Virus record (IMG/VR): IMGVR_UViG_3300032083_000594
Location: 1-52,846 of that record
DNA length: 52,846 nucleotides
From: a virus
Lineage: Duplodnaviria > Caudoviricetes
Direction: 5' to 3' (one strand)
Part shown: positions 1-52,846 of the stretch, one piece after another
Position numbering within the stretch: position 1 is the stretch's first letter
Layout of the letters: each line of letters begins with the position of its first letter
Notes under the pieces: model-generated
Told to the model about the DNA's origin: nothing
Seen by the model: the letters and a program-made list of their open reading frames with translations, nothing else
The model's database searches: none
Position numbers and translations under genes: made by a program

Positions 1-76
1 AACAGTATGAATACACTGGAGACCATAGCGGCTTCTGTGACGGTATTGAAGATGAATACCTGGAAGAGATCAAGAA

Positions 77-256
77 GTGAGTAGAAGGATTGAGAGCCCG
101 GTGGTTTTAATTAACCACTGGCGCTGGCTCGAGGCCAACGGCTACAAGAAGGAAGCGGCAAGCTGCAAGCGTCAAGCCTCAAGCTTGACAAGATTAAGAT
201 ATAATGATATAGGAGACTATAGGAGAAAGAAATATGAAAACAAACGAAGCTCTTAA
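77..256 (+). CDS. small hypothetical protein (59 aa, not in ORF track)
   Basis: GTG start overlaps the TGA of an upstream partial ORF (GTGA at 77-80); reads MSRRIESPVVLINHWRWLEANGYKKEAASCKRQASSL... Confidence 0.45.
   Translation: MSRRIESPVVLINHWRWLEANGYKKEAASCKRQASSLTRLRYNDIGDYRRKKYENKRSS
152..186 (+). repeat. short tandem heptamer array (CAAGCNN)x5
   Basis: GAAGCGG CAAGCTG CAAGCGT CAAGCCT CAAGCTT read directly. Confidence 0.85.
185..213 (+). promoter_or_regulatory. putative sigma70-type promoter for the gp88-like gene
   Basis: TTGACA (185-190), 17 nt, TATAGG (208-213); AGGAG RBS before ATG 234. Confidence 0.5.
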
Positions 257-836
257 AATTATAGGCGGCTCCCTGAGCAAGCCTTCAAAGATGCCTGGCT
301 GGTCGATAGGTTTACCTGCCAAAGAATGCAAGACTGGCGTCAAGCTACAGCAGGTCCCGGGCTCAGTGTGTTATGACTGTTACGCGCTCAAAGGTTGTTA
401 CGTCTTCAAGGTTGTTCAGGATGCACAATACCGAAGACTGGAAGCTATCAAGAGCTCAGACTGGGTCCAGGCAATGGCTCACCTGATCAACAGCAAAAAG
501 CCTGATGTGTTTAGATGGCACGATTCAGGTGATGTACAAGATCTTAATCATCTTAAAAAAATTTATGAAGTCTGTAAATTGACACCTACAAAAAAGCATT
601 GGATGCCTACCCGTGAAGCGTGGATAAAGGACCATCTTCAGGACAAGCCAAACAATTTAGTCATACGATTTAGCGCGCCCATGGTGAACCAGCGGGCGCC
701 TCAGTCGTGGCCTAACAGCTCAGAGGTTGTCGACTCAGGGGCCAGCTGTCCAGCTGCTTCTCAAGACAACGAGTGTCGAGACTGTAGACAATGCTGGGAC
801 GCCACAATTAAAACAGTTTCATATGGTAAACATTAA
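234..836 (+). CDS. phage Gp88-like Cys-rich protein (putative Fe-S protein)
   Basis: N-terminal SKPSKMPG, CxxCYA, RWHDSGD and C-terminal CxxCxxCW...YxxH motifs typical of the phage gp88 family; good RBS. Confidence 0.75.
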   Translation: MKTNEALKIIGGSLSKPSKMPGWSIGLPAKECKTGVKLQQVPGSVCYDCYALKGCYVFKVVQDAQYRRLEAIKSSDWVQAMAHLINSKKPDVFRWHDSGDVQDLNHLKKIYEVCKLTPTKKHWMPTREAWIKDHLQDKPNNLVIRFSAPMVNQRAPQSWPNSSEVVDSGASCPAASQDNECRDCRQCWDATIKTVSYGKH

Positions 837-837
837 A

Positions 838-1092
838 ATGACTTTAGTTTTTAGACATCCAAAGTATTATAAAGAATTACGCAAGCGTAATAAATCGGAT
901 CAGGCCATTAGCTACGAGCACTCGACGGAGTCTGAAGGCGTGCGCCCTGGTCCGGGCCAACAGCATCAAGCTTCAAGCATCAAGCTTCAAGCGTCAAGCT
1001 CAAAGAGCCTCAAGCTTCAAGCGGCAAGCATCAAGCCCCAAGCAGCAAGCATCAAGCTTAAAGCCACAAGCGGCAAGCTCCATGATACGTGA
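838..1092 (+). CDS. hypothetical protein whose C-terminus is encoded by the heptamer array
   Basis: ATG 838 directly follows the gp88 stop; the low-complexity QASSIKLQASS tail comes from the repeats; overlaps a convergent gene. Confidence 0.4.
   Translation: MTLVFRHPKYYKELRKRNKSDQAISYEHSTESEGVRPGPGQQHQASSIKLQASSSKSLKLQAASIKPQAASIKLKATSGKLHDT
961..1080 (+). repeat. tandem heptamer array (CAAGCNN) of about 15 units
   Basis: CAAGCTT CAAGCAT CAAGCTT CAAGCGT ... CAAGCGG CAAGCAT CAAGCCC CAAGCAG CAAGCAT CAAGCTT ... CAAGCGG CAAGCTC. Confidence 0.9.
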
Positions 1093-1362
1093 ACCACGGA
1101 AAAGTTTCACGGTACCCGGACCGAGGGCCTCTGCTAAGATAAATGAGTTGTTAGGATGGCGTACATGAAACGCTATTTGGTGTGGTGAGAATCTAATTTT
1201 ATTCCCCTTGCATACCTTTAGTTCGACAGTGAAAAAGTGACCATTAGTATTATACCCCAATAGATCAGGAGTACCGGATAAGCTAAGGTTCTCAAGTCTG
1301 ATCCACGATATTTCAGGTATATATTTTTTAAGTTTTGCATATAATTTTTGTTCTGGTTTCAA
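1000..1362 (-). CDS. VRR-NUC-like PD-(D/E)XK nuclease / Holliday junction resolvase
   Basis: E near the N-terminus, GTPD, VELK and SPHQIAF motifs. Confidence 0.75.
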   Translation of the reverse strand: MKPEQKLYAKLKKYIPEISWIRLENLSLSGTPDLLGYNTNGHFFTVELKVCKGNKIRFSPHQIAFHVRHPNNSFILAEALGPGTVKLFRGSRIMELAACGFKLDACCLGLDACRLKLEAL

Positions 1363-1368
1363 GGGAAC

Positions 1369-1608
1369 TTAGTAGTCTCTTTGAAGTTTTTCTGGCAAGA
1401 TAAGACGAGAAGGTTTTTCTGTTTTCAAAACCAATCTATGTGCATTTCGACCCGGCTGACCAATGATTGGAACTGTATTTTCATGCACTTCCATTCTTCT
1501 AATCGCATGTAGCTTTCCATCTTTCTCTACATAGATAACTGCATTCTTAATAGCGTCAGAACCTTTTGTAAAATTACTCAAGAATAATTGCAAGTCTTGA
1601 ACTCTCAT
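1369..1608 (-). CDS. hypothetical protein
   Basis: 79 aa ORF, TAATG-coupled to the upstream gene. Confidence 0.7.
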   Translation of the reverse strand: MRVQDLQLFLSNFTKGSDAIKNAVIYVEKDGKLHAIRRMEVHENTVPIIGQPGRNAHRLVLKTEKPSRLILPEKLQRDY

Positions 1609-1820
1609 TAATCTTTTCGTTTTAACTTGTTAGATAAATCCTCTATCACTTTTTTATAACCTTGCAACAAATTTTCTTTGCTTTGATTTTTATACCAAAA
1701 TTTTTTCCAGAAGTAGATTTGCTTTTGGGCATCTCTTAAAATCTGTTGATAAAACTTAATAGTATTTTTTAAGCTATCAATTTGTTTGGTTAAATCTAAA
1801 TTTCCTCGATCATCTTTCAT
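1608..1820 (-). CDS. hypothetical coiled-coil protein (probably leaderless)
   Basis: ATG 1820 (or GTG 1823) lies immediately downstream of a promoter. Confidence 0.65.
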   Translation of the reverse strand: MKDDRGNLDLTKQIDSLKNTIKFYQQILRDAQKQIYFWKKFWYKNQSKENLLQGYKKVIEDLSNKLKRKD

Positions 1821-1823
1821 CAC

Positions 1824-1857
1824 TTGACAATATAGGATAGTTCCCTTAAATTGTCAA
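1824..1857. promoter_or_regulatory. overlapping divergent promoter pair
   Basis: + strand: TTGACA 1824-1829, N17, TAAATT 1847-1852; - strand: TTGACA 1857-1852, N17, TATATT 1834-1829. Confidence 0.75.
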
Positions 1858-1858
1858 T

Positions 1859-2383
1859 ATGGGAGTACCAAAAAGATTAACAGAAATGCAACAAAGATTT
1901 GCTGAGTTTTTAGTCTTCGGAGGACCTGAAGGTCCTATGACTAAACGTGAGGCAGCGATAGCTGCTGGGTATAGCAAAGACAGAGCAATGCGTGAAGGAT
2001 CAGAACTAACCAACCCAAAATATTCTCCACTTGTTGTAAAATATATTGGTGAACTAAAAGAAGAAAGACTTAGAAAACATGAAGTGACTTATGAAGGTCA
2101 CGTTGCTGAGCTTGCAAGACTTAGAGAGGCCGCTTTAAAAAAAGGATCATTCTCTTCTGCAGTGAACGCGGAAGCAAACAGAGGAAAAGCAGCAGGATTA
2201 TACATAGATAGGAAAATAATAAAAACAGGAAAACTAGAGGACCTATCAGAACAAGAGCTAGAAGCAAAAATGAAACAGATTTTAGACGACTACTCACAGA
2301 TAATAAATGTAACTCCGACACCTATAGCTTCTGAATCTTCTTTACCCAATCACGAGGAATCATCGTCCGATCCCCAAAAGTAA
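1859..2383 (+). CDS. terS: terminase small subunit
   Basis: LTxMQxxF...AAIAAGYS HTH signature, then a helical oligomerisation region with AVNAEANRGKAAGLY. Confidence 0.8.
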   Translation: MGVPKRLTEMQQRFAEFLVFGGPEGPMTKREAAIAAGYSKDRAMREGSELTNPKYSPLVVKYIGELKEERLRKHEVTYEGHVAELARLREAALKKGSFSSAVNAEANRGKAAGLYIDRKIIKTGKLEDLSEQELEAKMKQILDDYSQIINVTPTPIASESSLPNHEESSSDPQK

Positions 2384-2609
2384 AACTACCATCATCTTCT
2401 CTATCGTAAGAGGCAAATAATTTAATTGATTTTTTATCTTTAGAATATAACCAACCCTCATTGACAGGTCTTGCTAACTTCATTTTGTCAAATTCTTTGT
2501 CGGTAGCCCAGCCCGAATCGCTCACACAATCGATCCACTCCACCCGGACTTTTGGATAAGGTATGTCGGGAGTTATTGAGGCAACAGCTTTTCTTCTTTT
2601 CCTAGGCAT
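2322..2609 (-). CDS. conserved phage hypothetical protein
   Basis: VxVEWxDxxSDSGW...GWL...IPxxWV pattern; convergent overlap with terS. Confidence 0.7.
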   Translation of the reverse strand: MPRKRRKAVASITPDIPYPKVRVEWIDCVSDSGWATDKEFDKMKLARPVNEGWLYSKDKKSIKLFASYDREDDGSFTFGDRTMIPRDWVKKIQKL

Positions 2610-2619
2610 AAACTTTTTT

Positions 2620-2910
2620 ACTCTTTCGACACCTAAATAACAATTTATTTTTTTCTTGCGCTAAAATAAAAAAAAAGTGAAAAGGTATCGCAAATGCCCA
2701 AAATGACCTATAAGCGTTGGTACATAAGGCTAATTTTTCGACACCCCCCCCCTCGCAAGGGTATCGCAAGGGTGTCGCAAGTGTCGAAAATAGTGGCCAA
2801 AATGTGGCAAATTGTACACTTATGTCGCATTTTTTTAGAATCATTCTAATCTAGGTGTCGAATTCGACACCCCCCCGATACCCTGCCGACACCCTTGCGA
2901 TACTTCAATC
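2620..2910. repeat. palindrome/iteron-rich non-coding locus (candidate replication origin or pac site)
   Basis: Perfect palindrome GGTGTCGAATTCGACACC 2854-2871; 17-bp inverted repeat 2761-2777/2887-2903; TTTTCGACAC 2735-2744/GTGTCGAAAA 2781-2790; TTAGAAT-C-ATTCTAA 2835-2849; adjacent A/T tracts. Confidence 0.7.
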
Positions 2911-2959
2911 TCCTGGATAATATACATGATAATCCTATATTTAGGACAGTATTGTTGAC

Positions 2960-3187
2960 CTATAATACCTGTTTTTCTGCCTCTTTTTTGCCATAATATT
3001 TCCTCATTACAGCCACTTTGTCCTCAGCTTCAGCAATAATTTGTAATAATTTATCAACCTCACCTGTAATATCTATATGTTCAGGTATAATTATATTATT
3101 CTCATTGAAAGATTTTATCTTATATCTTGCATCTTCGATATCTGCTTCATACTTCTTTAGAAGTGTTCTAAATAACATATCGTTCAT
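2960..3187 (-). CDS. hypothetical helical protein
   Basis: ORF with an ATGA overlap at 3184-3187 (alternative start 3193). Confidence 0.7.
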   Translation of the reverse strand: MNDMLFRTLLKKYEADIEDARYKIKSFNENNIIIPEHIDITGEVDKLLQIIAEAEDKVAVMRKYYGKKEAEKQVL

Positions 3188-3288
3188 TTCCATCTCCTCA
3201 TTATAATATTTCTATTTTCATCTTCGTACATGATCCATGATTTCTTACCATCAAAATAATAACCATGTATTTTTCTTTTTACTTTCAT
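3184..3288 (-). CDS. small hypothetical protein (34 aa, not in track)
   Basis: AGGAGG RBS; ATGA overlaps at both ends; MKVKRKIHGYYFDGKKSWIMYEDENRNIIMRRWK. Confidence 0.6.
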   Translation of the reverse strand: MKVKRKIHGYYFDGKKSWIMYEDENRNIIMRRWK

Positions 3289-4064
3289 ATATCCTCCTTT
3301 TTATTTTTAAAGTCTTCTGCTTTCATTGGTGTTGTTCTCTCTTTTTCATCATGTTTTAATTCATGATACATATCTAATCTTTTTAAAAATTTATGTTTCC
3401 ATTTACGAAGTTCTGCACCTTCAACTTTGAATTCTTGATAATATAAATCAGGAGTACAAATCATTATAACCCCTTGTTTTATTTGACTATTATGTACATA
3501 GTCATGGGCCATGCAGTATGCAGCAATCTGCATAAAGTAATCTTCAATCCAATCTTCTCTTTTTGGTCTATTTGATTGTTTAAAATCTACAACAGTATCT
3601 TTGCCATTATGTACGCAAACCAAGTCAGTAGACCCAGCGTATAACCCAGGATAATACAATGTGACTTCCGAGCCGTAATACTCTTCCACCGGTGCAAGAC
3701 CGATCTCAATAACTTTATCGGCCATGGCTTTCGCCTTCTGTCCGAGTTCTGTAAGATCATCGTAGCCAGTTCCGAGAACATAATGTTCGAGGAATTTGTG
3801 CATGGCAGTCCCCCGCCTACTACTAAGATTCTTGATTCGTTCTGCTTCTTGCTCTCCAACTTTAGCCGTCCAGTTTTTTAAAAATTGTTGATCTTTGGTA
3901 GCGCCTAATATCGTAGTTACACTAGGAAGTCTAGAACCATTTACATCATAGAGCCGTGTTCCGTGGTCCTCGATCCGTGAGGCATCGACGTAGGTATACT
4001 TACCATTGTGCTTGATCGCTTTACCAATGTTATGGTATTCTTTTATATCTTCATCACTCATCAT
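3285..4064 (-). CDS. PD-(D/E)XK exonuclease
   Basis: PSVTTIL, RGTAMH, E-x-x-L, YAGSTD, VDFK and QIAAY motifs. Confidence 0.85.
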   Translation of the reverse strand: MMSDEDIKEYHNIGKAIKHNGKYTYVDASRIEDHGTRLYDVNGSRLPSVTTILGATKDQQFLKNWTAKVGEQEAERIKNLSSRRGTAMHKFLEHYVLGTGYDDLTELGQKAKAMADKVIEIGLAPVEEYYGSEVTLYYPGLYAGSTDLVCVHNGKDTVVDFKQSNRPKREDWIEDYFMQIAAYCMAHDYVHNSQIKQGVIMICTPDLYYQEFKVEGAELRKWKHKFLKRLDMYHELKHDEKERTTPMKAEDFKNKKEDI

Positions 4065-4152
4065 TTTTTAAAACATAATTATTAATTACATACCAGGTAA
4101 TCAAAGCCCCTATCAACAAAACACCCATACCTACAAAAAATAAACCTATCAT
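4054..4152 (-). CDS. small membrane protein (32 aa, not in track)
   Basis: MIGLFFVGMGVLLIGALITWYVINNYVLKNDE; one TM helix; fills the gap between coupled genes. Confidence 0.55.
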   Translation of the reverse strand: MIGLFFVGMGVLLIGALITWYVINNYVLKNDE

Positions 4153-4331
4153 AATTTTTTCTTTAGCTCTTCAAGATAGGCACTATTTTCTTGGTGTCTA
4201 ATTAATTCTTCCATCTCTTTATTTTGTTTAGCTCTAAGAATCTTAGCATGTTTACACCAAGCCCAAGAATTAATCTGTCCACTCCATCTCATAATAAAAT
4301 GTAATCCTTCGTATATATATTTATCAAACAT
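4149..4331 (-). CDS. hypothetical protein
   Basis: 60 aa ORF, TAATG-coupled. Confidence 0.6.
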   Translation of the reverse strand: MFDKYIYEGLHFIMRWSGQINSWAWCKHAKILRAKQNKEMEELIRHQENSAYLEELKKKL

Positions 4332-4768
4332 TATTCTAAACTCATTGCTTGTTTATATTCATCTAATGATATTATTTTACCATTCATAACGGTGCCTTGA
4401 TAGTGTTCTAATACTTGATTGATCTTTGGTAACTTAGTATGCGCCCAAGGCCAAATCAAACAACACACATAGTATGCATCTCTAAATGTACAACGCCATC
4501 TATATTGCATCAAGTATTTAGTTCCATCAACACGTTTACCTTTTCTAGGTTTTTTATTTAACGTACCAACACCTAATACTTCATGGACCCACAACAACAC
4601 AGATTCATCTGTCATCGTGATCTCCATCGATAGTCGTAAACTATTTGATATACGATACCCTGGTTTACCTTTGTGTCTTTTTTTCTTTTCTGGTGCTCTT
4701 TTAAAATGAATACTACCCTCACCATCAAAGAGTCCTGCAATATATGCTTTGTCTGTATCTGGAATCAT
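4331..4768 (-). CDS. single-motif LAGLIDADG endonuclease-family protein
   Basis: DKAYIAGLFDGEGSI motif; ITMTD, GVG and YRW elements of the LAGLIDADG fold. Confidence 0.8.
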   Translation of the reverse strand: MIPDTDKAYIAGLFDGEGSIHFKRAPEKKKRHKGKPGYRISNSLRLSMEITMTDESVLLWVHEVLGVGTLNKKPRKGKRVDGTKYLMQYRWRCTFRDAYYVCCLIWPWAHTKLPKINQVLEHYQGTVMNGKIISLDEYKQAMSLE

Positions 4769-4890
4769 TTTTTATCTCCAGTTATAACCCATCTTACTAT
4801 TGACGTTGTTGGATCAAATCCTTCAAACTTTGTGCTAGTGCAGGCTGTCAGAAGTACCATCATCAATCCAACCCATATCATCGACTTCAT
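4765..4890 (-). CDS. small lipoprotein (41 aa, not in track)
   Basis: MKSMIWVGLMMVLLTA-C with lipobox LTAC; GAAGGGG RBS; ATGA overlap with the LAGLIDADG gene. Confidence 0.6.
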   Translation of the reverse strand: MKSMIWVGLMMVLLTACTSTKFEGFDPTTSIVRWVITGDKK

Positions 4891-5026
4891 AAAATTCCCC
4901 TTCCGAGTCACAGTCCCAGCACTGATGTACTTGGTCCTTTCCCTCTGTTGCTACTTTTAAATATCCATTGCCCTTACACGTTGGGCAAATAGTTATTGTA
5001 ACTTTAGCTTTTTTTAATTTTTCCAT
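4835..5026 (-). CDS. DnaJ-type zinc-finger small protein
   Basis: CPTCKGNG ... CWDCDSEG. Confidence 0.7.
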   Translation of the reverse strand: MEKLKKAKVTITICPTCKGNGYLKVATEGKDQVHQCWDCDSEGEFYEVDDMGWIDDGTSDSLH

Positions 5027-5177
5027 TTAATTTCTTTGCTTTCTCGTTTGCTATTGACTCAATTGTTTTACTTATAGATAATTTTGCATCGGGCAATAAT
5101 ATCTTTGATAACTTATCTAATGTAGCGTATGTTTCTTTTGTTAGAGAAACATTTTTATACTTTGTCATGTCTGTCAT
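5004..5177 (-). CDS. small putative ribbon-helix-helix DNA-binding protein (57 aa, not in track)
   Basis: MTDMTKYKNVSLTKETYATLDKLSK...SISKTIESI has a beta-helix-helix pattern; AAGGA RBS; upstream TTGACA at 5234-5229. Confidence 0.6.
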   Translation of the reverse strand: MTDMTKYKNVSLTKETYATLDKLSKILLPDAKLSISKTIESIANEKAKKLNGKIKKS

Positions 5178-5233
5178 AACTTGTTTCCTTTCATATTAAT
5201 AACTCATATATAGGTGATAATATAGGATTGTCA

Positions 5234-5446
5234 ATGAAATTTTTGTTAAGTTTAATAATTTGTTCAAGTGTTGCAGGTGAATGTATGCCACCTTTTGATT
5301 GGCAAGAAACATTTAGAAGTAAGTATGATTGTATGACTTTTGGTTATGAAGAATCTCTTAATAAAATGAAAGAAATAGGTAGAGAAGATGTTGATAAATA
5401 TGGCATGTATATTAAGTTTTATTGCACACCTATAGAGATGATTTGA
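5234..5446 (+). CDS. small Cys-containing protein with hydrophobic N-terminus
   Basis: MKFLLSLIICSSVAGEC...DC...KFYC; ATG 5234 preferred over TTG 5228. Confidence 0.65.
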   Translation: MKFLLSLIICSSVAGECMPPFDWQETFRSKYDCMTFGYEESLNKMKEIGREDVDKYGMYIKFYCTPIEMI

Positions 5447-5466
5447 CAATGTGTCTAAATTGTGTT

Positions 5467-5526
5467 ATGGCGAGAGTAATTTCTCACCATTACCTACCCT
5501 TATTTTTTTCCCTCTTTAGGGTAGGT
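5467..5526. terminator. two tandem hairpins between convergent genes
   Basis: ACCTACCCT 5492-5500 / AGGGTAGGT 5518-5526; ATGGCGAGA 5467-5475 / TCTCACCAT 5482-5490. Confidence 0.5.
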
Positions 5527-5736
5527 CTATCTACACATACAGCCAACTAAACTACCACTACCATCATTCATGATGTGTAGGTTTAGTGTGTCGACGTATC
5601 CTGTTAATTTTAGTCTTAGTATCTCGCACAACTCAAAGCAATCGACTTTGGTTAACAACTCTATACCTTCTAACAGTTTATCTGTTACGGGTATCAGCTG
5701 ATACAGTCCGTCGTTTAGTATTATTAGATCCATCAT
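5527..5736 (-). CDS. hypothetical protein
   Basis: 69 aa ORF, Cys-containing. Confidence 0.6.
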   Translation of the reverse strand: MMDLIILNDGLYQLIPVTDKLLEGIELLTKVDCFELCEILRLKLTGYVDTLNLHIMNDGSGSLVGCMCR

Positions 5737-5905
5737 GTACCTTTGTTCCGTGATTCAAAACATTTTTTAATCCTGATGCTTTCATAGTTATGTCAACACC
5801 ATAAGACTTCCATGCTTGTTTCATTAAGTTAAGTTCTAACAACAGACTAGACCACTGGCCTTGTGCTGCACCTTCTACTTTTATTGTTACTATTTTTTCT
5901 TTCAT
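5678..5905 (-). CDS. hypothetical protein (probably leaderless)
   Basis: 75 aa ORF; promoter TTGACA 5939-5934, N16, TACATT 5917-5912 places +1 at the ATG. Confidence 0.65.
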   Translation of the reverse strand: MKEKIVTIKVEGAAQGQWSSLLLELNLMKQAWKSYGVDITMKASGLKNVLNHGTKVHDGSNNTKRRTVSADTRNR

Positions 5906-5935
5906 ATCTACAATGTAGGATTTTATATGATTATG

Positions 5936-6064
5936 TCAACCTTTCTTTTGATTTTTTTGTTGACGTTTTTCGTGTTTATTTCTTGACTTTTTGTGACGCC
6001 CCGGTCGTTTTTTAGGTTTATCACGAGGAGCTGTGTTTATACCAAATTTAGTTTTCTTTGCCAT
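5936..6064 (-). CDS. very basic small protein (42 aa, not in track)
   Basis: MAKKTKFGINTAPRDKPKKRPGRHKKSRNKHEKRQQKNQKKG; TAATG-coupled. Confidence 0.6.
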   Translation of the reverse strand: MAKKTKFGINTAPRDKPKKRPGRHKKSRNKHEKRQQKNQKKG

Positions 6065-6270
6065 TACTCATTCCACTCTTTTACAAACACATTCATATCT
6101 GCAGGTTTATTTACATGTGGTAAATAACTTATCTTACCATTTATATGTTGTTCTAAATCAGAACCACAATTCATACATCTATATAATTCTTTTGTAAGTC
6201 CAACTAACATTGTATATTCATCGCAAGTAGGACACTTACCATTAACTATTTCTGCTGTAATTTTAACCAT
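6064..6270 (-). CDS. zinc-ribbon protein
   Basis: CPTC ... CMNC. Confidence 0.7.
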   Translation of the reverse strand: MVKITAEIVNGKCPTCDEYTMLVGLTKELYRCMNCGSDLEQHINGKISYLPHVNKPADMNVFVKEWNE

Positions 6271-6373
6271 TATATTTTTTTCTATCGTATGCTTTCTTAT
6301 TCTTTATCACTTTATTTTTAAAATGTCTAAGTTGTTTTGCAACAGGATTTCTTTTCTTATTTGCTTTCTTCAT
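6263..6373 (-). CDS. small basic protein (36 aa, not in track)
   Basis: MKKANKKRNPVAKQLRHFKNKVIKNKKAYDRKKYNG; TAATG-coupled. Confidence 0.6.
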   Translation of the reverse strand: MKKANKKRNPVAKQLRHFKNKVIKNKKAYDRKKYNG

Positions 6374-6591
6374 TACTCTAATATAAGCTTCTTGATCGAT
6401 AAACTTCCATCAATATTTTGCTCTAATTCCGCCATAGATTTTATGCACTGGTACTTGACATGTCCATCAGGTTTTAACTGACGTTTAGCTACACGTGCCC
6501 CTTTGAGACATTCAGACATCGACGGCTGGATACGTGCTTCCTTGATCTCTCCCTGTACAATCATAAGTAGGGCTACCACTAACTCTGTCAT
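6373..6591 (-). CDS. hypothetical protein with hydrophobic N-terminus
   Basis: 72 aa; VVALLMIV; EC...KYQC. Confidence 0.65.
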   Translation of the reverse strand: MTELVVALLMIVQGEIKEARIQPSMSECLKGARVAKRQLKPDGHVKYQCIKSMAELEQNIDGSLSIKKLILE

Positions 6592-6758
6592 ACTGTCTTA
6601 CCTTTGTTTATTCCTTGCTTTAACACATACTTTTGTGTACCATTCTTGCCAGTTTCAACTTCTTTTTTTAAATTTTTTACATAACTCATTTGTTTAGCTT
6701 TCTTTTCCATCGATTCGATGTAATCTATAATTTGTCTATTGATGCGTCCCGTTGCCAT
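6588..6758 (-). CDS. small hypothetical protein (56 aa, not in track)
   Basis: MATGRINRQIIDYIESMEKKAKQM...; ATGA overlap with the downstream gene. Confidence 0.55.
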   Translation of the reverse strand: MATGRINRQIIDYIESMEKKAKQMSYVKNLKKEVETGKNGTQKYVLKQGINKGKTV

Positions 6759-7119
6759 TTGCTCTTACCTTATCTTTTAATTCTTCTACATCTTCTAGAA
6801 GTTTTTCTAATTGTTCTCTTAAAAATTCTATATTAACTTTGTTTGTCATATTCATCTCTTGAGTCGCCTCCATTTTTTCGACGGTCTTATAAAGATCCTC
6901 GATTAAAAAATGTTGTTCCTGGTCCGTGGGTATTTGTTCAGACTTCTTTAACAGATCATTTTCAAACAACTCACGTGATGTCTCCAGCGATACTAGCCTT
7001 GCCGTAAGCTCGGTATAAGCGAACACGCCGGCTGCGACAAGTAAAATTAACGATGCTACCGTCTTCATCGGCATCTGTACAGCTGCTTCTTCACTTATAT
7101 TTAAAGGTTTTTTACTCAT
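6736..7119 (-). CDS. membrane-anchored coiled-coil protein
   Basis: TM segment VASLILLVAAGVFAY followed by heptad-rich sequence. Confidence 0.7.
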   Translation of the reverse strand: MSKKPLNISEEAAVQMPMKTVASLILLVAAGVFAYTELTARLVSLETSRELFENDLLKKSEQIPTDQEQHFLIEDLYKTVEKMEATQEMNMTNKVNIEFLREQLEKLLEDVEELKDKVRANGNGTHQ

Positions 7120-7709
7120 TTAATTTTGTTCCATTCTTCGTTATCAACACCAGTTGTAGGTTTTGGTAACGGAAGTATCATAACCTCTTTTGGAGGCATT
7201 TTCAATCCACTCTTGTTCAATTTGGGTTTTCTTGAATTTATAAATTTATCTCCCATTAAATTGACGTCTGGGTTCTCTTTTTTATAATTATCTTTTAAAT
7301 TATCCCAATGACTTTTAGTATCTTCAGGTCTAGTATTATCTCTTGTAGGAGTAACACCCCTACATTTAGCTACTAATAAATCAAAGTTAGAGTTATATGC
7401 AAGACTAGGATTACTATTAACCCTACCACACATCTTCATTAATTCTAATTGTTGTTTGATTGCTACGTTTTCTTTCGAAGTTTTACAATCTGTGCCTAAA
7501 TATTTTCTGTAAGTAAATCTTAAAGCTTGTTGTTCGTTTGTACTACCATCACTATAATTATAATCAGTATCACGTCTTTCTGTACTTACTTCCATTTCTC
7601 CACATCTTACACCATAGTCGTTAAGATATTCGTTTTTAGGATATGCAGGATCTGCAAAAAATGCTAGTGCACATAACATTAAAATAAGTATTGCTGTAAA
7701 TCTGTAATC
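7116..7709 (-). CDS. secreted Cys-rich hypothetical protein
   Basis: Signal-peptide-like MDYRFTAILILMLCALAFFADPAYP; GGAG RBS favours ATG 7709. Confidence 0.65.
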   Translation of the reverse strand, partial: DYRFTAILILMLCALAFFADPAYPKNEYLNDYGVRCGEMEVSTERRDTDYNYSDGSTNEQQALRFTYRKYLGTDCKTSKENVAIKQQLELMKMCGRVNSNPSLAYNSNFDLLVAKCRGVTPTRDNTRPEDTKSHWDNLKDNYKKENPDVNLMGDKFINSRKPKLNKSGLKMPPKEVMILPLPKPTTGVDNEEWNKIK

Positions 7710-7733
7710 CATCCTGGTGCTCTCCATAATTCA

Positions 7734-8033
7734 TTACCTATTTAAATCTTTTATATCATAGTCGTGTTCTCTAACTTGATCTGCGAGTTGTCTGTATAAA
7801 TTTTCTGCCATCTGCCATGTTGCTTCAGCTGATGATAGTCTTGTGTTTTGGTCTGTAATTTTATCTTCAGCAACTTTTAAATTTCTTTTAAGATCTACAA
7901 TTTCTTGTTGATTAGTATTAATAGTATCTGTCAGATTAACAATATATCTAACACCAGTAAAAGTTCCGACCAAGACTGAAGCCACGACCGGAACTAATAC
8001 AAAATTTTTTTTTAATAAACTTGCTAAATCCAT
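7734..8033 (-). CDS. membrane-anchored coiled-coil protein
   Basis: N-terminal TM FVLVPVVASVLVGTF followed by a coiled coil. Confidence 0.7.
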   Translation of the reverse strand: MDLASLLKKNFVLVPVVASVLVGTFTGVRYIVNLTDTINTNQQEIVDLKRNLKVAEDKITDQNTRLSSAEATWQMAENLYRQLADQVREHDYDIKDLNR

Positions 8034-8134
8034 TATTTAATTAGTAAAGCTACTACTGCTACTGCAATAATAATCACACAAATTTTGTGATTCATCCAAT
8101 AAAACATAGCTTTGTCTTTTATTTTGTTAATCAT
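8033..8134 (-). CDS. small membrane peptide (33 aa, not in track)
   Basis: MINKIKDKAMFYWMNHKICVIIIAVAVVALLIK; GAGGAG RBS; TAATG-coupled. Confidence 0.55.
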   Translation of the reverse strand: MINKIKDKAMFYWMNHKICVIIIAVAVVALLIK

Positions 8135-8777
8135 TTTTTTTCTCCTCAATTTCATAGAAGAACTTGTCAGTATCTTCTGTACGCCAAGCTCTGCTATCTT
8201 CTACATTCCATTCAGATGTTTGCACTTTCCAATCAGGAATATCATCTTTTACAGTAAAAGAAGGTATGTCCCATATACATCTGTTGTTTGGCTGTGCTGC
8301 AAAATTACCATCATCAAGGGCAATTATGTGAGCGCACTTGTGTTCGTGCGGAATCTCTGAATGATCAGTGTCAAGTATATTACTTTCAGGATGTGCAAAG
8401 TCAACAGTAAATAAATATTTTCCTGGGTGCCATTTTTTATCTTTTCCTATGTATTTTCCTGCTTGTCCATCTAAAATATCCCAACGATGAACAGAAGGAT
8501 AATAACTAAAACAATTCCAAAGCTGTAATTCATCAAGTCTTCGGGTTGGTACATCCTCGATTTCAAAACCGCGTTGGATAAATGCGCTAATAGGGAGGCG
8601 ATAAAAGATTGCACCATTTTCCATAATAGCGTGAAATAATACAGCGTGACCTGTAAGAGCGCTAATACCAAAGATAATGCAGTCACTAACTTCTCCATGA
8701 TGTTTTTTAAGATCATATAAATACTCTTTTCTTATTTGTGCATAAGTCGGTGGTATGTTTGCATTTAAGTAAGCCAT
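8127..8777 (-). CDS. conserved hypothetical protein
   Basis: 216 aa; GAGG RBS; RLPISAF, LQLWNCFSY, EHKCAH and QPNNR motifs. Confidence 0.8.
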   Translation of the reverse strand: MAYLNANIPPTYAQIRKEYLYDLKKHHGEVSDCIIFGISALTGHAVLFHAIMENGAIFYRLPISAFIQRGFEIEDVPTRRLDELQLWNCFSYYPSVHRWDILDGQAGKYIGKDKKWHPGKYLFTVDFAHPESNILDTDHSEIPHEHKCAHIIALDDGNFAAQPNNRCIWDIPSFTVKDDIPDWKVQTSEWNVEDSRAWRTEDTDKFFYEIEEKKND

Positions 8778-8786
8778 AATTTATCC

Positions 8787-10748
8787 TCATTTAATATTAC
8801 CCCAGTTTGGTCCAGATTCAAAGTCAACTTTATTCTTAACCTCTAGAGTTATAGTTTGTTCCATTGTTTGTTTGATCAACTCTGCTTCGTGGTCCGTGAT
8901 TGAAAAACAAAGTTCATCGTGAATTTGTATATGAGGTATTATACCTTTTTCATATAAATCTACCATAGCCTTCTTTGTCATATCTGCAGCTGAACCCTGT
9001 ATCAATCTATTCAAAGCTTTGTACGTAAATGCTGGCGTGTAGTATCTTTCAAACCAATCCATGTAATTTGGATCTATTTTCTTTTCTTTAAATTTATCTA
9101 AAATCTCTGCTTTAAATGCTTCTCTAGCCTGTTCTTCTGTATACAAAGTTACCTGATTAAATCTATTTGTTTCTGGGTTCCATTCTTTATTTGTTGTTTC
9201 CCATTTATCAAACCTGCAAAATCTATCGTACAGTGTAAATAATAATTTATTCTTTTTAGAAAATTCTATTAACTCTTGTGATAGTCTTCTAACAAAAGGT
9301 ACTCTATTATGATAATCGTTAAATAAAGTCTTTGCTTCTGTTGACTCTAATCCTAATTCTTTCTGTAATTTTATCTTACCCATACCATAGAAGAGACCTA
9401 GATTAATTGTTTTTGCCTGTTTCCTGGAGATATTAGCCATGTCAGCGACTATCTGATGAAAATCTGCATCATCCTTGTCAAATTCTTCTTGAAGGTTCTC
9501 TGTGCCTGGTAAACCAATTTTAATAGCATAGTGTACTACAATACGAGGTTCTTGTTGTGAGTAATCAAAACTGCCCCATTTACATCCATCTTCTGGTATA
9601 AACAGTTCTCTCATCTTAGCACCAATATAGCCTTTCGATGGAATCTGTTGTAAGTTTGGATTGCTCATTGAGAATCTTCCCGTAACTGTACCACCTGCGT
9701 CCGATCTAATTTGATTTATATCTGCATGTATTCTGCCTTCATGCACATAACCTAAAAGACCCTCAATGAATGTGTTAACTGCTTTGTCATACTCTCTTGC
9801 TTTTGCAATCATACGTAAGCATTTATTCTCGTGTGTTTTTAAATAATCTTTTGGTAGTTGTGGCATTTTAGATTTAGGAGTGACTTTGTAATCAGTTATG
9901 CCTTGATGTTGTAATAAATTTTTTATAGATGAAGCTGCCCAGATATCTACTCTGATTCCAGTCTTGTTCTGTATTGCTTTTACTATTTGATCTCTACGTT
10001 TTTTAAGATGTCTACCAAACAGGATAGCTTGAGCGGTATCAATTTTAACGCCTTTAAATTTCATGTCAACTAAACAAAGAAATAATTTTGTTTCTAATTC
10101 AAATATTTTTCTACAAGTCTTTTGCTCTCCATCTTCTTTAGTATATAATACTTCATCAATTTTTTTATTAAATAGATTCCATAACTTGTATGTTAGATCA
10201 ACGTCTTGCTTTGCATAGTCTTTTACAATAGATGCTGGTAGCTTATGCATATTAGTCATTGGGTCCTTAACTGTGCCACCAGACCATTCTAATGTTTTTT
10301 GTTGTAGATCGTATTTATATTTAGAATCATTAAGATAATCTTTTGATAATGCATCAAGTGAATATTTAAATCTATTCTCATCAATCACAGATGCTGCAAT
10401 CATTGTATCAACAATTCTACCTTTAATCATTTTACCAGTTACAGCTCGAATCCAACATACATCGTACATTGCATTATGAAATACTTTTGTAATCTTTTCG
10501 TTTTGAAATATTTTTTTATTAAGTGTGTCCCACATTTCCTGGGTCCTGTTAGGATCTAAATTAATATCAGAGTGTCTGATAGGAAAGTATGCTGTGTCTT
10601 TACCAGTAGTTACTGCAATACCACATATAAAACCATCATTTCTTATAGCACCTAAACCTTTTGTTTTAAGATTAGGATCATAAGTTTCTATATCTATTGC
10701 AACTGTGTCTATACCATTTAGGTCTAGGTCTTCTGGTGTATTACACAT
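8787..10748 (-). CDS. polA: family A DNA polymerase with 3'-5' exonuclease
   Basis: ExoI DIET, HNAMYD, TGRFS, motif A DYSQQEPR, motif B RKQAKTINLGLFYG, motif C QIHDEL. Confidence 0.95.
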   Translation of the reverse strand: MCNTPEDLDLNGIDTVAIDIETYDPNLKTKGLGAIRNDGFICGIAVTTGKDTAYFPIRHSDINLDPNRTQEMWDTLNKKIFQNEKITKVFHNAMYDVCWIRAVTGKMIKGRIVDTMIAASVIDENRFKYSLDALSKDYLNDSKYKYDLQQKTLEWSGGTVKDPMTNMHKLPASIVKDYAKQDVDLTYKLWNLFNKKIDEVLYTKEDGEQKTCRKIFELETKLFLCLVDMKFKGVKIDTAQAILFGRHLKKRRDQIVKAIQNKTGIRVDIWAASSIKNLLQHQGITDYKVTPKSKMPQLPKDYLKTHENKCLRMIAKAREYDKAVNTFIEGLLGYVHEGRIHADINQIRSDAGGTVTGRFSMSNPNLQQIPSKGYIGAKMRELFIPEDGCKWGSFDYSQQEPRIVVHYAIKIGLPGTENLQEEFDKDDADFHQIVADMANISRKQAKTINLGLFYGMGKIKLQKELGLESTEAKTLFNDYHNRVPFVRRLSQELIEFSKKNKLLFTLYDRFCRFDKWETTNKEWNPETNRFNQVTLYTEEQAREAFKAEILDKFKEKKIDPNYMDWFERYYTPAFTYKALNRLIQGSAADMTKKAMVDLYEKGIIPHIQIHDELCFSITDHEAELIKQTMEQTITLEVKNKVDFESGPNWGNIK

Positions 10749-10959
10749 TATAATCTCTCTCCATAATCATTTCTAAAAAGTGTATCGCTTTTAATATGTC
10801 TTGCTTCTTTCCCTTGTCACGATGCCTTATAATATATTTTATAGCACAACCTTCAGGATAGAGCAACTCATTCTCTACTACAAACTTACTGGGTTGAATT
10901 TTATATTTTTGATAGTGACTCCCGCCGTGCTGCTTGTTCCAAACGTTTTTATTTTTCAT
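10741..10959 (-). CDS. DUF3310-like (SaV-like) protein
   Basis: QHGGSHY...IQP...GCAIKYIIRH..K...DILKAIHFL. Confidence 0.75.
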   Translation of the reverse strand: MKNKNVWNKQHGGSHYQKYKIQPSKFVVENELLYPEGCAIKYIIRHRDKGKKQDILKAIHFLEMIMERDYNV

Positions 10960-12512
10960 TATCTAACTCCTAATGTATATGCTCGTTGTGATGATATTGT
11001 CCAACAATCAAACTTACCTCGACTGTATGCAACATATTTTAACCTTAATTGTGTAAAGTAATCTTCTATTCTTGTTGCTGTTAGATCTACAATTACATTA
11101 TCAAATGTTAAACCTTTTACTGTGTGTATGTTTCCATATCTAACTTTAACATCGCCTTCCAAGTTAAAGCCTCTTTGTAATATTTTTTGTATATAAAGTA
11201 TTCTATCTGAATCAGTTTTAGTTCTTATTAATGAAAAGTCTCTTTGATAAGTTGAGTTTTCTTTTAAATATTTATGATGTATTAAATAGTCTATTGTATA
11301 ATCTTTATTTACCCATTCATCAAAAGTTTCTTCTCCTCTACCATGCACTATTACTTTACTACCTATGTATGTCCAAAAATCTTTTATTTGTTTTAGTGGC
11401 ATAGGTTTACCCCTTGCAAACTCCGGCCACAGCTTATGACATCTTATTTCTTTTTTTGGTACGTGGGCCGTGTTCCCTATGTGTGCATACTCTATACCAT
11501 GTTGTTTAAAAAAAGTTTTGACCCAACCATCTGACGGATTACCTCGATACGTAAACAAAAATGTTTCGTCAGTATTTTTTATTTTATCTAACAACAGATC
11601 CATTGAAGTGCATCTGTGTCTTAAACTAGGTAAGTGATAGTGATTACCAATTACATCTGTTGGTTTCCAGATTCTGTGTGTACCATAGTGATTCCATATT
11701 GGTTTTATAATCTCTTTACACAAACTATTTATAGTCTGGCTACATCTATAACCTTCTTCTAATTCTTTAGCTCCCTTTGATAACTCATAAAATCTTGTTG
11801 CGTTGGCTCCTGCAAATTCAAATATTGTTTGATCTGGGTCTCCAACAAACCAATATTCTTTTGTGTTGGTTGCCATCTTATCTAATGCTTTTGTTTGTGG
11901 TACGTTACTATCTTGTGCTTCATCAACTATTAAAACATCTATGTCCGGCTCGTTAGCCTTTTCAATAAAGTCTCTTATCATGTCATCATAGTCACAAACA
12001 TGATTATCTTTTTTATATTTTTCGTATATCTCTTGCAGCTCTTCAATAACATTTAAACTGTAAGGTTTGTAACTAAGCTTATCACATTTTTTCCAATGTT
12101 CTTTTAAAGTATGATCTTTACCAAATGCATCTTTTACATATTTATAAAACTTATGTTTGTCTCCTTCAAAGTCACTAGCATTTATTCTTTGTAGTTTAAA
12201 TCTAGACTCCATCCTACATAGGTTTATATGGTCTTGATAACTAAATAAGTCTCTTTTTAATCCTTTATTTTGACAGTATGCATGTATTGTACAGATCTTA
12301 TATTTTAAAGATTTTTTAGTTAGACCTTTTTCTTTTACTTCTGGTAGTTTTAATATTTCATCTCTTATTTCTTCTGCTGCAACTTTTGTATGTGATAAAA
12401 CTATAATCTTTTCATGAGAAAACCTTAGTAAGAGTTCTGTATATTTTTGAGTTATAAACTTTGATGTCTTTCCTGTCCCTGGAGGACCCACCATAAAACT
12501 AGGTTGTTTCAT
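10959..12512 (-). CDS. UvrD/Rep-like SF1 helicase
   Basis: GPPGTGKT, TIH, VDEAQD, GDPDQTI, YR, HTVKGLTFD, YVAYSR; AGGAG RBS favours ATG 12512. Confidence 0.9.
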   Translation of the reverse strand: MKQPSFMVGPPGTGKTSKFITQKYTELLLRFSHEKIIVLSHTKVAAEEIRDEILKLPEVKEKGLTKKSLKYKICTIHAYCQNKGLKRDLFSYQDHINLCRMESRFKLQRINASDFEGDKHKFYKYVKDAFGKDHTLKEHWKKCDKLSYKPYSLNVIEELQEIYEKYKKDNHVCDYDDMIRDFIEKANEPDIDVLIVDEAQDSNVPQTKALDKMATNTKEYWFVGDPDQTIFEFAGANATRFYELSKGAKELEEGYRCSQTINSLCKEIIKPIWNHYGTHRIWKPTDVIGNHYHLPSLRHRCTSMDLLLDKIKNTDETFLFTYRGNPSDGWVKTFFKQHGIEYAHIGNTAHVPKKEIRCHKLWPEFARGKPMPLKQIKDFWTYIGSKVIVHGRGEETFDEWVNKDYTIDYLIHHKYLKENSTYQRDFSLIRTKTDSDRILYIQKILQRGFNLEGDVKVRYGNIHTVKGLTFDNVIVDLTATRIEDYFTQLRLKYVAYSRGKFDCWTISSQRAYTLGVR

Positions 12513-13941
12513 CTGTAATCTCCTGATAGTCACCTTCGATAATTAAATCATCTTTATCAACTTCTTGGTTTAACATTCGCCATGAAACACAAGACTTAGT
12601 GCCATACTTCCCATGATTTTTTTTAGCTTTTAATATTCTTTGACATTTAATAACTAAATCTACTCTAGGTAAATTTACTTTCTGTCTGTGTAGGTAATCT
12701 TCAAACTTATCTAAATTAAACTCTAAGATATTTTTTTCTGTATTAAAGTAAGGCATACCAAAGTATGCTAATTCTTTTTTACTTGTGTATGCTTTTTCTT
12801 CTGAAATATAATTTTTAAAATGTTTTACAAATCGTAAGTCTTCTTCTGCGTCTTCAACATAGTCTTTTGATTTTTCTCTTGCTTCATACTTTCTACGCAT
12901 AATCTCTTCAAAGTCAGAAGGTTTCATCTCTGGAATCCACACTGATGCTTTACTAATTACTGCATCATAAAATAATTTTTTGTTTCTAAGTGTAGGACCA
13001 TCAACTGTAATTGTTTTTTCTACAGGTTCTCCTTGTACAACTGCATTTATTTTTACAAAATATCTATCACTTCCATATTCTATTATTTGTCCAATAGATT
13101 GTTTTGCTTCTTCACTTGTTGCTTCTTGTACGCCAATCCAACTAAACATTGTTGCAATTGTTTTTGTAGAACAACCAATAATCTCTGCAAGTTTAGGCAT
13201 ACCAAATTTTCTATTTGCTTTTTTATGTGATGTACCTTTACTTTTTCTTTTGTGACTTTCTTCGTCTTTAGCTGCAACTGCAATTTTATAAATGTAATCA
13301 TCTATGTCTTCTGTATTCCATTCTGTATGTTTAAGTAATACACCTGCAATAGCAGTGCAATAATCATCTCTTTGTCCCGAACCTGCATATGTAATACATA
13401 AAGCGGCAGCAAGAGCTATTTTACCAAGATCAACTTTAATATTACCTGGATACTCATCAATACCTTCATACTTAACCCATTCAACAACTTCATTTGTTGT
13501 ATGATATTTTGTTTCTGGAACTAGTGTATATTTATTTGCCCCATGTCTTATCTCACACAAAGTTGCGCCGTGACCATAGTCTTTGTAATAGTTTTCTAAT
13601 TCTTTTGGTAATGCAAATTTTTTGTAGTCTGAAGTACCAGACCAAAGATAATGACTTGATGGATTATTTCTTCTACCAAAAACTGCACCACATGATTTAA
13701 TGTGATCATTTGTAAATCTTTTAACAACAGGATTATCAATATCGAAATCTATATATTGATCTAGTCTAAGTCCTATTTGTTTTGTTGTGTGTTCTATTCT
13801 CCATTCTTCTTTCGTAATCTTAAAATCTGGATCGGACCACTTTTCGACCACAGCCTGCTTTGTATCGCAGGGTATGATCACCCGTCCTAGATCTATCCAA
13901 TCTTCGTACGTAACCGGAGCTTTATTTATCTTATCATTCAT
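12499..13941 (-). CDS. bifunctional primase-polymerase (Prim-Pol)-like protein
   Basis: IIPC, IGL, DFDID, SHYLW, E-IR and TLVP motifs; position in the replication module. Confidence 0.7.
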   Translation of the reverse strand: MNDKINKAPVTYEDWIDLGRVIIPCDTKQAVVEKWSDPDFKITKEEWRIEHTTKQIGLRLDQYIDFDIDNPVVKRFTNDHIKSCGAVFGRRNNPSSHYLWSGTSDYKKFALPKELENYYKDYGHGATLCEIRHGANKYTLVPETKYHTTNEVVEWVKYEGIDEYPGNIKVDLGKIALAAALCITYAGSGQRDDYCTAIAGVLLKHTEWNTEDIDDYIYKIAVAAKDEESHKRKSKGTSHKKANRKFGMPKLAEIIGCSTKTIATMFSWIGVQEATSEEAKQSIGQIIEYGSDRYFVKINAVVQGEPVEKTITVDGPTLRNKKLFYDAVISKASVWIPEMKPSDFEEIMRRKYEAREKSKDYVEDAEEDLRFVKHFKNYISEEKAYTSKKELAYFGMPYFNTEKNILEFNLDKFEDYLHRQKVNLPRVDLVIKCQRILKAKKNHGKYGTKSCVSWRMLNQEVDKDDLIIEGDYQEITDETT

Positions 13942-13950
13942 AAATTAAAA

Positions 13951-13984
13951 AGTGGGCGTTTCCACGCTAGCTTCGACGCCCACT
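13951..13984 (-). terminator. intrinsic terminator/attenuator between SSB and primase genes
   Basis: AGTGGGCGT / ACGCCCACT stem, 16-nt loop, followed by TTTTAATTT on the - strand. Confidence 0.65.
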
Positions 13985-13994
13985 ACCTAGGATA

Positions 13995-14747
13995 CTATAA
14001 ATTTAAAGATTTTTTAGTTTGTTCCTGAGTTTCAGGTTTTGCTTGTATCTCACCCTTACCTACAGATTCAGCAAAAGATTTTGCCATATCATAGATTCCT
14101 TTATCTGTGACTGGTCCTACCTTTGCTACATCCCAACCAAACCATGTTCCTTTGTCATTAGACATCTGAACAGTAGATAGATTATAAATGTGGCTGTAAG
14201 TTGGCGGAGTAAACAAACCATTTTTACCTTGCATTTTTAAACCCATCATCATTGAATTCCATTTTCTACTAACTTTTAATTGAGTAGATTTCATAGAAAT
14301 CAAAGCTGTTGATGGATTATCACCTACAGTTAATACAAAGTGACTTGCAGTATTTTCAAGATAATTACCATTTGGTAATCTATCTTTATAGTCTTTACCT
14401 CTAGTGGTTTGACTAACTATATCACTGTCTGCCTCGTGAATTGCAACAGGTGCACCAGTGCTGGTACCTCTGTCTTGCCATTCAATGTATTGTCTTTTGT
14501 AGTGACAAGGTACGACTTGTAAAGAATCATATAACTGATTCGTTACAGTGTTTATTATTTTGCCTGGCTCTGCGCCCTCGACATATTTACCATCTCTTTT
14601 ATTTACCTCTGGAGATAGTTGGCCCAAAATTTTTAAGAAAGGCAACGCAAGATCTTCTTGCGATATATTTTGAGCGCCTTGTGCTGCATCAGCTTCCATA
14701 TCAAATGTTGCTAATGCTCCATTCTTTTTTTCTGTTACTTGGTTCAT
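13995..14747 (-). CDS. putative single-stranded DNA-binding protein
   Basis: DLALPFLKILGQLSP, MKSTQLKVSRKWN and NDKGTWFGW motifs; position in the replication module. Confidence 0.6.
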   Translation of the reverse strand: MNQVTEKKNGALATFDMEADAAQGAQNISQEDLALPFLKILGQLSPEVNKRDGKYVEGAEPGKIINTVTNQLYDSLQVVPCHYKRQYIEWQDRGTSTGAPVAIHEADSDIVSQTTRGKDYKDRLPNGNYLENTASHFVLTVGDNPSTALISMKSTQLKVSRKWNSMMMGLKMQGKNGLFTPPTYSHIYNLSTVQMSNDKGTWFGWDVAKVGPVTDKGIYDMAKSFAESVGKGEIQAKPETQEQTKKSLNL

Positions 14748-14749
14748 GT

Positions 14750-15301
14750 TTATTTGTTCCTTTTTATTGTTGTCTTATTCTCTGAGAAAACCCCAAAGAT
14801 TTCCGTTGGCATTTCTTTACCTGCCTCAATACGCTCACGGACTAACGCTTTCAAAGTCATGGGTTCTACCTTCATCTTTTGTGTCGGTTGGAACCCTTGA
14901 CCTTTTGCAAGATCGGCATAATCAGCCGCCTTGTTATCTTCGTTGCGACCAAAGGATACGGATATCTCGTTTTTGATTATATCCCCTAGTCCATTATTAC
15001 GAAGCCAGTTAAACGCCGCTTCTTTATTTGCTTCTGTAATAGTAGCACGATACGACGTTGAAACTTTAAGATGAGATCCATCGTGCAGTTTTAATTCTGC
15101 AAGACCCATCTCAGACATCATTGTAGGTATTACTTCACCTGATATATGATCTCTTTTCTTTTTTAAATTTTTTAAATGTTCCTCATGGTTTTCTATTGTT
15201 CTCACCACCTCTTCTAAGTTTTCAACTTGATCTGCAAGAGACTGAATATTACCAGTTTTTTTCATTGCATCTTGTTGATCTTGTTCAAAATCAATTGTCA
15301 T
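14750..15301 (-). CDS. conserved replication-module hypothetical protein
   Basis: Coiled N-terminus, AFNWLRNNGLGDIIK, VEPMTLKALVRE. Confidence 0.75.
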   Translation of the reverse strand: MTIDFEQDQQDAMKKTGNIQSLADQVENLEEVVRTIENHEEHLKNLKKKRDHISGEVIPTMMSEMGLAELKLHDGSHLKVSTSYRATITEANKEAAFNWLRNNGLGDIIKNEISVSFGRNEDNKAADYADLAKGQGFQPTQKMKVEPMTLKALVRERIEAGKEMPTEIFGVFSENKTTIKRNK

Positions 15302-15650
15302 CTATTTCTCCTTTCTCATATAAATTAATAGATATAGGATAGTATTTTCTTTCTTGCTTATCCCACTTTAATAAATTGTATTTGCCATTAGTAATATCAG
15401 ATACAATAGAACATGCAACACCGATTAATGCAGGGTCACCTGTTAATAACAAATGATCTTTTTCATTAAAATTTTTTAACCCTTGTCTTAACTTAAAAAT
15501 TAAAGGACCAGGAGAAAAAATCATTTGTGAAAACTCTGGCAATAAAAATTTAAAGTCACCGTATTTTTGTGCGCCTATAATATTTATTTTAGGACTACCT
15601 GCTTGGCTTCCTGCAATATGTTGTATCACATAAACTATTCTTTCTGACAT
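15291..15650 (-). CDS. conserved hypothetical protein
   Basis: LLLTGDP and LKWDKQERKY motifs; probably leaderless. Confidence 0.75.
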   Translation of the reverse strand: MSERIVYVIQHIAGSQAGSPKINIIGAQKYGDFKFLLPEFSQMIFSPGPLIFKLRQGLKNFNEKDHLLLTGDPALIGVACSIVSDITNGKYNLLKWDKQERKYYPISINLYEKGEIDDN

Positions 15651-15652
15651 AC

Positions 15653-15687
15653 CTTGACATATAATTGTTTATCCCTTATATGTCAAG
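15653..15687. promoter_or_regulatory. symmetric divergent promoter pair
   Basis: Perfect 12-bp inverted repeat CTTGACATATAA 15653-15664 / TTATATGTCAAG 15676-15687; TTGACA-N17-TATATG on both strands. Confidence 0.75.
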
Positions 15688-15697
15688 TTAGAAAGTT

Positions 15698-17128
15698 ATG
15701 AATTATAAATTTAAAACAAAACCATATAAGCATCAAATGCTTGCTTTAGAAAAGTCATGGAATAAAGAAACATACGCGTACTTTATGGAGATGGGTACAG
15801 GTAAAACAAAAGTATTAATTGACAACATGGCTATGTTGTATGACAAAGGTAAAATTGATGGTGCTTTAATTATAGCTCCCAAAGGTGTTATAAAAACCTG
15901 GTACGAGCAAGAGCTTCCTACACACTTAGTAGACCACATAGAAAATGTGACCGTATTGTGGCAACCTAATATTACAAAAGGACAACAAGAAAAACTAGAA
16001 AGTTTATTTGAAATAGAAACAGCTTTACATATTTTAGTTATGAACGTTGAAGCATTTAGCACAGAAAAAGGTATGAAGTTTGCATCTAAATTTTTAAACT
16101 CACATAAAACTTTAATGGCTATTGATGAGTCTACAACAATTAAAACACCAACTGCAAAACGTACAAAAAATATTATTAGTTTAAGTAAGTTTGCTAAATA
16201 CAAACGTATTATGACAGGTTCTCCTGTAACTAAAAACCCACTTGATTTATATACACAATGTGAATTTTTAGATCCATACTTATTAGATCATGCATCGTAT
16301 TATTCTTTTAGAAATAGATACGCTGTAATGAAGTCTATGCATGTAAGAGGTAGAACAATACAAGTCGTACATGCTTTTCAAAATCTTGCAGAGCTATCTG
16401 ATAAATTACATGGGTTTTCTTACAGAGTATTAAAAGAAGATTGTTTAGATTTACCACCTAAAAATTTTACAAAAAGACATATTATTCTTACAGGTGAGCA
16501 AAGAAAAATTTATGATCAAATGAAAAAAACAGCACTTGCTACACTTAATGGTAAAGTCACATCTACTGTAACTGTGTTGACTCAGCTTATGAGAATGCAT
16601 CAAATAACTTGTGGACATTTTACTGCTGATGATGGATCTACACAATTAATACCAAATAATAGAATTACAGAACTAATGAATGTATTAGAAGAGACTGAAG
16701 GCAAAGCTATTATTTGGGCTAACTATCAAAGAGATATTACAAATATAATAGAAAGCATTGTAAAAGTTTATGGTCCGGGGTCCGTGGTCGATTATTATGG
16801 ATTAACGCCACAAGAGGAACGACAAGATAATATACGTAAATTTCAGTCCGACCCTAAGTGCCGGTTTATTGTTGGAACCCCCTCTACGGGCGGCTATGGG
16901 ATAACTTTAACAACTGCAAACACCGTAATTTACTATTCTAACGGATATGACCTTGAGAAGCGTTTACAGTCAGAGGACCGTGCGCACAGAATAGGACAAA
17001 CAAAATCGGTAACATATGTCGACATTATATGTGAAGATACGGTTGATGAAAAGATAACAAAAGCATTACGTAAAAAAATAAATATAGCATCTGAAGTATT
17101 AGGGGAGGAGTTAAAAGAATGGATATAA
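15698..17128 (+). CDS. SNF2-like SF2 helicase
   Basis: EMGTGKT, IDES, MTGSP, GGYGITL and QSEDRAHRIGQ motifs. Confidence 0.9.
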   Translation: MNYKFKTKPYKHQMLALEKSWNKETYAYFMEMGTGKTKVLIDNMAMLYDKGKIDGALIIAPKGVIKTWYEQELPTHLVDHIENVTVLWQPNITKGQQEKLESLFEIETALHILVMNVEAFSTEKGMKFASKFLNSHKTLMAIDESTTIKTPTAKRTKNIISLSKFAKYKRIMTGSPVTKNPLDLYTQCEFLDPYLLDHASYYSFRNRYAVMKSMHVRGRTIQVVHAFQNLAELSDKLHGFSYRVLKEDCLDLPPKNFTKRHIILTGEQRKIYDQMKKTALATLNGKVTSTVTVLTQLMRMHQITCGHFTADDGSTQLIPNNRITELMNVLEETEGKAIIWANYQRDITNIIESIVKVYGPGSVVDYYGLTPQEERQDNIRKFQSDPKCRFIVGTPSTGGYGITLTTANTVIYYSNGYDLEKRLQSEDRAHRIGQTKSVTYVDIICEDTVDEKITKALRKKINIASEVLGEELKEWI

Positions 17129-17601
17129 AAGTACATGAAAATTTTATGAATCATTTTTTATTTTTAAAATTAAAAGAAACTATGAATAATGCATACTTTC
17201 CTTGGTTTAAAAGTCGTATTGTACCAGAAATTGAAGATATTCAATTAATTCATACTTTTTTTGAGTTTGATAAAATTAATTCTGAGTATTTTGAATTATT
17301 AAATTCTTGTATAAAATCTTTAGAAGTAAAAAAATTAATAAGAGTGAAAGCTAATTTAGTTTTAAGAACTCCTGAAATACAAGAACATGGTTTTCATATT
17401 GATAACGACACATATAAAAAATTTAGAACTGCCGTATTCTATATAAATTCTAATAATGGTTATACTCGTTTTGAAAAAAAAAATAAAAAAATTAAAAGTG
17501 AAGAAAATAAATTAGTAGATTTTAATGGTTATTTACGACATACAGGAACCAGTTGTACAGATGCTCCGTATAGAATAGTGATTAATTTTGTTTATATTTA
17601 A
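17119..17601 (+). CDS. 2OG-Fe(II) oxygenase-family protein
   Basis: HxD (FHID), distal H (RHTG) and R-x-V-I-N motifs; very AT-rich. Confidence 0.7.
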   Translation: MDIKVHENFMNHFLFLKLKETMNNAYFPWFKSRIVPEIEDIQLIHTFFEFDKINSEYFELLNSCIKSLEVKKLIRVKANLVLRTPEIQEHGFHIDNDTYKKFRTAVFYINSNNGYTRFEKKNKKIKSEENKLVDFNGYLRHTGTSCTDAPYRIVINFVYI

Positions 17602-18077
17602 ACAAATATTTCTTTTGCTTTACCTAATATAGGTTTGTATTTTGTTTTACCTTCTGATCTGTATGCGTGTAAAAATTGTTTTCTATCCATGCCTTCTGTT
17701 ACGCTACAGTGGATCCAGCCCGAGTTGGGTTCGCCGGGCGTGTAGTATTCGAGGATCAATTGATCCCATTCTAATTCTCTATGTATCCAGTCTGCAAGTT
17801 CAGCATTGTCTACTCCAACACATTCGAAGTCTGCCGCTTCAGCTTTTGCATGCTGCGAATTAATCGAGCTGCCAATGGCTTGGCACAGCTCTGGGCTACG
17901 GAAACCGCTGGTCACCTTTACCCTGCCGAAGTGGTCACGTACTGGCTGTAAAATTTTTTCACACAACACTTTTAGTTTTTCTATTTGTTCTGCATTAGGG
18001 TTATTATTAATCCCTTTACGGATTGCTGTGTCCGATTTGGTTAACTCTTCTAAAGTAAAATTACGTGTAAGTTCCAT
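17598..18077 (-). CDS. endolysin, peptidase M15 family
   Basis: SGFRS, SQH-x(6)-D, WIH; true start MELTRNF at a TAATG overlap (18077). Confidence 0.85.
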   Translation of the reverse strand: MELTRNFTLEELTKSDTAIRKGINNNPNAEQIEKLKVLCEKILQPVRDHFGRVKVTSGFRSPELCQAIGSSINSQHAKAEAADFECVGVDNAELADWIHRELEWDQLILEYYTPGEPNSGWIHCSVTEGMDRKQFLHAYRSEGKTKYKPILGKAKEIFV

Positions 18078-18256
18078 TATTTTGTAATATCTGTAAGTAA
18101 AATTAAAAGTACGGCTCCCATTCCTCCGACTATCCAATACTCTACTCTCTTAATTCGTTCTTGCATTTCTTTTATCTGCTCAAACGTTTGCTTTTGCATA
18201 ATTCTGCAAAGCTTTTCATGAGATTCAATTTTTTGTAATGCTGATTTTTTTGCCAT
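18077..18256 (-). CDS. small coiled-coil protein with C-terminal TM (XhlA/holin-like, 59 aa, not in track)
   Basis: MAKKSALQKIESHEKLC...RVEYWIVGGMGAVLLILL; directly upstream of the endolysin, TAATG-coupled. Confidence 0.6.
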   Translation of the reverse strand: MAKKSALQKIESHEKLCRIMQKQTFEQIKEMQERIKRVEYWIVGGMGAVLLILLTDITK

Positions 18257-18426
18257 TACTTACTTGGGTTACCGTATTTATTAAACTTACCTGTTTTAAT
18301 TTTTTCTTTTGCTTTTTTTTTTAATTGTTTTTCAAAAGCAGTCATAGACTCATCAAATAATTGTTTTTGAGTTTTAGGTCCAAATTTTTTCATAACTGCA
18401 CCCATGCCCTTAGTTATAATTCCCAT
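18256..18426 (-). CDS. small basic protein (56 aa, not in track)
   Basis: MGIITKGMGAVMKKFGPKTQKQLF...; TAATG-coupled at both ends. Confidence 0.65.
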   Translation of the reverse strand: MGIITKGMGAVMKKFGPKTQKQLFDESMTAFEKQLKKKAKEKIKTGKFNKYGNPSK

Positions 18427-21400
18427 TACGTTGTTCTCCTTAACCTTTGTCTGATTACTTGTTCTTCTGGGGATAGTAATGCAGTTTCAGTTGATGTCAA
18501 GTTTGTTGTAGGATCAATATTTTGCACATTTGCTTGTGTATTTACAGTTGGTTGTGGTAAATTTGGTAGCGGTGGTGTTTTAATACTATCAAATGAAAAA
18601 TCATTTAAATCAATATCAAACGTATCATCTAAACTTAAAAATTTCATTTGTGTTCTCATTGCTCTTAACGTTGGTCTTACGGCAATAAATGGATTAGCTG
18701 ATCCTAAATTTTTTGAAATTTCTTTAAATCTATCTTGTATATCTTTTGATGGAAAGTATGGTTCATATTTACCTCTACTTAAATTATTAAAAGTTTCTGT
18801 TGATAATTGTCTATCTTCAAACTCTCTTCTTAATAAAGAAGAACTTGTTCCTAATGTTTGAGCTGCATTAATGTCTTTATTCATTTCTTTCATAACATTA
18901 AATCTTGCTTTGTTTGACTCATAGTACCTTGTAATAATATCATTAGGATCAATTGGTCCACCTCTTAACAATCCAAAGAAACCACCAGTAAACTCTCTTC
19001 GTGCATTTCTTATACCTCTTTGATACTCTGCAATTTTAAATCCCATAGCATCTAATGGTTCTACTTCTATTGGTCTAAACCCTGCAAACCCTGCAACTTG
19101 ATCTCCTAGTTCTAAAATTTTTCCAGACTTATTTGGTTTTTCTAAAGCTGCCTGACCTATTCTTATATATTGTTTGTAAGATGGTAATAATGCGTTCATC
19201 AAATGTATAAATTTAATTTTCATTCTATCACCGATTGGTGTTTGATCAGTGTATAAAACTCTACCATCTCTAGTTCTACCACCTCTGCCTGGTAGCAATG
19301 GATATAAGCTTATATCTGCTGAAGCTTCTGTCCAAATAGATTCATCAATAAATGGCGCAGCTACTTCTCTCACAGCTTCTTCTACACCATTAACAAATCC
19401 TTTTAATATTGTGTCACCATCGTTTGTGGCTGCCATTATTTCATTAGCCATTGTTCTGTACGGTCTAGCAATTAAATCGTATGCATTGCTGTGACTAAAA
19501 TCTACATATTTTAATTTACCATCATCACCACGTACTGGGACTAATGTAGAATTTTTTGACCAATCAGGAACAAATCTACGTAAAGCTTGTAGTTCATCTT
19601 CAGTAACATCATATAATGCTTTAGCTCCCTCAACAAACATCGTCGGCACAGCTGTTAACGTAAAAGCCATACCAGTAGCCCTTTTTACACCTATTGAATA
19701 CATAGGATTATTATTTTTAACAAAACCTTTACCTTCAATATAAACCACAGGTGCAATGTCCGTTCCTCTAATTATTTCTCCTGGACCAGGTAAATGTTTT
19801 AATTCTTTCATAGCTTGTCCACCGATGTTAGTAGTTGTTCTAATCATCTCTGACGGAAATGACATAAAGTTACCCACCGGTAATACTCTGGCTGTTCTTA
19901 CAACATCTCCAACAAAGTTATAGTTAGGTACAGTATTTTTAACTATGTCTGCTGCTTCTTTTTTTAATTCATCAATAGGTTTTTTAATATTTGCAGCTCT
20001 GTATGCTGCATCTCTTCTGTTTAATTCAACAAAGTAATTTGTAATTTTCCAAAAGTCATCTTCTGCAACATATTTACCTTGTAAGTATTCAGGTATTTTT
20101 TTAAGTTTTGTTAACATAGGATTAACAACTTTATCTAAATCCATGATACTGTCACCAAAGTTTACATCTCTCATTAGATTTCTTAGATCTCCTATTTGTA
20201 CTTGTGAGTTTACAACACCAAGTTCTAATAGCTCTCTATATGCTTTTTCAAAATCTGCATCTTTAAATCTAGTATTTTTTAAATTAGCTACGCCAGATAT
20301 TTGCCAACCTTTTCTAAAAGATTGTCCTAATAATCTAGGGTTAACTAAACCTTCAGTTAATATACCATTAGCTGCAGCAAATGCTCCTGCACTTATTATG
20401 TTACGTAAGTGTGTTGGTATAGACAAAACTGTTTTTGCTAACTGTGCTGTTGCTTTTGGAAACAATAAAAGATTTCTGTAAAGAAATGATGCACCCTTTT
20501 CTGCAGATGTTGCACCTTCTCTCCCTCTTACTGCTGCTGTAAAAAATCCTTCTGTAAGTCCATTTGCTCTTGCTAAACCGTCAGCTATATCTTCTGTAGT
20601 GTATTTTGCACCAAGAGGATTACTTATTCTACCAGCTCTAAAGTCTGCAAGTCCTGATAATTTGTTATCTAGTTTTACTATCTTTACTACATTGTTTGTT
20701 GCATTCTCTGCTTCTTTTCTTGAATTCCAAAATGATCCTCTGCCACCAGCTGCTTGTGTAGCAGCATTAGTATCAAACATCTCTTTGTACATAGCACTAG
20801 TTCTTGCCATACCTGATAATTCTGCAATAGCATTAAACACAGAATATCTTGGATCTTTCATTTCACCCATTAATTTTCTAATTACAGCAGGAGGTGCTCC
20901 TGTTTTTTCTATAAATCTTTTTACAAATTTTTCTCCAGGTAAATCTTCTAATGTTTTTGCAACATAGTTTGGATCTGCTAAACCTTTTTTAGATTTAGCT
21001 GCTTTAAGACCGTCTTCTATTATTCTATCTACAATATCTTTTGCATCTTCATAATACTTTGCGCTGTTTGGATCAAATGTAGCATCTTTATTAGTCTGTG
21101 CAATTTGTCTTCTAAAAAAAGCTATGGCACCTTGTATAGAATCATCTGTAGGTTTATATCTTCCAAGCATTCCTAACACTGGTTTAGTTTCAAATATTTT
21201 ATAAGTATTTCCAACTAATCCTTTTATTCGTTCTTGTAATATATCTTTTAATTCTTTTGGATTATATTTTCCTGTGGTATCAATTAAATTACCTATTGTT
21301 AATCTTGCTTCATCAATAGTTTTAGTAAGTTCAGTAACAACTGAATCAGCAACATTTTTCTTTTTTAATGAATTAACAAACGCTTCTGTTTTTTTAGGAT

Positions 21401-22361
21401 CAGATATTTTAGTTAAATCACCATCTAATATTAAATCATTTATTTCTTTGTAAAAAGCATCTTTTTCTTTATTTGTTAATGATCTATCCAATGCATCTTG
21501 CATTTGTGGAAATGCTCTTGACATTGATCTATCTAAATTTTTTACAAGTTCAGTTGCTCTATTTAAATCTGCAGATCTAAACCCTTCCATAACTTTTTGT
21601 GAACCAAATATAGACTTGGTTAATGGTCCCTCGGGCGTGAATGCTTCTGCAACTTTATTAAAAAATCTATCTAGTTTAGAATTACTATATGCAAGTTCTT
21701 TTCCTTTTGTTGCAATAGCTTTTGCTCCTTTACCAATACCAGCTGCAAAAGGTGTCAGTAATACTGCTTCACTACCAAACTTTAATCTGTTCATTAGTTT
21801 TCTAGTAGCATCTTGTCGACCACCATCTAATGCAAACACATCTAATTGTGTTGGACCTCTATCAAATATATCTCCAAAACTTCCGATCTCTTCAACGTCA
21901 GCAACAAATGCTTCTCCGGCTGCACCACCTACAGCTCCTACTGCAAATCTTGGCACACCAGATTCTTTATTTAATTTATCTGCTATTTGTTTTTGTTTTG
22001 CTAAATTTTTAGAACCAGCACTAACTAATTTACCAGCTTTTTTTGCTTCAAAATATCTGTTATATAATTTTGTACCTAATTTAAAACCAGCACCACCTGG
22101 TACACCAATTTGTACTAATGCTTGTGTTAATTTACCAACACCTGTTTGTTCTGCTATTTCTTCTAATGGATTTAATTTATCGAAAAATATTTCTACTTGT
22201 GCTGCTGTGTTTGTATCTAAACCTAAATCAACTAATTCTGCGCCTAATGAAAAAGCTCCTTCAACAACTTTAATACCACCAGATACTATACCTGCTAAAC
22301 CAGAAGTATACCAAGATACTTCATTATTTTGCTCTGCTGGAATTAGTGGTTGTAGAGCCAT
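18426..22361 (-). CDS. large internal virion/ejection protein
   Basis: 1311 aa, mostly helical, last large gene of the morphogenesis operon; position typical of podovirus ejectosome proteins. Confidence 0.6.
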   Translation of the reverse strand: MALQPLIPAEQNNEVSWYTSGLAGIVSGGIKVVEGAFSLGAELVDLGLDTNTAAQVEIFFDKLNPLEEIAEQTGVGKLTQALVQIGVPGGAGFKLGTKLYNRYFEAKKAGKLVSAGSKNLAKQKQIADKLNKESGVPRFAVGAVGGAAGEAFVADVEEIGSFGDIFDRGPTQLDVFALDGGRQDATRKLMNRLKFGSEAVLLTPFAAGIGKGAKAIATKGKELAYSNSKLDRFFNKVAEAFTPEGPLTKSIFGSQKVMEGFRSADLNRATELVKNLDRSMSRAFPQMQDALDRSLTNKEKDAFYKEINDLILDGDLTKISDPKKTEAFVNSLKKKNVADSVVTELTKTIDEARLTIGNLIDTTGKYNPKELKDILQERIKGLVGNTYKIFETKPVLGMLGRYKPTDDSIQGAIAFFRRQIAQTNKDATFDPNSAKYYEDAKDIVDRIIEDGLKAAKSKKGLADPNYVAKTLEDLPGEKFVKRFIEKTGAPPAVIRKLMGEMKDPRYSVFNAIAELSGMARTSAMYKEMFDTNAATQAAGGRGSFWNSRKEAENATNNVVKIVKLDNKLSGLADFRAGRISNPLGAKYTTEDIADGLARANGLTEGFFTAAVRGREGATSAEKGASFLYRNLLLFPKATAQLAKTVLSIPTHLRNIISAGAFAAANGILTEGLVNPRLLGQSFRKGWQISGVANLKNTRFKDADFEKAYRELLELGVVNSQVQIGDLRNLMRDVNFGDSIMDLDKVVNPMLTKLKKIPEYLQGKYVAEDDFWKITNYFVELNRRDAAYRAANIKKPIDELKKEAADIVKNTVPNYNFVGDVVRTARVLPVGNFMSFPSEMIRTTTNIGGQAMKELKHLPGPGEIIRGTDIAPVVYIEGKGFVKNNNPMYSIGVKRATGMAFTLTAVPTMFVEGAKALYDVTEDELQALRRFVPDWSKNSTLVPVRGDDGKLKYVDFSHSNAYDLIARPYRTMANEIMAATNDGDTILKGFVNGVEEAVREVAAPFIDESIWTEASADISLYPLLPGRGGRTRDGRVLYTDQTPIGDRMKIKFIHLMNALLPSYKQYIRIGQAALEKPNKSGKILELGDQVAGFAGFRPIEVEPLDAMGFKIAEYQRGIRNARREFTGGFFGLLRGGPIDPNDIITRYYESNKARFNVMKEMNKDINAAQTLGTSSSLLRREFEDRQLSTETFNNLSRGKYEPYFPSKDIQDRFKEISKNLGSANPFIAVRPTLRAMRTQMKFLSLDDTFDIDLNDFSFDSIKTPPLPNLPQPTVNTQANVQNIDPTTNLTSTETALLSPEEQVIRQRLRRTT

Positions 22362-22369
22362 TTATACTC

Positions 22370-23161
22370 CTACGCCCCACCAACATCTTCTATATTAGGT
22401 GAAAAAGGATCTATTACCTCTATTTTTTTCTGTTCTGTTGTGGCTGTTAAATCTGGAAATTTAATTTCTCCTATTGAATTAAACTCATCAAAATATACTT
22501 CACCATCTTTAACAACTATGTATTTATAGTTATCTTCATATGGGTCATAAACAACTTTACCATCTAAATTTTTACGAATTTGTTTTTGATTGTTAGGATC
22601 TCTAATATCAAACGTTAAAACACCACCATATCTAGTTCCAGTAACCGCACTTCTTAACGTGTCTGCATTTTGTGTAGAAAATAAAGCTGCTCTTTCAGCG
22701 ACTTGTGGTGGTAAGTCGTCTTCAATGTATTGTTCTAGCATTACATTGTACAATGCATCATTTGTTTTATTTCCTGCTATTCTTTCATCAGAAGCTATTT
22801 TTGTTTTTAATCTGTCCATAGCAGATTCATCGCCAGCTATTCTTTCACCTCTTAAAAAATCTCTTTCACCTTGTTGTTCTCTAGCCCTTGCTTGACTTAC
22901 TTGTAATTGATTAAATGGATCTCTTGCAGCTGTTGCAGCTGTTTGAAATATATTACCTTGTGGTGGCGTTGCTAAAAGATTTAAACCAAAGCTAGTTAAA
23001 AAACCTGGTAAACCTTCTGTTTGAAACGTTGGCATTGATCCTTGTTGATAACCTGTTCTACCACCATTAGCCATTTTTTGTGGTTGATCTAGTCCTGATG
23101 TAATACCAGTACCAGCTGATCCACCTATTCTAAACATTGGTCTTTTTAAAGTTCTATTCAT
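22370..23161 (-). CDS. putative internal virion protein
   Basis: MANGGRTGY tag; GLNLLA amphipathic segment; position in the ejection cluster. Confidence 0.55.
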   Translation of the reverse strand: MNRTLKRPMFRIGGSAGTGITSGLDQPQKMANGGRTGYQQGSMPTFQTEGLPGFLTSFGLNLLATPPQGNIFQTAATAARDPFNQLQVSQARAREQQGERDFLRGERIAGDESAMDRLKTKIASDERIAGNKTNDALYNVMLEQYIEDDLPPQVAERAALFSTQNADTLRSAVTGTRYGGVLTFDIRDPNNQKQIRKNLDGKVVYDPYEDNYKYIVVKDGEVYFDEFNSIGEIKFPDLTATTEQKKIEVIDPFSPNIEDVGGA

Positions 23162-24312
23162 TATTTTCTTGGCACCCCTAGTAAAGAAAAATCCCTAGCT
23201 CCTTGTCCTAAAGCTCCATATACACCAGCAAGTGTTGTACCAACACCTAATGCAGTTTGTAATGGTGTAGGGTTAGGTATGTTTGTTGTTTGTGTTTGAC
23301 CAGGATATCCACCCATGATTCCTGTTACTTGACCAGCAAATCTATCTAACTGTTCTTGTGGTAAGAATGTTGCTTGTCTTGCTGCCTCTCTTGTTGCATC
23401 AAGTTGTGCTTGTTGTTGCGCCTGGTTCAGTGCGCCCAACTGACCTAAACGTGAAATATCTGTACCTGTTGCTTGTTGTTGTACTTGTCCAAGTTGTGCT
23501 TGTTGTCCAGCTAATCCAGATTGAAATGCACCTAAACCTTGTGTTGCTCCTGCAAACCCTGCTCTTTGTCCAGCAAGTCCTGATTGTGCTTGACTTATAC
23601 CAAATCTATTTGCAATATCTTGTTGTCTAGCTTGTTGCGCTTGACCAAAACCTTGTTGCAAGAGACCGGCTTGTAATAACGCTCGTTCTCTCGCAGCCCC
23701 TGTGCCAAACTCTGCGAGTTGCACTCCCGCTCGACCACTGCCGAGCGCACCCAAAGCTGCCTGCTGATCTCTGATAGACTGTTCTTGTATAGCCTTGTTC
23801 CGATCAAATTCTGAAAGTGTTGCATCAATTACTTGTGATTGATAAGGGGACATAAAATCTTGTACACCTTGTTGAAAAGATGTTGCTCCAGTTCCAATTC
23901 CGCCTAATGTTGTTCCAGCACCAGTTAGTTCTGTTCCTGCAGTTCCTAATTGTCCTAATGCTTGAGTTCCTAGACCAGCAGCTAATGTTGCTTGTGTTTG
24001 TGCTTGTTGTAAAAACGGTTGAAAAGATCCTACACCTTGTTGAGCTAGTGTTTGTGCTTGTGTTTGTAATGCATCTTGACCTGCTACTTGTGGTGCAAGT
24101 CCTGATAAACTTTGTTGTCTTGTTGTAAATTGTTGAGCAGCACTTTGTCTTGCTGCAAAATCACCTGCTGATTCACCAGGTTGTTGTGATATACCAGCAA
24201 GTCCTGTTGATACAACAGGTACACCTGATTGTGCTACTACTTGTTTTGCTAAATCTTGTCCTAGATCTTGAACAAATTGTGCAGGTAAAACTTGTGATTG
24301 TTGAATAGCCAT
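23161..24312 (-). CDS. Gln/Gly/Ala-rich DNA-injection (pilot) protein
   Basis: FMSPYQSQVI, ALGSGR, Q-rich coiled coil, C-terminal hydrophobic GVGTTLAGVYG. Confidence 0.6.
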   Translation of the reverse strand: MAIQQSQVLPAQFVQDLGQDLAKQVVAQSGVPVVSTGLAGISQQPGESAGDFAARQSAAQQFTTRQQSLSGLAPQVAGQDALQTQAQTLAQQGVGSFQPFLQQAQTQATLAAGLGTQALGQLGTAGTELTGAGTTLGGIGTGATSFQQGVQDFMSPYQSQVIDATLSEFDRNKAIQEQSIRDQQAALGALGSGRAGVQLAEFGTGAARERALLQAGLLQQGFGQAQQARQQDIANRFGISQAQSGLAGQRAGFAGATQGLGAFQSGLAGQQAQLGQVQQQATGTDISRLGQLGALNQAQQQAQLDATREAARQATFLPQEQLDRFAGQVTGIMGGYPGQTQTTNIPNPTPLQTALGVGTTLAGVYGALGQGARDFSLLGVPRK

Positions 24313-25712
24313 TATAATACTTCCTCTAGTCTTTGTGATGTTTGAAACATTTTACGTGCGCCTTCTAATCCTTGCGATTCCTCTGATACTTCACCTCCGG
24401 ATTCGAGGTTCTTCATCATGTTATACATAACTTCTGCACCTTTGTCTACATCTCCTTCACCTGCATTTCTAACAGCATCAGCTGTAAATACAAACTCATT
24501 CTTTGATAATCTTGCAGGTACGTCATCTGCTTTTTCCATACGTCCTATTGGAACGAATCCACCTTCAGCTCTTAAATCCATTTCTTTACCATCCATATCT
24601 AATAGTGGCATTGTTTTTTTTGCAACCGGTTCGTTCATAGATCCACCTTCAGCTTTAAATCTTCTTGCTAAATATTCATCAGGATTAGCTCTAATAGTTT
24701 CTATAGGTATTCCTGTTTCATCTGAAATTTGTTGTGCCTCTGCCTCTTGTTCAGGTGTTAAAGCACCTGCTATTGTTGATGCAAGAGTAATACCACCCGT
24801 TACAGTTGGCATTAAAGATCCACCACCTTTTGTTAAACCTAATGCAGGAAGTATACCTTCCTTAAAAGGAACAAATGCTTCACCCACTTTTGATCCTGCT
24901 TGACCAAGTAATGTTCCTCTTAAACCACTAAGTCCACCAAATTGTGTAGCTCCTAAATATCCTAATCCACCTAATAATGCAGTCCTACCTAATGGTGACT
25001 TTGCAATCTTCTTGACTGTTCTTCCAACTTTCTTAACAAGTTTACCTAAAAAATATTGTTGTCTTCCTGTTTCAAGGTCCATGATCCCACCTTCGTAAGG
25101 CATGCCACCTCCTGCTAGTCCTGCTCTACCACCTTCTGCTGCATACCTAAGTCTTAAACCTTCTAAACTTTCTAAATCTTCAGTATCTTGTTCTGGTTCT
25201 TGTGCCATGATGCTTGGTGCTTGAGCTACCATTGGTGATAAAATTATTTCTGGCCCTTCTGGATTACCGCCCACGTTATCATCTTCATCGTTATCATCCA
25301 TTAAAGTAACCGTACGTGTTTTTTTTGGTCCAAAAATACCTCTTGCTACTACTGTACCTAAAGTTGTTGGAATATCCAAAACCTTTGCTATTCCAAGACC
25401 GACTGTGTTTACAATTGGATTAAATTTATCAAGGAAGTTAAAAGAGCTAGATTTATAAGCATCAGGATTTTTTTCAAAATTTTTTTCAAAATCTTTTTGT
25501 CTGTCTGTTTGAATTCTACTTCTAGTTAAACCAGATGATGTCACAAAATCTCTTCCAGAGTCCCGTTGTGTTGCACCACCACCTGGAGGTCCACCATAAG
25601 CACCTGTACCTTTAGCTTCATCTCCACGATCTTGTGGACCACCAGATCTAAGTCCTATTCGTCCACCGTTTGCTAATAATTGTTTTGCGATTTGAGTTCT
25701 AGTTATGGCCAT
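24312..25712 (-). CDS. internal virion protein with a lambda gpH C-terminus-like domain
   Basis: Five AxGG-type motifs; DDVPARLSKNEFVFTADAV. Confidence 0.6.
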   Translation of the reverse strand: MAITRTQIAKQLLANGGRIGLRSGGPQDRGDEAKGTGAYGGPPGGGATQRDSGRDFVTSSGLTRSRIQTDRQKDFEKNFEKNPDAYKSSSFNFLDKFNPIVNTVGLGIAKVLDIPTTLGTVVARGIFGPKKTRTVTLMDDNDEDDNVGGNPEGPEIILSPMVAQAPSIMAQEPEQDTEDLESLEGLRLRYAAEGGRAGLAGGGMPYEGGIMDLETGRQQYFLGKLVKKVGRTVKKIAKSPLGRTALLGGLGYLGATQFGGLSGLRGTLLGQAGSKVGEAFVPFKEGILPALGLTKGGGSLMPTVTGGITLASTIAGALTPEQEAEAQQISDETGIPIETIRANPDEYLARRFKAEGGSMNEPVAKKTMPLLDMDGKEMDLRAEGGFVPIGRMEKADDVPARLSKNEFVFTADAVRNAGEGDVDKGAEVMYNMMKNLESGGEVSEESQGLEGARKMFQTSQRLEEVL

Positions 25713-25721
25713 CTTACTATT

Positions 25722-25901
25722 CTATTTTGTTTCTCCAAATAAATCAAGGCTTGGCATCACTAAAGTAACATCTTTTCTGATATCATCTGGTGAGATACCT
25801 TTAGCTTTCCATTCATTATCATCTTTATATTGTTCGCCTGTCTTTTTGTTTGTTATTTTTTCTATTATTTTATCAGGTGTTATTGTTGGTAAATCAGTCA
25901 T
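25722..25901 (-). CDS. small hypothetical protein (59 aa, not in track)
   Basis: MTDLPTITPDKIIEKITNKKTGEQY...; TAATG-coupled. Confidence 0.6.
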   Translation of the reverse strand: MTDLPTITPDKIIEKITNKKTGEQYKDDNEWKAKGISPDDIRKDVTLVMPSLDLFGETK

Positions 25902-26242
25902 TATGTTGTTACCTCTCGTGGCTGTATTTCTAATATTGAAGCTATAACGTGCAGCTCATTCGCTTCAGCAGCTTGTACTTTTAACACTTCACTTTCTTCC
26001 ATAATTAAAGGCTGTGTTAAAAGTTCTGTTGTTGCTTTAGACCCTATTGCTTTATCTTTAAATAAATTAAAGATAGTGCCACTAGCATTTACTAGGGTTA
26101 TTGTTATTGTAGTTCCTGATCCAGCATCCTCAGATACTATTAATGATCTTATAACAGATGACTTAAAACTAGGCACTGTATACAATGTTGTTAAATCTGT
26201 TGTAGTTAAATCTACTTTTTTATTTATAAAACTATTTGCCAT
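25901..26242 (-). CDS. putative virion structural protein
   Basis: 113 aa beta-rich ORF (TTLYTVP...) in the tail operon. Confidence 0.65.
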   Translation of the reverse strand: MANSFINKKVDLTTTDLTTLYTVPSFKSSVIRSLIVSEDAGSGTTITITLVNASGTIFNLFKDKAIGSKATTELLTQPLIMEESEVLKVQAAEANELHVIASILEIQPREVTT

Positions 26243-26406
26243 TAATTTAAAAAGAAGTTTTGTGCTTCTACTTCATCCTTTAATTCTTCTTGAAACGTCG
26301 TGTTTAATTTTTCTACAATTGCATCTAAATCTCTAACTTGAGATTCTGCAACAGTAATATCATATTCTCTACTAGCTCTTGTTAAAACTTGTACTATTTT
26401 TGCCAT
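26242..26406 (-). CDS. small hypothetical protein (54 aa, not in track)
   Basis: MAKIVQVLTRASREYD...; TAATG-coupled at both ends. Confidence 0.6.
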   Translation of the reverse strand: MAKIVQVLTRASREYDITVAESQVRDLDAIVEKLNTTFQEELKDEVEAQNFFLN

Positions 26407-28583
26407 TATCTTCTTCCATCTGGTTGTGTATCTAGTCTAAAAGTTCCTAGTTTCCAACTTTGACTACTTGCTGTATTTTCTACTTTCATTGCTATTGCTC
26501 TTGCTCTTGCACGTGTGTCTATTTTTTTAGTAGAAGTTGTAAGATCAAATGGTCCAAGAGGTGAACTTGATTGCGAATCATTAGGGTAATTTTTTAATTG
26601 TAATGTAACTCGAGTTGTTCCAGTCTGACTTATAAAGTCAGGTACAAATCTTCTTATCTTCATTAAATATTCACCATCTCCTCTAAATGTTGCAACACCT
26701 GTTTGTTGACCCGTTTGAGCCCTTGCTTGTGTAATATCAAAATCTCCTGATGAGATATTTGAAGTGATTGCAGTTATGACTCCATTTTTATTTTGGTCAG
26801 TTCCTATTTCATGTTCATAATAAGTTGTTATACCTTCTGTATTTCCAACCACATCAAACGATGTATCCGTATCTGCATCGTATTCTGTTGCATGCGGAGT
26901 TCCAAATACAGCAGAGTCTCTCCACATAGTTCTAGAGAGTGTTCCATTAGTCCATACAGGTCTTTGTGGTGATGAATCAAAATAATTATATGTAACTTGT
27001 CTATTTACAACTGATGATGTAGATGTTGGATAAAACCATATTACTTCACCAAACAAGTTATTTAATCCAGCAGACACCATTTGATTACCAGAGTCTAGAT
27101 TGATGTCATCAAAAACAAAATCTTCTACCAAACAAGGTAATGATTCTAATTTACCAGCATATCTAAAGAAACCATTCTCTGACATCCAATACGCAGCACC
27201 ATCAACTTCTACACATGCATTCTGTCCAACCAAACCACAGTTAGTTCCAACTTGTGCAAACGCAAAAGTAAATGGTTGACCAACAAAACGTTGAGTAAAC
27301 AATGCAGTATCAGTCCAAACATAAAGTGCATCTCTACCTCTGATTGCTCCTATGATCCGTGATCCATCGGCCAATCTCTGTGTGCCAGCGGTATTAGTTG
27401 CTGTAGGTGTGTATGTGTTTATATCTTCTTGGTCCGAGAACCTAATGAACATATCGTCTTGTGTTGACGTATCACCAATAGTTGTTTCAGTACCATAAAA
27501 TACTAAGTGACGATCGGGAGTAGATACAACCATATGTCTTGATGCTGTAGGTGCGCCTGATATAATTGTTGCTCTTGTTGTCGTTGCATTTGATAATGAA
27601 GAGTCCCATTCAAAAACAGCGTTGTTATGTATTAAACAAATTGCTTTGTCTCCAAAATTATCAATCGACCACATACCTGGTTCAATAATTAAATCTCCAG
27701 ATGCTGCTTCACCCCATGCAACATAATCGGTTGAATTTGTAACTGTTGCACCATCACTATGAGATGCTGCTGTTGTTCCAGCAACTCCTCTTGTTAAACC
27801 CGTTAGTGTATTACCACTAACTCCAGTGTAAGAAATTTCTTCTGATCCTATAATAATAAAATTAGTTCCAGTGCTAGGAAATAAAGAAGCGTCCGCTAAA
27901 GTAAGAGTGGTTACAGAATCGTTGATTGCACCATCTAAAGTAGTTGTAACTGCTCCAGCAGCTTCTCCACCCCATGAACCTAATCCATATCCAAATCCTT
28001 TTGCTTGTACTGCTGGACCCACAGTGTAGTAATGTTGAACTCTAATGCCACCTGATGTTGTTGCACCAGATCCTGATTCGTTTGATGGCATTGTAATAGT
28101 TAAAGTTGTAGTTGTAGGTACAGATGTCACCATAAATTTTTTATCATCAAAATCAGAAGCACTAAAATTTGAATTAGTTATTGAAGTAAAACTATCTAAA
28201 AGAATAATATCGTCCTCTTGTATATTGTGTGCTGATGAAAATGTTATTGTAACTGTAGGAGATCCATTAGTTGTACTAAATGCGTTTGTTAATGTTGTAG
28301 TAGATTTAATAGGATGTATGTCATAAAATATACCCCCTGAATATGCATATAAAATTCTATTTGTTCCTATAATAGCATATTTTCTACCTAAACTATTTAC
28401 AAAATGATGAAGACCTCTAGCGGCCCCTGTTAATTCATCTGTTCCTAGTTGTTTCCAACCTCCTATTTTTTCAGGTGTTCCGTATCTAAATCTAACGTTA
28501 TCACAATCCACCCATTGGCCCTCAGCTGTGGTTTCTGAAATTTGTTTATTTATACCTGGTTGAAAACCTATTTTCTGTAACAT
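26406..28583 (-). CDS. tail nozzle / head-stabilisation protein (P22 gp10 / T7 gp12-like)
   Basis: 725 aa beta-propeller-like sequence (IRFSDQE, VWTD, YWMS, EVIWFYP) with inserted Thr-rich domains. Confidence 0.65.
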   Translation of the reverse strand: MLQKIGFQPGINKQISETTAEGQWVDCDNVRFRYGTPEKIGGWKQLGTDELTGAARGLHHFVNSLGRKYAIIGTNRILYAYSGGIFYDIHPIKSTTTLTNAFSTTNGSPTVTITFSSAHNIQEDDIILLDSFTSITNSNFSASDFDDKKFMVTSVPTTTTLTITMPSNESGSGATTSGGIRVQHYYTVGPAVQAKGFGYGLGSWGGEAAGAVTTTLDGAINDSVTTLTLADASLFPSTGTNFIIIGSEEISYTGVSGNTLTGLTRGVAGTTAASHSDGATVTNSTDYVAWGEAASGDLIIEPGMWSIDNFGDKAICLIHNNAVFEWDSSLSNATTTRATIISGAPTASRHMVVSTPDRHLVFYGTETTIGDTSTQDDMFIRFSDQEDINTYTPTATNTAGTQRLADGSRIIGAIRGRDALYVWTDTALFTQRFVGQPFTFAFAQVGTNCGLVGQNACVEVDGAAYWMSENGFFRYAGKLESLPCLVEDFVFDDINLDSGNQMVSAGLNNLFGEVIWFYPTSTSSVVNRQVTYNYFDSSPQRPVWTNGTLSRTMWRDSAVFGTPHATEYDADTDTSFDVVGNTEGITTYYEHEIGTDQNKNGVITAITSNISSGDFDITQARAQTGQQTGVATFRGDGEYLMKIRRFVPDFISQTGTTRVTLQLKNYPNDSQSSSPLGPFDLTTSTKKIDTRARARAIAMKVENTASSQSWKLGTFRLDTQPDGRR

Positions 28584-28615
28584 ATATGTCCTTATTTATT
28601 AAAAATCTTAATAAA

Positions 28616-28649
28616 GCAAGTGAGTATGTGTGGTGTAATACTCACTCGC
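28616..28649 (-). terminator. intrinsic terminator after the oxygenase genes
   Basis: GCGAGTGAGTAT / ATACTCACTTGC 12-bp stem followed by TTTATT. Confidence 0.65.
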
Positions 28650-28672
28650 CAATGTTTTATATCAATCTTTAC

Positions 28673-29296
28673 TTATAAAATCAACTCAGCTAAGTCTCGA
28701 TTTGGCCCTATTTTACCTTTGAGGAAAGTATTAAATGCAAGACTTATTCTAGTATTAGAACCCCTTTTATTATCCACTTGATGAGTTGTAGAAGATGGAA
28801 ACATTATTATCTCACCAGTTTCTACCGGAAAAAACCAAGAAGAAGAATTATATGGGTTATATTTATCTTTATTAATTTCAGGGGATATTTGTTTATATGA
28901 TATTGGATTAAAAAATTTTATTAAATCAGTTTCTTTGTTTGAATCAATATACAAAACACCTGATGCAAATGAATTAGGATGTTCATGTTTATGATGAAAT
29001 TCATTTTCTTCCGTATAATTTAACCAAGACTGAGTTACATAAATTTTTATATCTTTCTTTGGACAAACAACATTATTTAAATAACTTTGACAAACTTCAT
29101 CCACAAATTGTTTAATATTTTTAAGTTCAGGTCTATTTAAAATATAATTATCTTTAGTATGAATATTACCTGAGTTGTTTACACAGTAATTTTTTTGATC
29201 ATTTACAAATTCTAATTCTTTTTCTGTAAATTCTCTACCTATATCTGTCATGTAAACAGGAATTGGAAATAGTCCATGAATTTTATAATCTTTCAT
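28673..29296 (-). CDS. putative 2OG-Fe(II) oxygenase (TIGR02466-like)
   Basis: LFPxP, QSWLN, HxHPNS, SGVLY, FPS..HxV and RISLAFN; start at TAATG 29296. Confidence 0.8.
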   Translation of the reverse strand: MKDYKIHGLFPIPVYMTDIGREFTEKELEFVNDQKNYCVNNSGNIHTKDNYILNRPELKNIKQFVDEVCQSYLNNVVCPKKDIKIYVTQSWLNYTEENEFHHKHEHPNSFASGVLYIDSNKETDLIKFFNPISYKQISPEINKDKYNPYNSSSWFFPVETGEIIMFPSSTTHQVDNKRGSNTRISLAFNTFLKGKIGPNRDLAELIL

Positions 29297-29883
29297 TAAT
29301 AACACCAAGATACAAATGAATATCTTGTTCCTTTTGTAACTGGTTTAACTAAATGTGGATATAAAAATACTGATGGAAATATTATAACATCTCCAGGTTT
29401 AAATTTTATTTGATAGTCATCAAACATAATAAATTCTCCACCTTCATAATCATCATTTAAAACACCAACAATACTTAAAATTGGTATACCTCTTTTTTCA
29501 CCTGTAAATAAACTATGAATGTGATCACAATGTTTAGACATTATTTGATTTTTATTATATCTATTAAATCTTAATTTGTAAAAACCTTTCCAACCATCAA
29601 ATTGTGGTCCACTTATTTTGTCAATAACAATATATTTTTCTAATGCTTTCCAAGTTAATCTCATTAACTCTTCTATATAAGTTAAATCATCTCCATAGCA
29701 AACATCAAGTTCTCTTTCACCATTTTTATCAAATTCATTATAATTCTGTGTGCTTGTATAAAAATGTCTTTGCCATGTTTTATTTTTTTTTAATTCTTTT
29801 AAAGAATCATCTAAAATATTTTGAGGAATCCAATTATCTAAATGAAGTATGTAATTTTTTAAATCTAAAGATTGTTTTTTCAC
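29296..29883 (-). CDS. prolyl-4-hydroxylase-like 2OG-Fe(II) oxygenase
   Basis: HCD, LNDDYEGGEF, FPS...HLVKPVTKGTRYSFVSW. Confidence 0.85.
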   Translation of the reverse strand: MKKQSLDLKNYILHLDNWIPQNILDDSLKELKKNKTWQRHFYTSTQNYNEFDKNGERELDVCYGDDLTYIEELMRLTWKALEKYIVIDKISGPQFDGWKGFYKLRFNRYNKNQIMSKHCDHIHSLFTGEKRGIPILSIVGVLNDDYEGGEFIMFDDYQIKFKPGDVIIFPSVFLYPHLVKPVTKGTRYSFVSWCY

Positions 29884-29907
29884 ACCACTAAAAATATATT
29901 TGTTTTA

Positions 29908-30285
29908 TTATTCTCGTAAATCCCAAGTTTGATCTGTTTCATTCCAATTATATACTTGACCATCTGTAGGATAAGAAACAGGTGCTTCCCATTGACAAGT
30001 ATCTTCATTTATTGTCCAACTGTCATAAGGTTTTATTGGAATAAAAGCATCTCTTGTTTGATCGTATCTTCCACCAACAGTAGCATAATTTTTTCTAAAA
30101 GGTGTACCACCCAATTTATGTTCACCAGCAAAAGTATTGTAAGACGTCTGTATCCAAGTGTCAGCTGTATTGTAAATACTATTTAAAAAATCCGCACCAG
30201 CTTGTTCAGTTGTAGCAATATCATTGTGTACCACCTCGACTCTTTCAACTATGCTTCCAGTTCCTATTTTTGCAAAATGTGCCAT
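29908..30285 (-). CDS. tail-fibre-associated protein
   Basis: MAHFAK...WIQTSYN...FRKNYA...DAFI..KP..SW; directly follows the Gly-rich fibre gene. Confidence 0.65.
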   Translation of the reverse strand: MAHFAKIGTGSIVERVEVVHNDIATTEQAGADFLNSIYNTADTWIQTSYNTFAGEHKLGGTPFRKNYATVGGRYDQTRDAFIPIKPYDSWTINEDTCQWEAPVSYPTDGQVYNWNETDQTWDLRE

Positions 30286-30294
30286 AATAATCTC

Positions 30295-32541
30295 CTACGC
30301 TGTGTAAGTTCCACTTCCTGTAAATTTAATAATTGTATCTTCTCCGTCTGTTGTAACAGTTGGAGAACCACTTGTTGTGCCTGGATAAGCCGCTGTTCTT
30401 ACTCTTAAGATAACAACTCCACTTCCACCATTTCCAGATGAACCACCACCATCTGTTCCACCAGATCCACTTCCTGTATTTGCAGCTGCAGCAGTTGAAT
30501 TTCCTGAAGGTAAAACACCATCTGTTCCGCCACCAGCACCACCGTCTCCCGGTGCGCCACCTCCACCGCCACCAAAGTTACTTGCAGTTCCTGTTATTCC
30601 AGATACTAAACCATCTCCACCATTTTCTGAAGGTGCTCCAAAACCAGCTTCTCCAGTTCCTCCACCGCCACCAGTTCCACCAATACCACCATCAAAACCT
30701 TCTCCTGCAGTACCTAAACCATTTGGTGAACTACCTGGTGCAGAACTACCGCCACCACAACCGCCGTCTTTTGCAGCTACTGCTGATGGAGAATTATAAC
30801 CACCTCCACCTCCGCCACCTGTAGTTACTGAAATAATTTTTCCTCCCTTTTGAGCACGAAGAGAAGAACTTGAACCATTATTACCAGCATTGTTTGGACT
30901 AACGCCCCCACCTCCACCACCAACAGTTACAGTATAAACATCTCCTGCGGTTACCACTCCTGTGCCTTGTTTTAAACCTCCAGCACCTCCGCCACCACCA
31001 GAGTTTGCACCACCAGATGCTCCTCCAGCAAGATTTAAAAAACGTAAAATAGTTTGAGTTTTATCTGCAACAACACTATCTAGTTTTGGAATCCAACCTT
31101 TTGTTGAACCAGAATAAACTAATATGACGTGCTGTCCATTTTCATTATATACTGGAACAGAAGAACCTGTGCCTTGAAAATTTAAACCATTGTCAGCTAA
31201 AGTTACAGAATGAGTTCCCCATGATCTTGAATAATCTGCAAGTTCTATAATATCTCCAACACTAGCAGAAGATGGTAAAGTTACTACTACATCTCCAGAA
31301 GCAGTATTAATCCAAAAACCTTGTCCGGCTACTGCTGTAAAGTCAGCAGTTTTTATAGATGATTGCCATTGTGTTCCACCAGATGCATCAGTAAAAGATA
31401 AAGCACCTGATCCATTTGTTTTTAATACTTGATCTGCTGATCCATCAGCATTTGGAAAAGTTAATCCATCAAGAACAATGTTTCCTGAACCATTTGGTGT
31501 AATAGCAATATTACCATTAGCTGCATCTGTAATTTGAATTACTCCAGAATCTGTTCCACCATTTGTATTTAAAATTAAATCAGTTGCTCCACCAGTTGTT
31601 AGTGTAAGTGTTCCAGCACCATTTGAAGCTATTGTTGCCGCAGCACCTGAGTCACCAACTGTTAATGTATCAGCAGATGCTACTACATCTCCAGTTCCGT
31701 TTGGAGTAAGAGTTATGTTACCGTTTGAACCATCTGTAATTGTTATATTTCCAGAATTTGTTCCTGAGTTAGTATCTAATATTAAATCATGTGCTCCACT
31801 AGATGTAACAGTAGCGTTTGCAGATCCTGTTCCAACTTTAGTTTCACCACTTCCTTTTGGAATAATAGCTACGTCAATATTTGTATCTCCACCTGTTGCA
31901 GATATACTCGGTGCATTACCAGTTGCTGCATTTGTAATATCAAATTGATTTACTGCAGAAGCTGTAGTTTGAAATATAATTTGTTCATTACCATTCTCAT
32001 CAGTAATGCCATGAGCATCATCAAATGAAATATTAAATGAATTAGTATCTAGATTGCCACCTAATTGTGGTGATGTATCGTCAACAACATCACTTATACC
32101 AGTTCCAATCGCTAGTGTATCTATATCAGGATTAGTTCCATCGTTTGCTGTTGCAAATACAATTTTGTCTCCTTTATTTGTTGCTGAAAAAGTAAATGAA
32201 TCTCCTGATCCAGAAGCATATTTAAATTGTACTGTGTAAGCTCCTGAAGTTGAATTTCTTAAAATATAAAAGTTTTGTACATCAATTGGAATTGTAACTA
32301 TTTGATTACCTGTGATCGTTCCAGTAAATTCTATCATTCTGTGTGCAAGTTCTGCACCAGTTGATCCATCAGAAACAGCTAAAGCTGTAGTTTGTGCACC
32401 ACCTGCTATTGATTTTGCAATGTAGCCACCTGAAATTTGTTCAATAACCTGTAAATTGGTATTAGTTTTTGTTCCCCATGTACCGGCATTTTCACCAGTT
32501 GCTTGAAGTTCTACACCAAGAGGTGTGTATGTTGATGCCAT
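30295..32541 (-). CDS. tail fibre with Gly-rich C-terminal domain
   Basis: GENAGTWG N-terminus, DTSPQLGGNLD, repeated I-x-PNGxG units, GGGGGAGG ... GGSGVVILR C-terminal domain. Confidence 0.8.
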   Translation of the reverse strand: MASTYTPLGVELQATGENAGTWGTKTNTNLQVIEQISGGYIAKSIAGGAQTTALAVSDGSTGAELAHRMIEFTGTITGNQIVTIPIDVQNFYILRNSTSGAYTVQFKYASGSGDSFTFSATNKGDKIVFATANDGTNPDIDTLAIGTGISDVVDDTSPQLGGNLDTNSFNISFDDAHGITDENGNEQIIFQTTASAVNQFDITNAATGNAPSISATGGDTNIDVAIIPKGSGETKVGTGSANATVTSSGAHDLILDTNSGTNSGNITITDGSNGNITLTPNGTGDVVASADTLTVGDSGAAATIASNGAGTLTLTTGGATDLILNTNGGTDSGVIQITDAANGNIAITPNGSGNIVLDGLTFPNADGSADQVLKTNGSGALSFTDASGGTQWQSSIKTADFTAVAGQGFWINTASGDVVVTLPSSASVGDIIELADYSRSWGTHSVTLADNGLNFQGTGSSVPVYNENGQHVILVYSGSTKGWIPKLDSVVADKTQTILRFLNLAGGASGGANSGGGGGAGGLKQGTGVVTAGDVYTVTVGGGGGGVSPNNAGNNGSSSSLRAQKGGKIISVTTGGGGGGGYNSPSAVAAKDGGCGGGSSAPGSSPNGLGTAGEGFDGGIGGTGGGGGTGEAGFGAPSENGGDGLVSGITGTASNFGGGGGGAPGDGGAGGGTDGVLPSGNSTAAAANTGSGSGGTDGGGSSGNGGSGVVILRVRTAAYPGTTSGSPTVTTDGEDTIIKFTGSGTYTA

Positions 32542-32552
32542 AAATTTTTCTC

Positions 32553-33668
32553 CTATGCAGCGTCAGTATAACTTGTATTTGATCCAGTTGCAACATTTGA
32601 ATACGAACTATCCGATCCTGTAGATAGACCAGAATAAGAAGAATTCGATCCTGTTGATGAGGTGTTATACGAAGTATTTGAACCAGTGTCAATATTTTGA
32701 TAAGATTTAATTCCTAATATTCCTACACTTGATGTTATTTCAAGTCCTGTTAAACCCATTACATCAGCTGGTGATAAAGAGCCAACATTAGTTGTAGAAG
32801 ATTGACCAGATATTTCATATGTAAATTCAAGTGTAAATGAACCTACACTTGTAGATGCTGATACACCTGATATATTAATTAATTCTGCACTTGCAATTTC
32901 AAGAGTTCCTACACTTGTTGTTGCAGATACTCCTGTAATTATTTCTTCTGGACCAAATTCTAAACCTAGTGTGCCTAAACCTGAAGTAGCAGCTACTCCT
33001 GATAATGCTCCAACTGTACCAAATTCTAAACCTAATGTGCCTTGATTTATTGTAGATGATTGTCCTGTAATTGCTGGTGTTGAATCTAATCTAATAGTTG
33101 TTGAGCCAACATTTGTTGTAGCTTCTTGACCAGATAAACCCATTACATCTGCAGGAGCTATTGAACCTACACTTGAAGTTAAACCTTGACCAACTAAAGT
33201 TATAATTTCATTTGGAGATTCGCCCCAAGAATTATCTCCCCATGCATCTCTACCCCAACCAACTAAAGTCCCGGCATAAGACATTGTTGGAGTTGCAAAA
33301 GTTGCAGCAACTCCTGTTACAGCAACTCCTAATTCTGCATCTATATCAAGACTTCCTACTTCTGCAGTCATGGAGTGGTTTGCACCAACCATTTCTAAAG
33401 AAACAGTAACTGTAGTTGCAATAGATATAGATCCAGGCGAAGCTGTAGCCTCTACACCACTTATAGCTACTGTTTCATCTGCACCTTCACCCCAATCAGC
33501 TGTATTCCAAGTTAATCTACCCCAACCTGTTTCATTAAACTCTGTTAAATCACCAAGTGAAGTTGTTGCAGATACGCCTGTTAAGTCGACAGTTAAAACG
33601 TTAGATTGCCATGAGTTTTGATTCCATGCAACTGAGGGGTTGTCTCCGCCCCAAATTGATGTAGCCAT
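32553..33668 (-). CDS. virion structural protein with WG and TGxSAT repeats
   Basis: GWGRxxWG motifs and [IL]TGxxATxxxG repeats. Confidence 0.65.
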   Translation of the reverse strand: MATSIWGGDNPSVAWNQNSWQSNVLTVDLTGVSATTSLGDLTEFNETGWGRLTWNTADWGEGADETVAISGVEATASPGSISIATTVTVSLEMVGANHSMTAEVGSLDIDAELGVAVTGVAATFATPTMSYAGTLVGWGRDAWGDNSWGESPNEIITLVGQGLTSSVGSIAPADVMGLSGQEATTNVGSTTIRLDSTPAITGQSSTINQGTLGLEFGTVGALSGVAATSGLGTLGLEFGPEEIITGVSATTSVGTLEIASAELINISGVSASTSVGSFTLEFTYEISGQSSTTNVGSLSPADVMGLTGLEITSSVGILGIKSYQNIDTGSNTSYNTSSTGSNSSYSGLSTGSDSSYSNVATGSNTSYTDAA

Positions 33669-33681
33669 AAGGAAATCCTCC

Positions 33682-34119
33682 TTACGCTATACGAATGATT
33701 GCGTTACTTGCGTCTGCTGTTGGAAATTGAATTGTGAATGTTCCACTTGATACTGTCTTATCACCACCGAATGCTATAACAGCAACAGCTTTGTCAGATT
33801 GATCATCATTATAAATTAATGCACCATTAGCTGTAAAAGATGCTGAAGTATAACTAACATCTGCAAAGTCACAGAATGCAGTTGTTCCAGAAGTAGTTGG
33901 CGTAACGCTTGTTAATGTTGCACCACCTGCAGAGTATGCAGATCCTGATGTGTTTGAAATTTCATTTGATGTTGAATAAGCAGTTGTACCTGCACCTAAA
34001 GATGCATCACTTGTAAATAAAGCTATCTTAAAAGTATCACCACTTGTTGCTGTAAAATTATGTGTTCCAACTAAAATCTCTTGTTTGAAACTTGTACAAA
34101 TTGCTGATGATATAGCCAT
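33682..34119 (-). CDS. virion structural protein
   Basis: CTSFK, FKIALF, YSAGG and GALIYN motifs; position in the tail operon. Confidence 0.7.
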   Translation of the reverse strand: MAISSAICTSFKQEILVGTHNFTATSGDTFKIALFTSDASLGAGTTAYSTSNEISNTSGSAYSAGGATLTSVTPTTSGTTAFCDFADVSYTSASFTANGALIYNDDQSDKAVAVIAFGGDKTVSSGTFTIQFPTADASNAIIRIA

Positions 34120-34129
34120 AATTTATCTC

Positions 34130-34837
34130 CTACGGGTTTGCTGAGTTTACTGGAATACGAACAGCACCATCAGTGTAGTCATCTCTTCGTCTTCTACCAA
34201 CTTGCTCGTTAGCAAACTTCTGTATCTCCTGTTTATATTTATTTTCATACAAAGTCAACATATCTATTGGGCCTTTTAAATATCCATAAGTTTCAGATAA
34301 ACAACAATATAAAAGACCATTTGGAAAATTAAGACTAATATAATTAGTTTGATTACTAGATTCTAGAGTAGCTGGCATTTTATTAAAATGAACTCTAAAT
34401 TTATATGTTGTATCGGGAACTGGTGCTAAAAATAAACGTCCTGATGTTGAATCAGTATTTCCTGTTGCTCCGCCATACATAGCATAATATTTAGGTTGTC
34501 CTCTTTTAGAAGACTCTGTTGATGGTACATATTCTTGTAAATATGTTACATCTTTTTTTTCTAACCAAATATTAGCTCCTGTTGTAGCAGATGTTGAATC
34601 ATAAACTTGAACACCTCTTATAAATAATGCTCCAGCTGGAGCATTTATTGTTTCTTGTCCTGCAACTAAATTACCAGTTTGTTGAACTCTATCTGAATCA
34701 ATCGGCACATCTCTCATAATTCTATATTGAGCATTTAAAATAATATTTTCTAAAACAGCTGTTGTTAAAACATTAGAATCTGTTTCAGTGTAATTTCTAA
34801 TATTTGTAACTAAATCACTGTAACTTAATCCTGCCAT
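34130..34837 (-). CDS. head-tail adaptor / tail tubular-like protein
   Basis: Y..L...I..YTE, GQPKYY, LAPVPD, LLY..L.E pattern. Confidence 0.6.
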   Translation of the reverse strand: MAGLSYSDLVTNIRNYTETDSNVLTTAVLENIILNAQYRIMRDVPIDSDRVQQTGNLVAGQETINAPAGALFIRGVQVYDSTSATTGANIWLEKKDVTYLQEYVPSTESSKRGQPKYYAMYGGATGNTDSTSGRLFLAPVPDTTYKFRVHFNKMPATLESSNQTNYISLNFPNGLLYCCLSETYGYLKGPIDMLTLYENKYKQEIQKFANEQVGRRRRDDYTDGAVRIPVNSANP

Positions 34838-34986
34838 TATTTATTATCTCCTTGATGTTTTAAACGTATTTTTTTCTGTTTCGCAGTTTCCTCTACAGGT
34901 GCATCTACTTCTTCAGATAATTCAAGATAAGAATCTTGTTTTGTAGGTTTAAAAATATTTTTTATCCAATTCCAAATTTTGTTCAT
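34837..34986 (-). CDS. small hypothetical protein (49 aa)
   Basis: True start MNKIWNW at TAATG 34986; TAATG at the end. Confidence 0.55.
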   Translation of the reverse strand: MNKIWNWIKNIFKPTKQDSYLELSEEVDAPVEETAKQKKIRLKHQGDNK

Positions 34987-35573
34987 TATGCTTCTATGGT
35001 TACGGGTCCAACAGAACAACCGTATCCTCCTCCTTTTATATTACCTGTTGTAGCAGTATTTGTGTCCACTGTAAAAAAGAAAAAATTACTAGTTATGTAA
35101 TCACTTGATGCATCTCTAGCATCACTTTTATATCTACCTGTTCTTATTGTATATCCTGTAGATTTAGCAATATTTGATCCTGCTATACCATCAAAACTTT
35201 CTGGGTTAGCATAAGTAAAAGAGCTTCCTGCAGAAGTAGTTGGGGGTCCTCTAAATCTATAAGTAGTGTTATCTGTTAATCCATGACCAGGTGAGAATAC
35301 ATTTATAATCCCGGACCCTGCTGCATATGTTTCAAAACCATTATTTGGTATTCTTACAGTTGTAGCTGGTTCTGTTCTATCACTTCTAACGTTTCTTAAT
35401 GCAATGCCATCAGCAGAAAGAGGTTTTGGTTCTAGTTGTGGCTGTTTTGGTTCAAATTCAGAAACATGTACAAATGCACCATTCCATTCTCTGACCATTT
35501 CTCTATATGGAAACTCCATACCAGATCGATCAGAAATTGCTTTTGCATGTTTACCTGTTGAGTATTTTGCCAT
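34986..35573 (-). CDS. conserved virion-module protein
   Basis: AISDRSG..FPY.EM..EWNG...EPKQPQ motif. Confidence 0.7.
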   Translation of the reverse strand: MAKYSTGKHAKAISDRSGMEFPYREMVREWNGAFVHVSEFEPKQPQLEPKPLSADGIALRNVRSDRTEPATTVRIPNNGFETYAAGSGIINVFSPGHGLTDNTTYRFRGPPTTSAGSSFTYANPESFDGIAGSNIAKSTGYTIRTGRYKSDARDASSDYITSNFFFFTVDTNTATTGNIKGGGYGCSVGPVTIEA

Positions 35574-36325
35574 TATGTTCCTGGGTAATAAGCTTTTGGT
35601 GTTATATATGTACTAGAAGCAGAACCATCTTCTGCTAATGCTCTAGCTAATTCATCTTCGTAAGCTAATTTCATAGCTTGCATTAATTGTGGTTGATATT
35701 TTTGTGATAAATAATATGCAAGTCCTGATACCATGCAAGGCACAAATCTAAACGGCACATCAGTTGCATTTGTATAATCACCTACATCTTGAATTCTTTT
35801 GATAAAATAAAAATGCATATCTTTAGATGCATTTGTAGAATCTGGTGTTGGGTAAATATGTATTCTAACTTTATCAATAAATCTTTCTACCCAATATTGA
35901 TTAGGTGTACCTTTTGAAAGTTTATTTGAAAAACCTGCATAAGTAGATCTGTCTACTTTAGACATTGGTGAATCTGATTGAGTAGTTTGAGTTCTATTAG
36001 ACCTTAATTGTGCCTCAAGAACATCGGACATACCATATATTCCATTAGTAGGTGTAGTTGTTGCAGAAGTTCCATCACCACTAGCTCTAAAAAAATCATA
36101 GTCTGACTGTCCTTCAATTAAATCGAGATTAGTTTCAGCTATTTCCCAATAGTGAATACCTCTATTACCCCATTCTTGAAATAAAATATTAAGGGACCTT
36201 CTTGCAGATTTAAGTTGATAACCGGCAACTGAATTTAATCCTATACGTTCGAAAGCATCTTCTATTATTTCTTCAATAGAAAAAGTTTTGTCGAACGTTG
36301 TTGTTCCCGAAGTAGTATTAGCCAT
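35573..36325 (-). CDS. head-tail adaptor (tail tubular protein A-like)
   Basis: ARRSLN..F.EW.NRG, GTPNQY, IYPTPD, P.RF.PC..SGLAYY. Confidence 0.65.
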   Translation of the reverse strand: MANTTSGTTTFDKTFSIEEIIEDAFERIGLNSVAGYQLKSARRSLNILFQEWGNRGIHYWEIAETNLDLIEGQSDYDFFRASGDGTSATTTPTNGIYGMSDVLEAQLRSNRTQTTQSDSPMSKVDRSTYAGFSNKLSKGTPNQYWVERFIDKVRIHIYPTPDSTNASKDMHFYFIKRIQDVGDYTNATDVPFRFVPCMVSGLAYYLSQKYQPQLMQAMKLAYEDELARALAEDGSASSTYITPKAYYPGT

Positions 36326-36333
36326 TTAAACTC

Positions 36334-36741
36334 CTACGATTCGTAAACTTTAATCCATTCACAAACAATTGTACCTGTATCTCCTGCGGTGCAAGCTGGT
36401 AAAACAACATTTACATCACCAGTGAATCCACTAGCATCAGTGTTTTTTAATCCACCAAAAGATGAATAGTCATATTCCATTTCACCTGCTAAAGTTTGAA
36501 ATACAACATCTGTTGTTGCATCCCATTGCATTCTAATTGCATCTGCTGGTGCTGTTACAGAAACGTTAAAACTAACTTTGTTTAGTCTTACAGTTTTGCA
36601 AGTTTTACCATTATTTGATGCTAATTCAGAAACGTCAACTATTTTAGTTGTGCTTCCAGAGTTATCAGAAACTACATTGTAGTGAGTGATTAGTTTTTTT
36701 GCTCCGTCAAATACAGTTGTATTTAATACTGTGTCTGCCAT
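36334..36741 (-). CDS. putative structural protein
   Basis: 135 aa; AGGAGG RBS. Confidence 0.7.
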   Translation of the reverse strand: MADTVLNTTVFDGAKKLITHYNVVSDNSGSTTKIVDVSELASNNGKTCKTVRLNKVSFNVSVTAPADAIRMQWDATTDVVFQTLAGEMEYDYSSFGGLKNTDASGFTGDVNVVLPACTAGDTGTIVCEWIKVYES

Positions 36742-36760
36742 GTTTTTGTCCTCCTTTTAA

Positions 36761-36786
36761 AGGACGCCTGCATTACCAGGCGCCCC
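36761..36786 (-). terminator. GC-rich hairpin (terminator or stabiliser)
   Basis: GGGGCGCCTG-GTAATG-CAGGCGTCCT followed by TT. Confidence 0.5.
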
Positions 36787-36797
36787 GAGTTAATTTA

Positions 36798-37316
36798 TTA
36801 CGCGTCCGCGTATGGTGTTACTATTGTACCTGATCCAATCAATAAAGAATTGTGAACCATGTATGTAGCAGTATCAATCGCAGTGAAAGATACTATACTA
36901 CCAGCGATTCCACCTTTTGTAGAACCATTCATAGTAATAACATCGTTAGTTGCAGCTGGTACGAAAGCTTTTTTCGCACCGTCGTCTACACCAATTAAGA
37001 TTGCACCTTTGAATTTATCAGTACCGTCTGTTTTGATGTCCATATCAGTTGCAGCTGTTTCAACAAAAAAGTTAAAAGTTGCACCGATGTTGTTTAAGTT
37101 ATTAAAGTCATTATCACCTGCTGATGCGCCATTTGCATTTACATTGATTGAAGGTAAAGTAAATTTACCGTCAGCGTCATTGCAAAGTAAAATTCTACCC
37201 GCATGTGCAGCAACTGTTAATGTTGTGTCAGCTGTTAAGCTAACAGTCATACCAGGACCTGTACTTGTAAAGCCATTTTTAGAAATGACTGGTCCTGAAA
37301 ACGTAGTGTTTGCCAT
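36798..37316 (-). CDS. putative capsid-associated structural protein
   Basis: MANTTFSGPV N-terminus; strong AGGAGG RBS. Confidence 0.7.
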   Translation of the reverse strand: MANTTFSGPVISKNGFTSTGPGMTVSLTADTTLTVAAHAGRILLCNDADGKFTLPSINVNANGASAGDNDFNNLNNIGATFNFFVETAATDMDIKTDGTDKFKGAILIGVDDGAKKAFVPAATNDVITMNGSTKGGIAGSIVSFTAIDTATYMVHNSLLIGSGTIVTPYADA

Positions 37317-37324
37317 AGTATTAT

Positions 37325-37381
37325 CCTCCTAGTTATTTGAATATCGTCTCTAGGCCGTCGACTATACGCGTCGATATTCAA
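37325..37381 (-). ncRNA. structured cis-regulatory 5'-UTR RNA (candidate Mu-gpT-DE-like motif)
   Basis: 10-bp stem 37337-37346/37372-37381; loop CCUAG can pair with CUAGG overlapping the SD. Confidence 0.45.
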
Positions 37382-37400
37382 TTTAATGTATAGTGTGTTT

Positions 37401-37429
37401 TTTATATACTAGATTTGAGTAGAGTGCAA
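37401..37429 (-). promoter_or_regulatory. putative promoter for the tail operon
   Basis: TTGCAC 37429-37424, N17, TATAAA 37406-37401. Confidence 0.55.
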
Positions 37430-37477
37430 GAGAGCCTGTAATGTGGAGTGGATTTATTCCAACGATGTAGCTTTTTA

Positions 37478-37687
37478 TTAAGTAGCTACTGAAACTTGTG
37501 GAGCTGCTCCTTCAACAGTATTCTGTCTATGGGCAATAGCTGCTTCTTCCAGCTTGATCTTTGTGATGACTTCTCTAACTTTGTCATCGATCCGGACCAT
37601 TTCAAGAGTATATCTACCATTAGATAGATGCTCCTGTTCCCACTTCAACTCCAAGGACCTTTTTGCTTTGTATAGGTCTTGTATCAT
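37478..37687 (-). CDS. hypothetical protein
   Basis: GAGGAGG RBS before ATG 37687 (MIQDLYK). Confidence 0.6.
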   Translation of the reverse strand: MIQDLYKAKRSLELKWEQEHLSNGRYTLEMVRIDDKVREVITKIKLEEAAIAHRQNTVEGAAPQVSVAT

Positions 37688-37871
37688 TAACAACCTCCTC
37701 ATAGGTTATTCTATTCAACGGACCAAACATTCCCGTTTTTTCCCAAACTATACTATTTTCTCCAAGTTTGTCAAGGATTGATTGTTCCAGTGAATTAGGA
37801 TCATCTGCTGACTCTACTTCAAATTTTGAGTAGTGGCCGTACGCATTTATTGTTACTAAGAATTTTTTCAT
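37620..37871 (-). CDS. hypothetical protein
   Basis: AAGGTGAG RBS before ATG 37871 (MKKFLV). Confidence 0.6.
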   Translation of the reverse strand: MKKFLVTINAYGHYSKFEVESADDPNSLEQSILDKLGENSIVWEKTGMFGPLNRITYEEVVNDTRPIQSKKVLGVEVGTGASI

Positions 37872-37894
37872 AAGTCTCACCTTTTGTATTGTAA

Positions 37895-37920
37895 ATGAGG
37901 CGGAACTATGTCCGCCTCAT
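37895..37920 (-). terminator. hairpin terminator after the major capsid gene
   Basis: ATGAGGCGGA / TCCGCCTCAT perfect 10-bp stem, 12 nt after the MCP stop. Confidence 0.7.
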
Positions 37921-37932
37921 AAAATTTAGTTA

Positions 37933-38844
37933 TTACGCACCTTCAACGCCGAAGATACCTCTAGGGTCTGATACTCCAAATGAGTATCTTTCTCTAGCTT
38001 TGTATCTAACGTTTCCAGTATCGAAGTCACCTTCCATTGCAGTTGTCAATGGAGCTCTGTTGAACATTTTCATTCCATTAGGAATGTCTGTAATGATGTA
38101 AAACGCATCAGTGTCAGTTAGGTAATTGTTCACTCTGTATCCTTGAGGAATCATACCCATAGACGCAATTGCGTTAATGTCATTATCAGCTGTTCCAGTT
38201 CTACCTTGAGATTTCATTAATCTCTCAGCTGTAAACTGAAGCTCAGAAGGAATGATCATTTTCACTCCTCTTGCTGCAACTCTAAGACCTCTTTCGTCAG
38301 TCATTTGACCGATGTCGATCAAAGATTGCTCTAACGAAGTTTCGTTAAGGTCTGCTTGAGTAGAAAGTGTGTTCTGGAAAGTTCCAGCCACTGTAGGGTG
38401 TGATGTATTAAATAAAGATACACCGTCACCTGAATCAAAACCATCCGTTGAAGGAAGACCTTGAATTAGAGGCTCGACAGCTTTTACTTGCTTAGCATTA
38501 CTCATAGATCTTGCTAAAGCTTTTGTATATCTAGACGCGAGTCTATCATACAAGTTATCCTCGATTGCTTCTTCAGTAATCGCGAATGCTAAAGCTACAG
38601 TCTCGTGAGTGTATCTAGCTGTAAAAGTTTCTTGTGCTTCATCGAATGAAACTCCTGAACCTTCACCTTTTACTTGTGCGTTTGCAAAACCACTTAACAT
38701 TACTTCTTCTTCAAAAGCTCTGTCAGATGATTCTGTAGTATAAATCTCAGCATGCTGATTTTCATACCTTTTATATTCCAGGCCGAATAGTGCATTCAAT
38801 CCTGGCTCTAGTTCTTTAACTAGTTGTGATCGTGATATAGCCAT
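37933..38844 (-). CDS. major capsid protein (Mu gpT-like)
   Basis: MAISRSQLVKELEPGLNALFG, FAITEEAIEDNLY, GDGVSLF..SHP, YKARERYSFG.SD.RG. Confidence 0.85.
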   Translation of the reverse strand: MAISRSQLVKELEPGLNALFGLEYKRYENQHAEIYTTESSDRAFEEEVMLSGFANAQVKGEGSGVSFDEAQETFTARYTHETVALAFAITEEAIEDNLYDRLASRYTKALARSMSNAKQVKAVEPLIQGLPSTDGFDSGDGVSLFNTSHPTVAGTFQNTLSTQADLNETSLEQSLIDIGQMTDERGLRVAARGVKMIIPSELQFTAERLMKSQGRTGTADNDINAIASMGMIPQGYRVNNYLTDTDAFYIITDIPNGMKMFNRAPLTTAMEGDFDTGNVRYKARERYSFGVSDPRGIFGVEGA

Positions 38845-38865
38845 AATTTATCTCCTATTCTCCTA

Positions 38866-39426
38866 TTACGATTGTAACTCAATCAGATTTGGAACTACTA
38901 CAACAGATCTGAAAGCCGCATTTTCATCGTTTTCAGGATCTTCAGCAGATCTTAGTAATCTGAAAGAAGCAGCATCTGCACTTGTGTCTCCGATATCTAG
39001 TGTAGCTGAAGACTTACCAGTAGTTGTACTACCAGCAGAAGTATTCATGTCATACGTTTCTAAATATCCAGATTGAGCCACAGCAGCATCAGTTGCTACT
39101 ACATATTGTTGTTGAGGGTTATCGAATACAAATGCATCGATATCTTCTGAGTTAGCTGGTGTTACCTGAACGTAATGATTCGAAAACGTTGGCTTTAAAG
39201 TTGAAGCCGCGTTGTAGAATATTCCGTTTAATACACCTAAAATAGGTGCATCAGTCGTTTGACCGTCGATAATGTAACCAGCGTTAGAAGCAACAGCACC
39301 ACCATTATAAATAGTAGTTGCATAACCCGCATCGATTTTGTATTTACCTTGCCCAGAAGTCGCTGGAGTTGATCCAAGCGTTCCTGCAGCAATTAAACCA
39401 AAACCTTGTGTGTTTCTATTTGCCAT
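38866..39426 (-). CDS. putative capsid decoration/cement protein
   Basis: Directly upstream of the MCP; MAN...GFGL, V.DNP, beta-rich. Confidence 0.6.
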   Translation of the reverse strand: MANRNTQGFGLIAAGTLGSTPATSGQGKYKIDAGYATTIYNGGAVASNAGYIIDGQTTDAPILGVLNGIFYNAASTLKPTFSNHYVQVTPANSEDIDAFVFDNPQQQYVVATDAAVAQSGYLETYDMNTSAGSTTTGKSSATLDIGDTSADAASFRLLRSAEDPENDENAAFRSVVVVPNLIELQS

Positions 39427-39497
39427 AGTTGTTTCTCCTTATGTACCTGCCCCGAAGGGCCTCCAGTACGGTTTATTAAATTCAGTGATTGAAAAAA

Positions 39498-39956
39498 TTA
39501 TTTTTTCGTACCACCGAAGGTTACACGAGATTGCCTTTCAACATTGATCGGCATTCTATTGTCCTGCTCCTTCATAAGGTCGTTATTTACAGCTTCGTCT
39601 TGTTGTTTATGGCGGTTAGCCATATACTGTTGTCTCTGCTTCGCGATCTCTTCAGGTACCTTCGCAAGTAGAAGGCCTCCTACCCCAATCACTCCCTTGT
39701 ATTTGCCCTCATCGAGGACTGGATAATCAGCTGCGTTTACAACTTCTTCGGCTCTAACTAATTCATAACCTTCTCTAATTCGTCCGGTTACATTTTTAGT
39801 GTCCTGAAAGCCAACGCTTTCTGCTCTTATCCATCTATACCTGAATCCATCAGGCGCAGGGGGTGCATCTAGAGAAGATGGTGGAACCCACACTTTAGGT
39901 CTTTCAGATTTTGACCGTGTGTCGTTCGCACGAGAAGTGTTTTTGTCTTTTTCCAT
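39498..39956 (-). CDS. conserved head-module protein
   Basis: W.PPSSLDAP..PDG.RYRWIR, GYELV, GGLLLAK. Confidence 0.75.
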   Translation of the reverse strand: MEKDKNTSRANDTRSKSERPKVWVPPSSLDAPPAPDGFRYRWIRAESVGFQDTKNVTGRIREGYELVRAEEVVNAADYPVLDEGKYKGVIGVGGLLLAKVPEEIAKQRQQYMANRHKQQDEAVNNDLMKEQDNRMPINVERQSRVTFGGTKK

Positions 39957-39957
39957 G

Positions 39958-40923
39958 TTACGCTCCTTCCGTGTTTTTTAATTGTTTTGCGTATTCTTCG
40001 AGTGGCACACCTAATTTTTTAGCTATTGCTACCTGTGATGATGTGAGTCTCACAGTTTTGCGACCAGGCTTTACGCTTCTTTGTGCTGAAGCGACCGTCT
40101 GAACGGGAGCTGTCGTATTTGTTTTAGTATTACCAAATTTATGTGGAAAGTCAATCTTAATTCTCTTATCAACTTCCGCATAATACTCGTCAGAACTTGG
40201 ATCATACCCTTCTTTTTCAGTAAGATCCTTGTGTATCTCAAACGCAGTGTAAGTCATTGCTCTATCTGATCCAAACCATGGGTTTTTTGAAGCCCATGCT
40301 TCAGCTCTTGGATCCGGATTAATCGGATCATCTCTTTGAGGAATGTTTACATTATTTGCTTGAGAGAGTTGTTGTACAGGATTCTCAGCCTGTGTTTTAT
40401 TTTCTCTACCTTCTTTAGCTGCTTCAAGTTTTGCATTCTCAAATGCGAGTGTTGCAATTCTTTTGTTAGCCTCAACTTGAGCGTTTGCATCACCAGCTTC
40501 AATAGCTGCTGCTAATTCTTTTTGTGCAGCTTCTAAACCTGACGATATAGTTGTCTCAAATTTTTTAATATAATCAGAATCCGTTTTTTCAAAACGTTTT
40601 TCTAATTGTTGTCTTTTTTCTTCTACAGCTTTTGCATACTCAACAGCAGCTTGTTCTCTTCGCTCTGCTTCTCTCATCTTACGAGTTAATTTCGCAATAC
40701 GAGATTGTACACCTTTACTATAGTCTTCTAAAGTTTCATCTGATTTTTTTTCATCTAACTTTGTTTCTCTTTCATTTTCAAATGATTTATCTATTCCTTG
40801 TTCTTGATCATTTTTTTCTTCTGGCTGTTCGATTACAGCTTCTTCTTTTTTTTCTTCGATATCAATTGTGGCATCGGGACCCGATGTATCTATATCAACC
40901 GTCTTCTTTTCTTCTTCTGGCAT
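39958..40923 (-). CDS. capsid scaffolding protein
   Basis: Acidic N-terminus, long coiled coil, C-terminal LTxSQVAIAKKLGVPLEEYA capsid-binding-like helix. Confidence 0.7.
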   Translation of the reverse strand: MPEEEKKTVDIDTSGPDATIDIEEKKEEAVIEQPEEKNDQEQGIDKSFENERETKLDEKKSDETLEDYSKGVQSRIAKLTRKMREAERREQAAVEYAKAVEEKRQQLEKRFEKTDSDYIKKFETTISSGLEAAQKELAAAIEAGDANAQVEANKRIATLAFENAKLEAAKEGRENKTQAENPVQQLSQANNVNIPQRDDPINPDPRAEAWASKNPWFGSDRAMTYTAFEIHKDLTEKEGYDPSSDEYYAEVDKRIKIDFPHKFGNTKTNTTAPVQTVASAQRSVKPGRKTVRLTSSQVAIAKKLGVPLEEYAKQLKNTEGA

Positions 40924-40941
40924 AGTTACTCCTTCCTATGA

Positions 40942-41346
40942 TTAAAACTCATGCAAGATGTCCTCTGGACTATCAATTGTTGCTAACACTTCATCGTCGT
41001 TTAGCAGACGCATTTCCCCACCATCTATTTTGATTCGACTACCTGCATAACGTGCAAACATAATCCAATCTTTCTCCTTGCACCATGGACCTTCCGGATA
41101 CCTCTCTTTATCCTTATAACATTGTGAACCCATGGCCATAACTAATCCTACTTGAGAAGCAACTTGTTGTCTTTCCAATGTAGTTTCAGCTAAATGTAAT
41201 CCACCTTTAGTTGTTTCTTTCATTTTGAAAGGTAAAACTAAAAGTCTCCAGCCTGTTGGCTTTGGTAATTTTGGTTCTTTTTTTGTAGGTTTTACACCAA
41301 CAAGTTTATTTTTTGGTGTTAATATCGATGACTGTTCCTTTTTCAT
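40942..41346 (-). CDS. groES: co-chaperonin GroES
   Basis: PTGWRLLV, TKGGLHL, FARYAG and LLNDDEVLA Cpn10 signature. Confidence 0.85.
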   Translation of the reverse strand: MKKEQSSILTPKNKLVGVKPTKKEPKLPKPTGWRLLVLPFKMKETTKGGLHLAETTLERQQVASQVGLVMAMGSQCYKDKERYPEGPWCKEKDWIMFARYAGSRIKIDGGEMRLLNDDEVLATIDSPEDILHEF

Positions 41347-41533
41347 TTTGCTCCTTGTCTTCTAGCAGGTTAGAGATTTCCTGTAGTGTTGCCTCGTAGG
41401 CATTTATTTGTCCTATAATATACTTGTAATTTTCCATATTGTCAACACCACCTGATGTGACTGATATAGATAAATTATCTAATCTATTTCTTAAAAATTT
41501 AAGAAGTCGATTTATTACGTTTTCTAATTGCAT
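41306..41533 (-). CDS. conserved hypothetical protein
   Basis: AAGGA RBS before ATG 41533; SG...MENYKYIIG. Confidence 0.7.
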   Translation of the reverse strand: MQLENVINRLLKFLRNRLDNLSISVTSGGVDNMENYKYIIGQINAYEATLQEISNLLEDKEQNEKGTVIDINTKK

Positions 41534-41783
41534 TTTTTCCTTTCTTAGCAATTGATGCAACTTGGCTTTTACCCATAACTTTAGCTCTTTGTTCCATCAC
41601 TGTTAGTATTTGTATTTTACGTGCAAAAGGTTTATTTACACGTTTTACTTTTGCAACAGTTGCTTTTGCATCTGCTGGTGTTGCAAATTTTATTTTAACT
41701 GTGTCTCTAGGATTTTCGTCTGTGTAGAGTCTTCTACCAGAACCTTTAGGCTTTTTTCCCGTTCCCTTTTTTGGATCCGCCAT
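41499..41783 (-). CDS. small basic conserved protein
   Basis: DPKKGTGKKPKGSGRRLYTDENP.DT. Confidence 0.7.
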   Translation of the reverse strand: MADPKKGTGKKPKGSGRRLYTDENPRDTVKIKFATPADAKATVAKVKRVNKPFARKIQILTVMEQRAKVMGKSQVASIAKKGKNAIRKRNKSTS

Positions 41784-41883
41784 TGATAGCTCCTTTCAAC
41801 ATTTTAGCTTGTTTAGTATGAGCTTTAACTGCTTTGCCCAATCCTTTAATCACTTTTTTAATTGCATTTTTTTTCTTTAACAT
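41746..41883 (-). CDS. small basic protein (45 aa, not in track)
   Basis: MLKKKNAIKKVIKGLGKAVKAHTKQAKMLKGAINGGSKKGNGKKA. Confidence 0.55.
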   Translation of the reverse strand: MLKKKNAIKKVIKGLGKAVKAHTKQAKMLKGAINGGSKKGNGKKA

Positions 41884-42170
41884 TTCCATCTTCTTCTTGC
41901 CTGACGGATACGTGAATTAGGATCGTTTCTTGTTTTAGCTGACGCTCGTTTTAATTGTCCAAGCGATCTTGCGCAGTATGATTTTCTACGTTTAGCAGCT
42001 TTTGATCCTGGTTTTACTTTTCCAGTCACGGCTGTTTTTAGTTTAGAGCCAGGATTTAATCTTCTGTAGGCTTTGACCCCGGCTTGTGTCATACCTGCTC
42101 CAGACTTTGTAGATCTAAAGTTCTTTTTGTTTCTTGCTGGCATAGTGCCTTTTGAATACTGTCTTCTCAT
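41877..42170 (-). CDS. small basic protein (DUF6321-like)
   Basis: GMTQAGVKAYRRLNPGSKL, RRKSYCARS, ARRRWKC. Confidence 0.7.
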   Translation of the reverse strand: MRRQYSKGTMPARNKKNFRSTKSGAGMTQAGVKAYRRLNPGSKLKTAVTGKVKPGSKAAKRRKSYCARSLGQLKRASAKTRNDPNSRIRQARRRWKC

Positions 42171-42445
42171 TATGCGGTCTTCTTTTTCTTAGCAAATGTT
42201 GCAGCTCTACTTGGAGTAGGACCTGTGTTTGCTTTCGCTTGTTTTCTTCTTACGGCACCCGCACGCTGCCCTTTGGACATCGCTCTTGCTTTTGCAATAG
42301 GCACGCATTTTGGATAATTTTTTCTTTTTTCGCCACCACTTCTTCCACACTTCGGGTATGAGCCATCTGATTTTTTGTTTGCAATATCGACCCAATTGTC
42401 CTTGACCCATTGTCTTAAACCACCTTTTGAAAAATGCGTTCGCAT
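42170..42445 (-). CDS. small basic Cys-containing protein
   Basis: GGLRQW....WVDI, CGRS, YPKCVP. Confidence 0.7.
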   Translation of the reverse strand: MRTHFSKGGLRQWVKDNWVDIANKKSDGSYPKCGRSGGEKRKNYPKCVPIAKARAMSKGQRAGAVRRKQAKANTGPTPSRAATFAKKKKTA

Positions 42446-42834
42446 TACGAATTCTTTCCGTAAGCTCTTCCTTTGCCTTTAGTAGCTAACTTACAACCTT
42501 TAGATCCAGATTTAAATCCTGCTCTTCCACCTGATTTGTAATGTCTTGCTATAGATCTTTTAGTACGAGTTAATTGTTTATCATCTGTTGCAGCATCTAC
42601 AATATTTTTTAAACCTTTTTTAGTTATTTTTTTACCATCTCCAATATTTTCAGAACTTAAAGCAGCATCTAATTGGTCAAAAGCAATTTCACCTTTAGGT
42701 CCTTTTTTATCAAAAACAGGTTTAATAATTTTTAAGGCTTCTTTTTCCGTAATTTTATCTACTCCATAACGTTCACTATCTTTTTTATTTTTTTCTTTTC
42801 TAGCTGTTTTTGTTGATGGGTATTCAAATGCCAT
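42445..42834 (-). CDS. basic hypothetical protein with GG tag
   Basis: YKSGGRAGFKSG near the C-terminus; TAATG-coupled. Confidence 0.7.
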   Translation of the reverse strand: MAFEYPSTKTARKEKNKKDSERYGVDKITEKEALKIIKPVFDKKGPKGEIAFDQLDAALSSENIGDGKKITKKGLKNIVDAATDDKQLTRTKRSIARHYKSGGRAGFKSGSKGCKLATKGKGRAYGKNS

Positions 42835-43418
42835 TATACTTGTCCTCCTTTTAAATATTTCATTCTAGTCATATCTATCATTCCACCACCCATTTTTTTA
42901 GTTTGATTTCTAAGTTTTTCATTTTTAAATTTTAAATCTGGTCTTGGACCTTTATTCATTTTTAAATTTTCATTTTTAAATTTTTTACTAATATTTTTTG
43001 CTGTTCCAACAGCTTGTTTAACTCCTGTTTTAACAAATTCTTTTATTTTATCAGGAACACGTTTATCTTTATAACGTCCTTGAAATTTAGTTCCAAGTTT
43101 ATAATCTTTAGATTCAGAACTAATATTTTTTGCTGTTCCAACAGCTTGTTTAACTCCTGTTTTAACAAATTCTTTTATTTTATCAGGAACACTTTTATCT
43201 TTATAACGTCCTTGAAATTTAGTTCCAAGTCTATAATTTTCAGATCCAGAGCTGTATCCTATTCGTCCACCCATAGCTTTTTTATTACGATTTTTTTTAC
43301 CACCGGGTGTAATTTTACCTGAACATACTCCAGATGCATACATATTAGCATATGCTGATGGATACACTTTGAATTTTCGTTTCGCTGCTGCTTTTCCTTT
43401 TGGACACAATTTTGCCAT
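42834..43418 (-). CDS. basic hypothetical protein with internal 44-aa duplication
   Basis: KRKFKVYPSAYAN N-terminal domain, KAMGGRIGY tag, duplicated LGTKFQGRY...KNIS. Confidence 0.7.
   Translation of the reverse strand: MAKLCPKGKAAAKRKFKVYPSAYANMYASGVCSGKITPGGKKNRNKKAMGGRIGYSSGSENYRLGTKFQGRYKDKSVPDKIKEFVKTGVKQAVGTAKNISSESKDYKLGTKFQGRYKDKRVPDKIKEFVKTGVKQAVGTAKNISKKFKNENLKMNKGPRPDLKFKNEKLRNQTKKMGGGMIDMTRMKYLKGGQV
42987..43237. repeat. 132-nt-period tandem duplication
   Basis: 42987-43098 vs 43119-43230 identical except for one base. Confidence 0.9.
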
Positions 43419-43861
43419 TATCTATTCCTTAATTTTTTAAAATCAGCACCATCAATCTTATTTGGATTACCCGCTAATTTTGCTATCTTCATTTGTTTTG
43501 GTGATAAGTTTTTCTTTTTAGGACCAAAAGTTTCTTTTATTTTTTCAACACTTGTTTTTGGTTTTGGTGTACCAAATCTTCTACCAATTCTGCCCCCATC
43601 AGCTTTTTTATCATATATGTCGGCTATCTTTTTATTAATTTTAGGTTGATTAGATTTTTTTCTTAATTCAATTTTTTGTTCATCAGATACCTTATAACCA
43701 CTATGTATCTCACTTCTTTTTGTAGTGATGTCATCTTGAACTTTTCTTTTCTTTGCTAAATTTTTTCCCGGTTTGATAGATGTAATAGTAGTTGGAACTT
43801 TACTTTTGTTTCCTTTTAATATTTTTCCTACAGTTTTAAATACATTAAAATATCCAGACAT
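43418..43861 (-). CDS. basic hypothetical protein with GG tag
   Basis: KADGGRIG; C-terminal LSPKQMKIAKLAG....IDGADFKKLR. Confidence 0.7.
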   Translation of the reverse strand: MSGYFNVFKTVGKILKGNKSKVPTTITSIKPGKNLAKKRKVQDDITTKRSEIHSGYKVSDEQKIELRKKSNQPKINKKIADIYDKKADGGRIGRRFGTPKPKTSVEKIKETFGPKKKNLSPKQMKIAKLAGNPNKIDGADFKKLRNR

Positions 43862-44250
43862 TATTTTTTTCCTCCGCCGTTTCTAAAAATTTGTGTACCC
43901 TTTATACCATAAATACTCGCCACGACAAGGATCCAAAGATTGGTGAACCATGACGGGAGCTGTGAGAACATCTCGAAGAACAATTTTACCTTGTCCATCG
44001 CTGTTGGATCATCCGATATCACTGCCCAAGCGAGCACCAAAACGGGCAAACTGAGAATTATCAAAACTGCCTCGTCTTTCCAGTCTGATTGTCTAGCTTC
44101 TAGCAATTTTCCCTGGTAAGCTTCGTCACCTCGGGCCATCTTTTCAGCATGCATTAATTGTGCATCTGACATTGCCATTTTCGTTCTCTGCTTGTTAGCA
44201 TAAATCTTACTTCCAGCAGAAACGGCTAGTTTAATTGCCGATAACCACAT
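43861..44250 (-). CDS. putative holin (3TM type)
   Basis: SDWKDE, two hydrophobic segments, LPSWF, ASIYG. Confidence 0.6.
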   Translation of the reverse strand: MWLSAIKLAVSAGSKIYANKQRTKMAMSDAQLMHAEKMARGDEAYQGKLLEARQSDWKDEAVLIILSLPVLVLAWAVISDDPTAMDKVKLFFEMFSQLPSWFTNLWILVVASIYGIKGTQIFRNGGGKK

Positions 44251-44252
44251 GA

Positions 44253-44435
44253 TTAGTAAGCCTTAGATTTTCTTTTTTTGTCTGCTCTTACAGCACCTTG
44301 GCCTTGAACTTCTTCTTCAGGTTTACCAGTGCCAATTAAGTTAAAAGCACCATCTGCAGTTGTTTTAGATCTTGGATCGACCTCAACTTCTTGTTCTGGA
44401 ACGTTAACTATTTGTATTTTATCAAGTTTTTGCAT
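44253..44435 (-). CDS. small hypothetical protein
   Basis: 60 aa; AGGAG RBS; follows the portal gene. Confidence 0.65.
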   Translation of the reverse strand: MQKLDKIQIVNVPEQEVEVDPRSKTTADGAFNLIGTGKPEEEVQGQGAVRADKKRKSKAY

Positions 44436-44451
44436 TTTTTTACTCCTTTTA

Positions 44452-46911
44452 TTAATTATCCTCTACCATAACTTGTGCTTGTTGTACACCAGACTTTGCA
44501 AGACTGACTCCAGCTCGTAATTTTGCTAAATCTTCGTTCTGATCCATCTTATCTTCTGCAATTTCTTGTGCTTGCATCAATTTTGCTCTGTTTAAATCTT
44601 GAGTTGCCTCGTCATTTTGTTTTTTACGCTCATTTTCCATCGCTCGAAGGTCAACTTCACGTGATTTTAACTTTAATAGAGGGTCGTTATCGAATTGAGA
44701 TGTAATTTGTTTCTCTTCTTTCATGTATTCTTCTGTCATCTCAGCAATTAAAACAGCTTTTCTTGATTCTATTTGATTTGTTAGTGCTTGAACCTGTGCT
44801 TGTATTTGTGGATTAGTTGCTGCTTGTTGTTGCATCATCATCATTTGTTGCATTTGTTCTCTAAACTCTAATTGTACCTGTTCTTGTGCCATTAAACTAA
44901 TATGTTCTAGAATATTTTTCTGTATCGCTGCCATAACTGCAGGATTATTTCTAACAATATTAGTTGACATAAAATTTAAGTGAGCTGTAATGTGTGCTCT
45001 GTGATCTTGACCAGGAAATGCCTGAAAAGGTTTGCCACCTAAAGCATTAATGTGTTCTAAACTTGGGTCTATCGGTGCTGTTGGTGCCGGTGGTGGTAAA
45101 ACTGCATCAACATCTTTTACACCTATTGCATTATACATGTTTCTATAGATTTGATACATGTTATGTAATTGTGGATTTGATGTTGCAATCTGCAACTGTG
45201 TTTGTGCTAAAGTAATTCTTTGCGACATTGAAAAAATATTAGGGTCCGCTACAGGAATTACATCAACTCTATTATCAAAGTCAGCTTGTTTTATATTTCT
45301 TGCTCCACCTACAACATCATATGGATATTCTGGTGGTAAATATTGTGAAACAATTTTACCAAGTAATCTAAATTCATTTTTCATTGCCGCATAACATCTT
45401 TTGTGAATTGCAGACATAACTCTTGAACCACGTTCTAGTAATGCAATCGTTGTTCCAACAGCAGCACCTTGATTACCATCACCCACTTGCATATCAGCAA
45501 TACTCGCGAATCTCTGACCAGCTTGTACTACAATACCAAGTAAGTTTAATAAAGTCTGTGATGGTTCTTTGTAAGGTAGTGGGAAGAATGCATCTCTTAA
45601 ATTACCACCTGGTGCATCAACATCTTTAAATTCACCTGGTTGTATTGGAGCTGCTTCATCTCTAACTCTAACACCTCTTTGTTTAAATCCTGCTGGCAGG
45701 TTTGATAACGTACCTGCATCTAATAATTGACGGAGAGCCGCCGTTGCCGTACGACTCAATCCGCCAATCATGTGAATGAGTCCAAAGCCATAAAATCCTA
45801 GTCCTGGCAGAAACTTGAAGTGGACAAAATATTGGATTTTATTTTTCTTTAGATCATCGGGCGCATAGTTCCTTCTAATAGAAAGAACTTTTCTATTGCC
45901 TTCTTCTACAGTTACTATGTAGGGCAATTTTATTCCAGTTGGCTCACCTTGAGCATCAACTTCTTCAAAACCTTCTAAGTCTAAATTTACATGACACTCT
46001 AACAAAGTATATACAGGTTCGTTCTTACCTGTTTTTTTTGTACCATCTAACTCACGTTCTTTTTTGTCGAGTTCATTATTTGTATCTGTTCCTGGTGGAC
46101 CCAATTCTACATCTCTGTAGAAACCACTGACTTGTTGTTTTCTTAATTCATTTTCAGAAATTTTTACTTTGTGAATAACTGCCTCCGCATCGTCTAATGA
46201 GGTAGCCGTATACGGGACAATTAATTCATCTGCAGGCACAAACTTTGATACTGCTCGTCCCATTGGAACATCGTAGTATATTTTTTTAAAAGTTGATCCT
46301 GCTAATGGTAAATGAAATAACATAGAATCGAATTCTGATTCATACTCTTTCATTTGATCCATAATTAAGTAATTCATAAAATCTTTAACACGATTTGCCT
46401 GCTGTTCTGTTGCAGTATTTTTAATTCCTACAACTTGTGTTCTAACTGGTCCATCTGATGGTAATAATTCTTTGTAAGCTTGTGCTTGAAATTGTGTAAC
46501 AGCTTCTGCAAGAACTGGGTGAGTTGCACCACTAGCTCCTTGAAATGGTTCTGTTCTGTTTTCGTATTTAAAACCTAAAAGATCTAAACCTGTAATGTAT
46601 GATTGCTCCCATTCTTTTCTTGAAGTTTTGTAATCCATGTAGTTTTGAGTCATCTCGTTGCCGATTGGCTCTAAAACGTCATCAGGTAAAAGTTCTGCTA
46701 AGTTGTCAAAGTGTGATTCTGTTCCTGGTACATTGATTGCACCTGGTTCATAATCTAAAGTTACACCACCATCTTCTTCTGGTATAACCTCAATTGGTTT
46801 TCTTAAATCTTGTTCTGTTTGTTCCTGAACAGCTATTTCTTGTAATTCCTCCTCTGAAGGAATTTCTTCTTTGTTTCTAGTGTTCGGGAGTCCTTTATCT
46901 ATATCTGCCAT
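44452..46911 (-). CDS. portal protein
   Basis: 819 aa; HPVLAEAV, LPLAGSTFKK, PYIVT, FLPGLGFYGFG, LLDAGTLSN; position between terminase and head genes. Confidence 0.85.
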   Translation of the reverse strand: MADIDKGLPNTRNKEEIPSEEELQEIAVQEQTEQDLRKPIEVIPEEDGGVTLDYEPGAINVPGTESHFDNLAELLPDDVLEPIGNEMTQNYMDYKTSRKEWEQSYITGLDLLGFKYENRTEPFQGASGATHPVLAEAVTQFQAQAYKELLPSDGPVRTQVVGIKNTATEQQANRVKDFMNYLIMDQMKEYESEFDSMLFHLPLAGSTFKKIYYDVPMGRAVSKFVPADELIVPYTATSLDDAEAVIHKVKISENELRKQQVSGFYRDVELGPPGTDTNNELDKKERELDGTKKTGKNEPVYTLLECHVNLDLEGFEEVDAQGEPTGIKLPYIVTVEEGNRKVLSIRRNYAPDDLKKNKIQYFVHFKFLPGLGFYGFGLIHMIGGLSRTATAALRQLLDAGTLSNLPAGFKQRGVRVRDEAAPIQPGEFKDVDAPGGNLRDAFFPLPYKEPSQTLLNLLGIVVQAGQRFASIADMQVGDGNQGAAVGTTIALLERGSRVMSAIHKRCYAAMKNEFRLLGKIVSQYLPPEYPYDVVGGARNIKQADFDNRVDVIPVADPNIFSMSQRITLAQTQLQIATSNPQLHNMYQIYRNMYNAIGVKDVDAVLPPPAPTAPIDPSLEHINALGGKPFQAFPGQDHRAHITAHLNFMSTNIVRNNPAVMAAIQKNILEHISLMAQEQVQLEFREQMQQMMMMQQQAATNPQIQAQVQALTNQIESRKAVLIAEMTEEYMKEEKQITSQFDNDPLLKLKSREVDLRAMENERKKQNDEATQDLNRAKLMQAQEIAEDKMDQNEDLAKLRAGVSLAKSGVQQAQVMVEDN

Positions 46912-46920
46912 TTAATACTC

Positions 46921-49572
46921 CTAGTAGTTTTTAACACGGTTTTTAAGGGATAGCAACCCTTGTGAATTTGGCCCTCTTACTGGTGCTGGACCTGATGATA
47001 CACCAGCTTCTTTTGCTATTCCCCCACCTGCTGCCGCAAAACCTCTTAAACCGCTACCTATATCAGAAATGTCAATATCAAATGGATTAATAACTTGTCC
47101 TTGTGTATTTACATTTGTTCGACCAACTATTTCATTTTCCATATCACCTATAACGTTTTGTGGTTTTTCCATAGGTGGTTTATTTATCGGCTCACCCACA
47201 GTTCCTGACGCTCCGTAAACTGATTCTGGATTAAATCGTTGTGCTAACTCTGATAGAGAAGCATTTCTTAATGAATCTCTATAAGCTAATATATCTTTTG
47301 CTGACACTTTTGAACCTTGTGCTCTAATTCTTTGTGCTAAATTTATTGCATCTGCAGTCGACATAGTTATAAAATCTTTTTCATCTCCAAATGCTGGGAG
47401 TATTTTTTCATTTAATTGTTTTTGTGTTTGTTCAGACATTCCTAAAGTTTCGATATCACTATCAGGTTCTACATCTCTAAATTTAGATTTTAGTTTGGTA
47501 AAAAACGATCCCGAACTTCTAGCATCATCAACTTCGTCCTGCATTCTATCTGCATAAATTCTTTCAGCCTCTGGCATTTTAAACTTATTGTTTAAATCAT
47601 CAGTTGCCTGTTTTAATCGAGCATCCACATTTTTTACATTTTGACTTAAATCACTAATATAATCAAAATCACCTCCCCCTGATAAATTTTCAAGGTTTGC
47701 TTTTTGATCTTCTAAACTTTGTATTTTTGTTAGTTGATTTTTGTAATCAAGAGATTTACCAATGATACCTGCAACCTCTGGTCCAAAGAATCTACCTGCT
47801 TCTAACATCTCGGCTTTTTTAGTTTGATTACCTGGTAACAAATAATCAGACGCTCTTAAAAAAGCTTCGTTAAGAGTATCACCCATACCCATTCTAATTA
47901 CAGAATCAGCAGCAACATATAATGCTTCAGGTATGACACCAAACTTTATAACATTTCTACCCAAACTTGCTGCTCTATTTGCAAATGCTGCAAAGTTTTT
48001 AGCTTGTGCGGGGGTTACATTTTTCATTCCAGAGTTAATATTTTTTATACCTCCTTGATAACAAACATCTAGACTAGGGAGGCTTCCTTCTTGAAAACCT
48101 GCTCGTCCTCCTTGTGAGTTAAATCCCCTACTACATCTTGGATCTTTACTTAGTGTTGCTATGAGTTTTTTGTCAACTCCTGATATTTCTAATTTTTGTC
48201 CTCTAGGAAAAATTTCTTTTAAAAGTTTTTTTCCTTCGTCTGTTTTTTTTAATTTTTCTAAATTTTTTTTTGCAAGATTTTGTTCTCTTAAATTTTGTGT
48301 TAATTCTTTTAATAAACCCTCTTGTGTTTTTTTAGCTATGTTAGTTGCACCAAAATTAAATTTTTTAGTTGATCCTTTTCCTATATTAACATTAAGAGTT
48401 TTAGCAAGGTTTTCTATTTGTTTTATTTTTTTAATATCTTTTACATCGGCTAGTAAAGCTTTATCATAAGCTTTACTTAAACTTTCTTTAAAACCTCTAT
48501 TATATCCTCTACTAATAGGTGTTACATACAAAAGTTTTTCTGGAGATACATTCGATCCTTTTAAAAAAGCTTTTGATAAAGGGTGATCTAAATCTAATTT
48601 TAAATCACCAGGTAGAGTATTAAGAAATTTATTATACTCTGATAATCCTTGTAAAGCTGCTACATATTTTTTAGGGTCTTTTCCTCTTCCAAAAGCATCC
48701 ATAATTAATGTTCCAATATTTTCTGACTGTACTTTTCTTAAACCTTTTATATTTGAAAAGTTATCTAAGAAATTATCTGTAGTATTAAAGTCATCAGGTA
48801 ACCATGATTTTAAGGGTTCTTTAGATAAATTTTCTTTACTTATTGCAACATTTTGTGCGTACACATTATTTAATAATTTACTTGATTGTTTTACAATTTC
48901 TTTTTCGGTTTTATTAAATTTTTTAGCCATAGATTTTACGGTGGCATTAGGGTTTTTTAATATTTCATCAAATAATTTTTTTTGTGTTATTATTTTTTTT
49001 AATGCTAGTTCTGATTGTTTTTTTGATTTACCCGTTTTTGTAAACTCAAGAGCTTCTTTATAAGTATCAATCATATACCTACGATTAACTCCTAATTTTT
49101 TAGCTAATGCATTTTGTGCCTTAACATCTTTACCAAGAATAATATTATTAAATAATGTAGTATCTTGAGTGTTTAAAATTCCACCAGCGTCTACAGCTCC
49201 TTTTGCCATTCTAGCTGTTCTTGTTTTAACTTTTAATTTTTTATAATCTTGTTCTATAAAAGCTTTACCTATTTTATCAAACTTTGCTTTTATTTTTGCA
49301 ACATTTCCTGCTTGTTGTGCAGCTTTAATTGCTTTATCACTTCTATACCCCTGCCTCGTGCCACCAAAACCTGGTTGCACTAACATACCACCGCCTGCTT
49401 TCTGTTGTCGTTCACGTCTTAGAAATGCGTTGACTGCTTCTCGCTGTTCAACTTCTGGTTTAATTGGTGGGATAGGTGCTTTGCTTGCAGGAAAGACATT
49501 AGGAAGTTCTGGTTGTGTTTTCTTAGCTCGTGTTAAATATTTATATATCTCTCTTAATTTATATGGGTTCAT
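46921..49572 (-). CDS. large hypothetical protein with GG tags and a possible HNH-like motif
   Basis: 883 aa; KAGGG, NSQGGRAGF and AAAGGG motifs; DLDHPL...YNRGFK. Confidence 0.7.
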   Translation of the reverse strand: MNPYKLREIYKYLTRAKKTQPELPNVFPASKAPIPPIKPEVEQREAVNAFLRRERQQKAGGGMLVQPGFGGTRQGYRSDKAIKAAQQAGNVAKIKAKFDKIGKAFIEQDYKKLKVKTRTARMAKGAVDAGGILNTQDTTLFNNIILGKDVKAQNALAKKLGVNRRYMIDTYKEALEFTKTGKSKKQSELALKKIITQKKLFDEILKNPNATVKSMAKKFNKTEKEIVKQSSKLLNNVYAQNVAISKENLSKEPLKSWLPDDFNTTDNFLDNFSNIKGLRKVQSENIGTLIMDAFGRGKDPKKYVAALQGLSEYNKFLNTLPGDLKLDLDHPLSKAFLKGSNVSPEKLLYVTPISRGYNRGFKESLSKAYDKALLADVKDIKKIKQIENLAKTLNVNIGKGSTKKFNFGATNIAKKTQEGLLKELTQNLREQNLAKKNLEKLKKTDEGKKLLKEIFPRGQKLEISGVDKKLIATLSKDPRCSRGFNSQGGRAGFQEGSLPSLDVCYQGGIKNINSGMKNVTPAQAKNFAAFANRAASLGRNVIKFGVIPEALYVAADSVIRMGMGDTLNEAFLRASDYLLPGNQTKKAEMLEAGRFFGPEVAGIIGKSLDYKNQLTKIQSLEDQKANLENLSGGGDFDYISDLSQNVKNVDARLKQATDDLNNKFKMPEAERIYADRMQDEVDDARSSGSFFTKLKSKFRDVEPDSDIETLGMSEQTQKQLNEKILPAFGDEKDFITMSTADAINLAQRIRAQGSKVSAKDILAYRDSLRNASLSELAQRFNPESVYGASGTVGEPINKPPMEKPQNVIGDMENEIVGRTNVNTQGQVINPFDIDISDIGSGLRGFAAAGGGIAKEAGVSSGPAPVRGPNSQGLLSLKNRVKNY

Positions 49573-51704
49573 TATTCTCCTAACATTCTAGCGATACCAC
49601 CTGATGCAAAGGCATCATCTGGCACATCATAATCAGACTCATTTACCTCGCCCTGTCTTCTGACAACTGCATCTGATTGAGCCTCAGGATCTGTCGTTAG
49701 TCTTCTAGCCTTATCTTTTCTTTTTTTGTTTTGAATAATCTCTCTAATCGTAGGTCCTTTGCCTGTCGCATATTCTTTTAGTTTAGATACATCAGAATCT
49801 AGATCTCTGATACTTGAACCACCGATCTCGTCGACCTCTATCTCATAATCATCTGGTCCATATCTTCTGCCAACAGGACCTGCCTCTGCTGTAGAAAACT
49901 CTGCTGCAGGGTTTGGTGCTCCTTCATCAGGTAATGGTTTTTTATATTCCATTTGTACTGTGTCTTCAAAAACATTATCAGGACTATCATACTCAACTCT
50001 TACAGCACCATCGTCCACGTCCTCTGTAACTCGGACCACGGAACCATCATTAAGTGTTTTCTGATGAATAGATTGTCTTTCCCCTGTTGCAAATTTTTTA
50101 GTAACGTCATCACCTTCAATAATAACTTTATTAACTAATGCATCAAACCATTCTGGTTTACCAGCAACGTTATCTGTTTTAATAATTGGAACGCTCTTAA
50201 TACCTTTTGCAGTTTTAATTGGTTTTAAAAATTTACCAACAATAGGTATTGATGCAAGACCACCTAATATTTTTAAGAAACTTCTTCTGCTCATGCCAGA
50301 CCCATTTTTAAATTGTTTTCTAAAATTAAAACCAATACCAGTATCATCTCGTCCAAAACCTTTGTTGATACCAAAACTTAACTCACCACCGCCAATATTT
50401 TTTTGTCCACCAATCTTTGCTCTATCTAAGTCAAACATTAACATCATGTCTTTTGATAAAGGAACTTTAGCAGGATCAACGTTTATCATTCTTTTAACTA
50501 TTTCTTTTAAAGCTTCTTCAGGATCATTTGTTTCAAAGGTAGGTCCCATCGATTCTTGTTTTTTATCAAAATCATATTTAATACTTGGTGCTCCTGTGCC
50601 ATTTGCATAACCAATACGTCCGCCGTCTGCTCTCTTTTCACCAAACATTCTTTCCGTATAGGCTTCAATTGTTTTATCTTTAAGTTCTGGATTTTTTTTA
50701 TAGAAAGGATCTGCATTTAATTCTTGTATAAATTCTTTTAAGTTTTGTTCTTTCTGCTCTTCGTTCATAGCTTCTAATTTTTTTCTTAGTTGATTATTTA
50801 TTAAGGCTCCAGTTGTTGCAGGAATACCAACTTCTGCAAGAGGTAGGTCCATAAACTTACCTGTCTCATTTGCTTTTAATGTTTTATCTTTAATATTTTT
50901 TAAATAATCTTTACCTGCTTGATATGGACTTTTTTTATTAAAAAAATTTAATAAAGTTTGAATACCTTTTTTACCTGTACCTAATTTATATCCTGCACGA
51001 CCGCCTGTTGCTAAGTCTTCTGGTGGATCAAATTTCTGTTTAGTTAAACCTTGATAGGCTTCATCGTAAAGTTCCATTTGATCTATTTCATCTAAATCAT
51101 AAAACTCTTTACCAAATCTTTTTTCTGCTAAATCATCTGCAACAAGTTGTGCATCGTATTTTCTATCTCCTGCAAATCCTGGTGAAGCATTGTCGATTGC
51201 TTCTTCAATCATTTTTCTATTTTTTATTCTTTGAACAGCTGCTTTGTTATCTTTTTCCATACGAGCTAATACTTCTGCTTCTCTTTGTTTAAGAGTCTTA
51301 GGTCCTTGTTCAGTTGTCTTCACTAAATCTGAATATGGATTATCTGTTTTCATTAATCCTTCTTTTAAAGTCTGTTCGTTTATTTCTTTACCACCCATAA
51401 TACCTTTTGATGGATTTATTTTTTTACCCGTCATATCAAAGACTTCACCTTTTCGATCAAACTTGCTACCCCCTAGCATATCACCAAAACGTTGTTGAAA
51501 CGCTTGGTCCTCAGCTTGTTTAACATAAGACAATATTTGATTTAATTCTTTTTCACTTGTGATCGCATTTGGATCAATGCCTAAATTTTTTAATCTATTC
51601 TCTAAAGCATTCGCAGAAAATTCTACTGCTTTGTTATTAGCAATCGCTCCCTGTTTTTTAAAAAGGGCTTTTGCTATAAAATTTCTGATAACTGTTACTG
51701 CCAT
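49572..51704 (-). CDS. large modular hypothetical protein with GG tags and an internal Tat-like motif
   Basis: 710 aa; LATGGRAGY, RADGGRIGY, FKNGSGMSRRSFLK, C-terminal FASGGIARMLGE. Confidence 0.7.
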   Translation of the reverse strand: MAVTVIRNFIAKALFKKQGAIANNKAVEFSANALENRLKNLGIDPNAITSEKELNQILSYVKQAEDQAFQQRFGDMLGGSKFDRKGEVFDMTGKKINPSKGIMGGKEINEQTLKEGLMKTDNPYSDLVKTTEQGPKTLKQREAEVLARMEKDNKAAVQRIKNRKMIEEAIDNASPGFAGDRKYDAQLVADDLAEKRFGKEFYDLDEIDQMELYDEAYQGLTKQKFDPPEDLATGGRAGYKLGTGKKGIQTLLNFFNKKSPYQAGKDYLKNIKDKTLKANETGKFMDLPLAEVGIPATTGALINNQLRKKLEAMNEEQKEQNLKEFIQELNADPFYKKNPELKDKTIEAYTERMFGEKRADGGRIGYANGTGAPSIKYDFDKKQESMGPTFETNDPEEALKEIVKRMINVDPAKVPLSKDMMLMFDLDRAKIGGQKNIGGGELSFGINKGFGRDDTGIGFNFRKQFKNGSGMSRRSFLKILGGLASIPIVGKFLKPIKTAKGIKSVPIIKTDNVAGKPEWFDALVNKVIIEGDDVTKKFATGERQSIHQKTLNDGSVVRVTEDVDDGAVRVEYDSPDNVFEDTVQMEYKKPLPDEGAPNPAAEFSTAEAGPVGRRYGPDDYEIEVDEIGGSSIRDLDSDVSKLKEYATGKGPTIREIIQNKKRKDKARRLTTDPEAQSDAVVRRQGEVNESDYDVPDDAFASGGIARMLGE

Positions 51705-51955
51705 TATCTATACTTCTTGTTAATTCTTGCATCAATTTCAATAGCGCTCTTACCTGGTAGTTGCGCTCCTGTTTTCATATCTTTACGCATTTTAAGAGGA
51801 CCTTCGACTTTATCCGGTCCTTTTAATTTACTTTTTTTCAATGCTTTATTTAAAAGATCCGTGGCTCTTGGACCTGGAAAAGTTGGTTTTTTAACGCCAG
51901 CTGCTTTCATCTTAGACTTCATAATGATGCCCATACCTTTTGTAATTATACCCAT
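51704..51955 (-). CDS. small basic protein (83 aa)
   Basis: Likely start MGIITKGMG at 51955, just after the terL stop. Confidence 0.65.
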   Translation of the reverse strand: MGIITKGMGIIMKSKMKAAGVKKPTFPGPRATDLLNKALKKSKLKGPDKVEGPLKMRKDMKTGAQLPGKSAIEIDARINKKYR

Positions 51956-51956
51956 A

Positions 51957-52846
51957 TTAATAATAACTCCTTTTTTGTTTTTCAACTTTTTCGTCGATGT
52001 AATCTTCAGGATGATCTATTAATCCACCTTGTCTGAATCGCATGATTGCTTGTGTGGTTGAGTCCACAAGATCGTCATGATCACCATAAGGAAACGCAGC
52101 ACATTCTTCAATAACGTCATCTGCGAATTTCTGCTCAGGTGCCCATATCATACCAGATTCAAATAAAGGTGCAACAGCATTTACACGTGCATGCTTATCA
52201 TTTCCACGTGAAGGTGTGAAGTTGACAACAGGTATATCCATTTGCCTAAGCTCGTACGTTAAGGGTAGGCCAGATGCTTTTGCTTCAACAATAACAGATT
52301 CTGGCATCCAATACTTATATTGATCTAATGCTAAACGTCGAAGTTCTGGAAACTCATATCGTCCTTTGATTGCATCGAGTAATATTAAATTAGCACCTGA
52401 GTCTTCATCAGGATAAAAAATACCCCAAGTAGTGATTGCACTATAATCAGCTGTCTCCTTTTTTAAAAATGCAGTATCATAAGATTGTATCACATGATGT
52501 AGTTGTGGAATATCATTACCTGTATAAGTTCGCCACCACTCACGTTTTAGTATAGCTCCTTCTTCTGCGGTTGGATTCTGCATCCACTGCGCGTTCCATT
52601 TGCCCGTGGGCAGTGTTGCTTGGACCTTCTCTAACTCATCTAACTTCCAATATTCTGGCCATACAGGTTTTTGGTCCTTTGATCCGTGGTCCATGATTGC
52701 TGGAAATTCGACCACGTGCCACTGATCAGCTTTCGCTTCTTTTTGATTCTGTATCAGTTTTCCTGTTAAATCTTTATTACTCCATCTAGTCATAACCAGC
52801 ACGATCTTACCACCTGGTTGTAAACGCTGACGTGGACCTGACGTGT
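51957..52846 (-). CDS. terL: terminase large subunit (partial; 5' end outside the window)
   Basis: RLQPGG.I..VMTRW coupling motif, QSYDTA, ADYSA, VEAKASG, DK.AR, HDDLVDS RNase H-like nuclease domain; frame open to the window edge. Confidence 0.92.
   Translation of the reverse strand, partial: TSGPRQRLQPGGKIVLVMTRWSNKDLTGKLIQNQKEAKADQWHVVEFPAIMDHGSKDQKPVWPEYWKLDELEKVQATLPTGKWNAQWMQNPTAEEGAILKREWWRTYTGNDIPQLHHVIQSYDTAFLKKETADYSAITTWGIFYPDEDSGANLILLDAIKGRYEFPELRRLALDQYKYWMPESVIVEAKASGLPLTYELRQMDIPVVNFTPSRGNDKHARVNAVAPLFESGMIWAPEQKFADDVIEECAAFPYGDHDDLVDSTTQAIMRFRQGGLIDHPEDYIDEKVEKQKRSYY

Follow-up and report, generated by a model that had tools for sequence, protein, structure and literature searches.

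Two heptad elements in an uncultured marine phage

The window, i.e. the whole stretch of DNA analysed here, is the 52,846-nt IMG/VR record IMGVR_UViG_3300032083_000594 (positions 1 to 52,846; Duplodnaviria; Caudoviricetes), and the virus, which is uncultured, belongs to the SAR11-phage group of marine phages. Phages of the HTVC023P type rank among the most abundant SAR11 viruses, SAR11 being itself the most abundant marine bacterium (PMC9599517); term searches of the available text of that article and of the isolation preprint returned no mention of repeats or motifs. The window carries two real, separable elements built of 7-bp units, both common to related phages: tandem arrays of CAAGCnn (element A) around a GP88-family gene at the left end, and runs of three to six CAnGGAn heptads inside genes, on the - strand (element B). 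The features of the left end are as follows.

153..184, + strand: array 1, about five CAAGCnn heptads that immediately precede the GP88-family gene and end in a unit running into TTGACA (TRF period 7, pattern matches, register print)
234..836, + strand: GP88-family gene, Cys-rich, function unassigned, between the two arrays (Pfam PF17338, E 2.6e-25; phrog_1392)
962..1079, + strand: array 2, about 17 CAAGCnn heptads with variable nn and one register slip, overlapping the 3' end of the convergent ORF 1000-1362 (TRF period 7, 16.6 copies, 71% matches)
1000..1362, - strand: small ORF beside array 2, kept beside arrays in relatives (phrog_2165, E 1.1e-11)
1859..2383, + strand: gene for the small terminase subunit (TerS), a conserved neighbour of the array module (Pfam Terminase_2; phrog_51)

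This layout of arrays, GP88-family gene and TerS gene is found again in Pelagibacter phage HTVC027P and in more than 100 related contigs of viruses, and contigs from four sequencing runs join array 1 to array 2. A tblastn search with ORF 1000..1362 gave 123 match rows among 173 array loci; judged by eye only, its product looks like a PD-(D/E)XK/VRR-NUC-like nuclease. An earlier note on this DNA had placed the left-end units in a single family with the heptads further right. The tandem arrangement of those at 152-186 and 961-1080 is borne out by the TRF period of 7, but their core is a different one, CAAGC; the units CAAGCnn and CAnGGAn agree at only three of five defined positions, and the two elements occur independently, HTVC027P having arrays and 0 copies of the octamer that forms the core of element B. 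The case for one family is weak, and the CAAGCnn arrays form a second set of heptad iterons that can be separated from the first.

What could such arrays be for? Iterons of the omega/ParB type are contiguous 7-bp repeats, at least four in a row, and the window has arrays of 5 and ~17 units, besides in-gene runs of 3-6 units whose flanks keep the 7-bp register. The omega/ParB protein of pSM19035 binds contiguous 7-bp units that have a short core and variable positions and of which several are needed; as described for that system, the units lie at promoters, as some CAAGCnn arrays may, and the small ribbon-helix-helix (RHH) dimer that binds them has a possible parallel in an RHH-like ORF of the window (PMC9499535). 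The nn of the CAAGCnn arrays covers all 16 dinucleotides. Among 334 distinct arrays, 53 end in TTGACA, a -35 box, and a -10 box with at least 4/6 matches follows at a spacing of 16-18 behind 47 of these 53; a simple promoter scan of positions 1-3300 flagged no promoter after the window's own array 1. Because a subset of arrays abuts a -35 box, we consider them most likely to be operator-type binding sites for a small regulator, for which the RHH-like protein is the encoded candidate, and would give this reading about an even chance. The two systems also differ: omega heptads occur in both orientations, are intergenic and work with a ParA ATPase, whereas the in-gene runs of the window are polar and intragenic (PMC9499535), and no ParA-like match was found among the 59 ORFs compared with PHROGs or the ORFs scanned in Pfam.

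Two further ideas about the arrays were discarded. A heptad-repeat peptide read from 838-1092 finds no footing, since the + strand array cannot hold stops in any frame and the openness of this stretch therefore carries no meaning; and for RNA-RNA pairing between array transcripts and the in-gene heptads, inspection by eye revealed no complementarity.

Word, excess and register of the in-gene heptads

The core of element B is CACGGAHC on the - strand, which reads GDTCCGTG on the + strand. Measured against synonymous-codon shuffles of the genome (1000 for word counts, 100 for three-heptad clusters), GDTCCGTG occurs 9 times on the + strand versus 0.6+/-0.7 expected, a count reached by 0/1000 shuffles, and once on the - strand versus 0.3 expected. 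In an unbiased scan the top exact 8-mer was GGTCCGTG (3 versus 0.04). Clusters of three consecutive CA.GGA. units with at least 12/15 matches number 11 on the - strand (1.5+/-1.1 expected, 0/100 shuffles) and 0 on the + strand. The individual sites are listed below, with the strand on which the CAnGGAn units are read.

1078..1098, - strand: cluster of 3 units, 12/15, abutting array 2, in the majority orientation
3945..3979, - strand: the strongest of the clusters inside genes, 14/15, with two CACGGAHC cores among its 5 heptads; exonuclease gene
5745..5752, - strand: single octamer CACGGAAC in a small ORF, also in one relative
6921..6928, - strand: single octamer CACGGACC
8878..8898, - strand: cluster near the C-terminus of DNA polymerase A (PolA)
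11452..11479, - strand: cluster of 4 units, UvrD-like helicase gene
16766..16793, - strand: cluster antisense to the SNF2 helicase gene in which it lies, a gene of the + strand
23311..23331, - strand: weaker cluster, 3 units, 12/15
25063..25104, - strand: cluster of weak units, 12/15 at best
25196..25223, - strand: cluster of CAAGC/CATGG units, structural gene; CAAGCnnCAAGC stands at the orthologous position of HTVC027P too
27348..27368, - strand: cluster with octamer, virion structural gene
41074..41094, - strand: cluster of 3 units, GroES-like gene
50031..50044, + strand: the sole counter-oriented pair, CGGACC ACGGAAC, antisense to its gene
51856..51863, - strand: single octamer CACGGATC
52675..52702, - strand: cluster of 4 units, 13/15, large terminase (TerL) gene

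All the strings quoted in the earlier note, the counter-oriented pair included, are present where it had placed them. Among its 11 + strand items, those at 3951, 8884, 11458, 16772, 25195, 27354 and also 52681 pass the three-heptad test, and those at 5745, 6921 and 51856 are single octamers; the item at 10922-10935 passes neither test, and the clusters at 41074, 25063, 23311 and 1078 had not been listed.

Could all this be the product of chance together with codon and composition bias? The loose pattern by which the family had been described, GNN[CG]C[GTA]T, is indeed for the most part background: to the right of 2.9 kb, the + strand has 273 copies versus 253.9+/-7.0 expected (4/1000 shuffles reach the count) and the - strand 153 versus 150.7+/-6.1. 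Antisense enrichment of GDTCC is seen in all four phages compared, motif-poor ones included, and the octamer was defined after inspection of the data. However, the sharper octamer and the three-heptad clusters exceed every codon-preserving shuffle, the excess is replicated independently in relatives, and a 7-bp register in the flanks cannot arise from a 3-bp code. This register is real, as the earlier note had proposed: pairs of its motif spaced by 7 bp number 8 versus 1.76+/-0.97 (0/1000 shuffles), and in the flanks of 27 distinct isolated sites, which had not been selected for it, C stands at -14 in 17/27, G at -4 in 18/27 and C at +14 in 16/27 (P 1e-5 to 1e-8 for the register positions), while a shifted register gives no signal. 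The sites use reading frames 0, 1 and 2 a total of 16, 34 and 23 times, in keeping with the claim that they lie in different frames. We therefore regard chance as extremely improbable.

Prokaryotes are known to have heptameric repeats in excess (PMC4692102), and the runs might be neutral microsatellites or mutational by-products in tolerant parts of proteins, possibly with a weak two-tetrad G-quadruplex potential. Bacterial heptameric repeats of the GGGNATC type share with element B the period of 7 nt, the strand asymmetry and the unassigned function, but as described they consist of near-identical units that are mostly intergenic and rarer in coding DNA, whereas the units of element B are degenerate, conform to one consensus across sites and are intragenic (PMC4692102). 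Among 121 viral loci with the three-heptad pattern, 104 are homologous to HTVC023P-type proteomes, which marks the pattern as largely specific to this phage group; the other 17, unrelated, and many of the bacterial matches listed are perfect heptamer repeats, in favour of a microsatellite origin. Against such an origin for element B, units within one site are not copies of each other although one consensus is common to 27-34 unrelated sites, one site lies in the core of PolA motif B and not in a loop, and the polarity described below is strong; the variable nn of the CAAGCnn arrays is likewise unlike slippage products. We consider a microsatellite origin highly improbable.

Orientation, conservation and clade distribution

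Element B keeps one orientation almost throughout the window. The sense strand of the gene concerned holds 10/11 clusters and 8/9 octamers, and orientation can be set against transcription at one inverted gene block only. There, the SNF2 site runs antisense to its gene yet retains the genome-wide orientation, so that it breaks the correlation with gene direction, as previously claimed. In the GP88 region, on the + strand, heptad-like clusters point the way the local genes run, so that 'sense strand' accounts for every site except those in SNF2 and at 50031. The switch in orientation had been placed at 2.6-2.9 kb; since the - strand cluster at 1078-1098 already has the majority orientation, the flip lies at array 2, at ~1.08 kb, beside TerS. 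Related phages show the same polarity: five related records (G001-G005) have 27 sites in the majority orientation and 2 in the opposite one, with 6 in reversed-pattern controls; 79 polA-neighbourhood loci, where many sites are orthologous, give 76 versus 3 (controls 24 and 2); and one record that is 99% complete (G006) has 9 versus 0.

The preference for the sense strand, shared by the + strand clusters of the GP88 region, raises the question of whether the element acts as RNA, i.e. whether an RNA-binding protein attaches to CAnGGAn runs in mRNA, or whether these runs govern how the mRNA is processed or how stable it is. The unit resembles A(N)GGA, which we take to be the core of CsrA sites. 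However, both the SNF2 site and the one at 50031 lie antisense, and the former is conserved even so, its changes making for a better DNA word; moreover, site positions show no relation to gene starts, and no CsrA-like gene was found among the ORFs scanned, which took in part of the small ones. An RNA-level element is thus unlikely.

The near whole-genome polarity and its flip beside TerS at array 2 would also suit a KOPS-like signal that guides or pauses a DNA translocase, be it the terminase in packaging or in the course of genome ejection. Sites in and adjoining TerL, and perfect arrays of CACGGAY that high-GC relatives have upstream of TerL or TerS, point the same way. We know of no terminase that reads sequence during translocation, however, and site density is not even but peaks in replication genes; TerS and TerL are, besides, also present in motif-poor clades. 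A guide signal of this kind appears distinctly unlikely.

How is the element maintained? Relatives gain, lose and shift sites while the DNA word is kept. At the PolA motif-B site, one sublineage has xCA CGG AHC AYG GCC, at the cost of altered residues and the use of rare codons, whereas other lineages have AGA/AGG and GCT/GCA at the corresponding codons. The octamer of the site near the PolA C-terminus (8878..8898) is kept in 13/14 gap-free orthologs, and at one locus (L198) it has moved by one heptad via T>K and E>G. The SNF2 site is kept in diverged relatives, in one group of which a Gly>Trp difference brings a unit nearer to the consensus. Conservation at synonymous sites had been named as a check on the proposal, and the word is kept through synonymous and even non-synonymous changes. 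To judge from these alignments, selection probably acts on the DNA word rather than on protein or codons.

Element B is 12-fold denser in the clade that encodes an unannotated 480-aa protein, predicted to be a primase of the AEP type with a winged helix. All 8 records with this protein are motif-rich (48 versus 3 sites in 275 kb), and 7 records with another primase have 5 versus 2 in 345 kb. Primase type is nevertheless not an exclusive correlate of the motif: polA relatives of the HTVC027P type, which have the other primase, still show 34 sites in the same orientation versus 2 opposite in 703 kb, at 15 distinct sites, and a third polA clade has a conserved three-heptad site. Phylogeny confounds the association with the AEP clade, since a single polA clade holds all eight records. 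A search for long related contigs by way of the portal gave none above 22 kb. In the cultured relatives the octamer is nearly absent and shows no excess (HTVC027P 0/0, 023Pt_psg01 0/0, HTVC023P 0/1), and unbiased 6- and 7-mer scans of these genomes found no equivalent polar word.

Chi and KOPS/SRS are oriented octamers that occur in excess and are recognised by a motor or nuclease as it travels along DNA. Element B is likewise over-represented, polar and G-rich on one strand, at about one copy per 5 kb, and might serve as a Chi-like signal for host AddAB/RecBCD that protects phage DNA, or recombines it, from one end. Chi and KOPS/SRS, however, are single words of host chromosomes without a 7-bp register, and Chi words are short and not tandem heptads. 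Chi should, furthermore, be shared by phages of the same host, yet the cultured phages just named, sister phages of the same host group that infect Pelagibacter HTCC1062, are almost without the octamer; and a three-heptad scan of bacterial genomes matches many phyla, with no Pelagibacter among the 80 matches listed. This makes a Chi-like role highly unlikely.

A possible strand-specific recognition site and its candidate readers

That element B is an oriented DNA-level signal, as the earlier note had supposed, fits the data better than any explanation from protein, codons or chance. We favour, with a probability of roughly 0.5, a strand-specific recognition site in DNA, consisting of three to six tandem CAnGGAn units of which the best is CACGGAH followed by C. 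From the patterns above we infer binding by a protein, candidates for its identity and a consequence downstream. A phage-encoded protein would bind the units in 7-bp register, with which unit-by-unit binding, of which omega/ParB of pSM19035 offers solved examples, would be consistent; its binding would mark one strand for an enzymatic act, and this act would be tied to a directional DNA process, which could explain why one orientation is kept almost genome-wide whatever the local gene direction. Strong polarity, upkeep despite rare codons and amino-acid changes, and turnover site by site are together the signature of a cis-acting system concerned with DNA direction, of which comparable examples are known from bacterial chromosomes and, as enigmatic nicks, from a few phages.

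Which act might be meant? Two proteins are candidate readers.

12499..13941, - strand: 480 aa, AEP primase-polymerase fold, helical domain and C-terminal winged helix according to structure comparison of the model; confined to the motif-rich clade
5004..5177, - strand: 57 aa, ribbon-helix-helix-like; fold matches almost all to RHH proteins, Z at most 4.6

Within the recognition-site reading, it is possible, though tentative, that the sites are priming or loading sites for a clade-specific replication module of the 480-aa AEP primase and the UvrD-like helicase. The modelled 480-aa protein matches the pRN1 prim-pol 3m1m_A (Z 10.3, rmsd 3.2, 159 aligned) and 1ro2_A (Z 9.8), which indicates a predicted AEP prim-pol catalytic fold, and its C-terminal winged helix has matches at Z 5-7; Foldseek with the model gave nothing at E <=0.001, and sequence searches of Pfam, NCBIfam and the PDB gave nothing. 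The pRN1 primase ORF904 is sequence-specific, priming only at GTG (PMC2034472). A prim-pol fold followed by a helical domain is common to ORF904 and the 480-aa protein, although the latter is without the helicase domain and has an added winged helix (PMC2034472). The + strand core of element B ends in this priming word, GTG, whereas the general heptad has only TG, and the 3 nt needed by pRN1 compare with a tandem run of 21-35 nt (PMC2034472).

Somewhat more doubtfully, the recognition sites may instead be places where one strand is nicked, like the localized single-strand interruptions of the T5/phiKMV/tf kind. In phage tf a 9-mer, 5'-TACT/RTGMC-3', occurs 14 times, always on the same strand and always nicked, and such interruptions are also found in phiKMV-like phages and T5 (PMC3517423). 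Such nick words are asymmetric, ~8-20 nt long and present in 4-14 copies per 45-60 kb genome; like element B, they lie (nearly) on one strand, inside genes, are lineage-specific and have no assigned function (PMC3517423). The octamer, too, is an asymmetric consensus that keeps almost wholly to one strand, with 9 copies versus 1 in the window, 9 versus 0 in G006 and 48 versus 3 in the eight motif-rich records. As described, however, nick words are not tandem 7-bp repeats (PMC3517423). Unlike the nick systems, the motif-rich clade offers no clade-specific nickase candidate, its comparison with other clades having revealed no clade-specific nuclease. Neither act accounts for the register, since the known primase sites are 3-5 nt long and no known nick site is built of tandem heptads.

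A broader proposal is that, in a clade of abundant marine podoviruses, a polar 'heptad code' in the phage's own coding sequences, made of cooperative 7-bp iterons, orients the replication or DNA-processing machine that the phage encodes as a viral counterpart of KOPS, Chi or Ter, the long CAAGCnn array beside TerS being the point at which the polarity converges; we think this rather improbable. Whichever act is involved, defined oligonucleotides and two candidate proteins provide a handle on replication and DNA processing in these uncultured phages, and element B can be used as a sequence marker for one clade.

The second candidate, the 57-aa protein, is modelled with a free N-terminus followed by two helices (pLDDT 68.5) and matches omega 1irq_B weakly, at Z 3.2; a Pfam search of the ORF found no RHH family. 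This protein also occurs in motif-poor clades. The type of its beta-strand (KNVSL versus KSLAV/KSVAL) was considered as a better correlate of the motif and dropped as inseparable from clade; the record informative for this comparison (G009) is marginal, with 7 versus 3.9+/-1.0.

The in-gene heptads

The window spans an entire linear IMG/VR virus record (52,846 bases, completeness estimate 86%, GC 35%, ~96% open reading frame), and from 2.9 kb onward its - strand carries nearly every gene. Its portal protein is 68%, 63% and 52% identical to those of the Pelagibacter phages HTVC027P, 023Pt_psg01 and HTVC023P, respectively, which places the window in the HTVC023P-type group of SAR11 podoviruses.

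Features of the window
Left 3 kb: GP88-family gene, small ORF 1000-1362 (read by eye as a putative PD-(D/E)XK/VRR-NUC-like nuclease), TerS
5004-5177: 57-aa ORF, candidate array reader
12499-13941: 480-aa ORF
13995-15650, beside the primase: three successive genes with Pfam matches to Pam3 phage gp34-, gp33- and gp32-like families
15698-17601, + strand: exception block, SNF2 helicase and endonuclease V-like gene
42834-43418: ORF containing a 132-bp tandem duplication (42987-43250, 2 copies, 96% alike)
Right end: TerL, truncated by the end of the window

An earlier note had described a polarised heptamer family, GNN[CG]C[GTA]T, and each string quoted in it is found at its coordinates; taken as a signal, however, this loose pattern lies near background. 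Its counts right of 2.9 kb are 273 for the + strand (253.9 ± 7.0 in 1000 synonymous-codon shuffles, 4 of which reach 273) and 153 for the - strand (150.7 in shuffles). It is a sharper core that withstands the codon shuffles: the octamer GDTCCGTG (CACGGAHC on the - strand) is present nine times on the + strand, against 0.6 ± 0.7 expected and with 0/1000 shuffles reaching nine, and once on the - strand (0.3 expected); codon-order shuffles agree for the + strand (9 vs 0.4). An unbiased scan of all 8-mers (300 shuffles) placed GGTCCGTG at the top (3 vs 0.04), with TCCGTG among the top 6-mers (10 vs 3.1), and the originally described motif, when paired in 7-bp register, occurs 8 times vs 1.76 ± 0.97 under shuffles. 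Other words on the + strand right of 2.9 kb also lie far over synonymous-shuffle expectation, namely AAAGTCA (17 vs 3.9), AGTCCTG (10 vs 2.0), TGCAAGA (15 vs 4.5) and AGTCATGG (4 vs 0.2). The pentamer GDTCC is enriched antisense to genes in the window (183 vs 137) and in all three cultured relatives (HTVC027P, 189 vs 148; 023Pt_psg01, 221 vs 175; HTVC023P, 127 vs 113), a bias of general context that does not depend on the heptad sites.

Because the octamer had been sharpened post hoc, with the data already seen, independent tests were sought. Around polA in 79 related IMG/VR loci (517 kb, oriented with polA on +), CACGGAHC is oriented as in the window at 76 sites and oppositely at 3, many of these sites being orthologous and the 76 hence not independent events; the reversed-pattern control gives 24 and 2. 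Five whole related records hold 27 vs 2 (controls, 6 in total), and a 61.9-kb relative, 99% complete, holds 9 vs 0. The sites do lie in mixed reading frames (16/34/23 across the three, with 3 antisense). The flanks of 27 distinct isolated sites, positions uninvolved in site selection, are enriched for C at -14, -7 and +14 (17/27, 14/27 and 16/27), for G at -11, -4, +10 and +11 (16/27, 18/27, 15/27 and 17/27) and for A at -6 (20/27), with P 1e-5 to 1e-8, and a register shifted by 3 gives no signal in these flanks. The proposed 7-bp tandem register is thus borne out, and the in-gene element is therefore a run of CAnGGAn heptads. A count blind to the octamer is tabulated below; chance is an extremely improbable account of the heptads.

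Clusters of three successive CA.GGA. units with at least 12/15 matches, majority strand counted, and expectation from shuffles
Window: 11 on -, 0 on +; expected 1.5 ± 1.1 (0/100 shuffles reach 11)
Related record G001: 8; expected 2.8
Related record G006: 11; expected 4.3
Related record G002: 9; expected 0.6
HTVC027P: 1; expected 0.3
023Pt_psg01: 0; expected 0.3
HTVC023P: 1; expected 1.4

Across IMG/VR the three-heptad pattern is found at no fewer than 121 loci; among the matches listed, 104 are homologous to HTVC023P-type proteomes and the remaining 17 are mostly GC-rich perfect heptamer repeats. Bacterial genomes of many phyla contain at least 123 such stretches, none of the 80 matches listed being titled Pelagibacter. 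Heptamer repeats of bacteria are a known class (Rehm 2015, PMC4692102), consisting, as far as described there, of intergenic, near-identical units, so that the in-gene heptads fall outside it; the nearest known kinds are polar genome words and heptad iterons. By term search, repeats and motifs go unmentioned in the main texts of PMC9599517 and of a 2019 preprint on the HTVC023P-type group. In GC-rich (0.52-0.60) distant relatives (L392, L423, L384, L412), perfect CACGGAY arrays lie upstream of TerL or TerS, and it is possible that they bridge the in-gene heptads and array-type elements.

Conservation and orientation of the sites

Synonymous-site conservation, which the earlier note had proposed as a check, is evident at the PolA C-terminal site (8878-8898), where the octamer is kept in 13/14 gap-free orthologs and ACG, GAC and CAC are invariant in their third positions while adjacent third positions vary. 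Through T>K and E>G, a perfect unit in the PolA ortholog of locus L198 is displaced one heptad onward. In the majority of lineages, the PolA motif-B site (RxxAK) has Arg encoded as AGA or AGG, followed by K/S, Q/E and GCT/GCA; a single sublineage carries xCA CGG AHC AYG GCC and varies solely where the DNA word is degenerate (S/P, T/I/N and M/T at the protein level), and the window's own subclade has no heptad site there. Thus, sites are gained and lost lineage by lineage, which is the behaviour of dispersed cis signals, unlike that of fixed regulatory elements. A neutral microsatellite or a G-quadruplex is a very improbable account of such a word.

Is the signal read on DNA or on mRNA? The cluster at 16766-16793 lies antisense within the + strand SNF2 gene and is oriented like all other clusters, so the copy in this gene is indeed decoupled from gene direction. 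It is maintained in relatives whose SNF2 is 74-77% identical, and in one group of them a Gly to Trp difference improves a unit's match to the consensus. An RNA-level element is improbable, given that this site is antisense to its gene, retains its orientation and is kept in relatives; the SNF2 site, a single gene block, is the main evidence for reading on DNA. The one clear counter-oriented pair (50031-50044) was confirmed. The orientation switch placed at 2.6-2.9 kb was not, since a cluster at 1078-1098, left of it, has the majority orientation. In relatives, oppositely oriented heptad-like clusters adjoin CAAGCnn arrays and occur within the GP88 gene; if the arrays count as kin, orientation would flip at array 2 (~1.08 kb), with orientations converging there. 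The stretch 2640-2905, which coincides with the formerly proposed switch, has few genes, poly-C runs, a palindrome with an EcoRI-like centre and 11-bp repeats like GGTATCGCAAG / GGTGTCGCAAG (found by TRF at 2753-2781 and 2875-2903), and resembles an origin or operator region.

Candidate reader and proposed mechanism

Homologs of the 480-aa ORF occur in all motif-rich records and in 0/3 cultured phages by gene-content comparison, a different 'primase' occupying its locus in the latter. Pfam, NCBIfam and PDB-sequence searches gave no match for the protein, and its family is widespread (438 homologs, none named). Its model (pLDDT 83.4) matches the pRN1 primase-polymerase (Z 10.3, rmsd 3.2, 159 residues; a second match to it, Z 9.8), and the C-terminus is modelled as a winged helix akin to Cch, SaPI Rep and MCM8 (Z 5-7), the kind of domain by which Rep-type initiators bind iterons. 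By its predicted structure, the family would be an unannotated primase/initiator type of marine phages, combining an AEP primase-polymerase, a helical domain and a winged helix. Records with this protein are motif-rich in 8/8 cases (octamers 48 vs 3 in 275 kb), and seven records with the different 'primase' have 5 vs 2 in 345 kb, a correlation that is confounded with phylogeny and not absolute: the HTVC027P polA clade (80 loci) holds 34 vs 2 octamers (15 distinct sites), and a third polA clade has one conserved three-heptad site.

What could account for in-gene heptads that display excess, polarity, 7-bp register, frame independence, DNA-word selection, site turnover and a clade distribution? 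Everything beyond these observations we infer. The signal is asymmetric, spaced 1-14 kb apart, oriented genome-wide and lineage-specific, which points to an enzyme acting on one strand during a directional process. A guide for a translocase is quite improbable here, and a Chi-like signal very improbable. The general reading, that the heptads are strand-specific DNA sites for a phage protein, is given a probability of about 0.5, because neither of its two versions alone explains the tandem register. Within it, two concrete versions give the best fit. One tentative possibility is that the clade's own replication module primes, or loads a helicase, at the heptads; AEP primases can be sequence-specific, pRN1 requiring GTG (PMC2034472, as far as described there). 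Strand-specific nicking at the heptads is suggested more tentatively still. In podovirus tf, a 9-mer is reported in 14 copies, every one on the top strand and every one nicked, with similar enigmatic sites in phiKMV-like phages and T5 (PMC3517423); as these are described, the window's word bears just this signature in its counts and polarity. The register itself suggests cooperative binding, one unit at a time, in the manner of omega. Heptad function is directly testable.

The CAAGCnn arrays

By TRF, positions 962-1079 hold 16.6 units of a 7-bp array and positions 153-184 a short array, the unit being CAAGC plus two variable bases. The earlier note had placed these in one family with the in-gene heptads; their sole common bases are C, A and G (positions 1, 2 and 4), and the two are separable because HTVC027P has arrays without the in-gene octamer. 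The four-unit pattern is found in at least 173 IMG/VR stretches, and tblastn rows within the 173 listed match the GP88 protein (132), ORF 1000-1362 (123) and TerS (48). The usual order is short array, GP88 gene, long array, convergent small ORF and TerS, with the arrays always sense to GP88. In HTVC027P they surround gp33, 023Pt_psg01 has only degenerate GCTYG-rich stretches, and HTVC023P has no CAAGCnn arrays. Three GGGCCCACCC[TG]CCCC copies around the GP88 gene of 023Pt_psg01 (MW574966, L184; 15440, 16245 and 16995) occupy the place that the arrays take in the window's clade.

As candidate array reader, the 57-aa ORF is modelled as two helices preceded by a free N-terminus (pLDDT 68.5). With few exceptions, the top structural matches are to ribbon-helix-helix proteins (NikR, Arc, ParD, MazE, TraM, pCXC100 ParB and omega), albeit weak ones (Z only 3.2-4.6), and a Pfam search gave no RHH match. 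Among 11 informative records, 9/11 have both ORF and arrays, 1/11 neither, and 1/11 the ORF without arrays.

The GP88 gene is missing between the arrays in some relatives (L081, L027), and metagenome contigs (sequencing runs X1, X5 and X13) join array 1 to array 2, e.g. 186 to 1018 and 178 to 981; a GP88 cassette may be lost or gained by way of the direct arrays, or assembly may have created the joints as artefacts. The variable nn covers all 16 dinucleotides, in contrast to slippage microsatellites. TTGACA directly follows 53 of the 334 distinct arrays that have at least 3 units, and 47 of these 53 have a -10 with at least 4/6 matches at a spacing of 16-18; a simple scan listed no such post-array promoter in the window itself. 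Contiguous heptads abutting promoters recall the omega/ParB heptads of pSM19035, as far as PMC9499535 describes them. In five loci (L018, L022, L023, L028 and L030), the near-palindrome GGTCCNGGA lies between the -35 and -10 of promoter-like post-array spacers, and it is also present in the SNF2 heptad site.

Follow-up and report, generated by a model that had tools for sequence, protein, structure and literature searches.

Twin-arginine (Tat) signals are seen as addresses that cellular proteins carry at their N-terminus. What, then, would such a signal do deep inside a late protein of a phage? The question is raised by the window, the whole stretch of 52,846 nucleotides analysed here, which is an HTVC023P-type pelagiphage contig. 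Pelagiphages of this type are very abundant in the ocean, and their host, SAR11, is the most abundant marine bacterium. Around the twin-arginine site, the residues of a 710-residue open reading frame are FRKQFKNGSGMSRRSFLKILGGLASIPIVGKFLKPIKTAKGIK. The Tat consensus that the initial annotation had pointed out in mid-chain is real, S472-R-R-S-F-L-K478 being read in this frame (the span 50230-50312 corresponds to residues 465-492). Is the motif due to chance, how could it be recognised in the interior of a chain, and what would it be for?

Gene context and cultured relatives

The frame is found in the structural module, between the genes of the large terminase subunit and of the portal protein (Table 1). 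It is organised as a conserved N-terminal region, variable cassettes, a junction motif, a Tat-like leader, a C-terminal domain and the motif GGIARMLGE. Neither Pfam nor PHROG offers a family for the protein, a weak TAT_signal match excepted. With the full-length protein as the query, tblastn matched none of 50,697 phage records at 1e-5; with the C-terminal part alone, the sole matching phage record was HTVC027P (E 2e-3). An N-terminal region of the type of residues 1-110 is also found in locus L143, adjoining TerL. A weak LPD22 match, below the cut-off (E 4.9e-4), was seen in a different protein of the window (24312-25712).

Table 1. Features of the 710-residue frame and of its neighbours, in window coordinates
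Feature	Positions	Strand	Basis
Large terminase subunit, C-terminal part, truncated by contig end; upstream neighbour	51957..52844	minus	Pfam Terminase_6C, phrog_38
710-residue late-module frame, cassette-built	49572..51704	minus	ORF list, homologues, alignments
N-terminal region, residues 1-110, conserved: amphipathic start, then VFDMTGKKI...IMGGK	51375..51704	minus	alignments A1, A6
Junction motif copy GGRAGY, residues 234-239	50988..51005	minus	sequence
Junction motif copy GGRIGY, residues 361-366	50607..50624	minus	sequence
Degenerate junction-motif copy (GIGFNFRKQFKNGSG, residues 456-470)	50295..50339	minus	homologue contexts
n-region M471-S-R-R-S-F-L-K478, exact fit to Tat consensus [ST]-R-R-x-F-L-K	50271..50294	minus	invariant in A1, A6; Pfam TAT_signal
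h-region-like stretch I479-G490 (ILGGLASIPIVG), 12 uncharged residues	50235..50270	minus	most hydrophobic window of the protein
Lys-rich c-region-like stretch K491-K503 (KFLKPIKTAKGIK), no AxA site	50196..50234	minus	sequence
Acidic alpha/beta domain, residues about 505-680, hallmark GKPEWFDxLVNKVIxEGDDVTK	49665..50192	minus	AlphaFold2, alignments
C-terminal motif ASGGIARMLGE, then stop; stop overlaps start of next gene (TAATG)	49575..49607	minus	alignment A6
883-residue downstream neighbour, translationally coupled, one GGRAGF motif, no Tat-like segment	46921..49572	minus	sequence
Portal protein, SU10-type	44452..46911	minus	phrog_1216; PF23899; 67.8% identity to Pelagibacter phage HTVC027P

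From the identity of the portal protein to those of Pelagibacter phages, we infer that the contig probably has a host of the Pelagibacter lineage. In a Pelagibacteraceae single-cell genome, tatA, tatB and tatC are adjacent, as an operon, and TatC was found in 31 of the 41 sampled genomes of this family, many of which are incomplete.

Among the cultured relatives, HTVC027P carries the module in gp42, with KR as the basic pair behind a GGRVGY junction (hhalign 97.3%); the TAT_signal model gives no match in gp42. This gene belongs to the late class (PMC12753301, Table S3), which agrees with the initial description of the window protein as a late one. At the corresponding place HTVC023P has only a 201-residue protein and, as judged from these genomes, large proteins are not universal within the phage group. 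In the available portion of the isolation paper of HTVC023P and HTVC027P, the term 'mass spectrometry' has 0 occurrences, so that this portion holds no virion proteomics.

Conservation of the twin-arginine segment

The pattern [ST]RRxFLK occurs once in the 29,401 residues of the window's stop-to-stop frames of at least 60 residues, against 0.003 expected from composition. As a scan over many windows could yield one such occurrence by chance, conservation is the deciding point. Among the matches listed, M-x-RR-x-F-[LM]-K is found in 120/120 homologues, and M471, R473, R474, F476, L477 and K478 are invariant in alignments A1 (n=27) and A6 (n=88). When the family is reduced to cluster representatives at 50% identity, the strict pattern is passed by 129 of the 137 domain copies (117 with RR, 12 with KR). 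Among the remaining copies, five have RRxFL[A/E/G], one is devoid of RR and two look garbled; RR or KR with the hydrophobic stretch is retained in 134 of the 137. The arginine pair, whose conservation in homologues had been set in advance as a test of the initial annotation, is kept as RR or KR, together with F and K, down to about 35-45% identity. On the strength of these alignments, the motif is not due to chance.

Pfam TAT_signal is the only Pfam model that matches the family recurrently (29/82 + 11/37 = 40/119 members at E <= 0.1, with a best E of 1.8e-5). In the window protein, residues 471-484 reach 14.5 bits (E 0.035), below the curated cut-off of 22.7, and NCBIfam TIGR01409 gives no match. 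Native Tat leaders of Pelagibacteraceae, one of which reads ISRRSFLK, obtain 18-22.5 bits with the same Pfam model. The scores of the phage family lie within this native range. The strict conservation of the segment ahead of a compact acidic domain suggests that the phage may direct this domain to the Tat export machine of its host.

The h-region-like stretch has Kyte-Doolittle values of 1.96 over its 12 residues and 1.48 over 19, less than in a usual transmembrane helix; the 13 residues behind it hold five lysines, and no AxA signal-peptidase site is found between G490 and V505. The short h-region and the missing AxA had both been correctly noted at the outset. An AxA site is not obligatory in Tat signals, since signal-anchors do without it, and 12 residues stand at the short end of the range for h-regions of Tat leaders. 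In 121 of 129 family representatives, the uncharged stretch is of 12 residues and flanked by Lys. Its letters differ between subfamilies (ILGGLASIPIVG, LMGGVGAGIGAA, VAAGLATIPIVG) while character and length are preserved, a pattern in which leaders evolve. Against a Tat leader, it should be considered that the h-region is short, and that the fixed length and the lysines on both sides could mean a structural role.

Hydrophobic parts of podovirus ejection proteins insert into the host inner membrane or perturb it. Could the segment be membrane-active without involvement of Tat, in a protein ejected from the virion interior, where the basic, amphipathic RR...K-x12-K...K stretch perturbs or enters the inner membrane at genome delivery and the likeness to Tat signals is convergent? 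No window of the protein is more hydrophobic than the one within residues 461-504 (net charge +11, pI 12.0), although it falls short of a usual transmembrane helix. The Lys-bounded stretch of 12 residues and the location of the gene in the structural module, from terminase to portal, would suit such an element. So would the junction motif described below, which is common to members of a putative ejection-protein cluster (22370-23161 and 24312-25712) adjoining phrog_4287, 'DNA ejection protein'. However, a generic stretch would explain neither the near-invariant R-R-x-F-[LM]-K nor the matches of a curated Tat model to about a third of the members, and the place of the protein in the virion is putative. 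Moreover, HTVC023P does without the large protein, which would then not be a core delivery part. A membrane-active element of this kind is considered unlikely.

Junction motif and C-terminal motif

In the family, the signal is preceded by a junction motif of the form GGRxG[FYL], or GG..LGE, and in most homologues GGRxG[FYL]-K-[DE]-G comes directly before M-x-RR. The 'degenerate GG site' of the initial annotation is a degenerate copy of this real junction motif, GGRxG[FYL]K[DE]G; nothing ties the site to double-glycine (C39-type) processing. In the window's long minus-strand frames, which total 14,902 residues, the motif occurs 8 times where 0.053 would be expected, and it is present in at least six window proteins. 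Would RRxFLK be a generic helix following every junction motif? This was ruled out, as the RR motif is located behind 122/124 domain junctions and behind only 4/207 other GGRxG[FYL] junctions, in the form [RK][RK]xF[LMI] in these four.

The constant position of the segment behind such a recurrent motif would also suit a docking or linker element internal to the phage, that is, a specialised post-junction stretch contacting the capsid interior, the portal, a scaffold or a chaperone, with a merely coincidental likeness to Tat signals. Some other junctions do precede basic amphipathic stretches (GLGKRFLELLK, FMERRKFLKTMVG), and the conserved extreme C-terminus suggests docking peptides as a recurrent feature in this family. 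However, the near absence of the pattern at non-domain junctions is difficult to reconcile with this idea, and so is the AlphaFold2 model, where the segment is not packed on the domain. In addition, the letters of the h-region are not conserved between subfamilies, which argues against a fixed protein interface. The probability of a docking or linker role is estimated as low.

At the extreme C-terminus, G702, G703, A705, L708, G709 and E710 are invariant in 88 sequences, and motifs of the GGIARMLGE type are found internally in relatives. The idea that the C-terminal LGE is merely the ribosome-binding site of the next gene is only partly true: TTAGGAGAA/G is found there in 47/82 cases, but the Gly codon is GGA in 49/82 and a different one in 33/82, and internal copies of the LGE motif mostly use GGT. 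Because the Gly codon is not fixed, the constraint bears on the protein and not on a ribosome-binding site alone.

Possible exposure of an internal Tat-type signal

Upstream of the signal, the frame is open over 144-701 codons in all 57 viral loci having an upstream stop inside the contig, and over 130-495 codons in the 37/37 metagenome loci of the same kind. The signal is N-terminal in 0/94 decidable loci (57 viral + 37 metagenome). With the frame open so far upstream, an N-terminus at the signal could arise through cleavage alone. Two seemingly stand-alone forms starting with M-x-RR proved to be gene-calling artefacts. One is P0254 (263 residues), whose 96%-identical loci L083 and L084 are open 317-359 codons upstream; the other is P0160 (168 residues), carried by a contig of 616 bases.

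Internal initiation at M471, whose ATG is the reverse complement of 50292-50294, had initially been proposed as the source of a separate Tat precursor of 240 residues. The methionine at position -2 is present in 120/120 homologues among the matches listed, and, among 66 distinct near sequences, its codon is ATG in 64 and TTG in one. However, a Shine-Dalgarno-like motif, present in 27/41 window genes, is absent before M471, and synonymous diversity beside this ATG (0.59-0.61) is not reduced. Furthermore, 43/129 representatives have no Met in the eight residues before RR, and the domain is never a separate frame, P0254 being the artefact described above. These observations speak against the proposal: a separate precursor started at M471 is highly improbable and, from the sequences compared, an internal start is unlikely as a general mechanism.

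Cleavage ahead of the segment would be plausible. Among the 47 window proteins, no peptidase family was found besides an M15 endolysin, in a contig that ends inside the terminase gene and has several frames without family. In the same set, no prohead protease was recognised and neither a C39 peptidase nor an ABC exporter partner was seen, the GG motif being internal and repeated.

In a metatranscriptome run, which consists of assembled contigs so that neither starts nor levels are readable, the summed contig depth falls at 50291/50292. The same fall is seen in DNA runs. It fits a cassette boundary common to many relatives rather than the start of a transcript. Two contigs of the metatranscriptome run diverge from the window at 50288, just before the RR codons, with a different upstream sequence.

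The acidic C-terminal domain

From M471 onward, the protein comprises 240 residues. An acidic domain of about this size had been announced in the initial annotation and is indeed found, residues 505-710 having a pI of 4.55 and a net charge of -16. In the AlphaFold2 model, the domain behind the leader has pLDDT >90 over most of its length. Over residues about 451-500, where a single short helix (473-483) is predicted, pLDDT is 47-57, and the segment does not pack against the domain. The prediction supports the idea that the segment behaves like a flexible leader ahead of a separately folded acidic domain.

The fold of the domain matches no solved structure found, and a new fold is not thereby proven. 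Foldseek against the PDB gave no match at E <= 0.001 (best E 0.01), the best Z of a VIA wide structure search was 4.9, and the best E of a PDB profile search (0.027) corresponds to the variable part of the protein. In BFVD, only uncharacterised viral proteins match the domain and, in the ESM Atlas, only viral hypothetical clusters. The domain is devoid of Cys and shows nothing indicative of a cofactor, so that the usual motive for Tat use is missing.

Is delivery of the domain the point at all? An uncleavable leader produced late and in quantity could be a decoy or a plug that occupies or jams the few Tat translocons of the streamlined host, thereby blocking host substrates or leaking membrane potential in relation to takeover or to the timing of lysis. 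Such a decoy would draw on the same evidence for TatC recognition as a leader that delivers the domain. The missing AxA site, the late expression of the HTVC027P homologue and the small number of native Tat leaders (0-4 Pfam TAT_signal matches at E <= 1 per Pelagibacteraceae genome, n=5) would also be in line with it. Against it, conservation is stronger in the domain than in the leader and many residues of the domain are invariant, which points to a function of its own. A mere decoy is quite improbable.

Comparison with known systems

The phage segment resembles bacterial Tat signals, especially the uncleaved signal-anchor of Rieske Fe-S proteins (PF10518, PF10399), in its n-region, its weakly hydrophobic Gly/Ala-rich h-region and the basic residues behind. 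As with Rieske-type signal-anchors, a self-folding domain follows and no signal-peptidase site is present. The segment differs in being encoded by a phage, in being internal, with 470 hydrophilic residues ahead, in having a cargo without cofactor sign and in its h-region of only 12 residues.

Internal Tat signals have a precedent in the actinobacterial Rieske QcrA/Sco2149 family, which uses both Sec and Tat (Keller et al. 2012 in PMC3471239; Tooke et al. 2017, PMC5449189). According to the available parts of these papers, a mid-chain twin-arginine motif directs the folded C-terminal domain across the membrane and the leader is kept, as would be predicted for the phage protein. In these Rieske proteins, Sec-inserted transmembrane helices come before the signal, whereas the phage protein has a soluble cassette array. 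Residues 1-460 have a GRAVY of -0.76 and no Sec-type transmembrane helix was found before the segment, the best upstream 19-residue window having a Kyte-Doolittle value of 1.17.

The cut-site rule of the T4 prohead protease is L/I-x-E. The portions available of three papers describe T4 internal proteins whose capsid targeting sequence is cut by this protease, and SPN3US ejection proteins that are processed, packaged and injected (PMC9026906, PMC9958956, PMC7411985). To the extent of these descriptions, the phage protein is comparable in being encoded by a late gene of the structural module and in having a short motif common to several phage proteins. Its motif ends L-G-E exactly at the C-terminus and is also internal in relatives. 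By comparison with T4 and SPN3US, no prohead protease is recognised here, the capsid protein shows no evident delta domain and the window encodes a separate coiled-coil scaffold-like protein; packaging and cutting are putative. Full-text literature searches found no paper on a Tat leader in processed phage proteins of the T4/SPN3US type.

Finally, polyvalent proteins are large, modular and fast-shuffling, lie near virion genes and have been proposed to be co-delivered with DNA and then cleaved into parts with different sites of action in the cell (Iyer et al. 2017, PMC5512222). As far as the text available of that study goes, the build and the virion-gene neighbourhood are similar. A polyvalent protein is defined by several conflict-related domains, enzymatic or DNA-binding, that can be recognised in one polypeptide, and a zincin-like peptidase is often among them, whereas no cassette matches a known domain here. 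Signal peptides, twin-arginine and periplasm have 0 occurrences in that text.

Possible function of the leader

Considering these properties, the segment may be viewed as a family-wide Tat-type signal, in which the n-region has the twin arginines, the h-region is of 12 residues and rich in Gly/Ala, and the c-region is basic and devoid of a signal-peptidase site. The segment would be the flexible leader of an acidic alpha/beta cassette of about 200 residues that ends a cassette-built late protein. The TatBC receptor of the host would recognise the leader, either following release of the cassette at the junction motif or, in the uncut protein, via loop insertion. The folded domain would then be carried over the inner membrane. 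As no AxA site is present, the leader would be retained as a membrane anchor, in a Rieske-like manner, leaving the domain on the periplasmic face. The producing cell, at a late stage of infection, may be the place of these events or, following delivery from the virion, a newly infected cell. That the segment is a Tat-recognised, uncleaved leader serving the C-terminal cassette is the explanation we tentatively favour, at somewhat less than an even chance. It is tempting to go further and imagine one cassette addressed to the host Tat translocon by a signal of its own, by which the phage uses or blocks folded-protein export and places its domain on the periplasmic face of the producing cell or, via capsid delivery, of a newly infected one; this wider proposal is rather doubtful.

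Concluding remarks

The initial interpretation of the locus is partly supported. Literature searches found no full text on phage twin-arginine signals in ejection proteins and, concerning phage-encoded Tat signal peptides and virions, only an unrelated paper on a defence system together with its preprint. For direct tests, the phage HTVC027P is available in culture on HTCC1062, gp42 having the KR version of the signal. A Tat signal strictly conserved in the interior of a lytic phage's late protein would be a novelty. If true, it would imply that a phage group without known protease has a hidden processing step, or else that Tat can recognise a signal lying deep within a soluble protein.

Genomic setting of the 710-residue protein

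The window (52,846 bases) is an entire viral contig. The portal protein encoded in it is 67.8% identical to that of the Pelagibacter phage HTVC027P and 52.2% identical to that of HTVC023P. The contig therefore belongs to the HTVC023P-type pelagiphages, which the accessible part of one report describes as lytic podoviruses infecting SAR11 (10.1101/2019.12.14.876532). Past the portal, the gene order continues with small basic proteins, GroES, a coiled-coil protein, the major capsid protein and tail genes. The stop codon of the 710-aa ORF overlaps the start codon of the 883-aa ORF (TAATG, 49572-49576), as in most related loci, and the gene for the 710-aa protein is present in seawater and viral metagenomes from 9 studies. 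The run of tiny, extremely basic ORFs between the GGR-motif proteins and GroES may encode DNA-condensing internal head proteins.

Features of the window and carriers of the GGRxG[FYL] motif
Feature	Position	Strand	Remarks
Large terminase	51957-52844	minus	Pfam Terminase_6C, phrog_38
93-aa ORF		minus	between large terminase and 710-aa ORF
710-aa ORF	49572-51704	minus	after 93-aa ORF, before 883-aa ORF; two GGRxG[FYL]
883-aa ORF	46921-49572	minus	before portal in gene order; GGRxG[FYL]
SU10-type portal	44452-46911	minus	
Also listed with A-x-GGR-x-G-[FYL]-x-x-G carriers	43418-43861	minus	
Small basic protein	42834-43418	minus	GGRxG[FYL]
Small basic protein	42445-42834	minus	GGRxG[FYL]
Tiny basic ORFs	41499-42445		47-97 aa, Lys/Arg-rich
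GroES	40942-41346		contains TKGGLHLAE
Putative ejection cluster protein	24312-25712	minus	two GGRxG[FYL]
Putative ejection cluster protein	22370-23161	minus	GGRxG[FYL]

A Tat-like leader and its conservation

The initial annotation had read a twin-arginine signal inside the 710-aa ORF, ahead of an acidic domain and lacking an AxA site, and the sequence bears out all three points. M471 (50292-50294) is followed by S-R-R-S-F-L-K, by 12 uncharged residues, ILGGLASIPIVG, and then by KFLKPIKTAKGIK, with no AxA site behind. The segment 461-504 carries a net charge of +11, whereas residues 505-710 have a pI of 4.55 and contain no Cys. No window of the protein is more hydrophobic than the uncharged stretch, which nonetheless remains below a usual transmembrane helix. 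Pfam TAT_signal aligns with residues 471-484 at 14.5 bits, short of its cut-off of 22.7, and NCBIfam TIGR01409 has no match in the protein.

Conservation of the arginines, on which the annotation depended, is clear. In a word-index search, 8,000 candidates were scored, of which 1,333 proteins reached E <= 0.001, and M-x-RR-x-F-[LM]-K occurs in 120/120 among the matches listed. An exhaustive search with residues 471-710 gave 807 cluster representatives at E <= 0.001. The best 150 of these contain 137 copies of the domain that are preceded by at least 60 residues; sequences that lack the domain hallmark, or whose domain lies too close to a truncated N-terminus, do not enter this count. The pattern [RK]R-x-hydrophobic-hydrophobic-[KRQ] followed by a hydrophobic stretch is found in 129 of the 137 (117 RR, 12 KR); the other eight comprise five RRxFL[A/E/G], one GK and two garbled-looking copies. 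The sequence of the stretch varies by subfamily, while its length is 12 residues in 121/129. TAT_signal is the sole recurring Pfam family in two alignments of family members, at E <= 0.1 in 29/82 and 11/37 sequences (best E 1.8e-5).

An AlphaFold2 model of residues 451-710, built with 120 aligned relatives, has a mean pLDDT of 80.5 and a pTM of 0.69. Confidence is low over the first 50 residues (pLDDT 47-57), which include a single short helix at 473-483; residues ~506-680 form a confident domain, with one helix and six strands followed by three helices at its C-terminal end, and the final 25 residues are uncertain as well. As modelled, a disordered, basic, leader-like stretch precedes a separately folded acidic domain, which is the layout of a signal peptide and its passenger. 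The domain has no match among solved structures (Foldseek best E 0.01; VIA wide best Z 4.9), and a BFVD search returned uncharacterised viral proteins only.

Of the cultured relatives, HTVC027P encodes two large proteins at the equivalent place. One of them, gp42, reads GGRVGY-ADGPDDPS-KR-KFIK-LGAGLMSLPIIGKYLK followed by the domain in a shorter form (hhalign probability 97.3%, E 1.8e-11); TAT_signal has no match in it. The HTVC027P transcriptome assigns gp41, gp42 and the portal gp43 to its 'Late' class (PMC12753301, Table S3). HTVC023P has only a 201-aa protein there (gp30, 7288-7893), and the large proteins of phage 023Pt_psg01 carry the junction motif but lack the RR module. Thus, the module does not count among the core parts of the virion but is an accessory cassette. 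HTVC023P gp30, in which TAT_signal finds no match, starts with MSKKSRRRNRALGVIAGLMGAKALGMFGTKG, an N-terminal Arg-rich and Gly/Ala-rich hydrophobic stretch like the h-region of a second subfamily, and ends with a GGGMARM motif.

An internal position, with an internal start unsupported

The RR motif is present in 79 of 80 viral loci, the remaining one being cut before it. Wherever an upstream stop lies inside the contig, the frame is open for 144-701 codons before RR (57/57); in the other 22 loci it is open to the contig end. The motif and domain are found in 47/60 metagenome loci, with 130-495 open codons upstream in all 37 decidable cases. Two apparent stand-alone proteins with an N-terminal signal proved to be artefacts.

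It had been proposed that internal initiation at M471 would expose the leader on a separate product. An ATG does stand at the right place, but no Shine-Dalgarno-like motif precedes it, whereas 27/41 window genes possess one; synonymous diversity beside it is normal, and 43/129 representatives have no Met within 8 residues. Such a start is therefore unsupported and very unlikely.

The host Tat machinery and a proposed reading of the leader

Of 41 sampled Pelagibacteraceae genomes, many of them incomplete, 31 yielded TatC. One domain-related locus was found in a Pelagibacteraceae single-cell genome, where tatA, tatB and tatC are adjacent. Native leaders from five Pelagibacteraceae genomes reach 22.5 bits with PF10518 (TAT_signal), and one reads ISRRSFLK; they are N-terminal, RR lying 11-19 residues after the last stop. 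According to the accessible part of one report, tatC occurs in the examined Rickettsiales genomes, an order in which Pelagibacter ubique is named (PMC3827258).

Two further loci may be mentioned. A Pelagibacteraceae single-cell contig (L144, 586-2490) encodes a protein of 634 aa that has a DUF2167 domain and begins with a Sec-type signal; the gene of a PrsW-family protease lies next to it. The protein contains a 19-residue patch, AGKPEWFDQLVNKVITEGD, that matches the best-conserved helix of the phage domain, perhaps as a fragment captured from a phage or as a binding epitope common to both. In a 3.3-kb scaffold binned with SAR86 (L143, 211-2741), a closely related terminase is directly followed by a 354-aa family member with junction motif, RR leader and domain. 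This scaffold is probably a phage fragment, so that its binning is no evidence of host.

The data show that a Tat-type leader is maintained by selection in the 710-aa family. As to what would read it, recognition by Tat is tentatively ranked first because it is the Tat consensus positions that are conserved, the hydrophobic part shows leader-like evolution, the curated Tat model matches many family members, and the host possesses the machinery. An internal signal could become usable by loop insertion, the N-terminal part staying cytoplasmic. Dual Sec/Tat proteins likewise use internal signals in this way, as far as the accessible parts of two reports describe them (PMC5449189, PMC3471239). In those proteins, membrane helices lie ahead of the signal, whereas no membrane-helix-like segment was found upstream of the leader in the 710-aa protein. 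Alternatively, the chain would be cut at the junction motif. Lacking an AxA site, the leader would stay on as an anchor. That it would instead act as a plug of the translocase, as first suggested, is distinctly improbable.

The junction motif

In most homologues, GGRxG[FYL]-K-[DE]-G directly precedes the Met. The 'degenerate GG-type site' of the initial annotation is indeed degenerate, but as a variant of this family motif: the window's FNFRKQFKNGSG is common to many near relatives. GGRxG[FYL] occurs 8 times in the 14,902 residues of the window's long minus-strand frames, against a mean of 0.053 in 2,000 shuffles (maximum 2). At least six window proteins carry it, in the wider form A-x-GGR-x-G-[FYL]-x-x-G, of which we know of no description. 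Carriers include very basic small proteins between portal and GroES and neighbours of a 'DNA ejection protein' PHROG; the motif may be a packaging, docking or processing tag. With such company, the leader might be a Tat-independent membrane-active element of an ejected protein, which is rather unlikely.

In the family, the motif divides a limited set of recurring cassettes, present or absent by homologue, and the RR motif follows 122/124 distinct domain junctions versus 4/207 other junctions. Contigs aligned to the gene show the domain and N-terminal region to be common to many relatives and the middle cassettes to fewer. Two contigs change sequence at 50288, just before the RR codons, a switch compatible with a cassette boundary and uninformative on transcripts.

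A longer form, GG[ILV]A[RG][ML]LGE, ends the 710-aa protein (G702, G703, A705, L708, G709 and E710 are invariant in 88 sequences). The AGGAG ribosome-binding site of the 883-aa ORF sits within these last codons (L-G-E). Even so, the Gly codon is not constant (GGA in 49/82) and GGT predominates in internal copies, so that selection on the motif acts on the protein. In more distant relatives it also occurs internally, followed by PTY or R, with the RR motif 10-25 residues on. An internal motif identical to a natural C-terminus is compatible with cutting after Glu; in 47 window proteins, the only peptidase family found was that of the M15 endolysin. It is equally compatible with a docking peptide active at the end or mid-chain, and a phage-internal docking role for the leader itself is possible, if not very probable.

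Finally, both motif forms resemble TKGGLHLAE in the window GroES, and similar stretches occur in the GroES of HTVC027P (KGGLILGQE, 14104-14571) and in a Pelagibacteraceae GroES (TAGGIIIPD, L182 1480-1790). In GroES, this stretch is the mobile loop, through which GroEL is bound. Should the resemblance be genuine, recruitment of the host chaperonin by the motif would be conceivable.
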